Shown in pieces: positions 1 through 52,910 of a stretch of 52,910 nucleotides of DNA. Numbering within the stretch: the first letter of the stretch is position 1; each line of letters opens with the position of its first letter. Source of the DNA: Vicinamibacteraceae bacterium (GTDB lineage Bacteria; Acidobacteriota; Vicinamibacteria; Vicinamibacterales; JAFNAJ01); the NCBI GenBank assembly GCA_023384595.1, contig JAHDVQ010000002.1:1-52910 (forward strand), written 5' to 3'. Both the position numbers and the translations under genes were made by a program. The notes under the pieces are model-generated. The model did not search any database. It was not told the DNA's origin and saw only the letters and a program-made list of their open reading frames with translations.

Positions 1-1820
1 TCGTCCTGGAACTTCTTGACGTCCGCCCGTTCAGCCAGCGTGCTGTCCAGCTTCAAGGCCGCCTCCAGCTCGCGCCGCGCCGCCTGCCGGTCGCCCGCCG
101 CGGCCAGCACGGCGGCCCAGTGGAAACGGACCTCGCCGTTGCGGGGCAGTCCGGAGACGGCCTGTCTCAGGTAAGAGAACGCATCCCGCGTGTTGCCGAG
201 CAGGTAGTGCACCCAGCCCAGCGTGTCGGCCACGAGCGCGCTCTGTCCCGCCAGCGCGTAGGCGCGCTGCGCGAGCGGAAGCGCATCGGCCGGCTTCCCG
301 CGGTGCACGGCCAGCGCATACGCCAGGTTGTTGAGGGCCACGACGTCGCGAGGCTGCTGCGCGAGCGCCGCCTCGTAGCGGGCGATGGCCAGCTCGTGCT
401 CACCCTGCCGCGTGTAGATGTCGGCGAGGGCCATGTGCATGGCCCCGACACTGCCGTCGAGGGCAATCGCCTCCTCGAGCGCCGTGCGCGCCGCCGCGGA
501 GTCTCCCAGCGCCAGGTGCCGCTGCGCCTTGACGAACCGCGTGAGCGCGTCCCGGTTGGCGCGCGGCGCACTCGTCGCCATCTGCTCGATCCGGCGCGCC
601 GACAGGTACTGCGGGTACCCGGTCGCCGGATCGATCCCGCCATCCATGTCGCCGGCGCTCACCTCGGGCGCCGGCCCGATCCGGCACAGCGGGTCGCCGA
701 TGACGACGGCCTGCCAGCTCAGATACGGCATCGCGAGGTAGTACACCTCGGCCAGCGACAGCCCCTGGAAGTACGCGGGAAACAGGATGTCGGGACGCAC
801 GGTACCGTCGAGGAACGGCTCGGCCACGTAGCCCGCCACGCCCGTGACGCCCTCGCGCACGAGGTCGCCCGTCAGCGACTGCGGCGAGCCCGCGTAGTAG
901 GACGCGCGGTTCCGCCAGTCGCCCACCGTCCACGTGTCCGGGGGCGCGGTGAACGTGCGGGCATCGGAGCTGACGAACATCCCCGCGATCGCGCCGGGAA
1001 CGAACGCGAGGTCGAAGACGCGCTGCTTGATGGCGGGATCGCTCGAACCCCACGAGTAGTACCCCAGGATGTCGCGCTCGCCGCTCACGACATCGCCGGT
1101 GCGTTCGAGCAGGACGTGCTCGCCGAAGCCCGCGGACTCGAGCCGCCGCGCCGCCGTGTCGAGCGCGCGGTTGCCCGCCTCGCTGAGCGACGCCTTCATG
1201 TCGAGGACGACGCGTCCGCGCCGCTCGGCCCTCAGCGCCCGATCCACGAGCGCTTTCGCGTCGGCCACGGTGAAGGCGTCGAGCCGCGTCACGAGGTAGA
1301 TGTCGTGCACCTTCCTGGTGAAGGGCTTCGCCGCAGACGGTTCGGCATCGCCGAGGAAGTAGGGATTCTCGATCGGCCCGATCGTGTTGACGCGGCCGCC
1401 GGTGAGCTTCCGGTAGAGCAGCGTCAACTCCGAATCGACACTCGCCGTCGTCGCTTGCCGCCCGGTCGTTCCGGCAATGCGCAGGGGGAGCCCCTTCGTG
1501 AGCACGATGTAGTGGATGCGATCCTCGAGCGCGTGCTCGGTGAGCCAGCGGGCGATGGGCGCCTCGATGGCCAGCTCGTAGGCGTTGCGCGCAATCTCGT
1601 CGGCGACCGCCACCTTGACACGCACCACCTGCGTCTCGGGGACCGCGCGGGCCTTGACGTAGTGCTCGCCGATGTCCACCGACGCCTGACTCTCGGTGTT
1701 GACGACCACGAGCACGTTGGCCGGCGACTGGCCGCGGGCCGTTGTCGTGCCGAAAAGGAGAAAGACGAGCGCAAGCGCGGCCACGGCGGCCGGGGACAGG
1801 CGGTCGTGCTCGGCCAGCAT
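1..1820 (-). CDS. secreted protein with a TIGR03790-like N-terminal region and C-terminal TPR repeats (3' end runs off the left edge)
   Basis: Absent from the ORF track because it has no stop in the window. Manual minus-strand translation from the ATG at 1820 gives MLAEHDRLSPAAVAALALVFLLFGTTTARGQSPANVLVVVN (signal-like), then YYSWGSSDPAIKQ, then TPR-like ALNNLAYALAVHRGKPADALPLAQRAYALAGQSALVADTLGWVHYLLGNTRDAFSYLRQAV. The frame stays open to position 1 and GC3 is high. Confidence 0.7.
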   Translation of the reverse strand, partial: MLAEHDRLSPAAVAALALVFLLFGTTTARGQSPANVLVVVNTESQASVDIGEHYVKARAVPETQVVRVKVAVADEIARNAYELAIEAPIARWLTEHALEDRIHYIVLTKGLPLRIAGTTGRQATTASVDSELTLLYRKLTGGRVNTIGPIENPYFLGDAEPSAAKPFTRKVHDIYLVTRLDAFTVADAKALVDRALRAERRGRVVLDMKASLSEAGNRALDTAARRLESAGFGEHVLLERTGDVVSGERDILGYYSWGSSDPAIKQRVFDLAFVPGAIAGMFVSSDARTFTAPPDTWTVGDWRNRASYYAGSPQSLTGDLVREGVTGVAGYVAEPFLDGTVRPDILFPAYFQGLSLAEVYYLAMPYLSWQAVVIGDPLCRIGPAPEVSAGDMDGGIDPATGYPQYLSARRIEQMATSAPRANRDALTRFVKAQRHLALGDSAAARTALEEAIALDGSVGAMHMALADIYTRQGEHELAIARYEAALAQQPRDVVALNNLAYALAVHRGKPADALPLAQRAYALAGQSALVADTLGWVHYLLGNTRDAFSYLRQAVSGLPRNGEVRFHWAAVLAAAGDRQAARRELEAALKLDSTLAERADVKKFQD

Positions 1821-1932
1821 CGGTTTCAGTTGGGCGATGGACACGGGGGCAGGATAGCAGAGGTTCCAACCTCCGCAGGTTCGCGGTGTAGTTGGTCAGT
1901 GAACAGCCTGATGAGAAAACCGCCCCGACCCG

Positions 1933-2172
1933 CTACCCCACTGCCACGCCGCGGCGCACGCGGTCGGCGGGCGCTTCGGGTTCGAGCGGGGCGTCGTCGG
2001 ATTCGTCGCGGCCGGCATGCGCGTGCTGGAACACCCGCCCTCCGGCCGTCTCGATGCGGAGGGTGTACGCCAGGGGCAGCTGGTCGAGGAGCATCCCGAT
2101 AGCCTGGATCACGCCCGGGGCCAGTCGATCCTCATCGTCGGGGGTGAGTGATGACACAAACCGGATGTTCAT
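1933..2172 (-). CDS. hypothetical small protein (79 aa)
   Basis: ORF track entry with high GC3. It is on the same strand and just upstream of the TPR gene. No recognisable family. Confidence 0.4.
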   Translation of the reverse strand: MNIRFVSSLTPDDEDRLAPGVIQAIGMLLDQLPLAYTLRIETAGGRVFQHAHAGRDESDDAPLEPEAPADRVRRGVAVG

Positions 2173-2246
2173 GGGCCTTCGAACGAGCGTGCGCAGACCA
2201 GAACCGCGCCGGGCCTATCCCGTCGGCTGTCGGCATGGAGCTCTAG

Positions 2247-2263
2247 AGCAAAGCTCGTTCCGA
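2247..2263 (-). promoter_or_regulatory. candidate sigma54 (-24/-12) promoter, minus strand
   Basis: The minus strand reads cGGAACgagctTTGCtc, with correct GG-N10-GC spacing but GGAAC instead of GGCAC. It lies about 65 nt upstream of the 2172 start. Confidence 0.3.
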
Positions 2264-2388
2264 CCCACGACTGTAAGAAGTTTCAGCGATTCGTCGATTT
2301 TGTGACCAGGACGCACACTCAGGGCATGAGAACGCCGAACAAGGTTTCCCGTGGGGCAGACTTTTCCCGCCATGGCCGGCAACCCGGC

Positions 2389-2417
2389 TTGACTTGGCTC
2401 CAGACGCCCTCTAAGCT
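2389..2417 (+). promoter_or_regulatory. candidate sigma70-type promoter (TTGACT-17 nt-TAAGCT)
   Basis: TTGACT at 2389-2394, a 17-nt spacer, and TAAGCT at 2412-2417, just upstream of the GTG start at 2432. Confidence 0.3.
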
Positions 2418-2431
2418 GCGCAGGTTCGCTT

Positions 2432-3553
2432 GTGATCGATCACCTCTCTGAACCCGCCTCGTTCATTGGCATCAGCGCCGCCGCCCGGGCCCTCGACGAG
2501 GAGGTGTCGCAGGCCGCGAGGTCCGACGCCAAGGTGCTCATCACGGGTGAGAGCGGCGCCGGCAAGGAAGTGGCCGCACGCCTCATTCACACGCGAAGCA
2601 CGCGCGCCGCGGGGCCGTGGGTCGCGATCAACTGCGCGGGCGTGCCCGACACCCTGCTCGAATCCGAGCTCTTCGGCCACGTCAAGGGCAGCTTCACGGG
2701 CGCCTATCGCGACAAGCCCGGACTCATCGAGAGCGCCCACCGCGGCACCATCTTCCTCGACGAGGTCGGCGAGATGTCGATGCGGATGCAGGCGGCGCTG
2801 CTCCGCTTCCTCGAATCGGGCGAGATCCAGCGCGTGGGCGCTGACCGGCCCTCCGAGCGCGTCGACGTGCGCGTCATCTGCGCGACCAACCGCACCCTGC
2901 CCGATCGGATCGCGCGCGGCGAGTTCCGCGAGGACCTCTACTACCGGCTGAACGTGATCCGTCTCCACGTCCCGCCGCTGCGAGAACGCCGCGAGGATCT
3001 GCCGCTGCTCGTCGACTTCTTCGTCGCGCGCCACGCCAGCGAGCACCGGATCGAGGTGCCGGGCTTGGCGCCCAACGTGCGCGAACGCCTCCTGGCCTAT
3101 CACTGGCCGGGCAACATCCGCGAGCTGAAGAACGTCATCGAACGCATCGTGGTGCGGGCCGGCCAGGGCGAGATCACGCTCGAGGACCTCCCGGTCGACT
3201 TGCGGCTGGCGACCCCGCTCCTCATGACGTCGGAGGCGCCGACGGGCGCGCAGCTCGCCGAGCACCTCGCGCACGAGCTGTTCGATCGCATCGTGCTGCA
3301 TCGGGAGAGCTTCTGGACGGCGGTCTACGCACCCTTCATGGATCGGGACGTGACGCGCGACACGGTGCGACGCGTCGTGCGCCGCGGGCTCGACCAGTCG
3401 GGCGGCCGCTACGAGGATCTCTTCACCCTGTTCCACCTCACACGCGAGGAGGGCCGGCGCCTCGTCGTGTTCCTGAGGAAGCACGGCTGCCTGGTATCGG
3501 TTCCGGTTGGTGGGCCGCGCACCCGGGGGTCGAGCGCCGAGCAGGTCGCCTAG
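2432..3553 (+). CDS. sigma54-dependent transcriptional activator (AAA+ EBP) with no N-terminal sensory or receiver domain
   Basis: Walker A GESGAGKE, a GAFTGA-type loop (GSFTGAY), ESELFGH, RLNV, and [10 protein letters not shown]. The protein starts about 30 aa before the AAA+ core. The C-terminus has an atypical HTH-like region ([28 protein letters not shown]). Confidence 0.9.
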
Positions 3554-3590
3554 TCCAGAGGTTCCGTCCCCCGACGCGAGTCACCGAGCG

Positions 3591-4001
3591 ATGACCGAGG
3601 CCGATTCCCCTTCGCCCGCTTCACCTGCGCCCGACCCGCGCGTCGTGCTGCTCGTCGACGACCAACCCGAGGTGCTCACCACGCTCGGCACGCTGCTCCG
3701 GCAGTCGGGGTATACGGTGGTGCTCATCGAGCAGTTCGACGAGGCGCGCCGCTTCATCGATGGCACCCCGCCGGACGCCCTCATCACCGACGTGCGGCTC
3801 GGCGCCTTCAACGGCCTGCAGCTGGTGCTGCACATGCGCGATGCCCGGCCCGAGGCGCCCATCCTCGTGCTCTCGGCCTTCTCCGACCCCATGATCCAGC
3901 GCGAGGCCGAGAAGCAGGGCGCGCGGTACCTCACCAAGCCCATCACTCGCCAGGAGCTCGTCGCCGCGCTCGAAGGCGAGTTCCAGAAGCGCACCCAGTA
4001 G
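3591..4001 (+). CDS. stand-alone response-regulator receiver protein
   Basis: VVLLVDDQPEV...ALITDVRLGAFNGLQL...YLTKP is a CheY-like fold. I prefer the ATG at 3591 over the track start at 3507, which overlaps the upstream gene. Confidence 0.8.
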   Translation: MTEADSPSPASPAPDPRVVLLVDDQPEVLTTLGTLLRQSGYTVVLIEQFDEARRFIDGTPPDALITDVRLGAFNGLQLVLHMRDARPEAPILVLSAFSDPMIQREAEKQGARYLTKPITRQELVAALEGEFQKRTQ

Positions 4002-4022
4002 GCGCCGCTCGTCCGGCGCCTA
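3999..4022. promoter_or_regulatory. palindrome TAGGCGCC-N8-GGCGCCTA (possible weak terminator or protein-binding site)
   Basis: Perfect 8-bp arms overlapping the TAG stop of the receiver gene, centred about 85 bp upstream of the -24 GG at 4095. No U-tract follows. Confidence 0.35.
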
Positions 4023-4035
4023 CCGGCCCTCCCAT

Positions 4036-4089
4036 AGCCCTTCGAGGCTTTGTAGGCTTTGTAGGCTTTGTAGGCTTTGTAGCCCTTCC
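4036..4089. repeat. 9-bp tandem repeat: four perfect AGGCTTTGT units (4045-4080) flanked by degenerate AGCCCTTCG and AGCCCTTCC units
   Basis: Read directly from gaggctttgtaggctttgtaggctttgtaggctttgtagccc. The array ends 5 nt before the sigma54 -24 element. Confidence 0.95.
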
Positions 4090-4093
4090 CCTG

Positions 4094-4109
4094 AGGCACG
4101 CGGGTTGCA
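4094..4109 (+). promoter_or_regulatory. sigma54 (-24/-12) promoter candidate
   Basis: aGGCACGcgggTTGCAc, with GG at 4095-4096 and GC at 4107-4108, which is the canonical spacing. Confidence 0.55.
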
Positions 4110-4121
4110 CCCTCGGCCGGC

Positions 4122-4376
4122 ATGAGCGCGAGGACCCCCCAGCCCGCCCCCGATCAGTGCCCGGTCTGCCGGCACTTTCTCGCCGACCCGGACCAGCTCG
4201 AACGCGAGCTGCCGGGCCTCACGATTCTCTCATCTGCTTGGGGTTCCACGCGGGGACGCGCCGGTCTGTGCGCCCGGTTCGGGACCTGGCAGGACCCGGT
4301 CACCGGGTGCCGCGAGTTCTCGCCGCGCCCGCTCCCGGTGTTCCCCCACGGTGCTGCCCGCGTTACGCAGAGGTGA
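4122..4376 (+). CDS. hypothetical small four-cysteine protein (84 aa)
   Basis: ORF track entry with high GC3 and CPVC...C...C. The ATG lies 14 nt after the -12 GC, so the mRNA may be leaderless. The stop abuts the next gene. Confidence 0.4.
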   Translation: MSARTPQPAPDQCPVCRHFLADPDQLERELPGLTILSSAWGSTRGRAGLCARFGTWQDPVTGCREFSPRPLPVFPHGAARVTQR

Positions 4377-4377
4377 C
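4362..4377. promoter_or_regulatory. GTTAC-N6-GTGAC palindromic motif copy
   Basis: GTTACgcagagGTGAC, immediately upstream of the ATG at 4378 and about 267 bp downstream of the -24 GG at 4095. Confidence 0.4.
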
Positions 4378-6495
4378 ATGGCTACCGCTCTTACGCCCCC
4401 CTGGGCGCTTCCTCCCCCCGAGGCGACGCCGGCGCTACGGCAGCAGGCCGAGGCCATTCTGGAGCGCTGCCGCGGCGACGGCCCGGCCAACTGCGTGGCC
4501 CGCTGCCCGCTGCACGTCGATGCGCGCGGCTACGTCCAGTTGACGAAGGACGGGCGCTTTCAGGAGGCGCTGCAGCTGGTTCGCGAGCAACTGCCCTTTC
4601 CCGGCATCCTCGGCTACGCCTGCGCGCACCCGTGCGAGCTGCACTGCAAGCGCATCGACACCGACTCCCCCGTCCGCATCCGCGACATCAAGCGCTTCCT
4701 CGCCGAGTGGGAGCCCGGCCCGCCCCAGCACCGTGTCGACTGCGAGCCCGACCGCGGGAAACAGGTGGCGGTCGTCGGCGCCGGTCCGGCGGGGCTCCTG
4801 GCGGCCCACGATCTGCGCCGCAAGGGATATCGCGTCACCATCTTCGAGAAGGCGGCCGGCCTCGGCGGGTGCCTGACGAGCCGCATTCCCGCCTGGCGCA
4901 TTCCCCGCGACGTCGTCGATCGCGACCTCTCGGTGATTGCCGCCCTCGGCATCGACGTGCGGACGGGCATCGAGGTCGGCCGTGACATCTCGCTGCGCCA
5001 GCTGCGCGAGGGGTTCCCCGCGGTGCTGCTCCTCACCGGCTACGCTGGTGCGCTCGCCCTCACGCAGGGCGAACCCGAGCTCCAGCACGCACGGCGGGAG
5101 ATCCTCGGCGCCAATCCGGTCACCGGCGAGACCGCCATTCCCGGCGTCTTCGCCGCGGGCGACGCCACGAGCGGCCCCTCCACCATCGTCTACGCGATGG
5201 CGCAGGGTCGCCGGGTGGCCGAGTCGGCGCACCGGTTCCTGAGCGGCCTGGACGTCGGCGCCGATCGCGAGAGCCCGCTGCCGGCGCGCCTGCTCTGGAG
5301 CCTCGACATTCCCGAGGCGGAACGCCGCCGGCGCGAACGCACGCCGGTGATGCTCACCCCCGCCGTGCCGCCGCTCACGGAGGCGGAGGCCCGCGAGGAA
5401 GCCGCGCGGTGTCTCGACTGCCAGTGCGGGCTCTGCGTGAAGGACTGCGAGTTCCTGGCCAAGCACTGTCACTCGCCGCGCGATCTCGCGCGCCGGGTCC
5501 TCGCCGGCGTCGAGCCGCTTGACACGCGCACCGTCGCCTACTCGTGCAACATCTGCGAGCTGTGCGGCACGGTCTGCCCCGAGCACCTCGATACGGGGAA
5601 GATGCTGCTCGAGGCCCGCCGCGAAGCCGTCCGCCAGCAACTCGGTCCGCTCAAGCAGCACAAGCCCATCGTCGGTTACTACAAGGCCGGCGTGTCGAAG
5701 CCCTTCACCCTGGTGATGTCCGAGCCGGGCCGCACGAAGTCGAAGCGGCTGTTCTTCACGGGATGCTCGCTGCCGGCGACCGCGCCGGCGCACACGCTGC
5801 GCGTCTACGACGAACTCCGCCGGCACTACCCCGGCACGGGCGTGCTCATGTGGTGCTGTGGGGCGCCCGCAGAGCTCATCGGCATGGAGGAGGCCTTCGA
5901 GACGACGAAGCGGCAACTGCAGCAGGCGGCGGAGGCCACCGGAGCCGAGGAACTCGTCGCGGCCTGCCCCGACTGTCTGCACACGCTGCGTGGCGCGGAT
6001 CTGGGCCTGACGATCTCGACGGTGTGGGAACGGCTGGCCGGCCGCTGGAAGCCCCCGCAGACGCGCGAGGGCGTGGTCGTCTCGATCCACGACTCGTGCA
6101 AGGGCCGGCACGATCCGGCGCTGCACGCCTCGGTCCGGCGGCTGCTCGACGAGGGCGGCGTGACGGTACAGGACGTCGAGTATGCCGGTCCGCTGGCGCG
6201 CTGCTGCGGGTTCGGCGGCATGATCGCGCCCGTCGATCCGGCGTTGCAGGGCCGGATCACGGACCGCCGCGCCAACGAATCGCCGCTGCCGATGATCACC
6301 TACTGCGCGGGCTGCCGCACGGCGCTCGCGAGCCGCGGCAAGGCGTCGCTCCACATCCTCGACCTCCTGCTCTCCGACGACTGGCAGCAGAAGATGACAC
6401 AGAAGTCGCCCGGCTCGATTCCGCGCTATCTCAATCGCCTGAAGACCAAGTGGGCCTTCAAGCGGCTGCGGCCGCTCTCGGGCAAGGCGGAGTGA
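4378..6495 (+). CDS. fusion of a GltD-like FAD/Fe-S domain (second nucleotide-binding domain missing) to an HdrD/GlpC-like domain with two [4Fe-4S] motifs and two CCG motifs
   Basis: The N-terminus carries CVARCPLH...CAHPCELHCKR and VAVVGAGPAGL. The middle carries CLDCQCGLCVKDC and CNICELCGTVCP. The C-terminus carries the CCG motifs MWCCGAP and ARCCGFGG. I chose the ATG at 4378, which has a gaggtg RBS. Confidence 0.85.
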   Translation: MATALTPPWALPPPEATPALRQQAEAILERCRGDGPANCVARCPLHVDARGYVQLTKDGRFQEALQLVREQLPFPGILGYACAHPCELHCKRIDTDSPVRIRDIKRFLAEWEPGPPQHRVDCEPDRGKQVAVVGAGPAGLLAAHDLRRKGYRVTIFEKAAGLGGCLTSRIPAWRIPRDVVDRDLSVIAALGIDVRTGIEVGRDISLRQLREGFPAVLLLTGYAGALALTQGEPELQHARREILGANPVTGETAIPGVFAAGDATSGPSTIVYAMAQGRRVAESAHRFLSGLDVGADRESPLPARLLWSLDIPEAERRRRERTPVMLTPAVPPLTEAEAREEAARCLDCQCGLCVKDCEFLAKHCHSPRDLARRVLAGVEPLDTRTVAYSCNICELCGTVCPEHLDTGKMLLEARREAVRQQLGPLKQHKPIVGYYKAGVSKPFTLVMSEPGRTKSKRLFFTGCSLPATAPAHTLRVYDELRRHYPGTGVLMWCCGAPAELIGMEEAFETTKRQLQQAAEATGAEELVAACPDCLHTLRGADLGLTISTVWERLAGRWKPPQTREGVVVSIHDSCKGRHDPALHASVRRLLDEGGVTVQDVEYAGPLARCCGFGGMIAPVDPALQGRITDRRANESPLPMITYCAGCRTALASRGKASLHILDLLLSDDWQQKMTQKSPGSIPRYLNRLKTKWAFKRLRPLSGKAE

Positions 6496-6497
6496 TC

Positions 6498-9026
6498 ATG
6501 GCGACTCTGGACCCCATCGAGGTGATGGTCGACGGGCACCCCGTCACGGCCCTTCCGGGGACGCGGCTGCTCGACGTGCTGCGCGGGCTCGGTCTCCGCA
6601 TCCCGACCCTGTGCCACGACGATCGTCTGACGCCGTATGGCGGGTGCCGTTTGTGCGTGGTGACACGGCGCGACGGACGCGGCGGGCTCGTCCTCGCCTG
6701 CTCCACGCCGGTCCTGCCGGGCATGGTCATCGAGACTCACACGCCCGAGGTCGTCGAGGCTCGGCGCCAGCAGCTTCAACTGCTGCTGCTCAACCACCGC
6801 CTCGAGTGCCCGATCTGCGATCGCCGGGGCGACTGCCGGCTGCAGGAGCTGATGTTCGAGCACGGGGTGTCCGAGCAGCCGTACCCTTTCGAGCGCCCGC
6901 TGATTCCGCGCGACGAGTCCTCACCCGTCATCACGCGTGATCCGGAGAAGTGCATCCTCTGCGGCAAGTGCGTGCGCCTGTGCGACGAGGTCCAGGGTGT
7001 GGCGGCGATCGGCATCGTGCACCGCGGCCTCCAGGCCCGCGTGACGACGCTGCTCGATCGTCCGCTCGATTGCGAGTTCTGCGGGCAGTGCGTGAACAAC
7101 TGCCCCGTGAGCGCGCTGGTCGCGCGCCCGTACCTCGACGACACTCCGGCGTGGCTGCGCGAGCCGGCGACCACGACCTGCGCGTTCTGTTCCTGCGGCT
7201 GTCAGGTGACCGGCGAAACGTGGAACGGCGCGCTCGTGCGGGTCACCGGCGCCGGCGTGGACGAACCCAATCGCGGGAAGTTGTGCGCCAAGGGATGGCT
7301 CGGCTGGGACGTGCATCACGCGCCCGATCGCCTCACCCATCCGCTGGTCCGCCGCGACGGCCGCCTGATGGACGCGACGTGGGCCGAGGCGCTCGACGCC
7401 GTGGTCGGCGCGTTACGGCGCGCCCGCGACGCCGGACACCGTATCGTCGGTCTGGGCGGCTCGCGCCTCTCCTGCGAAGACGCCTACGCCATGCAGCGCC
7501 TGATGCGCACGGCGGCGGCGACTCCCCACATCGGGCTCGGCCCGGCCGGCGGCGCACGGGCGCTGGTGGAGGGCATGGGGGCACTGACTGGCGCGCCTCG
7601 CTCCACGGCCACGTTCGATGATGTGCGATCAGCCGACGTGGTGCTCGTCCTGCGCGGCGACCCGGCGCGGACGCATCCCCTGCTCAAGACCGAGCTGGTG
7701 CAGGGCGTGACGCAGCGCGGACAGACACTCGTGCTGGCGCATGCCCTGTCGGGGCCCCTCGATCGTCACGCGACGCTGCGCCTCCCGGTGCACCCGGCGA
7801 GCGAGGCGGCGCTCCTGCACGGGGTCGCCGCGCGGTTGCTGGCCCTCGACCCGGGCCTGGCCAGTCGCGTGCACGGGATTCCCGGCGCGGGCGAATGGCT
7901 CGCGAGCCTCGCGGCTTACGACGCGGAGACCGTCGTGCGACAGACCGGCCTGGACCTCACGGCGCTCGACGCGCTGGCGTCGGTCCTCGGACACGCGCGC
8001 ACGCTGGCCACGGCCGTCATCACCGGCCTCGGCATTCCGGGCGACGAGGCGGCTGTCACGCGTGCCGCGGTCGCCCTCGACGCGCTCGTCGGCGGCCGTG
8101 GTGTCATGGTGCTGGGCGAGAAGGCCAACCTCCAGGGCGTCATCGATGCCGGGCTGCACGGCGAGTGGCTGCCGGGCGGGCGCCCGACCGCCAGCGCGGA
8201 CGCCCGGGCCGAGGTGGGCGTCGCGTGGGGTCAGCCCGTACCGCCGCCCGCCCCAGTACCACTTCTGACCGCGATCCAGGCGGACGGCGGCGATCCGGTT
8301 GGCGTGCTCTATGTCGCCGGGCAGGACCCCGCGGGCGCCTGGCCGGGCGGACTCCGCGGCACCGAGGCCGTCGCGGCCGCGGCGTTCGTGGTCGTGCACG
8401 ACGCGTTCATGTCGGACACCGCGCAGCAGGCCGACGTGGTGCTGCCGGTCGCCATTCTGGGCGAGCGCGCCGGCTCGCTCGTCGCGGCCGACGGGGTGCG
8501 GCGCCCGCTCGTGCGCCTCGAACCGCCACCCCGCGCGGTGCCGCAGGATCGCGACATCTTCCGCGAGGTGAGCGCCCGCCTTGGCATCGCCATGCCAGAG
8601 GAGGCGGCACTGGTGGCCGAGATGGAGGCGCTGTGCGGGTGGCCGCGACCGCGCGCCTCGGTCCAGTGTCTCGTGCCGGCCGAACCGCCCGCCGCCGCGG
8701 CGCCAATCGACGGGCTGCTGCTCGACGGCTCGCCGCAAGTGTTCCGATCGGGCTCCATCACGGATCACAGTGCGAGGCTGCAGGAACTGTCGCCCTCGGT
8801 GGCCGTCAAGTTGTCGCGCCGAGAGGCCGCCGAGTTGAACATTGGCGACGGCGACACGGTGCTCGTCTCGGTGGGCGACCGTGCGGCGCTGCTGCGCGCG
8901 CGCGTCGACCCCGAGGTGCGGCCTGGCATGCTCGTCGCGCCGTGGCGGGCGCGGTGGGGGACGGCGGCCTCGCGCATGATCCCGGGCGACGAGCCCGCTC
9001 ACGCCCATATTCGGAGGTCATCATGA
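6498..9026 (+). CDS. NuoG / formate-dehydrogenase-alpha-like Fe-S molybdopterin-fold subunit, apparently without a Mo-ligand Cys or Sec
   Basis: Internal start MATLDPIEVMVDGHPV. Contains a 2Fe-2S region (CHDDRLTPYGGCRLC), HRLECPICDRRGDCRLQ, CILCGKCVRLC, CEFCGQCVNNCP, and CAFCSCGCQV...CAKGW. The segment equivalent to the FDH active site (HIGLGPAGGARALVEGMGALTG) has no cysteine. Confidence 0.85.
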   Translation: MATLDPIEVMVDGHPVTALPGTRLLDVLRGLGLRIPTLCHDDRLTPYGGCRLCVVTRRDGRGGLVLACSTPVLPGMVIETHTPEVVEARRQQLQLLLLNHRLECPICDRRGDCRLQELMFEHGVSEQPYPFERPLIPRDESSPVITRDPEKCILCGKCVRLCDEVQGVAAIGIVHRGLQARVTTLLDRPLDCEFCGQCVNNCPVSALVARPYLDDTPAWLREPATTTCAFCSCGCQVTGETWNGALVRVTGAGVDEPNRGKLCAKGWLGWDVHHAPDRLTHPLVRRDGRLMDATWAEALDAVVGALRRARDAGHRIVGLGGSRLSCEDAYAMQRLMRTAAATPHIGLGPAGGARALVEGMGALTGAPRSTATFDDVRSADVVLVLRGDPARTHPLLKTELVQGVTQRGQTLVLAHALSGPLDRHATLRLPVHPASEAALLHGVAARLLALDPGLASRVHGIPGAGEWLASLAAYDAETVVRQTGLDLTALDALASVLGHARTLATAVITGLGIPGDEAAVTRAAVALDALVGGRGVMVLGEKANLQGVIDAGLHGEWLPGGRPTASADARAEVGVAWGQPVPPPAPVPLLTAIQADGGDPVGVLYVAGQDPAGAWPGGLRGTEAVAAAAFVVVHDAFMSDTAQQADVVLPVAILGERAGSLVAADGVRRPLVRLEPPPRAVPQDRDIFREVSARLGIAMPEEAALVAEMEALCGWPRPRASVQCLVPAEPPAAAAPIDGLLLDGSPQVFRSGSITDHSARLQELSPSVAVKLSRREAAELNIGDGDTVLVSVGDRAALLRARVDPEVRPGMLVAPWRARWGTAASRMIPGDEPAHAHIRRSS

Positions 9027-9610
9027 TCGAGCCCCACGCGGCAGGCGCGGCCACGCTGGCCACGCCGCCCGTCGCCGCCGCCGCTGCGGCCGCGCCCGAC
9101 GCGCCCGGCGTCGAGGCCCTCGTCGACACGTTCATCGCTGCGCATCCCGGCGGGCACGAGCGGCTCATCCCGCTGCTGCACCTGCTGCAGGAGCGTCTGG
9201 GACACGTGCCGTTCGAGGCGCAGGACGTGGTGGCCGATCGTCTCGGACTGACGCCCATCCAGGTGTTCTCGGTCCTCAGCTTCTACCACTTCTTCACGCT
9301 GACCCCGCGCGGGCGTTACCCGCTCAAGGTCTGCATGGGGACGGCCTGCTTCGTCCGTCACGCCACACGACTGATCGAGACCATTCAGGATACGCTCGGC
9401 ATCGATGTGGGCGACTGCACGCCGGACCGCCTCTTCAGCCTGGAACAGGTGCGCTGCCTTGGCGCGTGCGGGCTGGCGCCGGCCGTCATGGTCGGCCAGG
9501 ACGTCCACGGCAACCTCGACACGAAGGCGATGCGCCGGCTCATCACGCAACTGCGGTCCCAGGGGCGACGCGAGGCGGTCGCGGCCGCGAAGGAGACGCC
9601 CCGTGGCTAG
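9023..9610 (+). CDS. NuoE/HoxE-like [2Fe-2S] thioredoxin-fold subunit
   Basis: Internal start with an ATGA overlap onto the upstream stop. Contains LIPLLHLLQERLGHV...FYHFF...VCMGTACFV...VRCLGACGLAP. Confidence 0.9.
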   Translation: MIEPHAAGAATLATPPVAAAAAAAPDAPGVEALVDTFIAAHPGGHERLIPLLHLLQERLGHVPFEAQDVVADRLGLTPIQVFSVLSFYHFFTLTPRGRYPLKVCMGTACFVRHATRLIETIQDTLGIDVGDCTPDRLFSLEQVRCLGACGLAPAVMVGQDVHGNLDTKAMRRLITQLRSQGRREAVAAAKETPRG

Positions 9611-11507
9611 CGCACCGGTGACCATCACGGCGGCCCCGCTCGGCGTCGGCGACCTCGCCCGCATCCGCGCCGAGCGCCGGCCGCGGCTCGAAGCGCGTCT
9701 GGCCTCGCTCCGGCCCGAGCGCGGCGTGGTGCGGGACGTGCTCGTGTGTGCCGGCGGCGGCTGCGTCTCGTGCCGGTCGACGACGCTCGCCGCCGAGTTC
9801 GAGCGGCTCATCGCCGCGTCAGGCCTGTCCGATCGCGCGCGGGTCGTGCAGGTCGGCTGCATGGGCCTGTGCGAGGCCGCGCCGCTGGTGCTCGTCGCGC
9901 CGGACGGCGTGTATTATCCGCGCGTCGACTTCTCCCTCGCCCGGCGCATCGTCACCGAGCACCTGGCGGAGGATGCACCCATCGGGGAGGCCGAGCTGAC
10001 GCACGAGCGCGATGGCGAGGTGCGCCGCAGCCGGGACGTACCCTTCTTCGCAAGACAGCTGAAGATCGCGTTGCGCAACTGCGGCGTGGTCGATCCGCTG
10101 AGCCTCGACGACTACATCGCGCTCGACGGCTACCAGGCGCTGGCGCACGTCCTGCTGGAGACCACGCCGGACGCGGTGCTCGACACGCTCAAGCGTTCGG
10201 GACTGCGTGGGCGGGGTGGCGCCGGCTTCCCCGCCGGCCTCAAGTGGCAGTTCGTCCGCGAGGCCGCGGGAGACGAGAAGTACATCATCTGCAACGGCGA
10301 CGAGGGCGACCCCGGCGCGTTCATGGATCGCAGTATCCTCGAGGGCGACCCGCACTCGGTCATCGAGGGCATGGCGATCGCCGGACACGTGGTGGGCGCA
10401 CGCCGCGGGTACGTCTACGTCCGCGCCGAGTACCCGCTGGCCATCGAGCGGCTCGGCCACGCCATCCTCGAGGCACGCGCCGCGGGCATCCTCGGCGCCC
10501 GGGTGCTGGGCACCGAGGCGGCCTTCGACCTCGAGATCCGCATCGGCGCCGGGGCCTTCGTGTGCGGCGAGGAAACGGCGCTCATCGCGTCGGTCGAGGG
10601 TAAGCGGGGCATGCCGAGGCCGCGACCGCCGTTTCCCGCACAGGCTGGCCTCTGGGGACGGCCAACCCTCATCAACAACGTCGAGACGTGGGCCAACGTG
10701 TCGCCCATCGTGCTGCGTGGTGCCGCCTGGTTTGCCGGCATCGGCACGGCGCGCAGCAAGGGCACGAAGGTCTTCGCGCTCGCGGGCGACGTGCGCAACA
10801 CCGGACTGGTCGAGGTGCCCATGGGCATCTCGCTGCGCGAGATCGTGCACGACATCGGGGGCGGCATCCGGTCGGATCAGCCGTTCAAGGCGGTGCAGGC
10901 CGGCGGGCCCTCCGGCGGGTGCGTGCCCGCCGAGGCGGCCGACGTGCCGGTCGATTACGAGTCGCTCCAGTCACTCGGCGCCGTCATGGGGTCGGGCGGC
11001 CTCATCGTGCTCCACGAGGGCACGTGCATGGTGGAGCTGACCCGGTTCTTCCTCGAGTTCCTCGTGGACGAATCGTGCGGCAAGTGTCCCCCGTGCCGCA
11101 TCGGCCTGCGCGTGATGCTCAACCTCGTCGAGCGGATCACCAAGGGCCTCGCCGCGCTGGAAGATCTCGACACGCTGATGGGTCTGGCGCGGCACATCCA
11201 GCGCAGCTCGCTGTGCGGTCTGGGCCAGACGGCACCGAACGCCGTGATCTCGACGCTCGAGCACTTCCGTGACGAGTGGGAGACGCACATCTACGATCGC
11301 CGCTGCCCCGCGCTCCAGTGCCGCGCACTGCTCACCTACGAGATCAACGAGGCCCTCTGCAACGGGTGCACGCTGTGCGCGAAGGCGTGCACCTCGAATG
11401 CCATCACCGGTGAGCTGAAGCAGCTCCATCGCATCGACGCGCTGCTCTGCACGCACTGCGGGGCCTGCGTCACCGCGTGTAACCGCGGCGCCGTCGTGGC
11501 GCACTGA
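9603..11507 (+). CDS. NuoF/HydB-like NAD(H)- and FMN-binding subunit with an N-terminal 2Fe-2S domain and a C-terminal 2x[4Fe-4S] domain
   Basis: GTG at 9603, 7 nt after AGGAG. Contains GRGGAGFPAGLKW, NGDEGDPGAF, ESCGKCPPCR, and C-terminal CNGCTLCAKAC...CTHCGACVTAC. Confidence 0.9.
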   Translation: MASAPVTITAAPLGVGDLARIRAERRPRLEARLASLRPERGVVRDVLVCAGGGCVSCRSTTLAAEFERLIAASGLSDRARVVQVGCMGLCEAAPLVLVAPDGVYYPRVDFSLARRIVTEHLAEDAPIGEAELTHERDGEVRRSRDVPFFARQLKIALRNCGVVDPLSLDDYIALDGYQALAHVLLETTPDAVLDTLKRSGLRGRGGAGFPAGLKWQFVREAAGDEKYIICNGDEGDPGAFMDRSILEGDPHSVIEGMAIAGHVVGARRGYVYVRAEYPLAIERLGHAILEARAAGILGARVLGTEAAFDLEIRIGAGAFVCGEETALIASVEGKRGMPRPRPPFPAQAGLWGRPTLINNVETWANVSPIVLRGAAWFAGIGTARSKGTKVFALAGDVRNTGLVEVPMGISLREIVHDIGGGIRSDQPFKAVQAGGPSGGCVPAEAADVPVDYESLQSLGAVMGSGGLIVLHEGTCMVELTRFFLEFLVDESCGKCPPCRIGLRVMLNLVERITKGLAALEDLDTLMGLARHIQRSSLCGLGQTAPNAVISTLEHFRDEWETHIYDRRCPALQCRALLTYEINEALCNGCTLCAKACTSNAITGELKQLHRIDALLCTHCGACVTACNRGAVVAH

Positions 11508-11518
11508 GGAGGACGTCG

Positions 11519-11896
11519 ATGAGCCGAAAGACGGTCATGGTCGTCGACGACGACCCGGTCTTCCGCGAGGCGGTGGGCGCGGTGCTCGAAACCCGGTACG
11601 ACGTGCGCGAGGCCGCCAACGGCGCGGACGCCCTCGCCGCGCTCGCCGGGGCGCTTCCCGACCTCATCGTCCTCGACGTGATGATGGACTACCCGTCGGA
11701 AGGCTTCGACGTCGCGCGCACGTTGCAGAACGACGAACGCACGCGCCCAATCCCCGTCGTGATGCTCACCGGCGTCGACCAGGTCTACAACTACCGGATG
11801 GAGACCGACGAGACGTGGGTGCCGTGCGCGCGGTTCCTCGAGAAGCCGATCACGCCGGAGCGGCTCCTGCAGGAGATCGGCGAGCTGATCGGATGA
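11519..11896 (+). CDS. single-domain response regulator (CheY-like)
   Basis: VMVVDDDPVF...LIVLDVMMD...FLEKP. Confidence 0.85.
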   Translation: MSRKTVMVVDDDPVFREAVGAVLETRYDVREAANGADALAALAGALPDLIVLDVMMDYPSEGFDVARTLQNDERTRPIPVVMLTGVDQVYNYRMETDETWVPCARFLEKPITPERLLQEIGELIG

Positions 11897-13428
11897 ACGG
11901 TCCCGACCAGGACCTCGACGACGCCTCGCTCGGCGACGAGCTCGCGGGGCGCCTCGCGTGGTTCGTGCGGCTGCGGTGGGTGGCCGTCGCCACCCTCGCG
12001 CTGGCCGCGGTGGCCGGTCCGCCCGTCGGGCTCGATCGCTTCTGGCCCGGCCTGCTCTACATCGCCGCCGCCGTGGCCGGGTACAACGCCCTCTGCTGGT
12101 GGCGCCTCACCCGCGCGCGGGCCGCCGGGACGACGAGCGATCCCGCACACCCGATCCCCTCCATCGATCTGCGCGTGCTCGCCGTGGCCCAGGTCACGCT
12201 CGACCTCGCCGCCCTGCTCGTCGTGGTGCATCACACGGGATACCTGGCGAGCCCGCTCCTCCCCTTCTTCGGGTTCCACATGGCGATCGGCACCATCCTG
12301 CTCTCGACCCGGACGATGTACCTCGTCGCGGGCGCCACGAGCGCGGCGGCCGTCGTGCTGCAGATCGCCGGATGGGGTGACGCGGTGCTCAACCCGGCAC
12401 TCATGGTGCCGAGCCCGACGTCTGTCGTCGTCGCGCTGCCGCTCGCCGCCTTCGTCGGCTTCCTCTTCGGCATCGTCTACCTCACGGGGTCGGTGAGCGA
12501 TCGGCTGAAGCAGCGGAACACCGAGCTGCGCCGGCTCACCGGCGCCCTGCGCCGCCAGTCGGACGATCTCGAGCGGCTGGTGGCGGAGCTCGACGAGATC
12601 GAGCGGCGCAAGTCGCACTACATGCGCGTGTCGGCGCACCAGCTCCGTTCGCCACTGGGCACCGTGCGGACCGCCCTGGACGTGCTCGCCGGCGGCTACG
12701 TGGATCTCGCGACACCGCGCGGGCAGCATCTCATTCGCGGGGCCACCGAGCGTGTGGACGGCCTGCTCCGGATCGTCAACGGATTGCTCGATCTGGCAAA
12801 GGTCCGCGAGGGCCGGCAGCGCGCGCCGTGGACGCGGCAGGTGAACATCAACCAGCTCGTCGCGGACCTCGTGGACGCGCTGGCGCCCTTCGCCGAGGAG
12901 CGCGGGGTGCGGCTCGAGGCCCGCCTCGATCGCCTCGCGGTGCTCGACTGGGGCGTGCCGCCCGATCTCGTGCACGCGGTCGAGAACCTGCTGCACAACG
13001 CCATCAAGTACTCGCACGCCGGCGGCGCGGTCGCCATCGAGTTGGCCGTCGAAGACGACGTCGCCCTCGTCAGCGTGACCGACAAAGGCATCGGCGTGCC
13101 CGAGGAGTTCCACGACCAGTTGTTCCTCGAGTTCGTGCGGGCGCCGAACGCCCGTGTGCACGCCCCCATCGGCACCGGGCTGGGCCTGGCGCTCGTCCGC
13201 GAGGTGGCCGAAGAGCACGGCGGCGTCGTCGAGTACTTCCACCCCCCGGACGGCGGCGCCTGTTTCCGACTGGCACTCCCCCTCCACATCCGGCCCCGCG
13301 AGGCCGTCGGGCCGTTACCGGGCCGTGACGCCGCGGGTTACCGGCCGGACACGAAGCCCCGCCAGGCCGGCGCCCCGGGCGGCGGAATCCGCGAAATACA
13401 GCCCGTTTCCCGCGTTCTCCGGCCCTGA
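11893..13428 (+). CDS. membrane-bound sensor histidine kinase (about six TM helices, HisKA and HATPase_c domains)
   Basis: The ATG at 11893 overlaps the upstream stop. H-box SHYMRVSAHQLRSPL, N-box LLHNAIKYS, and G-boxes DKGIGV and GTGLGLALV. Confidence 0.85.
   Translation: MNGPDQDLDDASLGDELAGRLAWFVRLRWVAVATLALAAVAGPPVGLDRFWPGLLYIAAAVAGYNALCWWRLTRARAAGTTSDPAHPIPSIDLRVLAVAQVTLDLAALLVVVHHTGYLASPLLPFFGFHMAIGTILLSTRTMYLVAGATSAAAVVLQIAGWGDAVLNPALMVPSPTSVVVALPLAAFVGFLFGIVYLTGSVSDRLKQRNTELRRLTGALRRQSDDLERLVAELDEIERRKSHYMRVSAHQLRSPLGTVRTALDVLAGGYVDLATPRGQHLIRGATERVDGLLRIVNGLLDLAKVREGRQRAPWTRQVNINQLVADLVDALAPFAEERGVRLEARLDRLAVLDWGVPPDLVHAVENLLHNAIKYSHAGGAVAIELAVEDDVALVSVTDKGIGVPEEFHDQLFLEFVRAPNARVHAPIGTGLGLALVREVAEEHGGVVEYFHPPDGGACFRLALPLHIRPREAVGPLPGRDAAGYRPDTKPRQAGAPGGGIREIQPVSRVLRP
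13314..13329. promoter_or_regulatory. GTTAC-N6-GTGAC palindromic motif copy (candidate enhancer/UAS)
   Basis: GTTACcgggccGTGAC, centred about 123 bp upstream of the -24 GG at 13445. It lies inside the 3' tail of the kinase ORF. Confidence 0.45.
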
Positions 13429-13443
13429 CCGCCGCCCCGCCCA

Positions 13444-13459
13444 GGGCACAGCGGTTGCA
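13444..13459 (+). promoter_or_regulatory. sigma54 (-24/-12) promoter candidate
   Basis: gGGCACAgcggTTGCAc, with GG at 13445-13446 and GC at 13457-13458. Confidence 0.6.
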
Positions 13460-13536
13460 CTGACGGATCGGGGCTTCTGCGCAAGAGGCGCCGTCAGGTG
13501 GACGGGCAGGGGCTCGAATACAGGAGGACAGTCCTT

Positions 13537-14496
13537 ATGCGTAACGTTCATCTCGGCCGCATCGCGGCCATCCTCGCGCTCGTGGCGCTGCTGGTGCCAG
13601 CTTCCAGCTTCGCCGCCGCGAACTACAAGGGCTACGAGCGCGGCGATGCCCTGATCAGCGTCCAGGAGCTGAAGCAGCTCATGGATGCGAAGGATCCCCG
13701 GCTCCTCATCCTGGCCGTGGCCGACGTGGCCGACTACCGCCTGCCCGGGCACATCCCCGGCGCGCACCGCGTGTGGCGGCCCGACTACGAGATCAAGGTT
13801 GGCGACAAGTACCCGTTCGAGGGCATGATGCTCGAACAGGCGGCCTTCCAGGAGTTCGCCCGCAAGTTCGGCGTCAACAACGACACGATCCTGGTGATCT
13901 ACGACCATCAGTACGACGCCACCCGGCTGTGGTGGGGATTCTTCCTCTACGGCAAGGTCGCGCGCGTGCTCGACGGCGGATTCCAGGCGTGGAAGGCGGC
14001 CGGCTACGACACCGACAGCTTCGCCCCGAGCGCGCCGAAGGCCGGCAACTTCGTAGCCAAGCCGGCCAATCCGAAGCTCACGGCGACGATGGCCGACGTC
14101 AAGGCGTCGAAGGACAATGCCAACGTGCAGCTGTGGGACACCCGCGAGAAGGCCGAGTGGACGGGCGCGGAGCTGAAGAAGGGCGCCTTCCGCAAGGGCC
14201 GGATTCCCTGGGCGAAGTTCTTCAACTGGAAGGAATTCAAGAAGCCGATCGCCGAGGGCGAGAAGTTCACCGAGTTCAAGCCGGCCGCCGAGGTGAAGGC
14301 CGTCCTCGCCAAGTTCGGCGTCGACCAGAACAAGGAGCAGATCTTCTACTGCCAGTCGGCGGTGCGCACGACCACGCACATCTTCGCGATGTACATGCTC
14401 GGCTGGGACATCGAGAAGCTGCGCAACTACGACGGCTCCTGGATCGAGTGGAGCTACCACAAGGACAACCCGGTCGTCGTCGACGAGACGAACTGA
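13537..14496 (+). CDS. secreted two-domain rhodanese-type sulfurtransferase
   Basis: The ATG at 13537 follows AGGAGGA. Signal peptide MRNVHLGRIAAILALVALLVPASSFAAA. Tandem rhodanese domains with an active-site loop CQSAVRT. Confidence 0.85.
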   Translation: MRNVHLGRIAAILALVALLVPASSFAAANYKGYERGDALISVQELKQLMDAKDPRLLILAVADVADYRLPGHIPGAHRVWRPDYEIKVGDKYPFEGMMLEQAAFQEFARKFGVNNDTILVIYDHQYDATRLWWGFFLYGKVARVLDGGFQAWKAAGYDTDSFAPSAPKAGNFVAKPANPKLTATMADVKASKDNANVQLWDTREKAEWTGAELKKGAFRKGRIPWAKFFNWKEFKKPIAEGEKFTEFKPAAEVKAVLAKFGVDQNKEQIFYCQSAVRTTTHIFAMYMLGWDIEKLRNYDGSWIEWSYHKDNPVVVDETN

Positions 14497-14520
14497 CGTC
14501 GGTCACCTGTCAGATGGCGG

Positions 14521-14543
14521 GAGAGCGGCACGGCGCCGCTCTC
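14521..14543 (+). terminator. stem-loop after the rhodanese gene
   Basis: gagagcggc-acggc-gccgctctc, a 9-bp stem with no clear U-tract. Confidence 0.35.
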
Positions 14544-14569
14544 TCGCCCTGGCACATCCGGAGCGAGAG

Positions 14570-15325
14570 ATGAGCGAGCAAATCCAGGCAGCGGCAGCCG
14601 CATCGAAGCGTCGGAACTGGGTAACCCTGGCCGTGGCGGCCGTGGTGGTCGTGGCGGGCGTGCTCGCCGCGCGCCAGTTCGGCCTCTTCAGTCTCCTCAG
14701 CCTGGACAACATCGACCGCCTCGACGCGTGGTTCCGGGGCTTCGGGATGTGGGCGCCCGCCATCTTCATCGGGGTGTGGGTGCTCGCCTGCATCTTCTTC
14801 CTGCCCGGGCTGCCCATCACCATCGTGGGCGCGCTCATCTTCGGCCCGCTTCAGGGCACTATCTTCAGCATCATCGGCTCGACGCTCGGCGCGACGGCCG
14901 CCTTCCTCGTCGGCCGCTATGCCGCGCGCGGACTGGTCGAAGGCCTCCTCGAGAAGAACGCGAAGCTGCGCACGATCGACGACGGTGTGAAGACCCACGG
15001 CTGGCGTATGCTCGTCATCACGCGGCTGGTCCCGCTCGTGCCCTTCAACGCGCAGAATTACGTCTACGGTCTGACGAAGATCCCGCTGCTGACCTACGTC
15101 CTGGTCTCCTTCGTCTGTATGCTCCCAGCCTGCGCCGCGTTCAACTTCGCCGCGGGCGCGGTGCGGGCAGGCCAGTTCGGCAAGTTCTTCCTCTATCTCG
15201 CGGTGGCGGGCCTGCTCTTCGCCGTGCTGTCGCTCATCCCCGGGTGGATCCGCAAGCGCTACGCCGACGCGCCGGCGCTGGCCGACCCGGGCACGCCTCT
15301 CGCCAACCGGCCGGGCCCGCGCTAA
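14570..15325 (+). CDS. TVP38/TMEM64 (DedA-related) family membrane protein
   Basis: Multi-TM protein with family-typical motifs FFLPGLPITIVGALIFGP, GATAAFLVGRY and RLVPLVPFNAQNY. Confidence 0.8.
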   Translation: MSEQIQAAAAASKRRNWVTLAVAAVVVVAGVLAARQFGLFSLLSLDNIDRLDAWFRGFGMWAPAIFIGVWVLACIFFLPGLPITIVGALIFGPLQGTIFSIIGSTLGATAAFLVGRYAARGLVEGLLEKNAKLRTIDDGVKTHGWRMLVITRLVPLVPFNAQNYVYGLTKIPLLTYVLVSFVCMLPACAAFNFAAGAVRAGQFGKFFLYLAVAGLLFAVLSLIPGWIRKRYADAPALADPGTPLANRPGPR

Positions 15326-15371
15326 ACTGGCGCGCAGCGTTGCTCGGACCGGCCCCCCAAGGACGCAGAGC

Positions 15372-16193
15372 ATGCAGATCAGTCGGTTGGCCGGCAAGCG
15401 CCTGTGCCTGCTCGGGCCCGACGAGAACGCCACGGCCGCCGTCGCGGCCGCCCTTGCCGGCGCCCTTCGAAGCCTGGGCCACCCCGTCCTCGTGGTGGAC
15501 GCCGATCCCGCCGGCCCGGGCCCCTACCGGGCGCTCGGTCTCGAGACGCCGCCCCGAGACCTGTTGACGCTGGTGGCCGAGACTCCGCACGAGGCGGTGC
15601 GAGCGTCTGACACGCTCGACGCGCCCCCCGTGCTTGGATCGACGGTCGATCTCGAGGCGCTCCCCCGCACGCACATCGATTGCGGTCCCGACGGCACCTG
15701 GCTGATCGTGCTCGGCAAGCACCGTACGCTCGGCGCCGCGGCGGCACCCGCCGTCGCGCGCTTCCTGCGTCACCTCGAGATCGAGAGCCTCGGCGCCGAT
15801 GGCGTCGTCATCGTCGTGCACGGTGACGAGGCGCCCGCGGGGCACGATGCCGCGACGCCGCTCGACCGGCGGTTGCTCGTGGTGCCGCCGGAGTTGAGCG
15901 ACGCGGCCTGGCTCGCCGTGGCCGAGCGGATGCGCACGGCGACCGAGACCGCCGATGGCTGCGTGCTGTACGTCGATGCCGGCGCCTCGCTCGATGCGCA
16001 GGCGGCCGGACGCGTCGAACGGCGCCTGGCGCTGCTCGATCTCAGGGTGCTCGGCCGGATCGGGCCACGCGGCCGATGGACCGGACGGGCCGACGGCGAC
16101 GCCCTCGCGATCGTGCGAGCGCTCGAGGCCACCGAACCCGGTCGCGCCTCGGAGGCTCCCGCCACGCCGGCCGTGACGCTGGTCAGCCGCTGA
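15372..16193 (+). CDS. ParA/MinD-fold-like protein with a degenerate P-loop
   Basis: KRLCLLGPDENATAAVAAALAGALRSLGHPVLVVDADP aligns with the xxGKGGVGKTT...VLLVDADP pattern but lacks the Walker A lysine. GC3 is high. Confidence 0.55.
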   Translation: MQISRLAGKRLCLLGPDENATAAVAAALAGALRSLGHPVLVVDADPAGPGPYRALGLETPPRDLLTLVAETPHEAVRASDTLDAPPVLGSTVDLEALPRTHIDCGPDGTWLIVLGKHRTLGAAAAPAVARFLRHLEIESLGADGVVIVVHGDEAPAGHDAATPLDRRLLVVPPELSDAAWLAVAERMRTATETADGCVLYVDAGASLDAQAAGRVERRLALLDLRVLGRIGPRGRWTGRADGDALAIVRALEATEPGRASEAPATPAVTLVSR

Positions 16194-16331
16194 GCTTCGG
16201 CGCCCGCCGGACGACCGATTGCGGTGGCCCCGTGGCCGCGCGGATGCTACCGTTTCGATCGATCGCCGCTCGCTCGTAGAGCGTCTCGTCTTCATCACAG
16301 GTCTTCCCGTTCCCGCACCAGGAGGTGCCGC

Positions 16332-17636
16332 ATGCCGGACACCCTGACGTTGATCGACAACCGCACGGGGCAGGAGTACACCGTCCCCATCACCGACGGC
16401 ACGATTGCGGCGATCGATCTCCGCCAGATCAAGACCTCGCCCGACGACTTCGGGCTGATGACGTATGACCCGGCGTTCATGAACACCGCGAACTGCCGAA
16501 GCTCGATCACGTTCATCGACGGCGACCGGGGCATCCTCCGCTATCGGGGCTACCCCATCGAGGAGCTCGCCGCGAAGAAGTCGTTCCTCGAGGTCGCGTG
16601 GCTCATCCTGAAAGGTGAGCTGCCCTCGGCCGAGGAGCTGCAGGCGTGGACCAACGATGTGACGATGCACACGATGGTGCACGAGAACATCAAGAAGTTC
16701 ATCGACGGCTTCCAGCACGACGCGCACCCGATGGGCATCTTCCTCAGCACCGTGGGCGCGCTATCGACGTTCTATCCCGACGCGAAGCACGTGCTCGACG
16801 CAGCCAACCGCAGGCTGCAGATCCGGCGTCTCGTGGCGAAGGTGCCGACCATCGCGGCCTACGCCTACCGGCACCACAGGGGCCTGCCGTACGTGCTGCC
16901 CGACAACGACCTCACCTACCCCGGCAACTTCCTGAACCTGCTGTTCAAGATGACCGAGGCGAAGTACACCGTGAACCCGGTGCTCGAGCGCGCGCTCGAC
17001 GTGCTGTTCATCCTGCACGCCGATCACGAGCAGAACTGCAGCACGACGACGATGCGCGGCATCGGCAGCGCGCTGTCGGATCCGTATTCGTGCGTGGCGG
17101 GCGCGGCGGCGGCCCTCTACGGCCCGCTGCACGGCGGGGCCAACGAGGCGGTGCTGCGCATGCTGGCCGAGATCGGCACGACGGCCAACATCCCGGGCTT
17201 CATCGAGCGCGTCAAGCAGGGGGAAGGGCGCCTCATGGGATTCGGGCACCGCATCTACAAGTCGTACGATCCGCGCGCCCGGATCCTGAAGGAGATGGCG
17301 CATCAGGTCTTCGCCGTCACGGGGCGCAACCCGATGCTCGACATCGCGCTCGAACTCGAGAAGATCGCGCTCGAGGACGAGTACTTCGTCAGCCGGAAGC
17401 TCTATCCGAACGTCGACTTCTACTCGGGGCTCATCTACCAGTCGCTGAAGTTTCCGGTCGCCATGTTCCCGGTGCTCTTCGCCATCCCGCGCACGGTGGG
17501 CTGGTTGGCACAGTGGGAGGAGATGCTCCTCGACAAGGACCAGAAGATCGCGCGTCCCCGGCAGATCTACACCGGCGTCATGGAGCGCCACCTGCCGGAG
17601 TTCGAGAAGGCCGCCGCGGGCAAGCCGAAGGCCTGA
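16332..17636 (+). CDS. gltA: citrate synthase
   Basis: Internal ATG at 16332 after ggaggtg. Contains GILRYRGYPIEELA, LHADHEQNCSTT, GPLHGGANEAV, and MGFGHRIYK. Confidence 0.95.
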   Translation: MPDTLTLIDNRTGQEYTVPITDGTIAAIDLRQIKTSPDDFGLMTYDPAFMNTANCRSSITFIDGDRGILRYRGYPIEELAAKKSFLEVAWLILKGELPSAEELQAWTNDVTMHTMVHENIKKFIDGFQHDAHPMGIFLSTVGALSTFYPDAKHVLDAANRRLQIRRLVAKVPTIAAYAYRHHRGLPYVLPDNDLTYPGNFLNLLFKMTEAKYTVNPVLERALDVLFILHADHEQNCSTTTMRGIGSALSDPYSCVAGAAAALYGPLHGGANEAVLRMLAEIGTTANIPGFIERVKQGEGRLMGFGHRIYKSYDPRARILKEMAHQVFAVTGRNPMLDIALELEKIALEDEYFVSRKLYPNVDFYSGLIYQSLKFPVAMFPVLFAIPRTVGWLAQWEEMLLDKDQKIARPRQIYTGVMERHLPEFEKAAAGKPKA

Positions 17637-17664
17637 GACCGTAGGGCGCCGCGACTCCCCGGAA

Positions 17665-17694
17665 CGCGGGCGTTACTGTCGAGTAACGCCCGCG
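17665..17694 (+). terminator. 12-bp-stem hairpin after gltA that also contains a GTTAC-N6-GTAAC motif copy (17672-17687)
   Basis: cgcgggcgttac-tgtcga-gtaacgcccgcg followed by tggccgcttttg. The motif centre lies about 71 bp upstream of the -24 GG at 17751. Confidence 0.5.
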
Positions 17695-17749
17695 TGGCCG
17701 CTTTTGCCGCCTCCCGCCAGAACCCGCCGTTTTCCGCCCATGTCGCGCG

Positions 17750-17765
17750 CGGCACACCGCTTGCT
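17750..17765 (+). promoter_or_regulatory. sigma54 (-24/-12) promoter candidate
   Basis: cGGCACAccgcTTGCTc, with GG at 17751-17752 and GC at 17763-17764. Confidence 0.6.
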
Positions 17766-17820
17766 CCCTCTCCGGTGATTCGTGGCGCCTGTCGTGCGCA
17801 CGGGAGGAGCAGGTTTGCAC

Positions 17821-19233
17821 ATGACCACCACGGCGGACGCCCCGCCGAGCCAGTCCTTCCACCGCAGCAAGCTCACGGCCGACGACGTCCAGCGACGCCT
17901 GCGCTACATCGTCGAGAAGGACCGGCTCGTGCTCGACGACCTGCCGCGGCGCTTTCTCGAGACGTTCGCCGCCATCCTGACCCACTCGAACTACCGCCAG
18001 GTCGTCGACAACTACGCCCGCATCACGGCCCGCTGCGCCAACTGCGCCCCGTCGTGCCAGATCTACCAGCACACGCACGCGCCGCACGACGTGCCCTGCT
18101 ACCGGTCGAACCTCCTCCTCGAGGTCTACCGCCGGCACTTCACGATGCGGGGGCTCATCACGACGCGGCTGCTGGGGCAGGAGTACCTGACCGAGGATCG
18201 CGTTCTCGAGATGGCCTCGACCTTCTACGACTGCACGGCGTGCCGGCGCTGCACGCTCGACTGCCCGCTCGGCCTCGATCACGGCCTCATCACGCACCTC
18301 GGACGCTACGTCCTGTCGGAGCTGGGCCTGGTGCCTCGGGCGCTCGTCATCTCGGTGCGCGAACAGCTCGAGGGCGCGACGCACAACACGTCGGCCATTC
18401 CCCTGCCGGCCATCCTCGACACCATCGAGTTCCTCGGCGAGGAGATCCGCGACGAGAAGCACCGCGAGGTGCAATTTCCCGTCGATCAGCCGAAGCGCGA
18501 CTTCGTCTTCTTCCCGGCGGTGAGCGACTACCTGATGGAAGCCGAGACGCTCATGGGGATCGCGCTCACCATGCACGTGGCCGGCGACCAGGACCGCTGG
18601 ACGATCGGCAGCCAGTACTTCGACGGCATCAACTACGGGCTCTTCTACAGCGACTGGATCCTCGAGCGGGTACTCCAGGCCGAACTCGACGAGGCCAGGC
18701 GGCTCGAAGCGACCAATATCCTCATTGGCGAGTGCGGGCACGCCTCGCGCTCGGCGAAGGCCTTCGCGAAGACCTTCGGCGGCGCCGACGCGCCGCCGGT
18801 GGTGCACATCATCGAGTACACCTACCGCGCGTACAAGGAAGGCCGGATCAGGTTCAGGCCCGGCGCGATCACCGAGCGCGTCACGTATCACGACCCCTGC
18901 AACATCGCACGCACGGGATGGGTGGTCGACCAGCCGCGTGAGCTGCTGCGGGCCTTCTGCAGCGACTACGTCGAGATGACGCCGCACGGCGCGGACAACC
19001 TCTGTTGCGGCGGCGGCGGCGGGACGGTCTCGGTCGACGAGCTGCGCCCGTACCGGACAGGGGTCACCGGCGCCAGGAAGGCCGAGCAGCTTCGCGCCAC
19101 GGGCGCGAAGTACATCGTGGCCCCGTGCGCCAACTGCAAGAAGCAACTGCGCGAGTTGTGCGAGGACCACGGCCTCGACATGCAGGTCGTCGGACTGCAC
19201 GACCTCATCTACCGCGCCCTCGACCTGGAGTGA
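17821..19233 (+). CDS. HdrD/HmcF/DsrK-like Fe-S protein with CCG domains
   Basis: The ATG at 17821 follows gggaggag. Contains CANCAPSCQIY, CTACRRCTLDCP, YHDPCN, and CCGGGGG...APCANCKKQL. Confidence 0.85.
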   Translation: MTTTADAPPSQSFHRSKLTADDVQRRLRYIVEKDRLVLDDLPRRFLETFAAILTHSNYRQVVDNYARITARCANCAPSCQIYQHTHAPHDVPCYRSNLLLEVYRRHFTMRGLITTRLLGQEYLTEDRVLEMASTFYDCTACRRCTLDCPLGLDHGLITHLGRYVLSELGLVPRALVISVREQLEGATHNTSAIPLPAILDTIEFLGEEIRDEKHREVQFPVDQPKRDFVFFPAVSDYLMEAETLMGIALTMHVAGDQDRWTIGSQYFDGINYGLFYSDWILERVLQAELDEARRLEATNILIGECGHASRSAKAFAKTFGGADAPPVVHIIEYTYRAYKEGRIRFRPGAITERVTYHDPCNIARTGWVVDQPRELLRAFCSDYVEMTPHGADNLCCGGGGGTVSVDELRPYRTGVTGARKAEQLRATGAKYIVAPCANCKKQLRELCEDHGLDMQVVGLHDLIYRALDLE

Positions 19234-19236
19234 GCG

Positions 19237-19947
19237 ATGCTCGACGCCTGGATTGACCTGGCCCGCGGCCCCCTGCTGCGCCTGGCGCTGCTCGTCATGC
19301 TGCTCGGGCTGCTGCGGGTGATCGCCCTGCAGGTCTACGAGCTGGTGGTCGCCTGGCGGCGCGCCGGCGACCAGTACGTGCCCTGGCGGATCGTGTGGCG
19401 GCGGCTCGCCGGCTGGATCGTCCCCTGGCGGGCGCTGCGCGACGGCAGACGCGCGCCCTACAGCGCCGCGTCGATCGTCTTTCACGCGGGCATCATCCTC
19501 GTGCCGCTCTTCTTCGCCGGGCACGTCGCCATCTGGCGGTCGGAGTTCGGCGTCACGCTGCCGGCCTTCTCGCACGCCACGGCCGATGTGCTCAGCCTGG
19601 CGGCGGTGGCGGCCCTCGTGTGGCTCCTCGCGGCCCGCGCGGCCAACCCGGCGCGCCGTCACCTGAGCGGGCTGCAGGACTGGATGCTGCCCGTGGGGCT
19701 GCTCGTCTGTCTCGGCGCGGGCCTTCTCACCTCGCACCCGCAGCTGAGCCCGTTCGACGCCCGCGCGGCGTATCTCGTGCACCTGCTGACGGCCGAGGCG
19801 CTGCTCGTCTTCGTCCCCCTCTCGAAGCTGCAACACATGGCGCTCTTCTGGACCACTCAGGCCTCGACCGAGCTGGGCTGGCGCTTCACGCCCGGGGCCG
19901 GCATGCGCGTGCGCGCCACGCTCGGGAAGGAAGGTCAGGGCGTATGA
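19237..19947 (+). CDS. NarI/HdrE/HmcE-like membrane di-heme cytochrome b candidate
   Basis: About five TM helices with spaced histidines (FHAGIILVPLFFAGH and YLVHLL...KLQHM). It sits between the HdrD-like and Fe-S genes. Confidence 0.7.
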   Translation: MLDAWIDLARGPLLRLALLVMLLGLLRVIALQVYELVVAWRRAGDQYVPWRIVWRRLAGWIVPWRALRDGRRAPYSAASIVFHAGIILVPLFFAGHVAIWRSEFGVTLPAFSHATADVLSLAAVAALVWLLAARAANPARRHLSGLQDWMLPVGLLVCLGAGLLTSHPQLSPFDARAAYLVHLLTAEALLVFVPLSKLQHMALFWTTQASTELGWRFTPGAGMRVRATLGKEGQGV

Positions 19948-20795
19948 TCGCGCATCCCTGCATCCTCAACGACGTCACGCGCTGCATCGGCTGCGAGGCG
20001 TGCGTCGACGCGTGCAAGCGGACCAACGGGCTCCCGCTCGAAGACGCGCCCCCGCGCGTCGGCGCCTCGCCCGACGGCCTGTCGGACACACGCTGGACCA
20101 GCATCGTCCGCCGGAGCGGCGGCGCCAACGTGCGCAAGCAGTGCCGCCATTGCCACGAGCCCGCCTGCGTCTCGGCGTGCCCGGTCGGCGCGCTCCAAAA
20201 GACGGCCGAGGGTCCGGTCGTCTACGACCAGTCGCTCTGCCTGGGCTGCCGCTATTGCATGATGGCCTGCCCGTTCGGCATTCCGCGCTACGAGTGGAAC
20301 AGCCTGACGCCGTCGGTGCGCAAGTGCGTCATGTGCCACGACCACCTGGCGAGCGGACGGCTCGATCGTCCGGCCTGCGTCAGCGCCTGCCCGGCCAACG
20401 CCACCACCTTCGGCGCGCGCGACCAGATGATCGCCGAGGCCGAACGGCGGCTGCGCGACCGCCCCGACCTTTACATCCAGAAGATCTGGGGGCTCGACGA
20501 GGTCGGCGGCACCTCGGTGCTCTACGTGTCGCACGTGGACGTCTCGTGGCTCGGCTGGCGCGATGCCGAGGTGCTCGGATCGGCGCCGCTGCCGGATCGC
20601 ACCTGGGAGGCCCTGCGCAAGGTGCCCTTCGAGTTCGTGGGCATGGGCGCCCTCATGACGGGCGTCTACTGGATCATCGAACGCCGCCAGCGGCTGGCCG
20701 GCGAGGCCGCGAAGGCCTCGCGCGCGGCCGCCGCTCCCCCGTCAGCGGATGCGGCGACGTCGCCTGGCGATGGACCTGAGGAGGCGTCGCGATGA
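19944..20795 (+). CDS. four-cluster ferredoxin subunit (HmcB/HybA/DmsB-like) with a C-terminal TM helix and no Tat or Sec signal
   Basis: ATGA overlap with the upstream stop. Contains CIGCEACVDAC, CRHCHEPACVSACP, CLGCRYCMMACP, CVMCHD, and ACVSACP. C-terminal helix FEFVGMGALMTGVYWII. Confidence 0.85.
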   Translation: MIAHPCILNDVTRCIGCEACVDACKRTNGLPLEDAPPRVGASPDGLSDTRWTSIVRRSGGANVRKQCRHCHEPACVSACPVGALQKTAEGPVVYDQSLCLGCRYCMMACPFGIPRYEWNSLTPSVRKCVMCHDHLASGRLDRPACVSACPANATTFGARDQMIAEAERRLRDRPDLYIQKIWGLDEVGGTSVLYVSHVDVSWLGWRDAEVLGSAPLPDRTWEALRKVPFEFVGMGALMTGVYWIIERRQRLAGEAAKASRAAAAPPSADAATSPGDGPEEASR

Positions 20796-22618
20796 CCGCG
20801 CGCGTTCGTGTCACCAAGGCCATTCTCTGGACCCTCGCCGGGCTGGCTGCCGGCGTCACGGTCGTCCGCTTCGCGCGAGGGCTCGGCGCGACGACGGCGC
20901 TCTCGGACGCGACGCCCTGGGGTTTGTGGATCGGCTTCGACGTGATGGGCGGGGTCGCGCTCGCCGCGGGCGGATTCGTGGTCGCCGGGCTGGCGCACAT
21001 CTTCCACCGCGAGCGCTACCACCATGCGGTGCGTCCGGCGGTGCTCACGGCGTTGCTCGGTTACGGCGCGGTCGTCGTCGGCCTGCTCTACGACCTCGGG
21101 CTTCCGTGGCACATCTGGCACCTGACCATCTTCTGGAATCCGCGCTCGCCGCTCTTCGAGGTCGGCTGGTGCGTGATGCTCTACCTCACGGTGCTCGTGC
21201 TCGAGTTCGCGCCGGTCGTCCTCGAGCGCACCCGGTTCCAGGGGGCCTATCGCCTGCTCCTCCGCCTCCAGCTGCCGCTCATCATCGTCGGCATCGCGCT
21301 CTCGACCCTGCACCAGTCCTCGCTCGGCACGCTCATCCTGATCATGCCGTTCCGGGTGCACGAGCTGTGGTACACGGCGCTGCTCCCCGAGTTGTTCTTC
21401 GTGACGGCCATCTGCCTCGGGCTGGCGATGGTCATCGTCGAGTCCACCGTGGTGTCGTGGCTCTACCGGCGGACCCCGCACACCGACATGGTGGCGGGAC
21501 TCGCCCGGCTCGCCGCCTGGGCGCTGGCCTTCCAGCTGGCATTCCGGCTCGGCGACCTCGCGTGGAACGGCCGGCTGCCGCTCGCTTTCGAAGGCTCGCG
21601 CGAAAGCGGGCTCTTCCTCGTCGAACTGGCCCTCTCGACGCTCATCCCGCTCGTGCTCTTCGCCGTGCCGCGCCTGCGCGTGCGCCAGGGCGTGATGCTC
21701 ACGGCCGCGGGGTCGTCGGTCATCGGGTTCCTGTTCCACCGTGTGAACGCGTCGGGGCTCGCGCACGTGAGCGTCACGGGCAGCAGCTACTTCCCGTCGT
21801 GGACCGAGTTCGTGGTGAGCGTGGGGGTCGTCTCGGCCGCCGCCCTGGTGTTCCTGTGGCTCGAGGAACACGTCCCCGTCGATCCCGCCTCGCTCGATGC
21901 CGAGCAGCGGACGCGGCGGCTGCAGCTCTTCGAGCTGCCGCGGCTCAACCCGCTTCGTGTGTGGCTCGGCGATGAGGGCTTCGGCGTGCGGCGCGTCTAC
22001 TCGTTCGCCTTCGTGCTGGCCATGGCGCTGGGCCTGACGCTCACCCCGTGGCAGCCGCTCGTGCAGGCCTCTCCCGTCGAGCGAGCCCGCGGCGGGGCGA
22101 ACGAGCTGCTCGTCGGCTACCCGCTGGGCACGGTGCGTTTCCCCCATACCGCGCACGTGGAGCGTATCGGGCACGATGCGTGCGGCACGTGCCACCACGC
22201 GAACCGCCCGGGCGACGCGGGCACGCCGTGCAGCGAGTGCCACGCCGACCTCTACCTGCCCACCCGGGTCTTCGAACACGCGCGGCACGTGGCGGCGCTT
22301 CAGGGCAACGCGTCGTGCGCGCAGTGCCACGAGCAGGGGCGCCCCCTTTCGGCCGACGTGACGCGGGCGTGCTCGTCGTGCCATCGGCCCGGCAAGGCCG
22401 CGAGCCCCTGGGCTCCCCGCTACGCCGCGACGACGGCGCCTGGCCTTCGCCGGGTGTCGCACACGCTGTGCATCGGGTGCCACGAGCGTGAAGCCACACG
22501 GCTCGACCCGCCCCGGCCCGATCTCGCAAAGTGCGCCACCTGCCACCGGTCGGCGGTACCCCACCGCGATGTGGTGCGGCCGGTGCGCACCGAGGCCCGT
22601 CACGTTACGCCGCGGTGA
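20792..22618 (+). CDS. NrfD/HmcC/HybB-like integral membrane subunit fused to a C-terminal six-heme cytochrome c domain
   Basis: Polytopic N-terminal portion of about 440 aa. The C-terminal region carries six CxxCH motifs (CGTCH, CSECH, CAQCH, CSSCH, CIGCH, CATCH) between about 22181 and 22546. Confidence 0.85.
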   Translation: MTARVRVTKAILWTLAGLAAGVTVVRFARGLGATTALSDATPWGLWIGFDVMGGVALAAGGFVVAGLAHIFHRERYHHAVRPAVLTALLGYGAVVVGLLYDLGLPWHIWHLTIFWNPRSPLFEVGWCVMLYLTVLVLEFAPVVLERTRFQGAYRLLLRLQLPLIIVGIALSTLHQSSLGTLILIMPFRVHELWYTALLPELFFVTAICLGLAMVIVESTVVSWLYRRTPHTDMVAGLARLAAWALAFQLAFRLGDLAWNGRLPLAFEGSRESGLFLVELALSTLIPLVLFAVPRLRVRQGVMLTAAGSSVIGFLFHRVNASGLAHVSVTGSSYFPSWTEFVVSVGVVSAAALVFLWLEEHVPVDPASLDAEQRTRRLQLFELPRLNPLRVWLGDEGFGVRRVYSFAFVLAMALGLTLTPWQPLVQASPVERARGGANELLVGYPLGTVRFPHTAHVERIGHDACGTCHHANRPGDAGTPCSECHADLYLPTRVFEHARHVAALQGNASCAQCHEQGRPLSADVTRACSSCHRPGKAASPWAPRYAATTAPGLRRVSHTLCIGCHEREATRLDPPRPDLAKCATCHRSAVPHRDVVRPVRTEARHVTPR

Positions 22619-22619
22619 C
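22604..22619. promoter_or_regulatory. GTTAC-N6-GTGAC palindromic motif copy (candidate enhancer/UAS)
   Basis: GTTACgccgcgGTGAC overlaps the stop codon of the upstream gene, centred about 103 bp upstream of the -24 GG at 22715. Confidence 0.45.
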
Positions 22620-22623
22620 ATGC

Positions 22624-22654
22624 GCGGGCGCCGCCGGTGACCGGCGGCGCCCGC
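22624..22654 (+). terminator. GC-rich hairpin (14-bp perfect stem, 3-nt loop)
   Basis: gcgggcgccgccgg-tga-ccggcggcgcccgc, directly after the Hmc-like operon. No strong U-tract follows. Confidence 0.5.
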
Positions 22655-22713
22655 GTCGGCGAAAAGTCTCAACATTTCCTCGATTTTCTGGCGGGCCACC
22701 GCACGCCGAGCAG

Positions 22714-22729
22714 TGGCCCGCGCGTTGCT
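22714..22729 (+). promoter_or_regulatory. sigma54 (-24/-12) promoter candidate for the dsrAB operon
   Basis: TGGCCCGcgcgTTGCTt, with GG at 22715-22716 and GC at 22727-22728. Confidence 0.55.
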
Positions 22730-22784
22730 TTACCACCCGTGGAACGGCCCGGAACTCGCCGGGCCCCGTGAGGAGGCGCTCGTC

Positions 22785-24452
22785 ATGCCGACAATTCTGG
22801 AGAGGCCACCCGAGGTCGCCCGGCCGCCGCGGACAGAGCCCGCGCCCGCGCCGCCGCCCGCCCGCGCGATCGAACAACTGTGGAAGACGGAGGACTGGTG
22901 GGCCGTGTGGCTCGGCCTGCTCATCGTCGTCGTCGGGCTCGCCGCCTACTGGGGCGGCTCGAGCATCAAGAGCTGGGCGGTGGTGCCCGGGACCTGGAGC
23001 ACGACGACGGCGCTCGCCGCCGACTTCGCCAGGAACTCGGGAGGCTATCTCCTGGTCTTTCTCATGTTCGGCCTCGTCTTCACCCTGTCGATGGCCGTCA
23101 TGGGCCGCAAGGTGTCGGCCTTCATCCCCGGGTTCATCATCCTGTTCCTCGGCGCGCTGGGCATGCTCTACCTGGCGGGCTGGACGGTCATGAAGGACTA
23201 CGACCTCGGCGCGCCGCTGCTCGCGCTGCTCGTGGGGCTCGCCATCGGCAACGTGGTGAAGCTGCCCGAGTGGTTCAAGGTGTCGTTGCGCACCGAGTAC
23301 TACATCAAGACCGGTATCGTGCTGCTCGGCGCGACGCTCCCGCTGACGCTCATCTTCACCGCGGGGCCGTTCGCGTTCCTGCAGGCCACCATCGTGTCGG
23401 TGACCACGTGGCTCACCATCTACCTGGCGGCCACGAAGATCTTCAAGCTCGAGCCGCAGTTCGGCGCGGTGCTCGGCGCCGGCGGCGCCGTGTGCGGCGT
23501 CTCGGCGTCGATTGCCGTCGGCGGCGCGGTGAAGGCCAAGAAGGACCACATCGCCATCGGCATTGCCGTCGTGTCGATCTGGGCCATCGTGATGATCTTC
23601 GTGCTCACCTTCGTGACCAAGGCGATGATTCCCACGATGCTGTCGCCTGGCGAGGCCGGCGCCTGGGTGGGCACGTCGGAGTTCGCCGACGCGGCGGGCT
23701 TTGCGGTGGTCGCCGAGATCGCGAACAAGTACGGCGACTCCGCCATCAACGCCTTCACGCTCATGAAGGTCATCGGCCGCGACATCTGGATCGGCATCTG
23801 GTGTCTGGTGCTGTCGATCGTCTCGGTCACCATCTGGGAACGCGGCTCCGGACAGACCAGCCGCCTCGGCCCCGGCATCATCTGGGACCGGTTCCCGAAG
23901 TTCGTGCTCGGCTTCTTCGCGGCCTCGATCATCATGAGCTTCGTCGCGGCACAGCCGCCGGCCGGCTTCACGGGCCGCGCCAAGGCCGCCGACACGTTCA
24001 AGAGCTCGGCCGAGTCCATCAAGTACGACGCCGACTTCAGCACCTACGTCCCGCCGCCCGCGCTCGCCGACCGCTTCCGCTATGACGCCGACGCGAAGGT
24101 CATCACCTTCAACGGCGCCATGACGCTCGACGAGCAGGACGCGCTCGCGGCGGCCATCCCGGCGAACGATCCCGACCGGGCCGACAAGCTGGCGGCGCTC
24201 AAGCAGCTCCGCTACAAGTCGGACTGGTTCGAGTCGTCGCTGACCCCCGATCTCATCTCGCCGATCAAGAAGCTCCGCGAATGGGCGTTCGTGATCTGCT
24301 TCCTCGGGATCGGTCTCTCCACACGGTTCGCCGACCTGGCCACGTTCGGGCTGCGCCCGTTCTGGGCGTTCACCATCGGCGTGCTGGTCAACGTTCCCCT
24401 CGGCTACTTCCTGTCCACCGTGGTCTTCAAGACCTTCTGGTCGAAGCTATAG
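22785..24452 (+). CDS. YeiH/UPF0324-family (putative sulfate-exporter family) membrane transporter with a hydrophilic insertion of about 110 aa
   Basis: The ATG at 22785 follows gaggagg. Polytopic, with family-like GAVLGAGGAVCGVSASIAVGGAVKAKK. The insertion runs from AAQPPAGFTGRAKAADTF to KKLREW (about 23946-24285). Confidence 0.75.
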   Translation: MPTILERPPEVARPPRTEPAPAPPPARAIEQLWKTEDWWAVWLGLLIVVVGLAAYWGGSSIKSWAVVPGTWSTTTALAADFARNSGGYLLVFLMFGLVFTLSMAVMGRKVSAFIPGFIILFLGALGMLYLAGWTVMKDYDLGAPLLALLVGLAIGNVVKLPEWFKVSLRTEYYIKTGIVLLGATLPLTLIFTAGPFAFLQATIVSVTTWLTIYLAATKIFKLEPQFGAVLGAGGAVCGVSASIAVGGAVKAKKDHIAIGIAVVSIWAIVMIFVLTFVTKAMIPTMLSPGEAGAWVGTSEFADAAGFAVVAEIANKYGDSAINAFTLMKVIGRDIWIGIWCLVLSIVSVTIWERGSGQTSRLGPGIIWDRFPKFVLGFFAASIIMSFVAAQPPAGFTGRAKAADTFKSSAESIKYDADFSTYVPPPALADRFRYDADAKVITFNGAMTLDEQDALAAAIPANDPDRADKLAALKQLRYKSDWFESSLTPDLISPIKKLREWAFVICFLGIGLSTRFADLATFGLRPFWAFTIGVLVNVPLGYFLSTVVFKTFWSKL

Positions 24453-24470
24453 CCGTATCAAGGAGTCGAC

Positions 24471-25664
24471 ATGAGCGAGAAGAAGTACGAGACGCCGCTC
24501 CTCGACGAGCTGGAGAAGGGCCCCTGGCCCAGCTTCATTCGCGAGATCAAGCAAGAGGCGGAGCGCCCCATGGTCCGCGATCTGCTCGGAGTGCTCGAGC
24601 GGTCGTACGAGGAGCACATCGGCCACTGGAAGCACGGCGGCCTCGTGGGCGTGATGGGATACGGCGGCGGCGTCATCGGCCGCTACTCGGACCTGCCGGA
24701 GGAGTTCCCCGACGTCTCCGAGTTCCACACCTTCCGCGTGAACCAGCCCGCCGGGTGGTTCTACACCTCGGGCGCGCTGCGCGACCTCTGCGACATCTGG
24801 GACAAGCACGGCTCCGGCCTCACCAACATGCACGGCTCGACGGGCGACATCGTGTTCCTCGGCGGCAAGACGACGTCGATCGAGCCGGTCTTCGCCGACC
24901 TCACCGAGAAGGGCTGGGACCTTGGCGGCTCGGGCTCCGACATGCGGACGCCGAGCTGCTGCGCGGGCCCCGCGCGCTGCGAGTGGGCGAACTACGACAC
25001 GCTCAACGCGTGCCACGAGATCACACAGGCCTACCAGGACGAGCTGCATCGGCCGGCGTTCCCGTACAAGTTCAAGCTGAAGTTCGCCGGCTGCCCGAAC
25101 GACTGCGTGGCCTCGGTCGCCCGCGCCGACATGTCCATCATCGGCACCTGGAAGGACGAGATCCAGATCGACCAGGAGCAGGTGCGCGCCTACGCGGCCC
25201 GCGGCATGGACATCGAGCGCGAGATCGTCGAACTGTGCCCCTGCGACTGCATCTCGTGGGACGGCCAGGCGATGGAGATCGCCGACGGCGAGTGCGTGAA
25301 GTGCATGCACTGCATCAACCACATGCCGAAGGCGCTCCGTCCGGGCAAGGAACGCGGCGCCGCGATTCTCATCGGCGCCAAGGCGCCGATCGTCGGTGGC
25401 GCGCTCCTCAGCTCGGTCTTCGTGCCGTTCCTGGAGATGACCCCGCCTTACAGCGACCTGCGCGAGCTCATCGAAGCCATCTGGGACTTCTGGGGTGAGC
25501 ACGGCAAGAACCGCGAACGCGTCGGCGAGTTCATCCAGCGCGTCGGGCTCGGCAAGTTCCTGGAGCAGATCGGGCTCGACCCGGTGCCCGAGATGATCGC
25601 GCACCCGCGCTCGAACCCCTACATCTTCTTCGACGACGAAATCGTGGCCGGGGCCGAGGCCTGA
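24471..25664 (+). CDS. dsrA: dissimilatory sulfite reductase alpha subunit
   Basis: [47 protein letters not shown], and ferredoxin insert [15 protein letters not shown] aaggag. Confidence 0.97.
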
Positions 25665-25685
25665 GTGCTGCAAGGAGGACGTGAC

Positions 25686-26762
25686 ATGGCTGTTGCTGGG
25701 CGCAAGACCGACATCGGGCCGCCCCATTACGAGAACTTTCTGCCGCCCGTCATCAAGCGGAACTACGGGAAGTGGGCCTATCACGAGATCCCCGAGCCGG
25801 GGGTGCTGGTCCACGTCAGCGAGTCGGGCGAGAAGCTGTTCACGGTGCGCGCGGGCACGCCGCGCATCCTGAGCATCAAGACGATCAGGACCTTCGCCGA
25901 CCTCGCCGACAAGTACGCCGACGGCTACCTCCGCTTCACCAGCCGGAACAACGTCGAGTTCCTGCTGAGCGACGAGGGGAAGGTGTTCCCGCTCAAGACC
26001 GAGCTGGGCACCCTGGGCTATCCCGTCGGCGGGACGGGGAACGCCATCTCGGCCATCGTGCACACGCAGGGCTGGGTGCACTGCCACTCGGCGGCGTCCG
26101 ACGCGTCGGGCGTGGTGAAGTCGCTGATGGACGCCCTCTATCCGCGGTTCACCTCGATGGACCTGCCCGCGAAGCTGCGCGTCGCCTTCGCGTGCTGCCT
26201 GAACATGTGCGGCGCCGTGCACTGCTCCGACATCGCGGTGCTGGGCGTGCACACGCGGCCGCCGCGCATCGATCACTCGGAGCTGCCGAAGATCTGCGAG
26301 GTGCCGACGCTCATCTCGTCGTGCCCCACCGGCGCGATCCGGCCGACCACCGTCGACGGAAAGCCGTCCGTGGAAGTGGAAGACGGGCAGTGCATGTACT
26401 GCGGCAACTGCTACACGGTCTGCCCGGCGATGAAGATCAACAACCCGAAGACCGACGGCATTTCGATCTGGGTCGGCGGCAAGGTCTCGAACGCGCGGCA
26501 CGAGCCGATGTTCTCGAAGCTCGCGATCCCGTTCCTGCCCAACAACCCGCCGCGCTGGACCGAGGTGGTCGATGCGGTCGTGAACATCGTCGACGTCTAT
26601 GCGAAGCACGCGCGCAAGCACGAGCGCATGGGCGAGTGGATCGAGCGCATCGGGTGGCCGCGCTTCTTCAAGCTCACGGGCATCCCGTTCACGAAGTACC
26701 ACATCGACGACTTCACCCATGCCGGCGAGACCTTCAGGCGCTCCGTGCACCTGAAGTCGTAG
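25686..26762 (+). CDS. dsrB: dissimilatory sulfite reductase beta subunit
   Basis: The ATG at 25686 follows AAGGAGGA. Contains [43 protein letters not shown], and [12 protein letters not shown]. Confidence 0.97.
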
Positions 26763-26777
26763 GCGAGGGAGGTCAGC

Positions 26778-27017
26778 ATGAGCGAGATCGCGGTAGCACA
26801 GGTCGCCGAGGCGATGTACGACCTCGTGAAGTCCACCCACGGCAAGAAGAACCTGAAGCCGATGGACCTCACCAAGGCCATGATCGAGCAGTTCGGCGAA
26901 GGCTGCGACAAGCAGATCTGCAAGCAGGCGATCCGCGAGTTGATCGACTCCGGACGCTGCATCTACAGCTACGTCGGGGGCAGCTACATCACGCTGCCGC
27001 CGACGGCGACGGCCTGA
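26778..27017 (+). CDS. dsrD: DsrD-like small protein
   Basis: 79 aa, immediately after dsrB, with a lysine-rich N-terminal half (HGKKNLKPMDLTKAM). The C-terminal YSYVGGSYITL resembles the DsrD YWSSGSTTMY region. Confidence 0.8.
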   Translation: MSEIAVAQVAEAMYDLVKSTHGKKNLKPMDLTKAMIEQFGEGCDKQICKQAIRELIDSGRCIYSYVGGSYITLPPTATA

Positions 27018-27068
27018 CGATCCGGGGGCCGGCCCGCGCCGGGCCGGCCCCGCCTCCAGGAGAGCCAC

Positions 27069-27518
27069 ATGTCCACGACACCGGCGAAGGTCAAGGGACC
27101 CGAACGTACAGCGCAGCTCGTCGACGCCTTGCGGCGCTGGCAGGCCATCGAACGCGATGCCATCGAGCACACCGCCTCGATGATGGAGAAGACGCCGAAC
27201 CCGCTCATCCGGCAGATCCTCGAGATCATCCGGAACGACTCGGTGCAGCATCACCGGGTGCAGCAGTTCATCATCGACACCGTCACCACCACGCCCGTGA
27301 GCCTCACGCCCGAGGAGCTCGGCGCCGTGTGGGACGAGATCGAGGCCCACGACCAGCTCGAGAAGGAAGTCGTCGAGCTCGGGAAGCAGATCCGCAAGGA
27401 ATGCCGCTTCCCCGTCCAGCGCATGCTGCTCGACTACCTCATTCACGACGAGCAGAAGCACGACCTGCTGCTCGGCGAGCTGGAGAAGTTCAAGAAGCAG
27501 CTGTACCCGTACGTATAG
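27069..27518 (+). CDS. hypothetical all-helical Glu/His-rich protein (possibly a ferritin-like helical bundle)
   Basis: 149 aa with a good RBS (ccaggagag) and high GC3. E/H-containing helices IERDAIEHT, NDSVQHHR, EIEAHDQLEKE, and HDEQKHD. Family not recognised with confidence. Confidence 0.6.
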   Translation: MSTTPAKVKGPERTAQLVDALRRWQAIERDAIEHTASMMEKTPNPLIRQILEIIRNDSVQHHRVQQFIIDTVTTTPVSLTPEELGAVWDEIEAHDQLEKEVVELGKQIRKECRFPVQRMLLDYLIHDEQKHDLLLGELEKFKKQLYPYV

Positions 27519-27558
27519 GCTCCAGGCTCCAGGCTCCAGGCTCCAGGCTCCAGGCTTT
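27517..27558. repeat. 7-bp tandem repeat: five perfect AGGCTCC units followed by AGGCTTT
   Basis: Read directly from taggctccaggctccaggctccaggctccaggctccaggctttcg. It starts in the stop codon of the upstream ORF and ends 18 nt before the dsrL ATG. Confidence 0.95.
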
Positions 27559-27575
27559 CGATCGAGAGACGCGCA

Positions 27576-29297
27576 ATGGCACTCCTCAAGAAGAAGGAAG
27601 ACAAGAAACCGTTCGTGGCCAGATCGTCGGCCGGGGGCACCGGGTCCGAGATTTCGCCGCTGCGTCCGGTGGCCGTGCTGAAGGAGCCGCCGTGCATCGG
27701 GCACTGCCCGAGCGGGAACGACATCCGCGGGTGGCTGACGATCATCGCCCAGCGGGAGAAGCTGGGCCTGAGCCTCGACGAGGCCTGCACGCGCGCGTGG
27801 CGGATCGAGGTCGAGACCAACCCCTTCCCCGCTGTCATGGGCCGCGTCTGCCCGCACCCCTGCGAGGGCGAGTGCAACCGCAAGGTGAAGGATGGCGCGG
27901 TGGCCATCAACTCGGTCGAGCGCTTCATCGGCGACTTCGGCCTCGAGCACGCGCTTGCGCTGCCGCGCCTCACCTCGGAGCCGAAGCCGCAGAAGGTCGC
28001 GGTGGTCGGCGCGGGGCCCTCGGGCCTCTCGTGCGCCTACCAGCTCGCGCGCCGTGGCTACCCCGTCACCGTCTTCGAGGCCTTCGAGAAGCCGGGCGGC
28101 ATGCTTCGCTACGGCATTCCCGAATACCGCCTGCCGCGGCAGGTCCTCGACGGCGAGATCCAGCGCATCGCCGACCTCGGCGTCGAGATCCGCTGCGGCA
28201 CCACCATCGGCGGTGACGTGTCGCTCGACGACCTGCGCCGCGAGTACCAGGCGGTGTTTGTCGGCATCGGCGCGCACAAGGGCCGCAACCTCGGCATCGC
28301 GGGCGAAGAGGGCGCCGGCGTCTACACCGGCACCGAGTTCCTCAACCGCGCGAACCGCGGCGAGTCGGTCGCTCTCGGCCGGCACGTGGTCGTCGTCGGC
28401 GGAGGCGATACGGCCATCGACGCCGCGCGCGTCTCGCTGCGCCTCGGCTCCGACGTGGCGGCGGTGTCGCGGCGCATGGGCGCGGGCGTCACCGTCCTCT
28501 ACCGCCGCACCCGCGCCGAGATGCCCGCCATCGGCCGCGAGATCGAGGAGGCCCTCGAAGAGGGCATCCGCATCGAGTACCTCGCCGCGCCGGTGCGCGT
28601 CGTGCGCAACGGCGACGGGCAGATGACCGGCATCGTCGTCCAGCGCATGGCGCTTGGCGAACCCGATGCGTCGGGCCGTCGCCGCCCGGTGCCGATCGAA
28701 GGCGATACCTACGAGATCGAGGCCGACACGCTCATCACCGCCGTCAGCCAGGAACCCGACTGGTCGAGCCTCGGCACCGCCGAGGTGAAGGGATCGTGGC
28801 TCGAGGTGGACGAGTGGGGGCACACCGGCATGCCCGACGTGTGGTCGGGCGGCGACTCGGTGGGCCTCGGCCTGGCGACCATTTCAATTGGCCAGGGGCG
28901 CAAGGCCGCCGAAGCCATCGACGCGGCGCTGCGCGGCGTCGAGCCCACGAAGCCCGCGCCGCTGCCGCGCGTCGGCCCCGAGCGCATCAAGCTCGATTAC
29001 TACGAGCCCAAGCCGCGCGCCGAACGCACGGTGCTCGGCCCCGAGGATCGCCTGGCCCGCCCGACCGAGGAGGTCGACAAGGGCATCACGGACGAGGCCG
29101 CCCTCTTCGAGACGACGCGGTGCTTCTCGTGCGGATCCTGCTTCGGGTGCGAGCGCTGCTGGATGTACTGCCAGAACAACTGCGTGAAGAAGCTCACGCC
29201 CGAACCGGGCCACTACTACAAGATCGACCTCACGGTGTGCGACGGCTGCAAGAAGTGCGCGGAAGAGTGCCCGTGCGGGTTCCTCGAGATGGTGTGA
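27576..29297 (+). CDS. dsrL: DsrL-type NAD(P)H:acceptor oxidoreductase (GltD-like with a C-terminal ferredoxin domain)
   Basis: CIGHCPSGNDIRGW, CPHPCEGECNR, VAVVGAGPSGL, VVVVGGGDTAIDAAR, and C-terminal CFSCGSCFGCERC...CDGCKKCAEECPCG. It lies inside the dsr operon. Confidence 0.88.
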   Translation: MALLKKKEDKKPFVARSSAGGTGSEISPLRPVAVLKEPPCIGHCPSGNDIRGWLTIIAQREKLGLSLDEACTRAWRIEVETNPFPAVMGRVCPHPCEGECNRKVKDGAVAINSVERFIGDFGLEHALALPRLTSEPKPQKVAVVGAGPSGLSCAYQLARRGYPVTVFEAFEKPGGMLRYGIPEYRLPRQVLDGEIQRIADLGVEIRCGTTIGGDVSLDDLRREYQAVFVGIGAHKGRNLGIAGEEGAGVYTGTEFLNRANRGESVALGRHVVVVGGGDTAIDAARVSLRLGSDVAAVSRRMGAGVTVLYRRTRAEMPAIGREIEEALEEGIRIEYLAAPVRVVRNGDGQMTGIVVQRMALGEPDASGRRRPVPIEGDTYEIEADTLITAVSQEPDWSSLGTAEVKGSWLEVDEWGHTGMPDVWSGGDSVGLGLATISIGQGRKAAEAIDAALRGVEPTKPAPLPRVGPERIKLDYYEPKPRAERTVLGPEDRLARPTEEVDKGITDEAALFETTRCFSCGSCFGCERCWMYCQNNCVKKLTPEPGHYYKIDLTVCDGCKKCAEECPCGFLEMV

Positions 29298-29304
29298 GCC
29301 GGCG

Positions 29305-30696
29305 ATGACGATCCACGTGCCGCGCCTCGTCGTGGCCGGTCTCTCGGGAGATGCCGGCAAGACCCTGGTCGCCCTGGGTCTGGCGCGGACGCTCGTGGAT
29401 CGCGGAGTGCGCGTCGCCCCCTTCAAGAAGGGCCCCGACTACATCGACGCGGCCTGGCTCGGCCTGGCCGCCGGGGCGCCGGGGCGGAACCTCGACACGT
29501 TCATGATGCCGCCCGAGGCGCTCTCGGCCGCGCTCGCGCGCGCGGCCGGGGCCGGCATCGTCCTCGTCGAGGGCAACCGCGGTCTGCACGACGGCGCCGA
29601 CGCCACGGGCACGCACTCGACGGCGGAGCTCGCCAAGCGCCTCGGCGCGCCCGTCGTGCTGGTCGCCGATGCCACGAAGACCACGCGCACGCTGGCCGCG
29701 TGCGTGAAGGGCTGCGCCGTGATCGACCCGGACCTGCGCCTGGCTGGCGTGATTCTCAATCGCGTCGCCACCGCGCGCCAGGCCAGGGTCATCACCGACG
29801 CGTTCGCCTCGATGGACGGGCCGCCCGTCGTCGGCGCGATCCCGCGGCTCGACGGCGACCCGCTGCCGTCGCGCCATCTCGGCCTCGTCACCGCCGTCGA
29901 GCACGGCGACAGCCTGGCCGCCATCGCGCGTGCGGCGTCGATCGTGGCCGCCCACGTCGACGTCGAGACGCTCGTCGCCATCGCCCGGAGCGCCGCGCCC
30001 ATTGACGCGACGGTTCCGCAGCCTCTCGTCGCGGCTCCCGGGCCGCGGGTCCGCATTGGCGTCCTGCGCGACGAGGCCTTCAGCTTCTACTACCCTGACA
30101 ACCTCGACGCCCTCACCGAGGCCGGCGCCGACCTCGTCGAGGTCTCGCCGCTGCGCGCGCCGGCGGTGCCCGAGGTCGATGCCATCTACGCCGGAGGAGG
30201 GTTTCCTGAGATTCACGCCGCCGCGCTGGCCGCTAACGGGTCGTTCCTCCGCTCGGTCCGGCAACTTGCCGCCGCGGGTCTGCCCATCTTCGCGGAGTGC
30301 GGCGGCGTGATGTTCCTTGCCCGCGAGCTGCGCGTCGGCGGGCGCGCGCACGCGATGGCGGGGGCCCTCGACATCGCCATCGAGCAGACGTCCAGGCCGC
30401 AGGGCCACGGCTACGTCGAGGGCGTGGTCGACCGCGCGAATCCCTTCCTGCCGGAGGGGACACCCCTGCGCGGGCACGAGTTCCACTACTCGCACATCGT
30501 CGAATCACGGGAGCCGGAGACGGCCGTGTCGCTCACGCGCGGCACCGGTGTCGGCGCCCGCCGCGACGCCCTGGTGTCGCGCTCGATCTGGGCCTCGTAC
30601 TTGCACGTGCACGCGCTGGCGACGCCCGAGTGGGCCCGCGGCCTCGTGGCCGCCGCCGCCGAGTGGCGCCGGGCCGGGCGCGTGGTGTGGGCCTGA
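29305..30696 (+). CDS. dsrN: cobyrinic acid a,c-diamide synthase-like siroheme amidase
   Basis: VVAGLSGDAGKT, FKKGPDYID, and a C-terminal glutamine amidotransferase region (FAECGG, GHEFHYS). Confidence 0.9.
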   Translation: MTIHVPRLVVAGLSGDAGKTLVALGLARTLVDRGVRVAPFKKGPDYIDAAWLGLAAGAPGRNLDTFMMPPEALSAALARAAGAGIVLVEGNRGLHDGADATGTHSTAELAKRLGAPVVLVADATKTTRTLAACVKGCAVIDPDLRLAGVILNRVATARQARVITDAFASMDGPPVVGAIPRLDGDPLPSRHLGLVTAVEHGDSLAAIARAASIVAAHVDVETLVAIARSAAPIDATVPQPLVAAPGPRVRIGVLRDEAFSFYYPDNLDALTEAGADLVEVSPLRAPAVPEVDAIYAGGGFPEIHAAALAANGSFLRSVRQLAAAGLPIFAECGGVMFLARELRVGGRAHAMAGALDIAIEQTSRPQGHGYVEGVVDRANPFLPEGTPLRGHEFHYSHIVESREPETAVSLTRGTGVGARRDALVSRSIWASYLHVHALATPEWARGLVAAAAEWRRAGRVVWA

Positions 30697-31193
30697 AAGA
30701 CGATGTCCGGGTGTGGCTGCAGTCGGGCGATCACGCCGCGGTCGCTGCCGGAGTGGCGGCAGATCCGCGGGTGGTCCGGCACCTCGTCGCCCGGCTCTGG
30801 GACGGTGAGCCGGCCGTCAGGAGCGCAGCGGTGCGGGGCCTCGGCGAGGCCGCACGCCACCATCCGGCGCTCGCGCTCGAGGTGGTGCGGGGCTTCATCT
30901 GGGCGCTCAACGACGAGTCGGCGACGAATGCCGGCGCCGTCCTGGCCGCCCTCGGCGAGATGGGACGTGCCGTGCCCACCCTCGTCGCTCCGTTCCTCGG
31001 GGCGATCGTCTCGCACCTCGACGACGAGGGACTGCGGGTGGAGTTGATCGACGCGCTCACCGCCGTCGCGACCGTCGCGCCCGATTGCGTCGCCCCGTAT
31101 CGTGCCGCCGTCGCGGAGGCGGCCGATGGCACTCGGCCCGGGGAACGCCGCGCGCTCGCGGCGCTCGCGCGGGCACTCGAAGGGAGTTCGTAA
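30687..31193 (+). CDS. HEAT/PBS-lyase-like repeat protein (start codon uncertain: GTG at 30687 or 30711)
   Basis: EPAVRSAAVRGLGEAARHHP and LAALGEMGRAVP repeats. There is no in-frame ATG after the dsrN stop. GC3 is high. Confidence 0.55.
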   Translation: MGLKDDVRVWLQSGDHAAVAAGVAADPRVVRHLVARLWDGEPAVRSAAVRGLGEAARHHPALALEVVRGFIWALNDESATNAGAVLAALGEMGRAVPTLVAPFLGAIVSHLDDEGLRVELIDALTAVATVAPDCVAPYRAAVAEAADGTRPGERRALAALARALEGSS

Positions 31194-31768
31194 TGCACAC
31201 CGAAACCATCGCCGACCGGGTCGAGCGCTGCCGCCTCCAGGTCGAGGCGGCGCCCGATTCGGCCGCGGCCCACTTCAACCTGGGCCTCGCGTACACGGCG
31301 CGCGGGCTCGTGGCCAAGGCCAAGGAGGAGTACCGCGCGGCGCTCGCGCTCGATGCCACCCTGGTCGAGGCGTGGGTCAACCTCGGTGGGGCGCTGCTGC
31401 TCGAATGGGATTTTCCCGGCGCCGCCGACGCCAACCGCCAGGCGCTCGCGCTCAGGCCCGACCTCGTCGAGGCTCACTTCAACCTGGGGCAGGCGTGCCT
31501 GTACCAGAGCGACGCCGACGGCCTCACGGCCAGTTGCGAACGCGTCGTGGCGCTGGCGCCCGATCACGCGGCAGGCCACTACTTCCTGGCCGTCGGGCTG
31601 CTCGCCCTCGGCCGCGCGCCCGAGGCGCGCGCCGCCGTCGCCCGCGCGACGGCCCTCGGTTATCGTCCAACGCCCGAATTCCTTCGGCGGCTCGAGCGGG
31701 CGGAACTGTCGTCGAGCCAACCCACCCCGCCCGCGCTCGAGATCGCGGGACCCTCAAAGGAGCAGTGA
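31193..31768 (+). CDS. TPR-repeat protein
   Basis: The ATG overlaps the upstream TAA. Repeats AHFNLGLAYTARGLVAKAKEEYRAALALD, AWVNLGGALL, and AHFNLGQACL. Confidence 0.8.
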   Translation: MHTETIADRVERCRLQVEAAPDSAAAHFNLGLAYTARGLVAKAKEEYRAALALDATLVEAWVNLGGALLLEWDFPGAADANRQALALRPDLVEAHFNLGQACLYQSDADGLTASCERVVALAPDHAAGHYFLAVGLLALGRAPEARAAVARATALGYRPTPEFLRRLERAELSSSQPTPPALEIAGPSKEQ

Positions 31769-31772
31769 GAAG

Positions 31773-32090
31773 ATGGCCACGTTCACCCAAGGAGACGTCA
31801 GCTTCGCCGTCGACGAAGACGGCTTCATGGCCGAACCGGAGAAGTGGGACGAGAAGATCGCCCTGGCGCTTGCCGGCACCGAGGGCGTCGAGACGCTGAC
31901 CGACGACCACTGGAAGGTGGTCAACTACCTGCGGAATTATTTCCTGCAGTTCGGTGTGGCGCCCATGATCCGGAAGCTCTGCAAGGAGACCGGGTTCGAC
32001 CTGAAGACGATCTACGCCCTCTTCCCCTCGGGTCCGGCCAAGGGCGCCTGCAAGGTCGCCGGCCTCCCGAAGCCGACCGGCTGCGTCTAG
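31773..32090 (+). CDS. dsrC: DsrC (TusE/DsrC family) with both conserved C-terminal cysteines
   Basis: 105 aa containing HWKVVNYLRNYF and ending ...GACKVAGLPKPTGCV. Confidence 0.95.
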   Translation: MATFTQGDVSFAVDEDGFMAEPEKWDEKIALALAGTEGVETLTDDHWKVVNYLRNYFLQFGVAPMIRKLCKETGFDLKTIYALFPSGPAKGACKVAGLPKPTGCV

Positions 32091-32140
32091 ACCGGACCTG
32101 AACGACACGGGTCCGCGTTACGCGTCGCGCGCCCCGGAGC

Positions 32141-32156
32141 GTTACCCGCACGTAAC
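32141..32156. promoter_or_regulatory. GTTAC-N6-GTAAC palindromic motif copy (candidate enhancer/UAS)
   Basis: gcGTTACccgcacGTAACgc is a perfect 7-bp inverted repeat, centred about 101 bp upstream of the -24 GG at 32250. An extra half-site CGTTAC is at 32116-32121. Confidence 0.5.
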
Positions 32157-32248
32157 GCCTCGGGGCCGCGCTCCTGCCCGCGACCGCCCCCGCCCTCGTA
32201 AGTCGCGCAAATACGGGCGTTTCCTTCGCCCTCGCCCCGATTGCGATC

Positions 32249-32264
32249 GGGCACGCTGGTTGCT
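32249..32264 (+). promoter_or_regulatory. sigma54 (-24/-12) promoter candidate for the dsrMKJOP operon
   Basis: gGGCACGctggTTGCTc, with GG at 32250-32251 and GC at 32262-32263. Confidence 0.6.
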
Positions 32265-32276
32265 CCCTCTCCCCTC

Positions 32277-32837
32277 GTGCGTGCTCCGCTTCCCCTCGAC
32301 CCCGCGCTCCGCGAGGCGCTCGCCGCCCGGCGGGATGCCCTTGTCGCCGCCTGGCGCGAGCGGGTGCTCGCCTCCTATCCCGAGGAGGCCCTGCGCCTGC
32401 TGCGCCGCTCGCCGGATCCGTTCAGCAATCCCGTCGTGCACCGCCTGCACGAGGCCACCGCGGCCATCGTGGACCTGCTGATCCTGCCGGTCGCCGCGCC
32501 CGGCGATCTCGCCGCCGCGCTCGATCCGCTCATGCGCGTCAAGGCCGTGCAGTCGCAGTCGGCCTCCGAGGCGGCCGGGTCGGTGCTGCTCCTCAAGCGC
32601 GCCGCTGCCGACGTGCTGGGCGATGCCTGCTCGCCGCGCGATCGGGCTGCCATCGACGAGGCCTGTGACGCGCTGATGCTCGCCGCCTTCGACGCGTACA
32701 TGCGGTGCCGCGACGAACTGCACGCCATCCGGCTGCGCGACGTCAGGCGTCGTGTCGCCGTCGTACTCGAACGCTTTGCCGGGACGGCCACCGAGGAGGC
32801 CGCGGCCGACGACGGGACGCGCGTCCCGCTCGGTTGA
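32277..32837 (+). CDS. RsbRD-N-terminal-domain-like protein in the position of dsrT (upstream of dsrM)
   Basis: LREALAARRDALVAAWRERVLASYPEEALRLLRRSPDPFSNPV fits the RsbRD_N-type opening. The track start (TTG at 32241) overlaps the promoter, so I prefer the GTG at 32277. Confidence 0.5.
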   Translation: MRAPLPLDPALREALAARRDALVAAWRERVLASYPEEALRLLRRSPDPFSNPVVHRLHEATAAIVDLLILPVAAPGDLAAALDPLMRVKAVQSQSASEAAGSVLLLKRAAADVLGDACSPRDRAAIDEACDALMLAAFDAYMRCRDELHAIRLRDVRRRVAVVLERFAGTATEEAAADDGTRVPLG

Positions 32838-32854
32838 TGACGGAGGAACCCACC

Positions 32855-33892
32855 ATGCGTGTTCTCGTCGCCCTGCTCGCCGTGCTCGCCCTGGTGGTCG
32901 TGGGCTGGGCCGGCGCCGGGCTTCCCTGGGTGACCGGCATCGTCGTGCCCGGCGTCGCCTTCGCCGTCTTCGTCGTGGGGTTCGTGGTCCGGGTGATCCG
33001 ATGGGGCCGTTCGCCGGTGCCCTTCAACATCACGAGCGTCGCGGGTCAGCAGGCCTCGCTTCCCTGGATTGATCGCTCACCGCTCGACAGCCCGAAGAAC
33101 GGCTTCGAGGCCGCGTTGCGGGTGGCCGCCGACGTCCTCCTCTTCCGGCCCCTCTTCAGGAACACCCGGACGAAGCGCGGGCACGACAGGCATCCAGTCT
33201 ACGTGCCCGAGCGCCTCCTCTGGGCGGCGGCGCTCGTCTTCCACTACGCGCTGCTCGTCGTGATCCTGCGGCACCTGCGGTTCTTCCTCGAGCCGCCTCC
33301 ACCGCTGGTCGGCGCCATCGACTGGTGGGACGGCTTCTTCCAGCTGACGACGCCGGTGCTCTACATGACCGACGTGCTGCTGGTGGCGGCGCTCGTCTTC
33401 CTCCTGGGCCGCCGCCTCGTCGATCGGGGGTTGCGCTATCTGTCGCTCCCGGCCGACTACTTCCCGTTGTTCCTGCTGCTCGGCGTGGCGTTGAGCGGGC
33501 TCTACATGCGGCACCTCGGGAAGGTGGACCTCATCGCGGTCAAGGAGCTCGCGCTCGGGCTGGCCACCTTCCAGCCTCGCGTGCCCGCCGGCCTCGACGC
33601 GGCCGTCTTCGTGCACCTGGTGCTCGTGAGCGTGCTGGTCGCCTATATCCCGTGGAGCAAGTTGATGCACATGGGCGGCATCTTCCTGAGCCCCACCCGC
33701 ACGCTCGCCAACGACTCGCGCCGCCGGCGCCACGTGAACCCCTGGAATCCCCAGGTCGCGGTCCACACCTACGCGGAATGGGAAGACGAGTTCCGCGACA
33801 AGCTGGTCGCCGCCGGTTATCCCCTCGACACGGCGCCTGCGGCGGCGCCGGCCGCCACCTCCGCCCCGTCCTCCGAGAGCGTACACGCATGA
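32855..33892 (+). CDS. dsrM: DsrM membrane cytochrome b (NarI/HdrE-like)
   Basis: The ATG at 32855 follows ggagga. Multi-TM protein containing VFHYALLVVILRHLRFF and IPWSKLMHM. It immediately precedes dsrK. Confidence 0.88.
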   Translation: MRVLVALLAVLALVVVGWAGAGLPWVTGIVVPGVAFAVFVVGFVVRVIRWGRSPVPFNITSVAGQQASLPWIDRSPLDSPKNGFEAALRVAADVLLFRPLFRNTRTKRGHDRHPVYVPERLLWAAALVFHYALLVVILRHLRFFLEPPPPLVGAIDWWDGFFQLTTPVLYMTDVLLVAALVFLLGRRLVDRGLRYLSLPADYFPLFLLLGVALSGLYMRHLGKVDLIAVKELALGLATFQPRVPAGLDAAVFVHLVLVSVLVAYIPWSKLMHMGGIFLSPTRTLANDSRRRRHVNPWNPQVAVHTYAEWEDEFRDKLVAAGYPLDTAPAAAPAATSAPSSESVHA

Positions 33893-35505
33893 AGAAGACG
33901 CCCGACGAACTGCTGCAGGCCGAGTGGTCGCCGGCCGGCCCGGACTGGCTCGATCCGACCGTCGACTTCGAGGCGCGGCGCGGCTCGTGGAGCTATCCGG
34001 CGGCGCCGAAGAACCTCAAGTACCTCGGCTTCCCGAACCCGCGCGAGTGGTCGCCGACCGACGCCGACTGGAAGCTCCCCGACGACTGGCAGGCGATCCT
34101 GCATCGCGGGCTCGAGGAACGCCTGGCGAAGTACCGCTCGCTTCGGCTCTTCCTCGACATCTGCGTCCGCTGCGGCGCCTGCGCCGACAAGTGCCACTTC
34201 TTCCTCGGCTCCGGCGATCCGAAGAACATGCCGGTGCTGCGGGCGGAGCTGCTGCGATCGGTCTACCGCAAGGACTTCACGACGGCGGGCAAGCTGCTCG
34301 GCGGGCTGGCGGGCGCGAGGGCGCTCACGCCCGAGGTGCTCAAGGAGTGGTACTACTACTTCTACCAGTGCACCGAGTGCCGCCGCTGCTCGGTGTTCTG
34401 CCCGTACGGCATCGACACGGCCGAGATCACGATGGCCGCCCGCGAGCTGCTGAACCTCGTGGGCCTCAACATCAACTGGGTGATGGAGCCGGTGGCCAAC
34501 TGCCACCGCACCGGCAACCACCTCGGCATCCAGCCGCACACCTTCAAGGACAACATCGAGTTCCTCTGCGACGAGCTCGCCGACGCGACGGGCATCCGCA
34601 TCGCGCCGTCGATCAACCGCAAGGGCGCCGAGCTGCTGTTCGTCGTGCCCTCGGCCGACTACTTCGCCGACCCGGGCATCTACACGTTCATGGGCTACCT
34701 GCTGCTCTTCGAGCAGCTCGGCCTCGACTACACGTTGAGCGCCTACGTGTCGGAGGGCGGCAACTTCGGGCTCTTCACCTCGCACGAGACCATCAAGCGC
34801 CTGAACTACAAGATGTACGCCGAGGCGAAGCGGCTCGGCGTGAAGTGGATTCTCGGGGGTGAGTGCGGCCACATGTGGCGCGTCGTCCACCAGTACATGG
34901 ACACGCTCAACGGCCCGGCCGACTTCCTCGAGGACCCCGTGTCACCCATCACCGGGACGCGGTTCGATCACGCCGCGAGCACCCGCATGGTGCACATCTG
35001 CGAGTTCACGGCCGACCTCCTGCAGCACGGGAAGCTCAAGCTCGACAAGTCGCGCAACGACCACCTGCGGCTCACCTTCCACGACTCGTGCAACCCGGCG
35101 CGCGCCGTGGGGCTGCTCGAGGAGCCGCGCCAGGTGATTCGCGGCGTCTGCAACCACTTCTTCGAGATGCCCGAGAACACCATCCGCGAGCAGACCTTCT
35201 GCTGCGGCGGCGGCGCCGGCCTCGGCAACGACGAGAACATGGAAATGCGGATGCGCGGCGGCCTGCCGCGCGGCAGCGCCGTCGCCCACGTGCGCGACAC
35301 GCACGGCGTGAACCAGCTCGCCTGCATCTGCGCCATCGACCGCGCCACCCTTCCCGCCCTCGTCGAGTACTGGGCACCGGGCGTCGAGGTGACCGGCGTC
35401 CACGAGCTGGTCGGCAACGCCCTCGTCATGGAGGGCGAGACGCCGCGCACGTCCGACCTGCGCGGCCGCCCCATGCTCGTCCCCGCGGAGGCCTCCCATG
35501 TATGA
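33889..35505 (+). CDS. dsrK: DsrK (HdrD-like catalytic Fe-S subunit with a CCG domain)
   Basis: ATGA overlap with the upstream stop. Contains CVRCGACADKCHF, CTECRRCSVFCPYG, FHDSCN, and FCCGGGAG. Confidence 0.93.
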   Translation: MKKTPDELLQAEWSPAGPDWLDPTVDFEARRGSWSYPAAPKNLKYLGFPNPREWSPTDADWKLPDDWQAILHRGLEERLAKYRSLRLFLDICVRCGACADKCHFFLGSGDPKNMPVLRAELLRSVYRKDFTTAGKLLGGLAGARALTPEVLKEWYYYFYQCTECRRCSVFCPYGIDTAEITMAARELLNLVGLNINWVMEPVANCHRTGNHLGIQPHTFKDNIEFLCDELADATGIRIAPSINRKGAELLFVVPSADYFADPGIYTFMGYLLLFEQLGLDYTLSAYVSEGGNFGLFTSHETIKRLNYKMYAEAKRLGVKWILGGECGHMWRVVHQYMDTLNGPADFLEDPVSPITGTRFDHAASTRMVHICEFTADLLQHGKLKLDKSRNDHLRLTFHDSCNPARAVGLLEEPRQVIRGVCNHFFEMPENTIREQTFCCGGGAGLGNDENMEMRMRGGLPRGSAVAHVRDTHGVNQLACICAIDRATLPALVEYWAPGVEVTGVHELVGNALVMEGETPRTSDLRGRPMLVPAEASHV

Positions 35506-35878
35506 CAAGGGCAAGATCCTGACCGGCCTCGTGCTGTTCGTGGCCATCGTCGCCTTCCCCTTCTGGTGGAGCCTGGCGAGCGGCGCCGAGGTCCGCGTCC
35601 CGGACATCGCCAAACCCGCCGGCGAGACGCAGTGCCTCGAGGACGCCGAGACCATGCGCCGCGAGCACATGCAACTGCTCGCCACCTGGCGCGACGATGT
35701 GGTGCGGCTGCGGCAGCGCATTCACACGACACCGGACGGCCGGCAATACCGCAAGAGCCTGACGGGCACCTGCCTGCAGTGCCACACCGACAAGGCCGCC
35801 TCGTGCGATCGCTGCCACGACTACCTCGACGTCGCCCCCTACTGCTGGGACTGCCACGTCGCGACGGGAGAACGCTGA
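35498..35878 (+). CDS. dsrJ: DsrJ triheme cytochrome c
   Basis: N-terminal TM/signal anchor and three CxxCH motifs (CLQCH, CDRCH, CWDCH). Confidence 0.9.
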   Translation: MYDKGKILTGLVLFVAIVAFPFWWSLASGAEVRVPDIAKPAGETQCLEDAETMRREHMQLLATWRDDVVRLRQRIHTTPDGRQYRKSLTGTCLQCHTDKAASCDRCHDYLDVAPYCWDCHVATGER

Positions 35879-36741
35879 TGCCGCTCGAACGACGGACCTT
35901 CGTGAAGATCGGCGGCCTTGCCGCGCTCGGCCTCGCGGGCGGCGCGGCGGCCAGGGCCGGCGGCGTGATCGACGCCGCACGTCTCGTGCCGGCGGGCGAC
36001 GCGGCGACGGGCACCGGCACGCCAGGCAGCGCCGGTGCCGCGGCGGCCGCGGCGCCGGCCACGTCCGCCGCCACAACCACCGCGCCCGCCCCGCTCGAAG
36101 CGAAGCGCTGGGCGATGGTCGTCGATCTCGGCGCGTGCCTTCGTCACGAGGGTTGCGAGGACTGCACCAGAGCCTGCCACGCGGTGCACAACGTGCCCGA
36201 CTTCCCGAACCGCAAGGACCAGGTCGAGTGGATCTGGAAGGAGCCGTTCGTCGAGGCATTGCCCGACCAGAAGCACGAGTTCCTCCCCGGCAACCTCGCG
36301 CACGCCGACGTGCTGGTCTTCTGCAACCACTGCGACGAGCCCGCATGCACGCGCGTGTGCCCCACGCAAGCGACCTGGAAGCGCGAGGACGGCGTCGTGA
36401 TGATGGACTGGCACCGCTGCATCGGCTGCCGGTACTGCATCGCCGCGTGCCCGTACGGCTCGCGGTCGTTCAACTGGCGCGACCCGAGGCCGGCCATCGC
36501 GAAGATCGATCCCGCGTTCCCGACCCGGACGCGCGGCGTGGTCGAGAAGTGCAACTTCTGCGAGGAACGCCTCGCCGAGGGGCGCCGGCCCGCGTGCGTC
36601 GAGGCGTGCCCACCGAAGGCGCTGCTCTTCGGCGATCTCGAGGACGCCGGATCGCCGGTGCGCCAGGCGCTGGCCGACAAGCCCGCCATGCGTCGGCGGC
36701 CCGGCCTCGGCACGCAACCCCAGGTCTACTACCTACTGTGA
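35878..36741 (+). CDS. dsrO: DsrO periplasmic Fe-S protein with a Tat signal
   Basis: MPLERRTFVKIGGLAALGLAGGAAARA carries a twin-arginine motif. Contains CNHCDEPACTRVCP, CIGCRYCIAACP, and CNFCEERL...ACVEACP. Confidence 0.9.
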   Translation: MPLERRTFVKIGGLAALGLAGGAAARAGGVIDAARLVPAGDAATGTGTPGSAGAAAAAAPATSAATTTAPAPLEAKRWAMVVDLGACLRHEGCEDCTRACHAVHNVPDFPNRKDQVEWIWKEPFVEALPDQKHEFLPGNLAHADVLVFCNHCDEPACTRVCPTQATWKREDGVVMMDWHRCIGCRYCIAACPYGSRSFNWRDPRPAIAKIDPAFPTRTRGVVEKCNFCEERLAEGRRPACVEACPPKALLFGDLEDAGSPVRQALADKPAMRRRPGLGTQPQVYYLL

Positions 36742-36748
36742 GGCGGAC

Positions 36749-37906
36749 ATGTTCGAGAAGGCGCTGAGAGGCGGCCGGCACTACTGGACCTGGGTCGTCG
36801 TCCTCGTCGGGCTCATCGCGCTCGGCGGGGCCTGCTACCTCCTGCAGATGCAGGAAGGGCTCCGCATCACCGGCCTCAGCCGCGACGTCACCTGGGGCTT
36901 CTACATCGCCCAGTTCACCTTCCTCGTCGGCGTGGCCGCGTCGGCCGTGATGGTGGTGCTGCCCTATTACCTCCACGACGCGAAGGTCTTCGGGCCCATC
37001 ACGGTGCTCGGCGAGTTCCTCGCGATTGCCGCCGTCACGATGTGCGTGATGTTCATCGTCGTCGATCTGGGCCAGCCGGGGCGCGCCTTCAACATGCTGC
37101 TGCACCCCTCGCCCTCGTCGATCCTCTTCTGGGACATGGTGGTGCTCTCGGGCTACCTGGTCCTGAACGTCATCATCACGCGCGTCGGCCTCGCCGCCGA
37201 GCGCAGCGGCCAGAAGCCGCCCGCCTGGATCAAGCCGGTCATCCTGCTGTCGATCCCCTGGGCCTTCAGCATCCACACGGTGACGGCATTCATCTATTCA
37301 GGGCTCGCCGCACGGCCCTTCTGGATGACGGCCGTCCTCGCGCCGCGCTTCCTCGCGTCGGCCTTCGCGTCGGGTCCCGCGCTGCTGGTGCTCGTGTGCC
37401 TGCTGCTCGCCCGCCTCACCCGCTTCCGCGTCGGCCAGGAGGCCATCGGCAAGCTCACCGTCATCATGACCTACGCCCTCCTCGCCAACGTGTTCTTCGT
37501 GGCGATGGAGTTCTTCACGGCTTTCTACGCGGCCATTCCCGAGCACACGGCCCACTTCCGGTACCTCTTCGTGGGTCTCGAGGGGCACCGCGGGCTCGTG
37601 CCCTTCATGTGGACCGCCGAACTGCTCGCGCTCGGCGCCCTCGTCGTGCTGCTCGTGCCGTCGCTCAAGCGGCAGACCGGGCTGCTCGCCGCGGCCTCGG
37701 CGGCCATCATCGTCTCGGTCTGGATCGAGAAGGGCATGGCCATGGTCGTGGCCGGCTTCGTCCCGACCCCGCTCGGCCGCGTCGTGTCGTACTGGCCGAC
37801 CGTGCCCGAACTCCTCATCTCGCTCGGCATCTACGCCTTCGGGGCCCTGCTGGTCACCGGCTTCTACAAGATCGCCCTGTCGGTGCGGGGCGAGGTGGCC
37901 GCCTGA
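36749..37906 (+). CDS. dsrP: DsrP (NrfD-family membrane subunit)
   Basis: Polytopic 385-aa protein that follows dsrO. Confidence 0.88.
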   Translation: MFEKALRGGRHYWTWVVVLVGLIALGGACYLLQMQEGLRITGLSRDVTWGFYIAQFTFLVGVAASAVMVVLPYYLHDAKVFGPITVLGEFLAIAAVTMCVMFIVVDLGQPGRAFNMLLHPSPSSILFWDMVVLSGYLVLNVIITRVGLAAERSGQKPPAWIKPVILLSIPWAFSIHTVTAFIYSGLAARPFWMTAVLAPRFLASAFASGPALLVLVCLLLARLTRFRVGQEAIGKLTVIMTYALLANVFFVAMEFFTAFYAAIPEHTAHFRYLFVGLEGHRGLVPFMWTAELLALGALVVLLVPSLKRQTGLLAAASAAIIVSVWIEKGMAMVVAGFVPTPLGRVVSYWPTVPELLISLGIYAFGALLVTGFYKIALSVRGEVAA

Positions 37907-37907
37907 G

Positions 37908-39572
37908 GTGACCATGCCGGCCGCACGCCGCGTCGTCGTCGTCGGGGCGTCCGCGGCTGGCCTGCGCGCGGCCGCCAGGCTCGCCCGCCTCGAGCCGCGC
38001 ACGTCGGTGCTCGTGGTCGAGGCGCGCGAGGTCTTCTCGTACGCCGCCTGCGGCCTGCCCTTCGCGCTCGGCGGCGAGATCGATCCCGACGACGCGCTGA
38101 GACGCACGTCGTGGGGCCGGCTGCGCGATGTCGAGTACTTCGCCGAAGCCAAGCGCGTCGAGGTGCGAACCGGCTGCCGTGCGACCTCGATCGATCTCGC
38201 GTCGGCGCGTCTGCACGTCGAGGACGCCCGCGGGAGCACGGAGGCGCTCGCCTGGGACGATCTCGTGCTCGCCACCGGCGCACGGCCGCGGCGGCTCCCG
38301 AATCAGCCGGTCCACCCCCGCATTCTCGCCCTGCACGTCTTCGAGGACGTCGCCACGTTGCGACGAGGGCTCGTCCGCGAGGGCATCGGGCGGGTGGCGA
38401 TCGTTGGTGCGGGACTGGTGGGCTGCGAACTGGCCGAGGCCCTCCGTTCGCTCTGGGGCGTCGAGACGACGCTCGTCGAGGCCGCCGGCTGGCCTTTGCC
38501 GGGCGTGCTCGATCCGGAGATGGCGCAGCGCGTGGCCGGCGCGCTCACGCGCAACGGCGTCGACCTGCGGTGCGGCGCCCCCGTCCGAGCGCTCGTGCCC
38601 GGCGATGCCGGAGTGGTCGTGGCGCTCGATGGCGGCGATGTCGAGGCCGATGCCGTGGTTGTCGCCATCGGCGCCGAGCCCTGTGTGGAACTGGCCGCCG
38701 CGGCCGGCATCGCGATGGGTCCGACGGGCGCCATTGCCGTGGACGAGCGGCTGGCCACCTCGGCGCCACGCGTGTGGGCCGCCGGCGACTGTATCGAAGT
38801 CCGCGACGCCGTGACGGGCGCGGCCGTCTATCGCCCGCTCGGCGGCCTCGCCAACCGCCAGGGCCGCACGCTCGGCGACGTGCTCGCCGGCCGCCCCGCG
38901 CGATTTCCGGCCGTGGCGGGTGCGTGCGCGGTGCGCGTGTTCGACGAGAACGTCGCGGCGGTCGGCTGGACGCGGGTGGCTGCCCGTCGCGATCGAGTGG
39001 TCCGGAGCGCGTGGCTGACGGCCGACGACCGCCCGCACTACTGGCCCGAGGCCCGCACGCTCGCGATGAGTCTCGTCTACGAACCGGCGACCGGCCGTGT
39101 CGTCGGCGTGCAGGCCGTCGGACCGGGCGATGTCGCGAAGCGGATCGACGCGGCCACGCAGCTCATCGCGCGCGGGGCCACGCTCGACGACGTCGCGCAG
39201 TTCGAACACGCGTACGCGCCGCCGTTTGCCCCGGCCGTCGATCCGCTCGCCACGCTCGCCTGGGTGGCGCTCAACCAGGAAGACGGCATCGAGGCCGAGC
39301 CGCCGGATGTGTCCCTCGACGGCCGGCCCCTTGTCGATTTGCGCGAGCCCTCGGAACGTGCCGCCAATCCGGCACCCTCGGCCGACGTGACCCCCGCGAG
39401 CCACGCCGCGCTACGCGACGGCTCGACCACGCCGGATCCCGAAAGCCTGTTGATTTGCGAGCGTGGGACGCGTGCCGCCGAAGCCGCCCGCCTGCTCCGG
39501 GCACGCGGCGTGCAACGGCCTTACCTGGCTGGCGGTCTGACGTTCCACGGCACCGATCGGGGACCGTCATGA
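37908..39572 (+). CDS. CoA-disulfide reductase / NADH-persulfide-reductase-like flavoprotein with a C-terminal rhodanese domain
   Basis: VVVVGASAAGL, redox Cys motif SYAACGLPF, VAIVGAGLVGCE, VWAAGDC, and a C-terminal rhodanese loop CERGTRA. The start is either GTG at 37908 or ATG at 37914. Confidence 0.85.
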   Translation: MTMPAARRVVVVGASAAGLRAAARLARLEPRTSVLVVEAREVFSYAACGLPFALGGEIDPDDALRRTSWGRLRDVEYFAEAKRVEVRTGCRATSIDLASARLHVEDARGSTEALAWDDLVLATGARPRRLPNQPVHPRILALHVFEDVATLRRGLVREGIGRVAIVGAGLVGCELAEALRSLWGVETTLVEAAGWPLPGVLDPEMAQRVAGALTRNGVDLRCGAPVRALVPGDAGVVVALDGGDVEADAVVVAIGAEPCVELAAAAGIAMGPTGAIAVDERLATSAPRVWAAGDCIEVRDAVTGAAVYRPLGGLANRQGRTLGDVLAGRPARFPAVAGACAVRVFDENVAAVGWTRVAARRDRVVRSAWLTADDRPHYWPEARTLAMSLVYEPATGRVVGVQAVGPGDVAKRIDAATQLIARGATLDDVAQFEHAYAPPFAPAVDPLATLAWVALNQEDGIEAEPPDVSLDGRPLVDLREPSERAANPAPSADVTPASHAALRDGSTTPDPESLLICERGTRAAEAARLLRARGVQRPYLAGGLTFHGTDRGPS

Positions 39573-40618
39573 GCGTGCTGCCGCCGCCGGGAGCCGGAGA
39601 GCCCGCGCTGGTCGCGGTGGGCATCGATCGGCGCGCGGCCGGCGTGGAGCGGCTCGCGGCCCTCAATCGGACGCGCCGCGACGAGATTCTCGCCGCCTGG
39701 CCCGTCCCCGGCACCGGATTGGTCACGCTCTCGACGTGTCATCGCCTCGAGTGGTACGTCGAGGCCCGCGACGTCGAAGCCGTGCTGGCGGCGTACCACG
39801 AGTGGCTCCCGGCCGCGGCCCCCGGCGAGCCGCGCGTGCGCACCGGTCGTGACGCCGCCGTGCACCTGCTGCGCGTCGCCGCCGGCCTCGAGTCGGCGGT
39901 GCTCGGCGAGGACCAGATCCTGGCGCAGGCGCGTGACGCATACCGTGCCGCGTGTGCGAACGGCCGGTCGGCTCCCCTGCTCCACCGTGTGTTCCACGCG
40001 GCCTTCCGCGCCGGACGCCGCGTCCGTGGCGAGACGACGCTGGCGGCCGGCACGCGATCGCTGGCTGGAGCCGCGGTGGCCGCCCTGCACCGCCGCCTTG
40101 GCGGCCTCGCCGGGAAGACGGTGCTCGTCCTCGGCGCTGGCGAGATGGCGCGGCTGGCGGTGCGGCTGCTCGCCGACCGGAACATCGGCCGGCTCGTCGT
40201 GGCCAATCGCACGGCCTCGCACGCGCAGGTGCTGGCGAGCCGCTACGGGGGCGAGACCCTGCCCTGGGAGTGGCGGCTGGGCGTGCTCCCGGTTGTCGAC
40301 GGTGTCGTGGCGGCCACGGCTTCGCCCGTGCCGGTCGTCGATGCCGGCGCGCTGGCCTTCGTGAGTGCGCATCGATCGTCGCCGCTCGTGGTGGCCGACC
40401 TCGGCATGCCGCCGAACGTCGCCGATCACCGGGTGCCCCGCGTCGAGGTTTTCGACGTCGAGCAGCTCGGGGTCCTGCTGCATGAGGAGGAGGGCCGCCG
40501 GGCCGCCGCCGTGGCCGACGCCGAGGCCATCGTCGAGGAAGAGGCCGCCAACTGGGCGGCCTGGCACCGCTCGCGCCTGCTGCGCCGCTCCTGCGGCGCG
40601 GCACGCGCCGCACGTTGA
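39569..40618 (+). CDS. hemA: glutamyl-tRNA reductase
   Basis: Internal ATG overlapping the upstream TGA. Contains LSTCHRLEWY (catalytic Cys), ESAVLGEDQILAQ, and VLVLGAGEMA. Confidence 0.88.
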   Translation: MSVLPPPGAGEPALVAVGIDRRAAGVERLAALNRTRRDEILAAWPVPGTGLVTLSTCHRLEWYVEARDVEAVLAAYHEWLPAAAPGEPRVRTGRDAAVHLLRVAAGLESAVLGEDQILAQARDAYRAACANGRSAPLLHRVFHAAFRAGRRVRGETTLAAGTRSLAGAAVAALHRRLGGLAGKTVLVLGAGEMARLAVRLLADRNIGRLVVANRTASHAQVLASRYGGETLPWEWRLGVLPVVDGVVAATASPVPVVDAGALAFVSAHRSSPLVVADLGMPPNVADHRVPRVEVFDVEQLGVLLHEEEGRRAAAVADAEAIVEEEAANWAAWHRSRLLRRSCGAARAAR

Positions 40619-40623
40619 GGAGA

Positions 40624-42468
40624 ATGGTCATGTTCCCCGTTGCCCTGCGTCTCGAAGACCGAAAGGTCCTGGTCGTCGGAGCCGGTCCCGTCGCGCTGCG
40701 CAAGGTGCTGTCGCTCGTCGAGGAAGGCGCGCGCGTGACCGTGGTCGCCCCCGAGGCCGTGAACGAGATCGAGACGCTGGCCGGTGCCGGCCGCCTGACC
40801 CTGGAGCGCCGGGCGTACCGCCGCGGCGAGGCGGGCGAGGGCTACGCCCTCGTCTTTGCGGCCACCAACGTGCGGGACGTGAACGCGGCGGTGTATGCCG
40901 ATGGTGAAGCGGCCAACGTCTTCGTCAACGTCGCCGACGTCCCCGACCTGTGTTCGGCGTATCTGCTCGGGCGTGTGCGCCGCGGACCCCTCGAGCTCAC
41001 CATTGGATCGGGAGGCGGCGCGCCGTTTCTCGTCGGCCGGCTGCGCACCCTCCTCGAGGAGCGTCTGGGACCCGAGTGGGCGGAGTGGGGCGAAGCCGCC
41101 GCGACGTTCCGCACCGAGGTCCGCGCCCGCGGATTGACCCTGGCCGCCCAGGAGGCGGCCTTCACGGCCTTCTTCACCGGCACGCTCGACGAGCGCCGGC
41201 TGACGGTGCGGGTTCCGTCCGCCGAGGAGCGGCGCGCGTGGATCGAGGCGGCGGCCGCCACCCTGCCCGCGGCGCCTCGCGGGCAGCCCGCCAAGGCACT
41301 GCTCCGCGCGGAAACGGAGACCGGGCCTGGGGCCGCCACCCGCGCTCGCGCAACGGGCACGAGGCAGTACGGCCTCGTCTCGCTCGTCGGTGCCGGACCC
41401 GGGCACGCGGGCCTGTTGACCCTGCGCGGCCGTCAACGGCTCCTCGAGGCCGATGCGGTCGTCTACGACCGGCTCGCGGCCGGGGCCCTGCCCACCGACC
41501 TCGGCGCCGACGTCGAGCTGCACGGCGTGGGCAAGGAAGCGGGCCGGCACCCGGTGCCCCAGGAGCAGATCTCCGATCTGCTCGTCAGGCTCGCCCGCGA
41601 GGGCAAGCGCACCGTCCGCCTGAAAGGCGGCGACCCGTACGTCTTCGGGCGCGGCTCGGAGGAGGCGGAAACCCTGCACGCGGCGGGCGTCCCCTTCGAG
41701 GTCATTCCCGGCGTCACTTCGGGCATTGCGGCCACGGCGGCCGCCGGAATCCCGGTGACCCACCGCCGGGAAGCCGTGCAGGTGACGCTGCTCACTGCCC
41801 ACGAGTGCGCCAAGTCGGAAGGGTCGCAGGTCCGCTGGGACCTCCTTGCACGGCAAAGTGACGCCACAATCGTGGGATACATGGGCGTGAGCGCCATCCG
41901 GGGCGTGGTGGCCCGGCTCGTCGCCGAGGGCATGGATTCCGGCACGCCTGCTGCAATGGTGGAACAGGGGGCCACGTCGGCGCAGCGGTCCGTGGTCGCG
42001 ACGCTCGCCACGCTCCCCGATGCGGTCGAGCGGGCGTCGCTCTCGGCCCCGGCCCTCTTCGTCATCGGGCCGACGGTGCGCCACGCCGATCTGCTGAACT
42101 GGGCGGTTCGCCGGCCGCTGGCCGGGGAACGGCTCGCGGTCCCCCTGAGGGCGACCGATCTCCAGCGGCAGCTCGAAGACGCGGGCGCCGAAGTCGTCGC
42201 GGTCCCCCTCCCCATCAGTCCGGCGGCGCGCGTCGTGCTGGGCGCCAGGCCACTCACGGGCTGTGTGGTCACATCAGCGGCCGAGGTGGAACTGTTCGAT
42301 GAGGAGTGTCACGGATCCAGCGACGGCACGGCCTGGGCCGGATGGTGCCTGGGCCGGGACGCCGCCGCCCGCGCGCGTGAACGCGGCTGGCCTCGTGTCG
42401 AGCTCGTCGAGCGCGCCGGCGACCTCGTCGAGCGGGTCTCGGCCGCCCGCGCCCGCCGCGCCTCGTAG
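40624..42468 (+). CDS. multifunctional siroheme synthase: precorrin-2 dehydrogenase/ferrochelatase (SirC-like), uroporphyrinogen-III C-methyltransferase, and a short HemD-like C-terminal domain
   Basis: VLVVGAGPVALRK (Rossmann fold), then LVGAGPGHAGLLTLRG...LKGGDPYVFGRG...IPGVTS (methyltransferase), then a tail of about 130 aa resembling half of uroporphyrinogen-III synthase. The start is ATG at 40624 or 40630. Confidence 0.82.
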   Translation: MVMFPVALRLEDRKVLVVGAGPVALRKVLSLVEEGARVTVVAPEAVNEIETLAGAGRLTLERRAYRRGEAGEGYALVFAATNVRDVNAAVYADGEAANVFVNVADVPDLCSAYLLGRVRRGPLELTIGSGGGAPFLVGRLRTLLEERLGPEWAEWGEAAATFRTEVRARGLTLAAQEAAFTAFFTGTLDERRLTVRVPSAEERRAWIEAAAATLPAAPRGQPAKALLRAETETGPGAATRARATGTRQYGLVSLVGAGPGHAGLLTLRGRQRLLEADAVVYDRLAAGALPTDLGADVELHGVGKEAGRHPVPQEQISDLLVRLAREGKRTVRLKGGDPYVFGRGSEEAETLHAAGVPFEVIPGVTSGIAATAAAGIPVTHRREAVQVTLLTAHECAKSEGSQVRWDLLARQSDATIVGYMGVSAIRGVVARLVAEGMDSGTPAAMVEQGATSAQRSVVATLATLPDAVERASLSAPALFVIGPTVRHADLLNWAVRRPLAGERLAVPLRATDLQRQLEDAGAEVVAVPLPISPAARVVLGARPLTGCVVTSAAEVELFDEECHGSSDGTAWAGWCLGRDAAARARERGWPRVELVERAGDLVERVSAARARRAS

Positions 42469-42493
42469 GCCGGCGTCGTCCCAGCCTGGGGCC

Positions 42494-43429
42494 GTGCGGC
42501 GGCTCGCTCCCCTCCTCGCCGCCGTGCTCTCCGTCGGGATGCTCGCCGGCCAGCCGGCGCGCCCGCCGGCGTCGCGCGCCGCCACGCAGGGCGCCCTCCT
42601 CACCGGGAAGCCGCTGGCCCGCTTCGGCGTGGTCAGCTTCTACAACCCTCGGCTGATGTATCTCAAATATCAGCCGCTCATGGACTACCTGTCGGCGCAC
42701 ACGCCGTGGCGCTTCGAACTGGCGCTGAGCGCGTCGTACCGCGAAACCGTCGATCGACTCTGCCGCGGAGACCTGCAGCTCGCCTACCTCGGGCCCCTCA
42801 CCCACCTCCGCGCCAGACAGCAGTGCGGGGCGCGCGCGGTGCTGCGTCTGAACACCCGCGGCCGCGACACCTACTCCGCCTACATCATGGTGCGGCAGCA
42901 CAGCCTCATTCGCGACCTCGGCGACCTGCGCGGCCGGCGCATCGCCTTTGGCGCGGTGCTCTCGACCTCATCGCACCTCGTGCCGCGCGCGATGCTGCTC
43001 GACGCGGGGCTCCGGCCCGGCCGCGACGTCAGGTGCCGGTACTACGCCCATCACGAGCGCGCCGCGCGCGCGGTGCTGCTCGACGAGGCCGACGCCTGCG
43101 GCGTGCGCGACCTGGTGGGCGATCAGTTCAAGAGCCGCGGCCTGCGCGTGATCGCCGAGTCTCCCCCCATCCCGAATTTCTCGTTGAGCTTCGCGCCGTC
43201 CAGCTCCCCCGAATTGCTGGCCGCCATCCGCGACGCGCTGGTGGATCGGCCCGCGAGGCTCCCGGCCGCCGACCAGCCCTTCCGGCACATGGACGAAGAG
43301 TTGTCGGGCGGCTTCGCGCCAACCAGCGACGCCGCCTACGCGCCGGTGGCGGCCCTGGCCGCCCGCGTGCTCGGCGACGGGGCGCTCACGCGTCCCGTCG
43401 ACACGCTCATGTGCGTCCCGGAGCGCTGA
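42494..43429 (+). CDS. PhnD-family (phosphonate/anion ABC-type) periplasmic substrate-binding protein with no adjacent transporter genes
   Basis: The GTG at 42494 gives the signal peptide VRRLAPLLAAVLSVGMLAG. Contains FGVVSFYNP, GDLQLAYLGP, IAFGAVLSTSSHLVP, and ADACGVRD. Confidence 0.7.
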   Translation: MRRLAPLLAAVLSVGMLAGQPARPPASRAATQGALLTGKPLARFGVVSFYNPRLMYLKYQPLMDYLSAHTPWRFELALSASYRETVDRLCRGDLQLAYLGPLTHLRARQQCGARAVLRLNTRGRDTYSAYIMVRQHSLIRDLGDLRGRRIAFGAVLSTSSHLVPRAMLLDAGLRPGRDVRCRYYAHHERAARAVLLDEADACGVRDLVGDQFKSRGLRVIAESPPIPNFSLSFAPSSSPELLAAIRDALVDRPARLPAADQPFRHMDEELSGGFAPTSDAAYAPVAALAARVLGDGALTRPVDTLMCVPER

Positions 43430-43430
43430 C

Positions 43431-44902
43431 GTGGTGAAGCTGGGGCTGCGCGCCAAGTTCTTTCTCTACTCGAACACCGTCATCGGCGTGACGATCGCGG
43501 TCGCCGTGGCGCTGGCGGTCATGCACGACCGGCAGGGGCACTACGAGGCCGCGCGCCGCCACGCGCGGCAACTGGCCGCGGTGCTCGCCATTCCGATCAC
43601 CGACGCGCTCATGTACGAGGACCTCGGCCTGGTGTCGGAGACGGGGCTCACCGACAACTACATCTCGGAGATCCTGTTGCAGGATCCCGAACGTCTGCGC
43701 TACGTGATGGTCGCCAATCCCGAGGGGACCATCACGCACTCGAACCGGTGGAGCCTGCTCGGGCAACGATTCGATCGCGCGCTCGGCGCCGAGGCCATCC
43801 CGGGCGGGGCGATCGTCGAGGAGCGGCTCGACGGCAAGGAGCGGCTGCTCGAGGTCCGGTATCCGCTGCACATCGCCTCGAAGTTCTGGGGCTCGGTGTC
43901 GCTCGGCTACTCGCTCATGCCCATCGAGCAGGAGCTCGCCGATTTCAAGTGGCGGCTGATCCAGACCGGGTTGTTGCTGATGTTGGCCAACTCGGTGCTC
44001 ACGGCGATCTACGTCGAGTCGCTGATTCGGCCCATCCTGCGGCTGAACGAGACCATGAAGGAGGCCGGCGAAGGCAACCTGGCCTCGCGCGTGTGGACGA
44101 GCCCTGGCGACGAGGTCGGAGAGCTCGGCGCCGCCTTCAACCGCATGATGGACCAGCTCGAAGAGGCGGGGCTGCGCGAACGCGTGCAGCAGGCGCAGCT
44201 GGCGCACACGGAGAAGATGGCGGCCGTCGGTGCGCTCGCCGCCGGCGTCGCGCACGAGGTCAACAACCCGCTCGCGGGGATCCTGAACTGCATCGAGAAC
44301 ATGCAGGCCGAACCGGACAACCGCGAGATGCGGGAGCGCTACCTCGTGCTCATCCACGACGGCCTGCGCCGCATCGAACGCACGGTGGTGAACCTGCTCG
44401 ACTTCTCGCGGCGCCGCGAGCTGCGGCTCGAGCCGACCTCCGTCAACAACTGCATCCGCCACGTCGTCGAGCTCGTCGACTACCAGCTGCGCAAGCAGCG
44501 CGTGACGCTCGAACTCGACCTGGATCAGGATGAACCGGCCATCCAGGGCGACCGGTTCCAGCTCGAGCAACTCTTCCTGAACCTGACGCTCAACGCGCTG
44601 CAGGCCATGCCTCAGGGCGGCACGCTGACAACGCGGACCCGCCGGATCGACGGCGTCGTCACCGCCACGGTCGAGGACACGGGCGTCGGCGTGCCCGCCG
44701 CGATCAGAGACCGCATCTTCGATCCGTTCTTCACGACCCGGGCCGTCGGCGAAGGGACCGGACTCGGGCTCTCGGTGAGCGATCGCATCGTCACCGCCCA
44801 CGGCGGCCGTATCGAGGTCGAGAGCACGCCCGGCAGCGGCTCGGTCTTCCGCGTGGTGCTGCCGGCACGGCTCCCGGCCCGCACCGAGAAGGAGATCCAC
44901 TC

Positions 44903-44906
<4 letters not shown>
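43431..44906 (+). CDS. sensor histidine kinase (periplasmic loop, HAMP, HisKA, HATPase_c)
   Basis: Two TM helices, HAMP domain (IRPILRLNETMKEAGEGNL), H-box AAGVAHEVNNPL, and G-boxes DTGVGV and GTGLGLSV. Confidence 0.9.
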
Positions 44907-46315
<1,409 letters not shown>

Positions 46316-46333
46316 CATCGGCGAGTCGCGGAA

Positions 46334-46349
46334 GTTACGGAGGGGTGAC
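46334..46349. promoter_or_regulatory. GTTAC-N6-GTGAC palindromic motif copy (candidate enhancer/UAS)
   Basis: aGTTACggagggGTGACg, centred about 93 bp upstream of the -24 GG at 46435. An AT-rich tract (46391-46420, tgcatataaaggtgttaacaaaagc) lies between the motif and the promoter. Confidence 0.5.
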
Positions 46350-46433
46350 GACGCATCCGGATCCACGTGATTGAAGCCCACCTAACTTCTTGCATATAAA
46401 GGTGTTAACAAAAGCTCAACCAGATTGAAGCCG

Positions 46434-46449
46434 GGGCATATCGCTTGCA
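46434..46449 (+). promoter_or_regulatory. sigma54 (-24/-12) promoter candidate for the porin gene
   Basis: gGGCATAtcgcTTGCAc, with GG at 46435-46436 and GC at 46447-46448. Confidence 0.6.
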
Positions 46450-46550
46450 CGGTTCAGCGTGGCCGAGTGATTTGACGACCTGCCTCGGGAGCCGAACGGG
46501 GACGTCCCAGCCGGCACCCGACAGGGCGGCCGAAGCATAGGAGTCCACGC

Positions 46551-48110
46551 ATGCGTTATCCGATGACGGCACTGGCGGCCTTCGCAGGCCTGCTGACGCT
46601 GTCGACCCTCCCATCTCTCGCGGCTGCCATGCCGCAGGCCACCGAGCCTGGCGTGTTGGCGGTCACCTCCGATCAAGCGGCGCCCGCCGATGCCACGAAG
46701 AAGGCTGAGCCGGCCGCGCCCCAGGCCACGGCGAAGGCGCCCGAGGGGCAGGCCAAGCCCGCCGACAAGCCGGCTGACAAGCCCGCAGACAAGCCGGCCG
46801 CCAAACCGAATCCCAATGCGCTGACCAAGAGCGCGTACGGCGGGGGATTTCGGCTCACCTCCGAGAACAACCGCTTCTCGCTGCGGATCATGGGCGCGGC
46901 CCAGTTCCGCTACACCTTCATGACCTTCGATGACGAGGTGAACGGCAACTCCGAGGACTACTCCAACTTCTTCATGCGCCGCGCCCGTATCTGGCTCGAT
47001 GGCCATGCCTATAGCCCGAAGTTCACGTACTCCCTGCACCTGCAGGTCGAACCGCAGCAGGCTGTGAACCTCCACGATGCCTGGATCAACTACGCGTTCA
47101 AGCCCATGCTCCAGCTCGGTCTTGGCCGCAACAAGGTGTCGTACGGCCTCGAGTTCCTGAACTCGGGCTTCGGCAACAACATGATCGATCGCTCCGTCAT
47201 GTCCGGTGAGACCGACATTACGAGCGGTGGCGGCCTGTCGAAGTTCCCCGGTGGCGGCACCGAGAACCTGGGCACCTCGGGTGAGGACGCGAACACCGGC
47301 TTCGCGGTGGGCGGCATGAACCTGTTCCGCTCGCAGGGCATCCAGCTCTCGGGACGCAACGGCAGCACGGGCCGCGTGTTCGAATACCAGCTCGGTGTGT
47401 GGCAGGGGCGCAACAGCAAGGGCACGAGCAATCCCGGCACCGACCACCTCTATACCGCGCGCGTTGGCTTCTATCCGAACGGCTTCATCAACTGGCTCTT
47501 CGCGGGCGACACGAGCGACACGCAGACGCTGCAGACCGGGTTCCTTGCCTCGGTCTATCGCGACACTCGTCCGAAGAAGACCAACGCATCCGGCGCGGCC
47601 GTGCCGCTCTACGACGGCAAGGACATGGGCGTGAACCTGGCGGCGATGGTTCGCTACCGTGGCTTCTCGACCGACGTCGAGTGGAGCCAGGAGCAGTACG
47701 AACTCGAGGATCGCACGCTCGTCGGCGAGAACGAGTTCGACCGCGCGGGCTTCAGGGTGCAGGCGGGCTATTTCGTCAAGCCGAAGCTCGTCGAGATCGT
47801 CGGCCGCTACGCGCAGCTGCAGCGGATCAAGGACCCCAGCATCGCCGCCGCGCGCAACTCCGGCCTCGGCTTTGCGAAGGTGCGGAATTCGGCGGGCGTG
47901 TTCCAGGATGCGGTCGAAAAGAACATCCGTGAGTACACGGTCGGCGCGAACTACTACCTGTCGGGCGCGGCGCACCAGCACAAGGTGTTCGTCGACTACT
48001 CCTACCTGACGAGGGAGTTCGAAGGCTTCGTGAGCGGCAGCAATCTGGCGGGGTCAGTGCCCGACCAGGGCGATCATCGCTTCCGCACGATGCTGCAGCT
48101 GAAGTTCTGA
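46551..48110 (+). CDS. OprO/OprP-family (phosphate/anion-selective) outer-membrane porin
   Basis: Signal peptide, a (KPAD)n linker encoded by a 12-bp repeat (46755-46802), beta-strand-alternating sequence, and a C-terminal ...MLQLKF. Confidence 0.8.
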   Translation: MRYPMTALAAFAGLLTLSTLPSLAAAMPQATEPGVLAVTSDQAAPADATKKAEPAAPQATAKAPEGQAKPADKPADKPADKPAAKPNPNALTKSAYGGGFRLTSENNRFSLRIMGAAQFRYTFMTFDDEVNGNSEDYSNFFMRRARIWLDGHAYSPKFTYSLHLQVEPQQAVNLHDAWINYAFKPMLQLGLGRNKVSYGLEFLNSGFGNNMIDRSVMSGETDITSGGGLSKFPGGGTENLGTSGEDANTGFAVGGMNLFRSQGIQLSGRNGSTGRVFEYQLGVWQGRNSKGTSNPGTDHLYTARVGFYPNGFINWLFAGDTSDTQTLQTGFLASVYRDTRPKKTNASGAAVPLYDGKDMGVNLAAMVRYRGFSTDVEWSQEQYELEDRTLVGENEFDRAGFRVQAGYFVKPKLVEIVGRYAQLQRIKDPSIAAARNSGLGFAKVRNSAGVFQDAVEKNIREYTVGANYYLSGAAHQHKVFVDYSYLTREFEGFVSGSNLAGSVPDQGDHRFRTMLQLKF

Positions 48111-48146
48111 CGCCGCGGCGATCGGCCACCGCTTCGGCCGTACGTG

Positions 48147-48180
48147 CGAAGGGCGGGACGCGCCAGCGCCCCGCCCTTCG
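48147..48180 (+). terminator. GC-rich hairpin after the porin gene
   Basis: cgaagggcggg-(12 nt)-cccgcccttcg, an 11-bp stem. Confidence 0.5.
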
Positions 48181-48188
48181 TGCGTAAA

Positions 48189-48257
48189 GGGGTCGGGAGT
48201 ATTTTCAGTTTTTGCCATCACCCCTCCATGGCAAAAACTGAAAATACTCCCGACCCC
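48189..48257. repeat. perfect 30-bp inverted repeat with a 9-nt spacer, AT-rich relative to its surroundings
   Basis: ggggtcgggagtattttcagtttttgccat-cacccctcc-atggcaaaaactgaaaatactcccgacccc. It lies between two convergent genes. Confidence 0.95.
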
Positions 48258-48260
48258 GTG

Positions 48261-48890
48261 TCAGCGTACCGTCCGCCGCAGCCGCAGGGCCACGCCCGTG
48301 AGGCCCAGCCCCAAGAGCACGAGCACGGCGGGCTCCGGGATCGCCGAGCGGCTGAAGTCGAGCCCCTTGAGGAGGAAGTCGGAGCCCGCGCGACCGTAGC
48401 CGAAGAACTTCACGCTCGTCACCGGCATGCTCTCGTCGAACCAGAGGCTGAGGCCGCTCGACGCCGTGCGCAGGGCACTCACGCCCGTGTCCGCCGCGCA
48501 GTACTGCTGGGCGGGACCGTCGTTGACGCTGTACCACGCGCAGCGCGTGGCCGCCCGGAAGCCAAAGACGGGCGCCTCGACCACGCCGAAGTCCGACAGG
48601 TGAATCGCACTCAGGCGAACCGCCTCGTTAAAGGTGACGCTCATCCAGTCGGACGTCTCCTCCCCTCCGGCGACACCCACGCCGGAACCCTCGCTCCAGG
48701 TGAGCGAGGCGCTCGGCGCGGCAGCCCGTACACCCACGGCGACGCCCTCGGCCTGGGTGATGCAGGCCTGAAGACCGTCGCAGGGCGCGCCAGTGACTGC
48801 GTCGAGGAAACTGACCGACGTCGCCTCGGCAGCCGGGAGGCCAACTCCGAGGACCGCCGCCGCTATCGTGCCGATAAGGGTATGCTTCAT
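48261..48890 (-). CDS. PEP-CTERM sorting-domain secreted protein
   Basis: Internal start MKHTLIGTIAAAVLGVGLPAAEA (signal peptide). C-terminus IPEPAVLVLLGLGLTGVALRLRR (PEP motif, TM helix, Arg cluster). The sequence upstream of this Met in the track ORF is low-GC3 and non-coding-like. Confidence 0.85.
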   Translation of the reverse strand: MKHTLIGTIAAAVLGVGLPAAEATSVSFLDAVTGAPCDGLQACITQAEGVAVGVRAAAPSASLTWSEGSGVGVAGGEETSDWMSVTFNEAVRLSAIHLSDFGVVEAPVFGFRAATRCAWYSVNDGPAQQYCAADTGVSALRTASSGLSLWFDESMPVTSVKFFGYGRAGSDFLLKGLDFSRSAIPEPAVLVLLGLGLTGVALRLRRTVR

Positions 48891-48933
48891 CTGGTCAGAC
48901 GCGGGGGGATAACCCGCCACCTGCCCATTTCCG

Positions 48934-48950
48934 TGCAAAGCCGATTCCAA
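48934..48950 (-). promoter_or_regulatory. candidate sigma54 promoter, minus strand, for the PEP-CTERM gene
   Basis: The minus strand reads TGGAATcggctTTGCAc with correct GG-N10-GC spacing, about 45 nt upstream of the start at 48890. Confidence 0.35.
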
Positions 48951-49098
48951 AACTGTAACCACTCCGCCGTTTGAGGAAAGCAGTCTATTTGCGGAGCGAA
49001 TTGGCCCCGGCCATGCATCGGCCGAGACGGTTCCGTGATTACTGCTCGGGTTAGAAGAGTGTACCGGTGAAGAGTTAAGTCTCCATGGGAGAAGAACC

Positions 49099-52000
49099 TT
49101 GACGCCACCTCTGGAATATCTACTTATCAGGCGACTCCTGTCGCTCACGACGGTTCCGCTCCTCCTGCTGGCCGTCGAGGCCGCCACCCAGACGCGGACA
49201 TCTACGCTCCCCTCAACACCCGACACTCATCTGGTGATACCCACGCCTGGTCCCGGCACCGGCCAAGATCTTGGCCGCACCGGCCAAGATCTTGGCCGGT
49301 CGAGCACCGCACTCAGCCTCCCGATCGCCTTCGAGGAGCGCCGGCACCAGCTCCCCCATCTCGATGACGACGTCCGCTTCATCGCGCGCGGCGCACGGTC
49401 CACGACGCTGCTCGGTGCCCGCGGAGCGACCATGCTCGTGCGGGCGCGGGATGGCCGCCGCGCCGCCCTCGACGTGACCTTTGCTGGTGCGGCCGAGACC
49501 AGGGCTGTCGGCGAGGGGACGCCCGCGCACGTGCATTACCTGCGCGGGCCCCGGCGCGAGTGGCACCGGGAAATCCCGGCGTACCCCCGTGTACGGTATG
49601 CAGACGTCTATCAGGGGATCGATGTCGCGTTCTACTCCACGGCCGGAGAACTCGAATTCGACTTCGAGGTCGCCCCAGGAGCCGACCCCTCGCAGGCGCG
49701 CCTTCACTACGCGGGCCACGACCGACTCGAGCTGACGCGCGAGGGCGACCTGCTGATTCAGACTTCGGCAGGCACCCTTCTGCAGCGCCGTCCCCTGGCA
49801 TACCAGCCGGCCGAATCCGGAGGGCGCGACATGGTGCGGGCCGACTATGTGATCGCCCGCTCGGGCGAGGTCGGCATTGCCCTCGGGGCGTACGACAGCT
49901 CGCGGCCGCTCGTCATCGACCCGATCCTCACGCGTCTGTTCTCGACGTACCTGGGTGGCAGCGGCGACGAAGCCATCATCGAGGGCGTGTCCGAGCTGAA
50001 CATCCACGGCCTCATCACCACGGTGCCGGGCACCATCATCGTCACCGGCGAAACGCAGAGCGCGACGCTTGGGAACTTCGGCGGCGCCGTCACCAACATC
50101 GGCCCCCAGGGCGACTACGACGCGTTCATCGCGCGCCTCGACGAGGATGGCGACACGCTGCTCTCGCTGACGTTCCTGGGAGGCTCGGGCACCGAGTTGC
50201 AGGTGGCGGCCGCCACCGATTCGGCCGGCAACATCTACGTGGGTGGCCGCACCTCGTCCACCGACCTGCCCATCACGGCTGGCGCGTTCGGCTGGGGCGG
50301 CGACCCGGCGGGGCCGAACGCCTTCGACGGCTTCGTCGCGAAGCTCTCGGCGTCGGCGGCCTCGGTGTCCTACCTCACCTACCTGGGCGGGCCCGCCGCC
50401 GACGCAGTCAGCGCCATTGCCGTCACGGCCGACGGCGTGCTCGCCGCGACCGGCACGACCGCCTCGACCACCTTCGCCGGCACTCCGCGCTCGGCCCCGG
50501 CGAGCTTCGACGCCTTTGTCGCGACCTTCACCGCGACCGGTGCGCTCACGGCCACCACCTTCATCGTCGGCCCGACGCTCTACGACCACGGCTTTGCCGT
50601 CGACTTCGCGCCGGGCGGCGACATCGTGGTCGCCGGCACCGTCTCGCCGAGCGTCTCGGCCGAGAACTTCCCCATCGCGCCCTACGCGCGGGGCGGCACC
50701 CGCGACGCGTTCGTCGCGCGCTACTCTGCCGACCTCCAGACGCGGCGTTTCCTGGCACCCTTCGGCGGCGACGGCGACGAAATTGCCCGCGTCACGGTGG
50801 ACGCGTCGGGACGTGCGTACGTCTATGGCGCCACGGGATCGACCGACTTCGCCGTGATCAACCAGCTGCCCGGGCAGACCGTCCCGGGCGCGAATCAGCT
50901 TCGCGGGTTCCTGATGCGCCTTGTCTACAGCGGCGTGCAGGGGGAACAACCGACGGTCGAGTACCTGGTGACGCTCGGCAGCGAGGGCCTCACGCAGGTG
51001 TTTGGCGCCGTGCCGGATGCGGCGGGCGACGTCTGGACGGGCGGCCTCACCTTTGGCACCGGCGGGTCGTTCCCTGTCACGCCCGACGGGCTCGACACCA
51101 CCGCCTCCACGGGCGAGGAGGGCTTCCTCGTCCGCCTGAAGCTGCCGCCGGTGGTCAACGGCGTCCCGTCGGAGGCGCCGTCGGTCGTGTACGGCACCTT
51201 CATCGGCGGGGCCGGCAAGGACGCCGTGATCAACCTCGCGCCCAACGCGCTCGGCGATCTGATCGTGCTCGGGCGCACCTCCACGAGCACGCCCGCCGAT
51301 CTCTTCATCGGGAACCTGCTCGCGCCGAGCGTGGCGCAGGACACGTACGGGGGCGGCACCAACGACATGTTCGTGATGCGCATCGGCGTGGACCTCGACG
51401 GCGACGGCCTGTTCGACGGGCACGACGAGGATGGGGACGGCATCACCAATGCCGACGAGGTGGCCAACGGGACGGACCCGACGGCCGCCGAGCTCTACTT
51501 CGCGGAGGGCTCGCTCACCGGCGTCGGCGCCGGCCGCTTCGAGACGCGCTTCTCGATCTTCAACCCGAACGCGGTGCTCTCGGTGAACGTGACGCTTCGC
51601 TTCCAGGTGGAAGGCGGCGGGGAGATCACCGACGTGCTCTCGCTCGGCCCGCTCGAGCGCCGCTCCATCGATACGTCGGTCTCGTATCCCGCGCTCCAGA
51701 GCTACACCGGCTTCTCGACGGTCATCGAAGGCCGCCTGGCCGGAACCACCACGGGGCCGAAGTTCAACATCGTCGCCGAGCGCACGATGACATGGCAGCG
51801 CGGAGGCGCGCACGACGGCTATGCGAGCCACGCCGAGACGGCCGTGCGCCGGCCGGCCACGCGCTGGTACCTCGCGGAAGGCGCGACCTTCGGAGCGTTT
51901 CAGCTGTACTACCTTCTGCAGAACCCGAACCCGGCGGCGGCGCAGACCTCGATCCGCTACTTCTTCGCGAGCGGCGCGCCGTGCACCGTGGCCGTCAACG

Positions 52001-52910
52001 TGCCCGCGCTCTCGCGGAAGACGCTGCTCATCAACACGGAACTGCCGTCGCAGTGCGGGCGCGGTGGCACGGACGTGTCGGCCGAGATCACCTCCGACCA
52101 GCCGATCATCGTCGAGCGAGCGATGTATCTCGACGATGGCGCCGGTCCACGGCCGCGGTTCTACGCGGGGCACGAGGCGGCGGGCATCCTCGAGCCGCAG
52201 TCACGCTGGTTCTTCGCCGAGGGCGCGACCGGATCGTTCTTCGACACCTACCTGCTCGTGCTCAACCAGGAGGCGGTGCCCCTCGACCTGCGCTTCACGT
52301 TCCTCAGGCAGAACCAGCCCGACGTGAGCGTCGTGCGTCAGGTGCCGGCGAACTCGCGCAACACCTATCATCTCGACGTGCTCAGCGAGGGCGGCAGCTT
52401 CGTCGTGCCCAACGAAGGCGGCGTGTCATCGATTGTCGAGGTGCTCACGCCCAACCGGGCGGTCATTGCCGAGCGGGCGATGTGGTGGCCCGGCCCGAAG
52501 TACGCGACCTTCGGTCCTGGCGACCCCCAGCCGCTCTGGGAAGAGGCGCACGTCAGCGCGGGCGCGACCGGGACGAGCACGCTCTGGGCGATCGCCGACG
52601 GCGAGGCGCAGGGCGCCACGGCGACGCAGACCTACGCGCTCATCTCCAACACCTCCGGTGCCGCCACTCGCGTCCGCGTCACGCTCGCCTTCACCGAGGG
52701 CGGCGTCGTCAATACGCTCACGCGCGACTTCTGCGTGGCGGCCAAGGCTCGCGAGACGCTGGAGTTCCCGTCGCCATCGCTCGACAAGTACGTGGGCACG
52801 ACGCCGTCGACGTGCGGGCGCACGGCGGTCGACAACTTCGCCTCGGCGTTCACCAGCCCGAGCGTCCGCAAGCGGTTCTCGATCACGCTCGAGTCGTTTG
52901 GCGTCGGCGA
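49099..52910 (+). CDS. large secreted protein: DUF7948-like N-terminus, SBBP beta-propeller repeats, a thrombospondin-type-3-like Asp-rich Ca-binding motif, and repeated C-terminal WxxAEGAT modules (3' end runs off the right edge)
   Basis: Absent from the ORF track because it has no stop in the window. Manual translation from the TTG at 49099 (RBS gggaga) gives the signal RRLLSLTTVPLLLLAVEAATQ, then LPIAFEERRHQ...VRFIARG, several DAFVA(K/R/T) repeats, DLDGDGLFDGHDEDGDGITNADE, then RWYLAEGATFGAFQLYYLLQNPN and RWFFAEGATGSFFDTYLLVLNQ. The frame is open to the end of the window. Confidence 0.8.
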   Translation, partial: MTPPLEYLLIRRLLSLTTVPLLLLAVEAATQTRTSTLPSTPDTHLVIPTPGPGTGQDLGRTGQDLGRSSTALSLPIAFEERRHQLPHLDDDVRFIARGARSTTLLGARGATMLVRARDGRRAALDVTFAGAAETRAVGEGTPAHVHYLRGPRREWHREIPAYPRVRYADVYQGIDVAFYSTAGELEFDFEVAPGADPSQARLHYAGHDRLELTREGDLLIQTSAGTLLQRRPLAYQPAESGGRDMVRADYVIARSGEVGIALGAYDSSRPLVIDPILTRLFSTYLGGSGDEAIIEGVSELNIHGLITTVPGTIIVTGETQSATLGNFGGAVTNIGPQGDYDAFIARLDEDGDTLLSLTFLGGSGTELQVAAATDSAGNIYVGGRTSSTDLPITAGAFGWGGDPAGPNAFDGFVAKLSASAASVSYLTYLGGPAADAVSAIAVTADGVLAATGTTASTTFAGTPRSAPASFDAFVATFTATGALTATTFIVGPTLYDHGFAVDFAPGGDIVVAGTVSPSVSAENFPIAPYARGGTRDAFVARYSADLQTRRFLAPFGGDGDEIARVTVDASGRAYVYGATGSTDFAVINQLPGQTVPGANQLRGFLMRLVYSGVQGEQPTVEYLVTLGSEGLTQVFGAVPDAAGDVWTGGLTFGTGGSFPVTPDGLDTTASTGEEGFLVRLKLPPVVNGVPSEAPSVVYGTFIGGAGKDAVINLAPNALGDLIVLGRTSTSTPADLFIGNLLAPSVAQDTYGGGTNDMFVMRIGVDLDGDGLFDGHDEDGDGITNADEVANGTDPTAAELYFAEGSLTGVGAGRFETRFSIFNPNAVLSVNVTLRFQVEGGGEITDVLSLGPLERRSIDTSVSYPALQSYTGFSTVIEGRLAGTTTGPKFNIVAERTMTWQRGGAHDGYASHAETAVRRPATRWYLAEGATFGAFQLYYLLQNPNPAAAQTSIRYFFASGAPCTVAVNVPALSRKTLLINTELPSQCGRGGTDVSAEITSDQPIIVERAMYLDDGAGPRPRFYAGHEAAGILEPQSRWFFAEGATGSFFDTYLLVLNQEAVPLDLRFTFLRQNQPDVSVVRQVPANSRNTYHLDVLSEGGSFVVPNEGGVSSIVEVLTPNRAVIAERAMWWPGPKYATFGPGDPQPLWEEAHVSAGATGTSTLWAIADGEAQGATATQTYALISNTSGAATRVRVTLAFTEGGVVNTLTRDFCVAAKARETLEFPSPSLDKYVGTTPSTCGRTAVDNFASAFTSPSVRKRFSITLESFGVG
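49257..49298. repeat. perfect 2 x 21-bp tandem duplication, each unit containing the 18-bp palindrome CGGCCAAGATCTTGGCCG
   Basis: caccggccaagatcttggccg occurs twice. It is in frame and encodes TGQDLGR twice, just after the predicted signal peptide. Confidence 0.95.

Follow-up and report, generated by a model that had tools for sequence, protein, structure and literature searches.

A probable sigma-54 regulon with a shared enhancer-like inverted repeat in an acidobacterial dsr island

The enhancer-dependent mechanism by which sigma-54 promoters are activated is textbook knowledge, and in Caulobacter crescentus the FlbD/ftr enhancers are located downstream of the sigma-54 flagellar promoters. 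Concerning sulfur metabolism, the sigma-54 regulome paper on Desulfovibrio vulgaris never mentions dsr (PMC4641369), and the regulon of the D. vulgaris activator OrpR, whose Fe-S ligands are C52, C61 and C65 with D/E54, consists of the two orp operons only (PMC8359166). As for the Acidobacteria, RpoN was present in the three genomes (3/3) of a 2011 survey (PMC3372290), and the acidobacterial dsr papers make no mention of sigma factors or promoters. In the 1.8 Mb of sequence examined here RpoN was not found, and none was expected there. The window, i.e. the whole analysed stretch of 52,910 nucleotides from a Vicinamibacteraceae bacterium, probably represents one sigma-54 regulon with a shared enhancer (probability of about 0.8). 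Its six units would be a Nuo/Hdr-like electron-input module, a rhodanese-DedA-citrate synthase unit, an Hmc/DsrK-like membrane complex, yeiH-dsrABD-L-N-C, dsrT-dsrMKJOP with siroheme and sensor genes, and an anion porin.

The initial annotation had listed six 16-mers as -24/-12 promoters, and their sequences, positions and exact GG-N10-GC spacing are all correct (Table 1). Each of P1-P6 differs from the 12 specified bases of TGGCAC-N5-TTGCW by one to three mismatches, the weakest being P4, where C replaces A at -22. When both strands of the window were scanned with a sigma-54 matrix modelled on published compilations, the top five scores were five of these six sites, and 22714 ranked eighth. 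The plain-consensus counts, like the perfect-consensus sites in relatives, are independent of that matrix. All six sites lie on the sense strand in intergenic DNA, which makes up about 2 kb, or 4%, of the window: its 2,019 bases contain six matches at 13 bits or more and five at 15 bits or more, vs. 0.04 and 0.017 expected from Markov-resampled intergenic DNA, and the 50.9 kb of coding DNA contain three and none, respectively. Equally dense matches inside coding regions, which the initial annotation had named as a ground for rejecting its reading, did not appear; the intergenic density is about 50-fold the coding one.

Similarly, GGCA-N6-TTGC has five copies in the window, every one on the + strand at the reported sites. 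At the level of the whole window, no enrichment was observed either for the consensus (10 matches with at most two mismatches vs. 7.7 expected) or for the bare GG-N10-GC (1364 vs. 1333 expected); the sigma-54 promoter signal is positional, and not one of whole-window abundance. The predicted leaders of the six units range from 2 to 91 nt, and the P5 16-mer ends 13 nt before GTG 32277, the sole usable dsrT start codon. Since the flanks of the six regions are only about 30% identical, which is the random level, with nothing but the motifs in common, these regions are not repeat-element copies.

Table 1. Promoters, repeats, A/T-rich DNA and genes of the window
Feature	Position	Strand	Description
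EBP1, sigma-54 activator	2432-3553	+	Sigma54_activat and lid domains only; GSFTGA; PF00158 E=1e-65
Stand-alone receiver protein	3507-4001	+	overlaps EBP1
Tandem repeat (GGCTTTGTA)x4	4046-4081		immediately upstream of P1 -24; most A/T-rich stretch there
P1 AGGCACGCGGGTTGCA	4094-4109	+	17.1 bits, window's top matrix score; predicted TSS ~4120
Cys-rich small ORF, first P1 gene	4122-4376	+	84 aa; ATG 2 nt past predicted TSS
R1 GTTACGCAGAGGTGAC	4362-4377		268 bp downstream of P1
Remainder of P1 unit	4378-13428	+	GltD/HdrD-like flavo-FeS, NuoG/Fdh-like, NuoE-like, NuoF-like, receiver, histidine kinase (Pfam, NCBIfam)
R2 GTTACCGGGCCGTGAC	13314-13329		centre 123.5 bp upstream of P2 GG
A/T-rich patch, P2	13386-13400		between repeat and promoter
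P2 GGGCACAGCGGTTGCA	13444-13459	+	15.7 bits; predicted TSS ~13470
P2 unit	ends 17636	+	rhodanese (ATG 13537 or GTG 13498), DedA/VTT, unknown gene, citrate synthase
R3 GTTACTGTCGAGTAAC	17672-17687		centre 71.5 bp upstream of P3 GG
P3 CGGCACACCGCTTGCT	17750-17765	+	15.6 bits; predicted TSS ~17776
P3 unit	17821-22618	+	HdrD/DsrK-like CCG protein, unknown gene, 4Fe-4S protein, NrfD-cytochrome c3 fusion
R4 GTTACGCCGCGGTGAC	22604-22619		centre 103.5 bp upstream of P4 GG
A/T-rich patch, P4	22662-22676		between repeat and promoter
P4 TGGCCCGCGCGTTGCT	22714-22729	+	13.5 bits, rank 8; predicted TSS ~22740
P4 unit	22785-32090	+	YeiH-like, dsrA, dsrB, dsrD, unknown, dsrL, dsrN, two unknowns (one TPR), dsrC
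R5 GTTACCCGCACGTAAC	32141-32156		centre 101.5 bp upstream of P5 GG
A/T-rich patch, P5	32199-32213		between repeat and promoter
P5 GGGCACGCTGGTTGCT	32249-32264	+	15.3 bits; predicted TSS ~32275
P5 unit	32277-46315	+	dsrT, dsrMKJOP, pyridine-nucleotide-disulfide oxidoreductase, hemA, siroheme synthase, binding protein, kinase, EBP2
Periplasmic binding protein	42263-43429	+	PhnD/phosphonate-binding family (Pfam PF12974)
Sensor histidine kinase	43431-44906	+	sCache, HAMP, HisKA, HATPase; synteny conserved
EBP2, NtrC-type activator	44903-46315	+	REC, Sigma54_activat (AAA+, GAFTGA), HTH_8; PF00158 E=9e-71
R6 GTTACGGAGGGGTGAC	46334-46349		centre 93.5 bp upstream of P6 GG; 19 bp past EBP2 stop
A/T-rich patch, P6	46394-46408		between repeat and promoter
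P6 GGGCATATCGCTTGCA	46434-46449	+	15.7 bits; predicted TSS ~46460
P6 unit	46551-48110	+	anion-porin gene, Porin_O_P family (Pfam)

The gene labels given earlier to the six units are essentially correct according to Pfam, with two refinements, the first gene of P1 and the start of P5 (dsrT). No Pfam or NCBIfam family was found for the small ORF at 4122-4376, and its homologues in relatives (41-68% identity) adjoin GltD/Hdr genes or dsr promoters. The genes of the P5 unit are tightly packed or overlap throughout, a spacing that suggests a single operon, and the P6 unit perhaps extends to 48144-48974.

Each promoter has its own copy of the inverted repeat GTTAC-N6-GTRAC; the window contains exactly six perfect copies, vs. 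about 1.2 matches expected by chance even with one mismatch allowed. R3 is a perfect palindrome inside an inverted repeat with 14-bp arms. For P2-P6, the distances from repeat centre to GG (71.5-123.5 bp) lie within the 70-150 bp typical of enhancers, and all five fall at 7.0-9.5 modulo 10.5 bp, i.e. on one helix face (a rough estimate gives p of about 0.02 for all five values sharing a band of 2.5 bp). As for P1, the repeat is downstream, a placement that is conserved; R1, which overlaps the small ORF at its last codons and stop, directly precedes ATG 4378. The 11-bp spacing of the half-sites fits a dimeric Fis-type HTH, as in NtrC-family binding sites. GTTAC-N6-GTRAC is likely the enhancer of P1-P6, and its binder would be an EBP, the type of protein that activates sigma-54 promoters.

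Between repeat and promoter, the window has A/T-rich patches at 25-52 bp ahead of GG, which are possible IHF-like or bending sites, and the tandem repeat beside P1 is a possible bend or architectural site. No exact match to the IHF site WATCAANNNNTTR was found in the window; a near-consensus ATCAA-N4-TTG is present in some relatives, and a CAA-N4-TTG-like block is conserved across species 30-40 bp upstream of GG.

The comparison with other dsr loci covered 38 loci labelled Acidobacteriota (661 kb) and 39 from other phyla (631 kb). In the former, the exact repeat occurs 44 times, and 34 sigma-54 sites are preceded by one at 60-160 bp, most often at 109-110 bp; the latter, which carry homologous dsrABDLN, have no repeat and no promoter/repeat pair. 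Orthologous counterparts in other species were found for six of the six promoters, the downstream repeat of P1 included; elsewhere in acidobacterial dsr loci they are often a perfect TGGCAC-N5-TTGCA, whereas the dsr loci of other phyla lack them, and conservation of the elements spans orders and classes. The cross-species footprint is made up of three conserved blocks, namely the repeat, the A/T-rich CAA-N4-TTG and the -24/-12 element.

Concerning the individual promoters, about 30 metagenomic relatives of the P1 operon have CGGCAC-N5-TTGCA at the orthologous site and keep the downstream repeat 93-282 bp away (mostly 268-271 bp), with the small ORF present or absent. Orthologous P2 sites precede rhodanese genes in loci L009, L014, L016 and L034, and those of P3 precede the same gene as in the window in L006-L008, L013, L014, L016, L023, L035 and L036. 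The R4/P4 start-to-start spacing of 108-111 bp recurs in about 25 acidobacterial loci; the P4 variant TGGC(C/G)C is kept in the closest relatives, and a perfect TGGCAC-N5-TTGCA occupies the same position in other Acidobacteriota. For P5, at least 11 loci have an orthologous site ahead of dsrT or dsrM. Finally, orthologous P6 promoters were found in L087 and L088, the layout of R6 behind the EBP2 orthologue being the same in L088 and differing by one mismatch in L087.

As a whole, the paired repeats, the orthologous positions and the conserved operon-embedded activator uphold the reading of the initial annotation, one sigma-54 promoter per sulfur-related unit: P1-P6 are very probably genuine, and, judging from the DNA sequence, they would depend on sigma-54 in vivo.

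Both sigma-54 activators previously assigned to the window (at 2432 and 44903) have the expected domains and the sigma-54 contact motifs GSFTGA and GAFTGA, respectively. The NCBIfam equivalog cut-off is reached by neither of them (EBP2 has an AtoC score of 471 vs. 714). EBP1 is an AAA+-only protein without REC or recognisable HTH_8, is not kept beside P1 in relatives, and is the second, less likely candidate activator. EBP2 has the NtrC-family layout of REC, AAA+ and Fis-type HTH and adjoins a HAMP-HisKA-HATPase kinase. Its orthologues at least 70% identical amount to thousands of clusters. The recognition helix (T/S)RKTLWEK is invariant among EBP2 orthologues, which are encoded last in the dsr operon on contigs of Vicinamibacterales and Thermoanaerobaculia/Thermoanaerobaculales. 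When the cysG-kinase-EBP2 module is encoded away from dsr, the DNA directly upstream of it contains GTTAC half-sites or repeats with one mismatch. The binding-protein gene is conserved beside the kinase gene in L086-L088 and L129; its product, which weakly matches NCBIfam models of phosphonate-binding and putative selenate-binding proteins, is presumed to be the ligand receptor of the sensor system.

The most likely binder of the repeat is EBP2, at close to even odds. This assignment is weak: different EBPs adjoin the same repeat and promoter in relatives. In Sulfomarinibacteraceae/Thermoanaerobaculia relatives, another EBP (Cys-rich PAS, AAA+, HTH_8), whose recognition helix differs from that of EBP2, is encoded directly upstream of them, and the EBP adjoining in a Holophagae locus is a different one again. 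The repeat could be an enhancer of sigma-54 promoters with another binder, either some other EBP encoded outside the window or EBP1, a serious rival albeit a less likely one. Such an outside candidate would be, for example, an orthologue of the OrpR-like activator with a Cys-rich PAS that other Acidobacteriota encode just ahead of this repeat and promoter; it would sense redox via an Fe-S cluster. PAS-AAA+-HTH_8 EBPs directly precede the repeat, the promoter and dsrA in L021, L025, L028, L032, L037-L039 and L048, their PAS motif C-x8-C-x3-C with an acidic residue at first Cys+2 is the OrpR ligand pattern (PMC8359166), and EBP genes usually co-localise with their target promoters (PMC8359166), EBP1 itself lying just upstream of P1. 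However, a PAS-EBP is absent from the window and, in the Vicinamibacterales relatives and L023, from the 10 kb ahead of dsrA; the same repeat is present in all of these, and EBP2 is found in those dsr operons. Moreover, the relatives with a PAS-EBP carry a second conserved motif beside -24, TGTGG-N6-TCACG, which could be the PAS-EBP's own site, and the features of EBP1 described above speak against it.

Less probable still, with a small share of the odds, is that the promoters are real and the repeat is the operator of a separate non-EBP repressor or co-regulator of the sulfur regulon, acting at P1 perhaps as an RNA hairpin that affects translation of the GltD/Hdr-like gene. At P1 and in its about 30 relatives the repeat is indeed part of the transcribed leader, 20-90 bp ahead of the start codon, where an operator or roadblock would typically be placed; near-repeats occur just upstream of cysG without a sigma-54 site in L129-L131, and the porin has a sigma-70-like promoter in L130 and L131. 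Downstream-acting sigma-54 enhancers are nevertheless known, as in the case of FlbD/ftr. At P2-P6 and at 34 promoters of relatives, the repeat precedes -24 by 60-160 bp, with its distance tightly conserved (109-110 bp) and its helical phase kept, a position from which a repressor could not block the polymerase. As for the hairpin, an upstream repeat is DNA outside the promoter's own transcript, and the repeat would fold into only a weak RNA hairpin (5-bp stem, 6-nt loop). That the six matches to a G+C-rich consensus arose by chance in a genome of 70% G+C and the operons are driven by housekeeping promoters can practically be dismissed: the window has that composition and its whole-window consensus counts are not above those of shuffles, but this reading is already contradicted by the positional enrichment, with every site ahead of a gene and on its sense strand, by the repeat pairing and by the conservation across orders and classes, often as perfect consensus, and the six regions contain no match to the sigma-70 consensus, although DNA of this kind makes that a weak test.

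Under the preferred reading of one regulon with a shared enhancer, the sigma-54 RNA polymerase would sit on each -24/-12 promoter, unable to open it alone. The EBP would bind GTTAC-N6-GTRAC, the enhancer present in one copy per promoter, form an AAA+ ring and contact the polymerase via DNA looping, probably aided by the A/T-rich bend, and its ATP hydrolysis would open the promoter. At P1, the enhancer would act from about 270 bp downstream, within the transcribed leader. EBP2 would be phosphorylated by the histidine kinase in concert with the PhnD-family protein, which probably senses an oxyanion (both this ligand and the looping are what we infer). Such a circuit would be self-amplifying, since the genes for the binding protein, the kinase and EBP2 end the P5 operon.

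Somewhat short of even odds, and hence tentative, is the extension to Acidobacteriota at large, in which the whole dsr pathway would be one sigma-54 regulon, switched by a self-amplifying three-component sensor that reads GTTAC-N6-GTAAC. The pathway would comprise electron input, membrane complexes, siroheme synthesis, transporters and the outer-membrane anion porin; the sensor would be embedded in the dsr operon, and one promoter would be activated from inside its transcribed leader. If this holds, the ligand of the binding protein would show which sulfur compound these uncultured bacteria respire or oxidise; the conserved arrangement points to one dedicated switch for acidobacterial sulfur-based energy metabolism.

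The initial annotation had called this architecture unusual, which holds in the searchable literature, and the regulon appears to be unreported in its open-access part. With D. vulgaris Hildenborough (PMC4641369) and D. alaskensis G20 (PMC4045070) it has in common a sulfur-respiring context, with many EBPs beside their own -24/-12 promoters, and upstream palindromic sites centred near -100. The D. vulgaris regulome is, however, without dsr, and Desulfovibrio dsrABD and dsrMKJOP belong to a predicted Rex regulon, whereas the whole dsr island of the window has putative sigma-54 promoters. OrpR (PMC8359166) shares PAS, AAA+, HTH_8 and C-x8-C-x3-C with the acidic residue with the dsr-adjacent EBPs of Sulfomarinibacteraceae/Thermoanaerobaculia. 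This likeness is one of motif alone: the pattern occurs only in those relatives' EBPs, neither EBP1 nor EBP2 has a PAS domain, OrpR is not encoded in the window, and its site GGGCGYRTTTTGCGCCC shows no relationship to the GTTAC repeat.

FlbD/ftr and the proposed P1 arrangement share an activator site downstream of the transcription start, but differ in activator, site and pathway, and the P1 site would act over about 270 bp with a small ORF or leader in between. Finally, the enterobacterial NtrC/glnAp2 promoters share with the window TGGCAC-N5-TTGCW, GG-N10-GC and inverted-repeat sites on one helix face (about 100-140 bp upstream), as well as a response-regulator activator with REC, AAA+ (GAFTGA) and Fis-type HTH, and regulator genes in a presumably self-controlled operon. 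The window differs from them in its dissimilatory sulfur and electron-transfer targets, in GTTAC-N6-GTRAC, in belonging to the Acidobacteriota, in one putative downstream enhancer, and in a sensor to which a periplasmic PhnD-family binding protein would be added.

Gene calls in the window (52.9 kb, 70% G+C, nearly all genes on the plus strand) were based on reading frames chosen by GC3 and named from Pfam and NCBIfam, several start codons being refined with a MAG contig carrying an identical DsrA (NCBI GCA_048499115.1). The six 16-mers that the initial annotation had read as -24/-12 (sigma-54) promoters, one per sulfur-related unit, are correctly placed, with exact GG-N10-GC spacing in all, and its operon labels proved essentially right against Pfam and NCBIfam, while Pfam confirmed the two sigma-54 activators. 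The promoters (P1 to P6) are listed below with the inverted repeats (R1 to R6) paired with them.

Sigma-54 promoters of the window, their paired repeats and the genes that follow
Promoter	Position	Strand	Repeat	Repeat position	Repeat centre upstream of GG (bp)	Distance modulo 10.5	Genes that follow
P1	4094	+	R1	4362			small Cys-rich ORF, GltD/HdrD-like, NuoG/E/F-like, receiver protein, kinase
P2	13444	+	R2	13314	123.5	8.0	rhodanese, DedA, unknown gene, citrate synthase
P3	17750	+	R3	17672	71.5	8.5	HdrD/DsrK-like, 4Fe-4S protein, NrfD-cytochrome c3 fusion
P4	22714	+	R4	22604	103.5	9.0	yeiH, dsrABD, dsrL, dsrN, dsrC; three extra genes interspersed
P5	32249	+	R5	32141	101.5	7.0	dsrT, dsrMKJOP
P6	46434	+	R6	46334	93.5	9.5	Porin_O_P gene

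The interval between dsrN and dsrC (30831-31768) holds two genes, one for a 120-aa unknown protein and one for a TPR protein of 191 aa, a position kept across the Acidobacteriota and partly in the dsr clusters of Myxococcota.

The enrichment of the promoters is positional, not global. Over the whole window, the consensus with up to two mismatches gave 10 matches vs. 7.7 expected, i.e. no enrichment, and with up to three mismatches 60 vs. 76 expected. When both strands were scanned with a sigma-54 position matrix, modelled on published compilations and hence approximate, the top five scores were five of P1 to P6, P4 ranking eighth. According to the refined gene table, the 2,019 intergenic bases hold six matches of at least 13 bits and five of at least 15 bits, vs. 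three and none, respectively, among the 50.9 kb of coding sequence; when the intergenic DNA was resampled with a first-order Markov model, the corresponding numbers were 0.04 and 0.017. The initial annotation had named an equal match density in coding DNA as grounds for rejection, and the densities differ about 50-fold. A matrix-free count of GGCA-N6-TTGC gave five occurrences in the window, always on the plus strand and at reported sites. Sigma-70 and terminator scans of the six promoter regions were empty, which is uninformative at such G+C content, and Rfam returned no matches.

Alignment of the promoter regions on the -24 element yielded the repeat, GTTAC-N6-GTRAC, a proposed enhancer with exactly six perfect copies in the window, one to one with the promoters. 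With one mismatch allowed, about 1.2 matches are expected, and the observed count was reached in none of 100 shuffles. The distances of P2 to P6 modulo 10.5 are clustered (p about 0.02 by a rough estimate), so that these five repeats all fall on the same helix face. Between repeat and promoter, P2 to P6 have an A/T-rich patch, conspicuous in such G+C-rich DNA; in P1 it is replaced by four tandem copies of GGCTTTGTA (4046-4081), immediately upstream of the -24 element, likewise unusual at 70% G+C and possibly bent DNA or the site of an architectural protein. Apart from the motifs, the flanks of the six regions are only about 30% identical, a random level, which excludes their origin as copies of a dispersed or mobile repeat element. 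A seventh sigma-54-like site on the minus strand (2247-2262, CGGAACGAGCTTTGCT, 12.9 bits), located between divergent genes, was excluded, as it has no repeat partner, is separated by about 340 nt from its gene, which codes for a TPR protein and runs off the left edge, and as this gene is not sulfur-related. A perfect G+C hairpin with 16-bp arms and without a T-tract is located at 22623-22655, directly 3' of the NrfD-cytochrome gene and between R4 and P4, and similar hairpins are found at the ends of preceding units (3995-4026 and 46294-46323).

Conservation was analysed in 80 dsrA-centred loci from species-representative genomes, which place the window in a lineage of the Vicinamibacterales (Acidobacteriota). 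The 38 loci labelled as Acidobacteriota (661 kb) hold 44 exact repeats; 34 of their sigma-54 sites are preceded by a repeat at 60-160 bp, and the start-to-start distances peak sharply at 109-110 bp. Neither repeats nor promoter/repeat pairs were found in 39 loci (631 kb) from other phyla (Gemmatimonadota, Myxococcota, Planctomycetota, Zixibacteria and others), with dsrA about 70% identical and similar dsrABDLN genes, and these loci serve as a negative control provided by nature. The dsrA operon of most Acidobacteriota has a perfect TGGCAC-N5-TTGCA promoter, the weaker TGGCCCG variant of P4 being common to the closest relatives of the window. Anchored on the -24 element, the footprint shows conservation in three places: in the repeat, in an A/T-rich block, CAA-N4-TTG, which lies 30-40 bp upstream of the GG and in some lineages comes close to the IHF consensus, and in the -24/-12 core. 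Orthologous promoters are also present in front of the rhodanese, the HdrD/DsrK-like and the dsrT gene, for each of them in several to many loci, and in front of the gene 3' of the orthologue of EBP2, the NtrC-type activator encoded at 44903-46315. The reading of the six sites as sigma-54 promoters of the sulfur units is supported by the paired repeat, the orthologous promoters and the density test.

In L130 (11380-11431) and L131 (11500-11557), two relative contigs, the porin gene after the EBP2 orthologue has a sigma-70-like promoter (TTGTGA...TATACT) and not a sigma-54 one, indicating that the promoter type at this gene switched within the Acidobacteriota. As for the Rokubacteria, a dsr locus (L076, 783-3300) carries its own sigma-54 activator (EBP) and two sigma-54-like sites (TGGTAC.., TGGTAT..) before dsrT, with no GTTAC repeat, and may be a case of another phylum having recruited sigma-54 to its dsr genes independently.

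P1 has a different geometry, R1 being located 268 bp downstream of it, where it covers the final codons of the small ORF and adjoins ATG 4378 on its 5' side. Among 39 metagenomic relatives of the GltD/Hdr-like gene, about 30 loci have CGGCAC-N5-TTGCA with a repeat 93-282 bp downstream, most often 268-271 bp, and always just before the GltD/Hdr-like gene, whether the small ORF is present or absent; this odd layout is thus conserved and constrained at the DNA level. A weak site at 4496 (TGGCCCGCTGCCCGCT), inside the GltD/Hdr gene, was rejected as the true partner of R1, since it falls within a coding region, is without TTGC and is not matched by any equivalent in relatives. The small ORF (4122-4376) codes for 84 aa, is Cys-rich (CxxC ... 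LSSxxGSTRG ... C) and belongs to no family in Pfam or NCBIfam; the GTTAC-N6-GTGAC repeat itself supplies the codons for its C-terminal 'VT-x-x-stop'. Homologues 41-68% identical are found in other Acidobacteriota, beside GltD/Hdr genes or immediately 5' of dsr promoters. In many P1-type relatives (L100 1380-1635, L107 5685-5940 and similar), the promoter-repeat stretch of about 270 nt has no small-ORF homologue and nonetheless shares long conserved sequence blocks, and could be transcribed into a structured leader or hold another small gene.

The predicted start sites of P1 and P5 (4120 and 32275) lie 2 nt ahead of ATG 4122 and GTG 32277, respectively, which predicts leaderless mRNAs. A comparable candidate dsrT start, with GTG at +2 or +3, exists in L008 and L046, the latter also with downstream alternatives. 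Leaderless transcripts were rejected as a conserved trait, most relatives having leaders of 13-46 nt with ribosome-binding sites.

Concerning the activator of the regulon, EBP2 is the leading candidate from sequence, with a probability of roughly 0.45-0.5. It has a REC domain, an AAA+ domain with GAFTGA and an HTH_8 domain, and thousands of protein clusters contain orthologues at least 70% identical to it. A conserved gene order, dsr(T)MKJOP, (hemA), siroheme synthase, (binding protein), kinase, EBP2, recurs in four contigs from Vicinamibacterales and Thermoanaerobaculia/Thermoanaerobaculales, with EBP2 as its last member and often the porin next, and two of these contigs also have dsr loci with repeat/promoter pairs. 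The recognition helix of EBP2 reads (T/S)RKTLWEK in all of 120 homologues, and in two contigs with a cysG-kinase-EBP2 module separate from the dsr genes, the module is closely preceded by GTTAC half-sites or by repeats with one mismatch. The tight or overlapping genes from dsrT to EBP2 imply a single 14-kb P5 operon, and EBP2, if it is the activator, would be under positive autoregulation.

An activator encoded elsewhere ranks second and is rather unlikely. In its favour, Sulfomarinibacteraceae and Thermoanaerobaculia relatives have a different EBP (PAS-AAA+-HTH_8) immediately upstream of the repeat, promoter and dsrA (L021, L025 at 8085-9497, L028, L032, L037-L039 and L048), with a recognition helix that differs from that of EBP2. 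A C-x8-C-x3-C and acidic-residue pattern of OrpR, an Fe-S redox sensor (PMC8359166), also occurs in this PAS-EBP (CCD-x6-C-x3-C), which suggests that dsr is under redox (Fe-S) control in these two lineages. The dsrA promoters of PAS-EBP lineages, and only these, carry an extra CRP/FNR-like dyad, TGTGG-N6-TCACG, about 20-35 bp upstream of the -24 element (L019, L021, L025, L031 and L037-L039), which may be the site of a second regulator. EBP1, the other activator of the window (2432-4001 with its receiver), is AAA+-only, with GSFTGA, an unusual C-terminal region of about 110 aa in place of HTH_8 and no recognisable DNA-binding domain; it is not conserved beside P1, and a stand-alone receiver protein overlaps its 3' end, with which it may form a split response regulator. 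A role of the repeat unrelated to any EBP is improbable and comes third, the whole ranking following from the synteny and helix evidence for EBP2, the rival PAS-EBPs and the lack of a DNA-binding domain in EBP1.

As a whole, the comparison supports a putative new sigma-54 regulon of a known kind, phylum-wide, for which an enhancer is defined and a built-in sensor is plausible. The sigma factor gene itself, rpoN, was not found in the 1.8 Mb of sequence searched, where none was expected; a 2011 survey recorded RpoN in three of three Acidobacteria genomes (PMC3372290).

Sigma-54 regulation is unexpected for the dsr pathway, although the standard mechanism limits the surprise. Acidobacteriota carrying dsr genes abound in peat, soil and marine sediment. 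They possess dsrD and dsrL together (PMC6018796), and a conserved dedicated circuit would offer an experimental handle on sulfite/sulfate reduction vs. sulfur oxidation in this phylum, and on the conditions of each. The enhancer and promoter can serve as a genome-wide search pattern defining the regulon, the binding protein and kinase are open to ligand screens, and the promoters to heterologous sigma-54 tests, a practical way into the physiology of these uncultured sulfur cyclers that requires no cultivation.

The mechanism proposed for this regulon matches the textbook NtrC/glnAp2 type, and its target set looks new in the searchable open-access literature and preprints, where no report of sigma-54 control of dsr was found. 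The main papers on dsr clusters, both acidobacterial and global, say nothing of sigma factors or promoters at dsr loci, and neither Acidobacteria nor dsr appears in a sigma-54 survey across phyla from 2025. In Desulfovibrio, dsrABD and dsrMKJOP are assigned to a predicted Rex regulon, and dsr is never mentioned in the sigma-54 regulome paper of D. vulgaris (PMC4641369). Compared with these model sulfate reducers, the expression logic of one and the same pathway would thus have diverged between phyla.

Follow-up and report, generated by a model that had tools for sequence, protein, structure and literature searches.

The stretch from 17821 to 22618 forms a single translationally coupled operon on the plus strand, with four open reading frames that we designate F, E, B and C. 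Here the window denotes the whole stretch of DNA that was analyzed, 52,910 nucleotides in length. We consider it probable that the four polypeptides assemble into one transmembrane redox complex of five modules, in which the Fe-S domain of B lies in the periplasm and which would act as a second, DsrC-linked route beside DsrMKJOP. A gap of 3 nt separates F from E, and third-position GC is 0.92-0.94 across all four frames. ATGA overlaps at the E/B and B/C junctions, the co-occurrence of F with the other genes and the gene order of a paralogous cassette suggest that the products operate as one functional unit. The coordinates of these features and of the neighboring dsr genes are collected in Table 1.

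Table 1. Features of the F-E-B-C cassette and of the neighboring genes in the window.
Feature	Position	Strand	Basis or remark
F	17821-19233	+	alternative GTG start at 17782
E	19237-19947	+	gene call
B	19944-20795	+	gene call
C	20792-22618	+	gene call; stop codon included
C part 1, NrfD/HybB/HmcC-type core, residues 1-360	20792-21871	+	Pfam NrfD
C part 2, linker and 11th TM helix, residues 361-420	21872-22051	+	conservation, alignment, AF2
C part 3, six-haem cytochrome c domain, to stop	22052-22618	+	PF02085, PF14522
YeiH-family membrane protein (putative sulfate exporter family)	22713-24452	+	PF03601, TIGR00698
dsrA	24471-25664	+	570 bits, above cut-off
dsrB	25665-26762	+	509 bits, above cut-off
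dsrD-like ORF	26778-27017	+	conserved in related loci
dsrC	31773-32090	+	TIGR03342, 114.8 bits (cut-off 53.5)
dsrMKJOP, complete	32837-37906	+	all five above NCBIfam cut-offs

Subunit C is a fusion. A frameshift or assembly error might be suspected from one related low-coverage contig (L120), in which the NrfD and cytochrome parts lie in different frames. Against this, sludge metatranscriptomes assembled independently four times yielded contigs that cover the operon of this organism and cross the NrfD-cytochrome junction without gaps or indels. Such contigs also span the gene junctions, in keeping with transcription of the operon, although they may include DNA. The fusion is full-length (~610 aa) in more than 110 clusters from different sources, and 80 genome loci each match nearly its whole length. 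Nor does a mis-called start of B conceal a signal peptide: the in-frame sequence upstream, all of it inside gene E, contains no Tat-like motif, many related loci have an in-frame stop 2-17 codons 5' of the start, and the homologues of B in public gene calls are all 252-284 aa long. Both forms of artefact are already refuted, and we give them practically no weight.

F matches the Pfam CCG domain and Fer4_8, and among NCBIfam models it scores best against DsrK (248 bits), followed by TmcB (201 bits) and HmcF (193 bits), all below cut-off. Besides two ferredoxin-type cysteine motifs it has GECGH (residues 303-307) and a single CCG motif (C360...C395-C396-G397...C436-x-x-C439). At least 95% of 71 homologues retain the residues of GECGH and CCG, a pair of motifs that marks DsrK, HmcF and TmcB (PMC10861901). 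F is 30% identical to the DsrK of the same window. As judged by these motifs, F is a cytoplasmic protein of the DsrK/HmcF/TmcB type with a single CCG catalytic motif. The best NCBIfam match of E is TmcC (107.5 bits), with HmcE at 97.4 bits, both again below cut-off. Its loops carry on average 8.2, 1.7 and 3.6 lysines and arginines on the inside and 0.9, 0.4 and 0.3 on the outside, and H83, H96, H182 and H200 are kept in at least 95% of 78 sequences. E is thus predicted to be a NarI-type membrane cytochrome b with five TM helices, N-out/C-in, whose two haems b would be ligated by these four histidines.

C joins an NrfD domain (PF03916, residues 39-317) to a Cytochrom_CIII domain (PF02085, residues 493-585, 5e-13), with a further match to PF14522. 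Its best NCBIfam matches are HybB (277 bits) and HmcC (275 bits), and residues 22-365 are 33% identical to Escherichia coli HybB, across the whole 10-TM core. The top fold matches of this core (AF2 pLDDT 78) are ActC of alternative complex III and PsrC; ActC, also with 10 TM helices, is the best structural match (E ~1e-8, TM-score 0.64) at a sequence identity of 13-15%. Inside loops carry 12.7 lysines and arginines against 3.65 outside, and across 114 sequences the periplasmic loops do not vary in length. These features indicate a 10-TM quinone-interacting subunit of the NrfD/HybB/HmcC type in the canonical N-in orientation. The core is followed by a cytoplasmic linker (residues 361-401) with conserved P383, F385 and V390-W-L-G393, and by an 11th TM helix (residues 402-420) that returns the chain to the periplasm; AF2 places helices at residues 365-377 and 395-417 of this region. 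Stand-alone relatives of the cytochrome carry an N-terminal anchor helix, and the probable origin of the 11th helix of C is the signal anchor that a formerly separate cytochrome possessed. The six CxxCH motifs lie at residues 464, 480, 509, 527, 560 and 581 (nt 22181-22546), exactly where the sequence-only reading had located a C-terminal six-CxxCH domain; about 0.014 such motifs would be expected by chance from the composition of the protein, and each of the six is retained in at least 113 of 114 family members. With weak matches in the PDB to HmcA and nine-haem cytochromes, this part of C has the features of a periplasmic six-haem domain of the c3/c7/Hmc type, tethered by the 11th helix.

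B has 16 conserved cysteines and matches Pfam Fer4_11, as a ferredoxin-type subunit with four [4Fe-4S] clusters. Its best NCBIfam match, HmcB (242 bits), starts at model position 38, and HybA (185 bits) at position 41; BLASTP against E. coli HybA (32% identity) aligns residue 7 of B with residue 40 of HybA and includes the tail. The signal region is therefore missing from B. The protein begins with MIAHPCILNDVTRCIGCEAC at 19944, an N-terminus conserved across 78 loci, and its AF2 model (pLDDT 81) has a strand from residue 5 and a helix at 226-263; the top fold match is FdnH (1kqf_B, E 4e-16). An Fe-S subunit lacking any export signal had been noted in this single genome, and the same is seen throughout the family: no signal peptide was found on B in 78 loci or in the paralogous family. 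No recurring protein with a Tat motif occurs within 7 kb of the cassette in 80 loci, no Tat carrier was found near it in 117 loci, and the search of the 53-kb window for Tat motifs returned only that of DsrO (MPLERRTFVK at 35878), the clear RRTFVK signal pointed out previously.

The tail of B points to the periplasm. A C-terminal TM helix (residues 227-245, nt 20622-20678) is followed by invariant arginines, R247-R248, which resemble the RR behind the tail of HybA, and lysines and arginines rise from 1.67 before the helix to 4.85 after it, with an excess after the helix in 72 of 79 loci and a deficit in none of the 79. This arrangement predicts N-out/C-in, as in HybA, and together with the canonical orientation of C it would place the Fe-S domain of B in the periplasm. 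The missing signal alone does not make B cytoplasmic. FdnH of formate dehydrogenase-N and a HybA-like protein adjoining a Tat-exported [FeFe] hydrogenase (PMC10924467) likewise bind four clusters, are anchored at the C-terminus and lack a signal themselves. These are the only known precedents for signal-less yet periplasmic tail-anchored Fe-S proteins, and in both the gene of the Tat carrier (FdnG or the hydrogenase) adjoins that of its passenger, unlike in the cassette. A periplasmic B would thus have no known export route and would have to rely on a carrier whose gene lies elsewhere or on some unknown route. The sequence-only reading had called the topology of the complex not obvious, and the puzzle is real.

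One way out is that B stays in the cytoplasm as a NarH-like wire beside E and F, and that the fused six-haem domain takes the place of the Fe-S subunit at the periplasmic quinone site of C; we regard this as unlikely. It would account for the absence of a signal peptide everywhere and of a Tat carrier in cis, and B shares its fold family with the cytoplasmic NarH and HycB. E is NarI-like, with its stop always overlapped by the start of B, and the conserved cytoplasmic linker of C (P383, F385, VWLG) could dock a partner. In one locus (L115) the only neighbors of the signal-less B-C pair are GcvH-like ORFs with membrane anchors, and the post-helix charges of at least one of these, judged by eye, make it look cytoplasmic. 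The charges behind the tail helix nevertheless predict the HybA-like orientation, and we know of no cytoplasmic four-cluster subunit with a tail like that of B. The cytoplasmic loops of C are just 4-9 residues long, whereas its periplasmic loops are its most conserved parts. Moreover, B belongs with C and not with E and F, as L115 has B and C without E and F, and two other loci (L118 and L119) have F, E and a cytochrome without B and C; F-E pairs without B in L119, DsrMK and HdrDE show that B is not needed as a bridge. A cytoplasmic B, if true, would make this the first case of an NrfD-type module that has no Fe-S partner in the periplasm.

Our search for homologues of the NrfD-cytochrome fusion retained 80 loci from genomes of other species, and all 80 carry the same full-length fusion, nearly always in the order F-E-B-C. 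F is present in 75 of the 80, with contig ends accounting for four of the five exceptions, and a paralogous second cassette, built alike, has the same gene order in 37 loci. The carriers, among them Acidobacteriota, Zixibacteria, Ignavibacteria and Bacteroidota, span at least six phyla. The cassette is a large and widespread family, specific neither to the source genome nor to sulfite reducers. A literature search found no paper describing the F-E-B-C cassette or the fusion as an established family, and the architecture is apparently undescribed.

The label Hmc-like holds as a statement of resemblance. The F, E, B and C modules are present, but all four proteins score below the cut-offs of their Hmc, Tmc and Dsr equivalogs, so the term does not denote membership, and the set of modules equals that of DsrMKJOP as well as that of Hmc. 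In Desulfovibrio HmcABCDEF the counterparts of F, E, B, C and the cytochrome are HmcF, HmcE, HmcB, HmcC and HmcA, and HmcB is also a tail-anchored four-cluster protein. HmcA, however, is a separate 16-haem protein, whereas the six-haem cytochrome of the cassette forms the C-terminal part of its NrfD fusion; HmcD has no counterpart, the N-terminal region of HmcB is missing from B, the genes run A-B-C-D-E-F in Hmc, and all four cassette proteins score well below the Hmc cut-offs. In DsrMKJOP, M corresponds to E, K to F, J to the cytochrome, O to B and P to C. DsrK shares GECGH and the single CCG motif with F, and DsrJ, like the cassette cytochrome, is a c-type cytochrome held by an uncleaved anchor helix, with three haems against six fused ones; DsrO has a Tat signal and B none, and C is nearer to HybB/HmcC than to DsrP (277 against 37 bits).

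In TmcABCD and the three-gene F-E-cytochrome clusters L118 and L119, an E-F pair and a small c3-type cytochrome make up a transmembrane conduit, as in the cassette, which lacks TmcD and has an extra NrfCD-type B-C module inserted after E and before the cytochrome. The six-haem cytochromes that L118 and L119 encode as separate proteins share ~36-38% identity with the fused domain of C, and that of L119 adjoins an F 60% identical to the one in the window. HybA-HybB of E. coli hydrogenase 2 shares with B and C the tail helix ending in RR and the NrfD core, but HybA has its own Tat signal (~39 N-terminal residues absent in B) and serves the hydrogenase HybOC; the cassette has no hydrogenase, and its C bears a cytochrome domain. 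Alternative complex III, unlike the cassette, has a Tat-exported ActB, keeps its cytochromes (ActA and ActE) separate, and contains neither a cytochrome b nor a CCG module.

The coexistence of the cassette with a complete DsrMKJOP is confirmed by scores above the NCBIfam cut-offs for all five subunits (bits/cut-off: DsrM 438/300, DsrK 720/400, DsrJ 152/100, DsrO 283/200 and DsrP 452/350). The product of dsrC ends in ...CKVAGLPKPTGCV. The YeiH-family gene stands between the cassette and dsrA, a placement repeated in three other loci (L001, L002 and L004); dsrA adjoins the cassette in L001-L005, L012, L013, L017, L018 and L032, in three different arrangements, and is absent within 7 kb in 70 of the 80 loci. 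This absence, and the fact that some carriers belong to lineages not known as sulfite reducers, imply that DsrC is not the general substrate of the family. The same complex might be no Dsr accessory, but a general quinol:cytochrome c (or cytochrome c:quinone) exchanger working with another cytoplasmic thiol/disulfide couple, the dsrAB adjacency in the source genome being incidental or a secondary recruitment. Carriers among Ignavibacteria, Melioribacter-like, Zixibacteria, Kapabacteria and Bryobacterales MAGs fit this account; in these lineages the neighbors of the cassette are not sulfur genes but a PAS histidine kinase, a response regulator and a sigma-54 activator, and an NrfCD pair was read as a quinol:cytochrome module in the Melioribacter genome paper. 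We find it rather unlikely, given that the cassette came to adjoin dsrAB in at least three layouts (among Vicinamibacterales, among other Acidobacteriota and in a single Ignavibacteria MAG), that F has the full DsrK-type catalytic signature with DsrK as its best-scoring model, and that dsrC lies within the same window.

Under the arrangement that we favor, with a periplasmic B, the six-haem domain would exchange electrons with periplasmic donors or acceptors, for example soluble cytochromes. One path would lead from the six-haem domain via both b haems of E and on to F, which would reduce a cytoplasmic protein disulfide or trisulfide; in the source genome the substrate would most likely be DsrC, because dsrC and dsrABD adjoin. 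A second path would pass via B to a menaquinone site that C has on its periplasmic side; B would be exported by a carrier encoded elsewhere or by an unknown route, and would dock on C in the periplasm, as in every known NrfCD-type module, its tail running out-to-in. Through this path the complex would be linked with the quinone pool and perhaps with the uptake of protons, as for QrcD and HybB. On the sequence evidence, the complex most likely serves to move electrons between a protein di- or trisulfide in the cytoplasm and either periplasmic cytochromes or menaquinone, and in this organism it would provide a second, cytochrome-linked route alongside DsrMKJOP.

The fusion of an NrfD-like membrane protein to a six-haem cytochrome c domain, proposed in the sequence-only reading, is genuine, and this rests on three independent lines: protein clusters, genome loci and sludge assemblies. 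Among 5.8 billion proteins, a search recovered over 110 clusters with both PF03916 and PF02085; they are ~610 aa long, at 45-87% identity, and come from NCBI, ENA, JGI and Logan. With each GTDB species represented by one genome, a scan yielded 566 relatives, from which 80 loci were kept; all 80 match nearly the whole protein, to at least residue 585 of 608. The carriers are Vicinamibacterales (71-76% identity), other Acidobacteriota, Zixibacteria, Ignavibacteria (including Melioribacter- and Ignavibacterium-like MAGs), Kapabacteria and Bacteroidota, together with one Myxococcales and one Hyphomicrobiales MAG. Many runs from wastewater, sludge, bioreactors and soil also contain the operon DNA. 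A frameshift at the junction, which the sequence-only reading had itself raised, was not found: contigs of four sludge metatranscriptome assemblies cover the operon with no indel and span the junctions between genes as well as that between NrfD and cytochrome. As such contigs can contain DNA, they are good evidence for the sequence and suggestive of transcription. Two database proteins that look like stand-alone cytochromes were discarded. P0305 comes from a contig of 2.9x coverage (L120) on which a fusion is frameshifted: its NrfD and cytochrome parts lie in different frames, and the latter is thus listed as a separate 246-aa protein; the frame split is probably an assembly error. The flank of P0334 is uninformative.

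The fusion (C) is the last gene of a four-gene cassette with a CCG Fe-S protein (F), a cytochrome b (E) and a four-cluster Fe-S protein (B). Searches with the four window proteins (tblastn) recovered the order F-E-B-C wherever the flank reaches, and in every locus with sufficient flank B immediately precedes C. F is present in 75 of the 80 loci; four of the five exceptions are truncated by contig ends, and the fifth, L039, is the sole locus with room for F yet no F match. The genes beyond the cassette vary. It adjoins dsrAB in 10 of the 80 loci, in three different arrangements; away from dsrAB its usual neighbours are a PAS histidine kinase, a response regulator and a sigma-54 activator. Outside the dsr-linked Acidobacteriota (L024-L080), the PAS histidine kinase (~494 aa, 55 loci) and response regulator usually lie 3' of the cassette, and a PAS/sigma-54 activator and a Cys-rich 262-aa ORF often lie 5'. 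These regulators point to dedicated redox regulation. A paralogous cassette, F'-E'-B'-C', has the same order in 37 further loci from Ignavibacteria, Zixibacteria, Bacteroidota, Hyphomicrobiales-labelled MAGs and others; C' (647 aa, ~31% identical) is also six-haem, and both cassettes can share one genome, e.g. L081.

In the window, where GC content is ~70% and third-position GC was used to choose reading frames, the cassette is bounded by a citrate synthase gene and a YeiH-family gene. F and E are separated by 3 nt, and the E/B and B/C junctions are ATGA stop/start overlaps; F-E-B-C is therefore a translationally coupled operon. The YeiH-family gene has the same position in L001, L002 and L004 and is absent from L005. 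Further 3' lie dsrA, dsrB, a dsrD-like ORF, a 149-aa ORF, a dsrL-like gene, dsrN, dsrC and a complete dsrMKJOP. Each of dsrA, dsrB, dsrN, dsrC and dsrMKJOP scores above its own NCBIfam cut-off, which bears out the coexistence with a complete DsrMKJOP asserted from sequence alone; the three remaining ORFs do not pass one. The 149-aa ORF has no Pfam or NCBIfam match. dsrD is usually regarded as a marker of the reductive type; with a dsrD-like ORF and a dsrL-like gene in one cluster, the gene content leaves the direction of the pathway non-obvious. On the other side of the operon, a GltD-like/CCG fusion, a NuoF-like protein and a double-rhodanese protein together may constitute another thiol/disulfide or sulfur-transfer system.

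Coordinates of the cassette, of neighbouring features in the window and of loci discussed in the text
Feature	Sequence	Position	Strand	Remarks
GltD-like flavoprotein + ferredoxin + CCG domains fusion, 714 aa	window	4351-6495		NF045663 521.5 bits, just under the cut-off of 530
NuoF-like protein, 700 aa	window	9405-11507		
Double-rhodanese protein	window	13498-14496		
Citrate synthase gene	window	16224-17636		on F side of operon
F	window	17821-19233	+	operon gene
E	window	19237-19947	+	operon gene
B	window	19944-20795	+	operon gene
C	window	20792-22618	+	operon gene
YeiH-family (putative sulfate exporter) membrane protein, 579 aa	window	22713-24452		between cassette and dsrA; long N- and C-terminal extensions
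dsrD-like ORF	window	26778-27017		dsr cluster
149-aa ORF	window	27069-27518		between dsrD-like ORF and dsrL-like gene; GC3 0.92, strong coding signal
dsrL-like gene, NAD(P)-binding Fe-S flavoprotein	window	27576-29297		PRK12771, 591 bits
Paralogous cassette F'-E'-B'-C', example	L089	6001-7941		
Paralogous cassette F'-E'-B'-C', example	L076	13160-15103	-	
C starting MENRRLFLFK	L007, L008, L011, L013, L015, L018, L020, L022			motif precedes first TM helix
B-like protein + NrfD protein	L115	3654-8024		
F, E, stand-alone cytochrome	L118	3-927		
F, E, stand-alone cytochrome	L119	3-1908		
Frame-split fusion (P0305)	L120	5-1379		2.9x coverage

F has a CCG domain and ferredoxin motifs (Pfam), and its best NCBIfam matches are DsrK (248 bits), TmcB (201) and HmcF (193). 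DsrK, HmcF and TmcB have in common one CCG motif (CXnCCGXnCX2C) and a conserved cysteine in T/GECGH (PMC10861901, 2024). F carries both, as G303-E-C-G-H307 and C360...C395-C396-G397...C436-x-x-C439, conserved in at least 95% of 71 sequences, and is a CCG reductase of this type. E has no Pfam match and scores below cut-off with TmcC (107 bits) and HmcE (97 bits). It has five helices, N-out/C-in, with conserved H83 and H96 in helix 2 and H182 and H200 in helix 5, as in NarI, and is a di-haem cytochrome b of the NarI/HmcE/TmcC type.

Pfam score and fold place C in the NrfD/PsrC family (the 10-TM HybB/HmcC/QrcD/ActC group): it reaches 66.7 bits with PF03916 (gathering threshold 25.8), 277 and 275 bits with the NCBIfam HybB and HmcC models, and 33% identity to E. 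coli HybB across the entire 10-helix core. The best PDB matches of its AF2 model (pLDDT 78, pTM 0.72) are ActC of alternative complex III, followed by ActF and PsrC. Aligned across 114 sequences, C has support for 11 TM helices. An average of 12.7 K+R falls in the five short loops that share the side of the N-terminus, against 3.65 in the alternate loops, which therefore places the N-terminus in the cytoplasm and the C-terminal cytochrome outside, the side on which haem must be attached. On the periplasmic side, loop length is invariant (14, 18, 12, 17 and 19 residues), and these loops contain most of the invariant residues. Helix 10 is followed by a conserved cytoplasmic linker of 42 residues (P383, F385, VWLG) and by helix 11. 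The six CxxCH motifs reported from sequence alone are present at residues 464-585 (nt 22181-22546), a span of 122 residues, where 0.014 would be expected by chance from the composition of C; each is retained in at least 113 of 114 family members. With 49.7 bits to PF02085 (threshold 22.9) and 38.3 to PF14522 (24.8), this domain is a class III (c3/c7/Hmc-type) multihaem cytochrome c.

Stand-alone relatives of the cytochrome domain, P0325 and P0339 (~210 aa), start with an anchor helix and lie within three-gene F-E-cytochrome clusters. Scans of genome and metagenome collections for loci of the stand-alone cytochrome gave none, and exact look-up gave the short contigs L118 and L119. Both carry a Tmc-like three-gene cluster in which F and E are accompanied by a separate six-haem cytochrome anchored at its N-terminus; neither encodes B or C, and the F of L119 is 60% identical to that of the window. 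Because the stand-alone relatives begin in this way and in this gene context, helix 11 was most plausibly the signal anchor of a once separate cytochrome; it is comparable to the membrane anchor described for DsrJ in the literature. The arrangement suggests that the cassette arose by insertion of a B-C module and fusion of C to the cytochrome's anchor.

B is a four-cluster ferredoxin (NCBIfam HmcB 242, HybA 185, FDH-beta 116 bits) with 16 conserved cysteines, enough for four clusters, and with C it forms an NrfCD-type module, an Fe-S partner encoded beside its NrfD subunit. Its start, M-x(2-5)-I-L-T/N-D-V-T-K/R-C-I-G-C, lies right at the E stop in all 78 loci that include it, and the absence of a Tat or Sec signal, claimed for the window by the sequence-only reading, extends to all 78 and to the paralogous B'. 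A re-called upstream start can be rejected: the in-frame sequence there lies inside gene E and has no Tat-like motif, and in many loci in-frame stops 2-17 codons upstream make a signal peptide impossible. Public gene calls for 120 clusters of B homologues are all 208-284 aa. B aligns with E. coli HybA from HybA residue 40, just past the HybA Tat signal, to the tail helix, and its AF2 model (pLDDT 81; first strand from residue 5, long final helix 226-263) has FdnH as best fold match. An invariant RR follows the tail helix (VPFxFVGMGxxMxGxxWII). The mean K+R count is 1.67 over the 15 residues that precede the helix but 4.85 over the 15 that follow it; 72 of 79 loci show such an excess after the helix, and no locus shows the opposite. 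The HybA tail is homologous and likewise ends in RR. We predict from these residues that the B tail is oriented C-in, the N-out/C-in arrangement established for the Tat-integrated proteins HybA and FdnH in the literature on tail-anchored Tat substrates.

This charge pattern and the homology to the HybA tail argue for a periplasmic Fe-S domain, as do the canonical orientation of C with its conserved periplasmic face, and the occurrence of B with C in L115 and of E-F without B in L119, DsrMK and HdrDE. To our knowledge, Fe-S proteins reach the periplasm by Tat only, and B has neither a signal of its own nor an adjacent catalytic subunit with one, the means of Tat delivery for NrfCD modules. When all ORFs of the 80 loci with 7-kb flanks were clustered and scanned for Tat motifs, no flanking family recurred with such a motif within 7 kb; the only recurrent families were the PAS kinase, the response regulator, the sigma-54 activator and the Cys-rich 262-aa ORF. 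In the 53-kb window the only Tat motif is that of DsrO, which the sequence-only reading had correctly picked out. Both signal-less tail-anchored precedents, FdnH and a HybA-like protein near a Tat [FeFe] hydrogenase, have the carrier encoded beside the passenger. The missing signal, the lack of a recurrent nearby carrier and these precedents favour a B that stays in the cytoplasm; the NrfD subunit would then keep its usual orientation, and the fused six-haem domain would serve its periplasmic quinone site in place of an Fe-S subunit. Given the B tail, the orientation of C and the co-occurrence of B and C, we consider this rather unlikely. We know of no NrfD-family complex with a six-haem domain in that place; export of B by a Tat carrier never encoded nearby, or by an unknown route, would be equally new. 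Between the two, a periplasmic B with a carrier not encoded nearby is moderately favoured. Either way, a conserved family spread over many phyla breaks the rule by which every other such subunit is placed.

No natural B-C, B-E or B-F fusion that would fix the side of B was found; L012 and L078 have long 'B' ORFs, but these result from read-through of GC-rich DNA in another frame. A possible internal Tat signal before helix 11 of C (V-R-R-V-Y-S-F in the window) was dismissed, as its two arginines occur in just 60 and 70 of 114 sequences. C starts with M-E-N-R-R-L-F-L-F-K, near the Tat consensus, in eight loci of one Acidobacteriota clade; other clades, including that of the window, have R-x-R or a single R. 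A Tat-like N-terminus of C is not a general feature, the window having RVR and the paralogue one R, and a polytopic protein could not carry a folded passenger. In L115 a B-like protein, again signal-less, is encoded together with an NrfD protein of 399 aa that lacks a cytochrome domain; E, F and a cytochrome are absent. By eye, the three flanking ORFs resemble glycine-cleavage H/lipoyl-carrier proteins, two of them with an N-terminal TM helix, and are followed by a sensor kinase and a sigma-54 regulator.

The sequence-only reading had called the gene set Hmc-like. Its modules are indeed those of Hmc, and equally of DsrMKJOP, but no subunit reaches the curated Hmc cut-off: scores are 193 against 750 bits for HmcF, 97 against 275 for HmcE, 242 against 420 for HmcB and 275 against 550 for HmcC. 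Whereas Hmc has a separate periplasmic 16-haem HmcA, the window has the six-haem domain fused to C (HmcA 36.7 bits, cut-off 400); and whereas Hmc has the small hydrophobic HmcD, the operon, with its genes overlapping or 3 nt apart, has no extra ORF. Helix 11 of C could fill a place like that of HmcD. The DsrMKJOP cut-offs are missed as well, with 248 of 400 bits for F (DsrK), 18.6 of 300 for E (DsrM), 89 of 200 for B (DsrO) and 37.5 of 350 for C (DsrP). Every NCBIfam score given above for the best matches of F, E, B and C, those to the Tmc, HybA, HybB and FDH-beta models included, likewise lies well under its equivalog cut-off. Judged by the curated models, the complex belongs to none of Hmc, Tmc and DsrMKJOP, although it resembles all three, and differs from them in the fused six-haem domain, the lack of HmcD/TmcD, the gene order and the signal-less B. 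We found no description of the cassette in Melioribacter and Ignavibacterium genome papers, papers on acidobacterial sulfur metabolism, NrfD-family reviews or the 2024 survey of tail-anchored Tat substrates, though one may exist. Databases label its proteins 'Ni/Fe-hydrogenase cytochrome b subunit' or 'formate dehydrogenase iron-sulfur subunit', names that conceal its nature.

Since its modules are those of DsrMKJOP and Hmc, the complex should carry electrons across the membrane. By homology, the six-haem domain would exchange electrons with carriers in the periplasm, E would pass them across the membrane to F through its two haems b, and F would reduce a cytoplasmic protein disulfide or trisulfide, while B and C would link the same six-haem domain to menaquinone. 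According to the literature, the quinone link takes protons from the cytoplasm in HybB and QrcD, which are the closest relatives. With dsrC and dsrABD as neighbours here and dsrAB adjacency recurring in relatives, the DsrC trisulfide is most likely the substrate of F in this genome, where the complex would work beside DsrMKJOP. Many carriers have no dsr genes nearby, and there the substrate is presumably other than DsrC.

Complexes of the Hmc, Tmc and DsrMKJOP type set the electron supply to cytoplasmic sulfite reduction and the amount of energy conserved, and have been studied almost exclusively in Desulfovibrio and a few other models. The cassette packs such a complex into four genes and is common among Acidobacteriota, Zixibacteria and Ignavibacteria of sludge, soils and sediments; given this spread, and its position beside dsrAB in several lineages, it is a candidate for a main electron route in newly recognised non-classical sulfite/sulfate reducers. 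It is widespread and conserved and poses a genuine assembly puzzle, and Tat hitchhiking and the rules of NrfD-module assembly could be tested cleanly on its signal-less, apparently periplasmic B. Relatives of the cassette occur in MAGs assigned to Melioribacter and Ignavibacterium, genera that include cultured species; if cultured strains carry it, the question of B would be directly testable.
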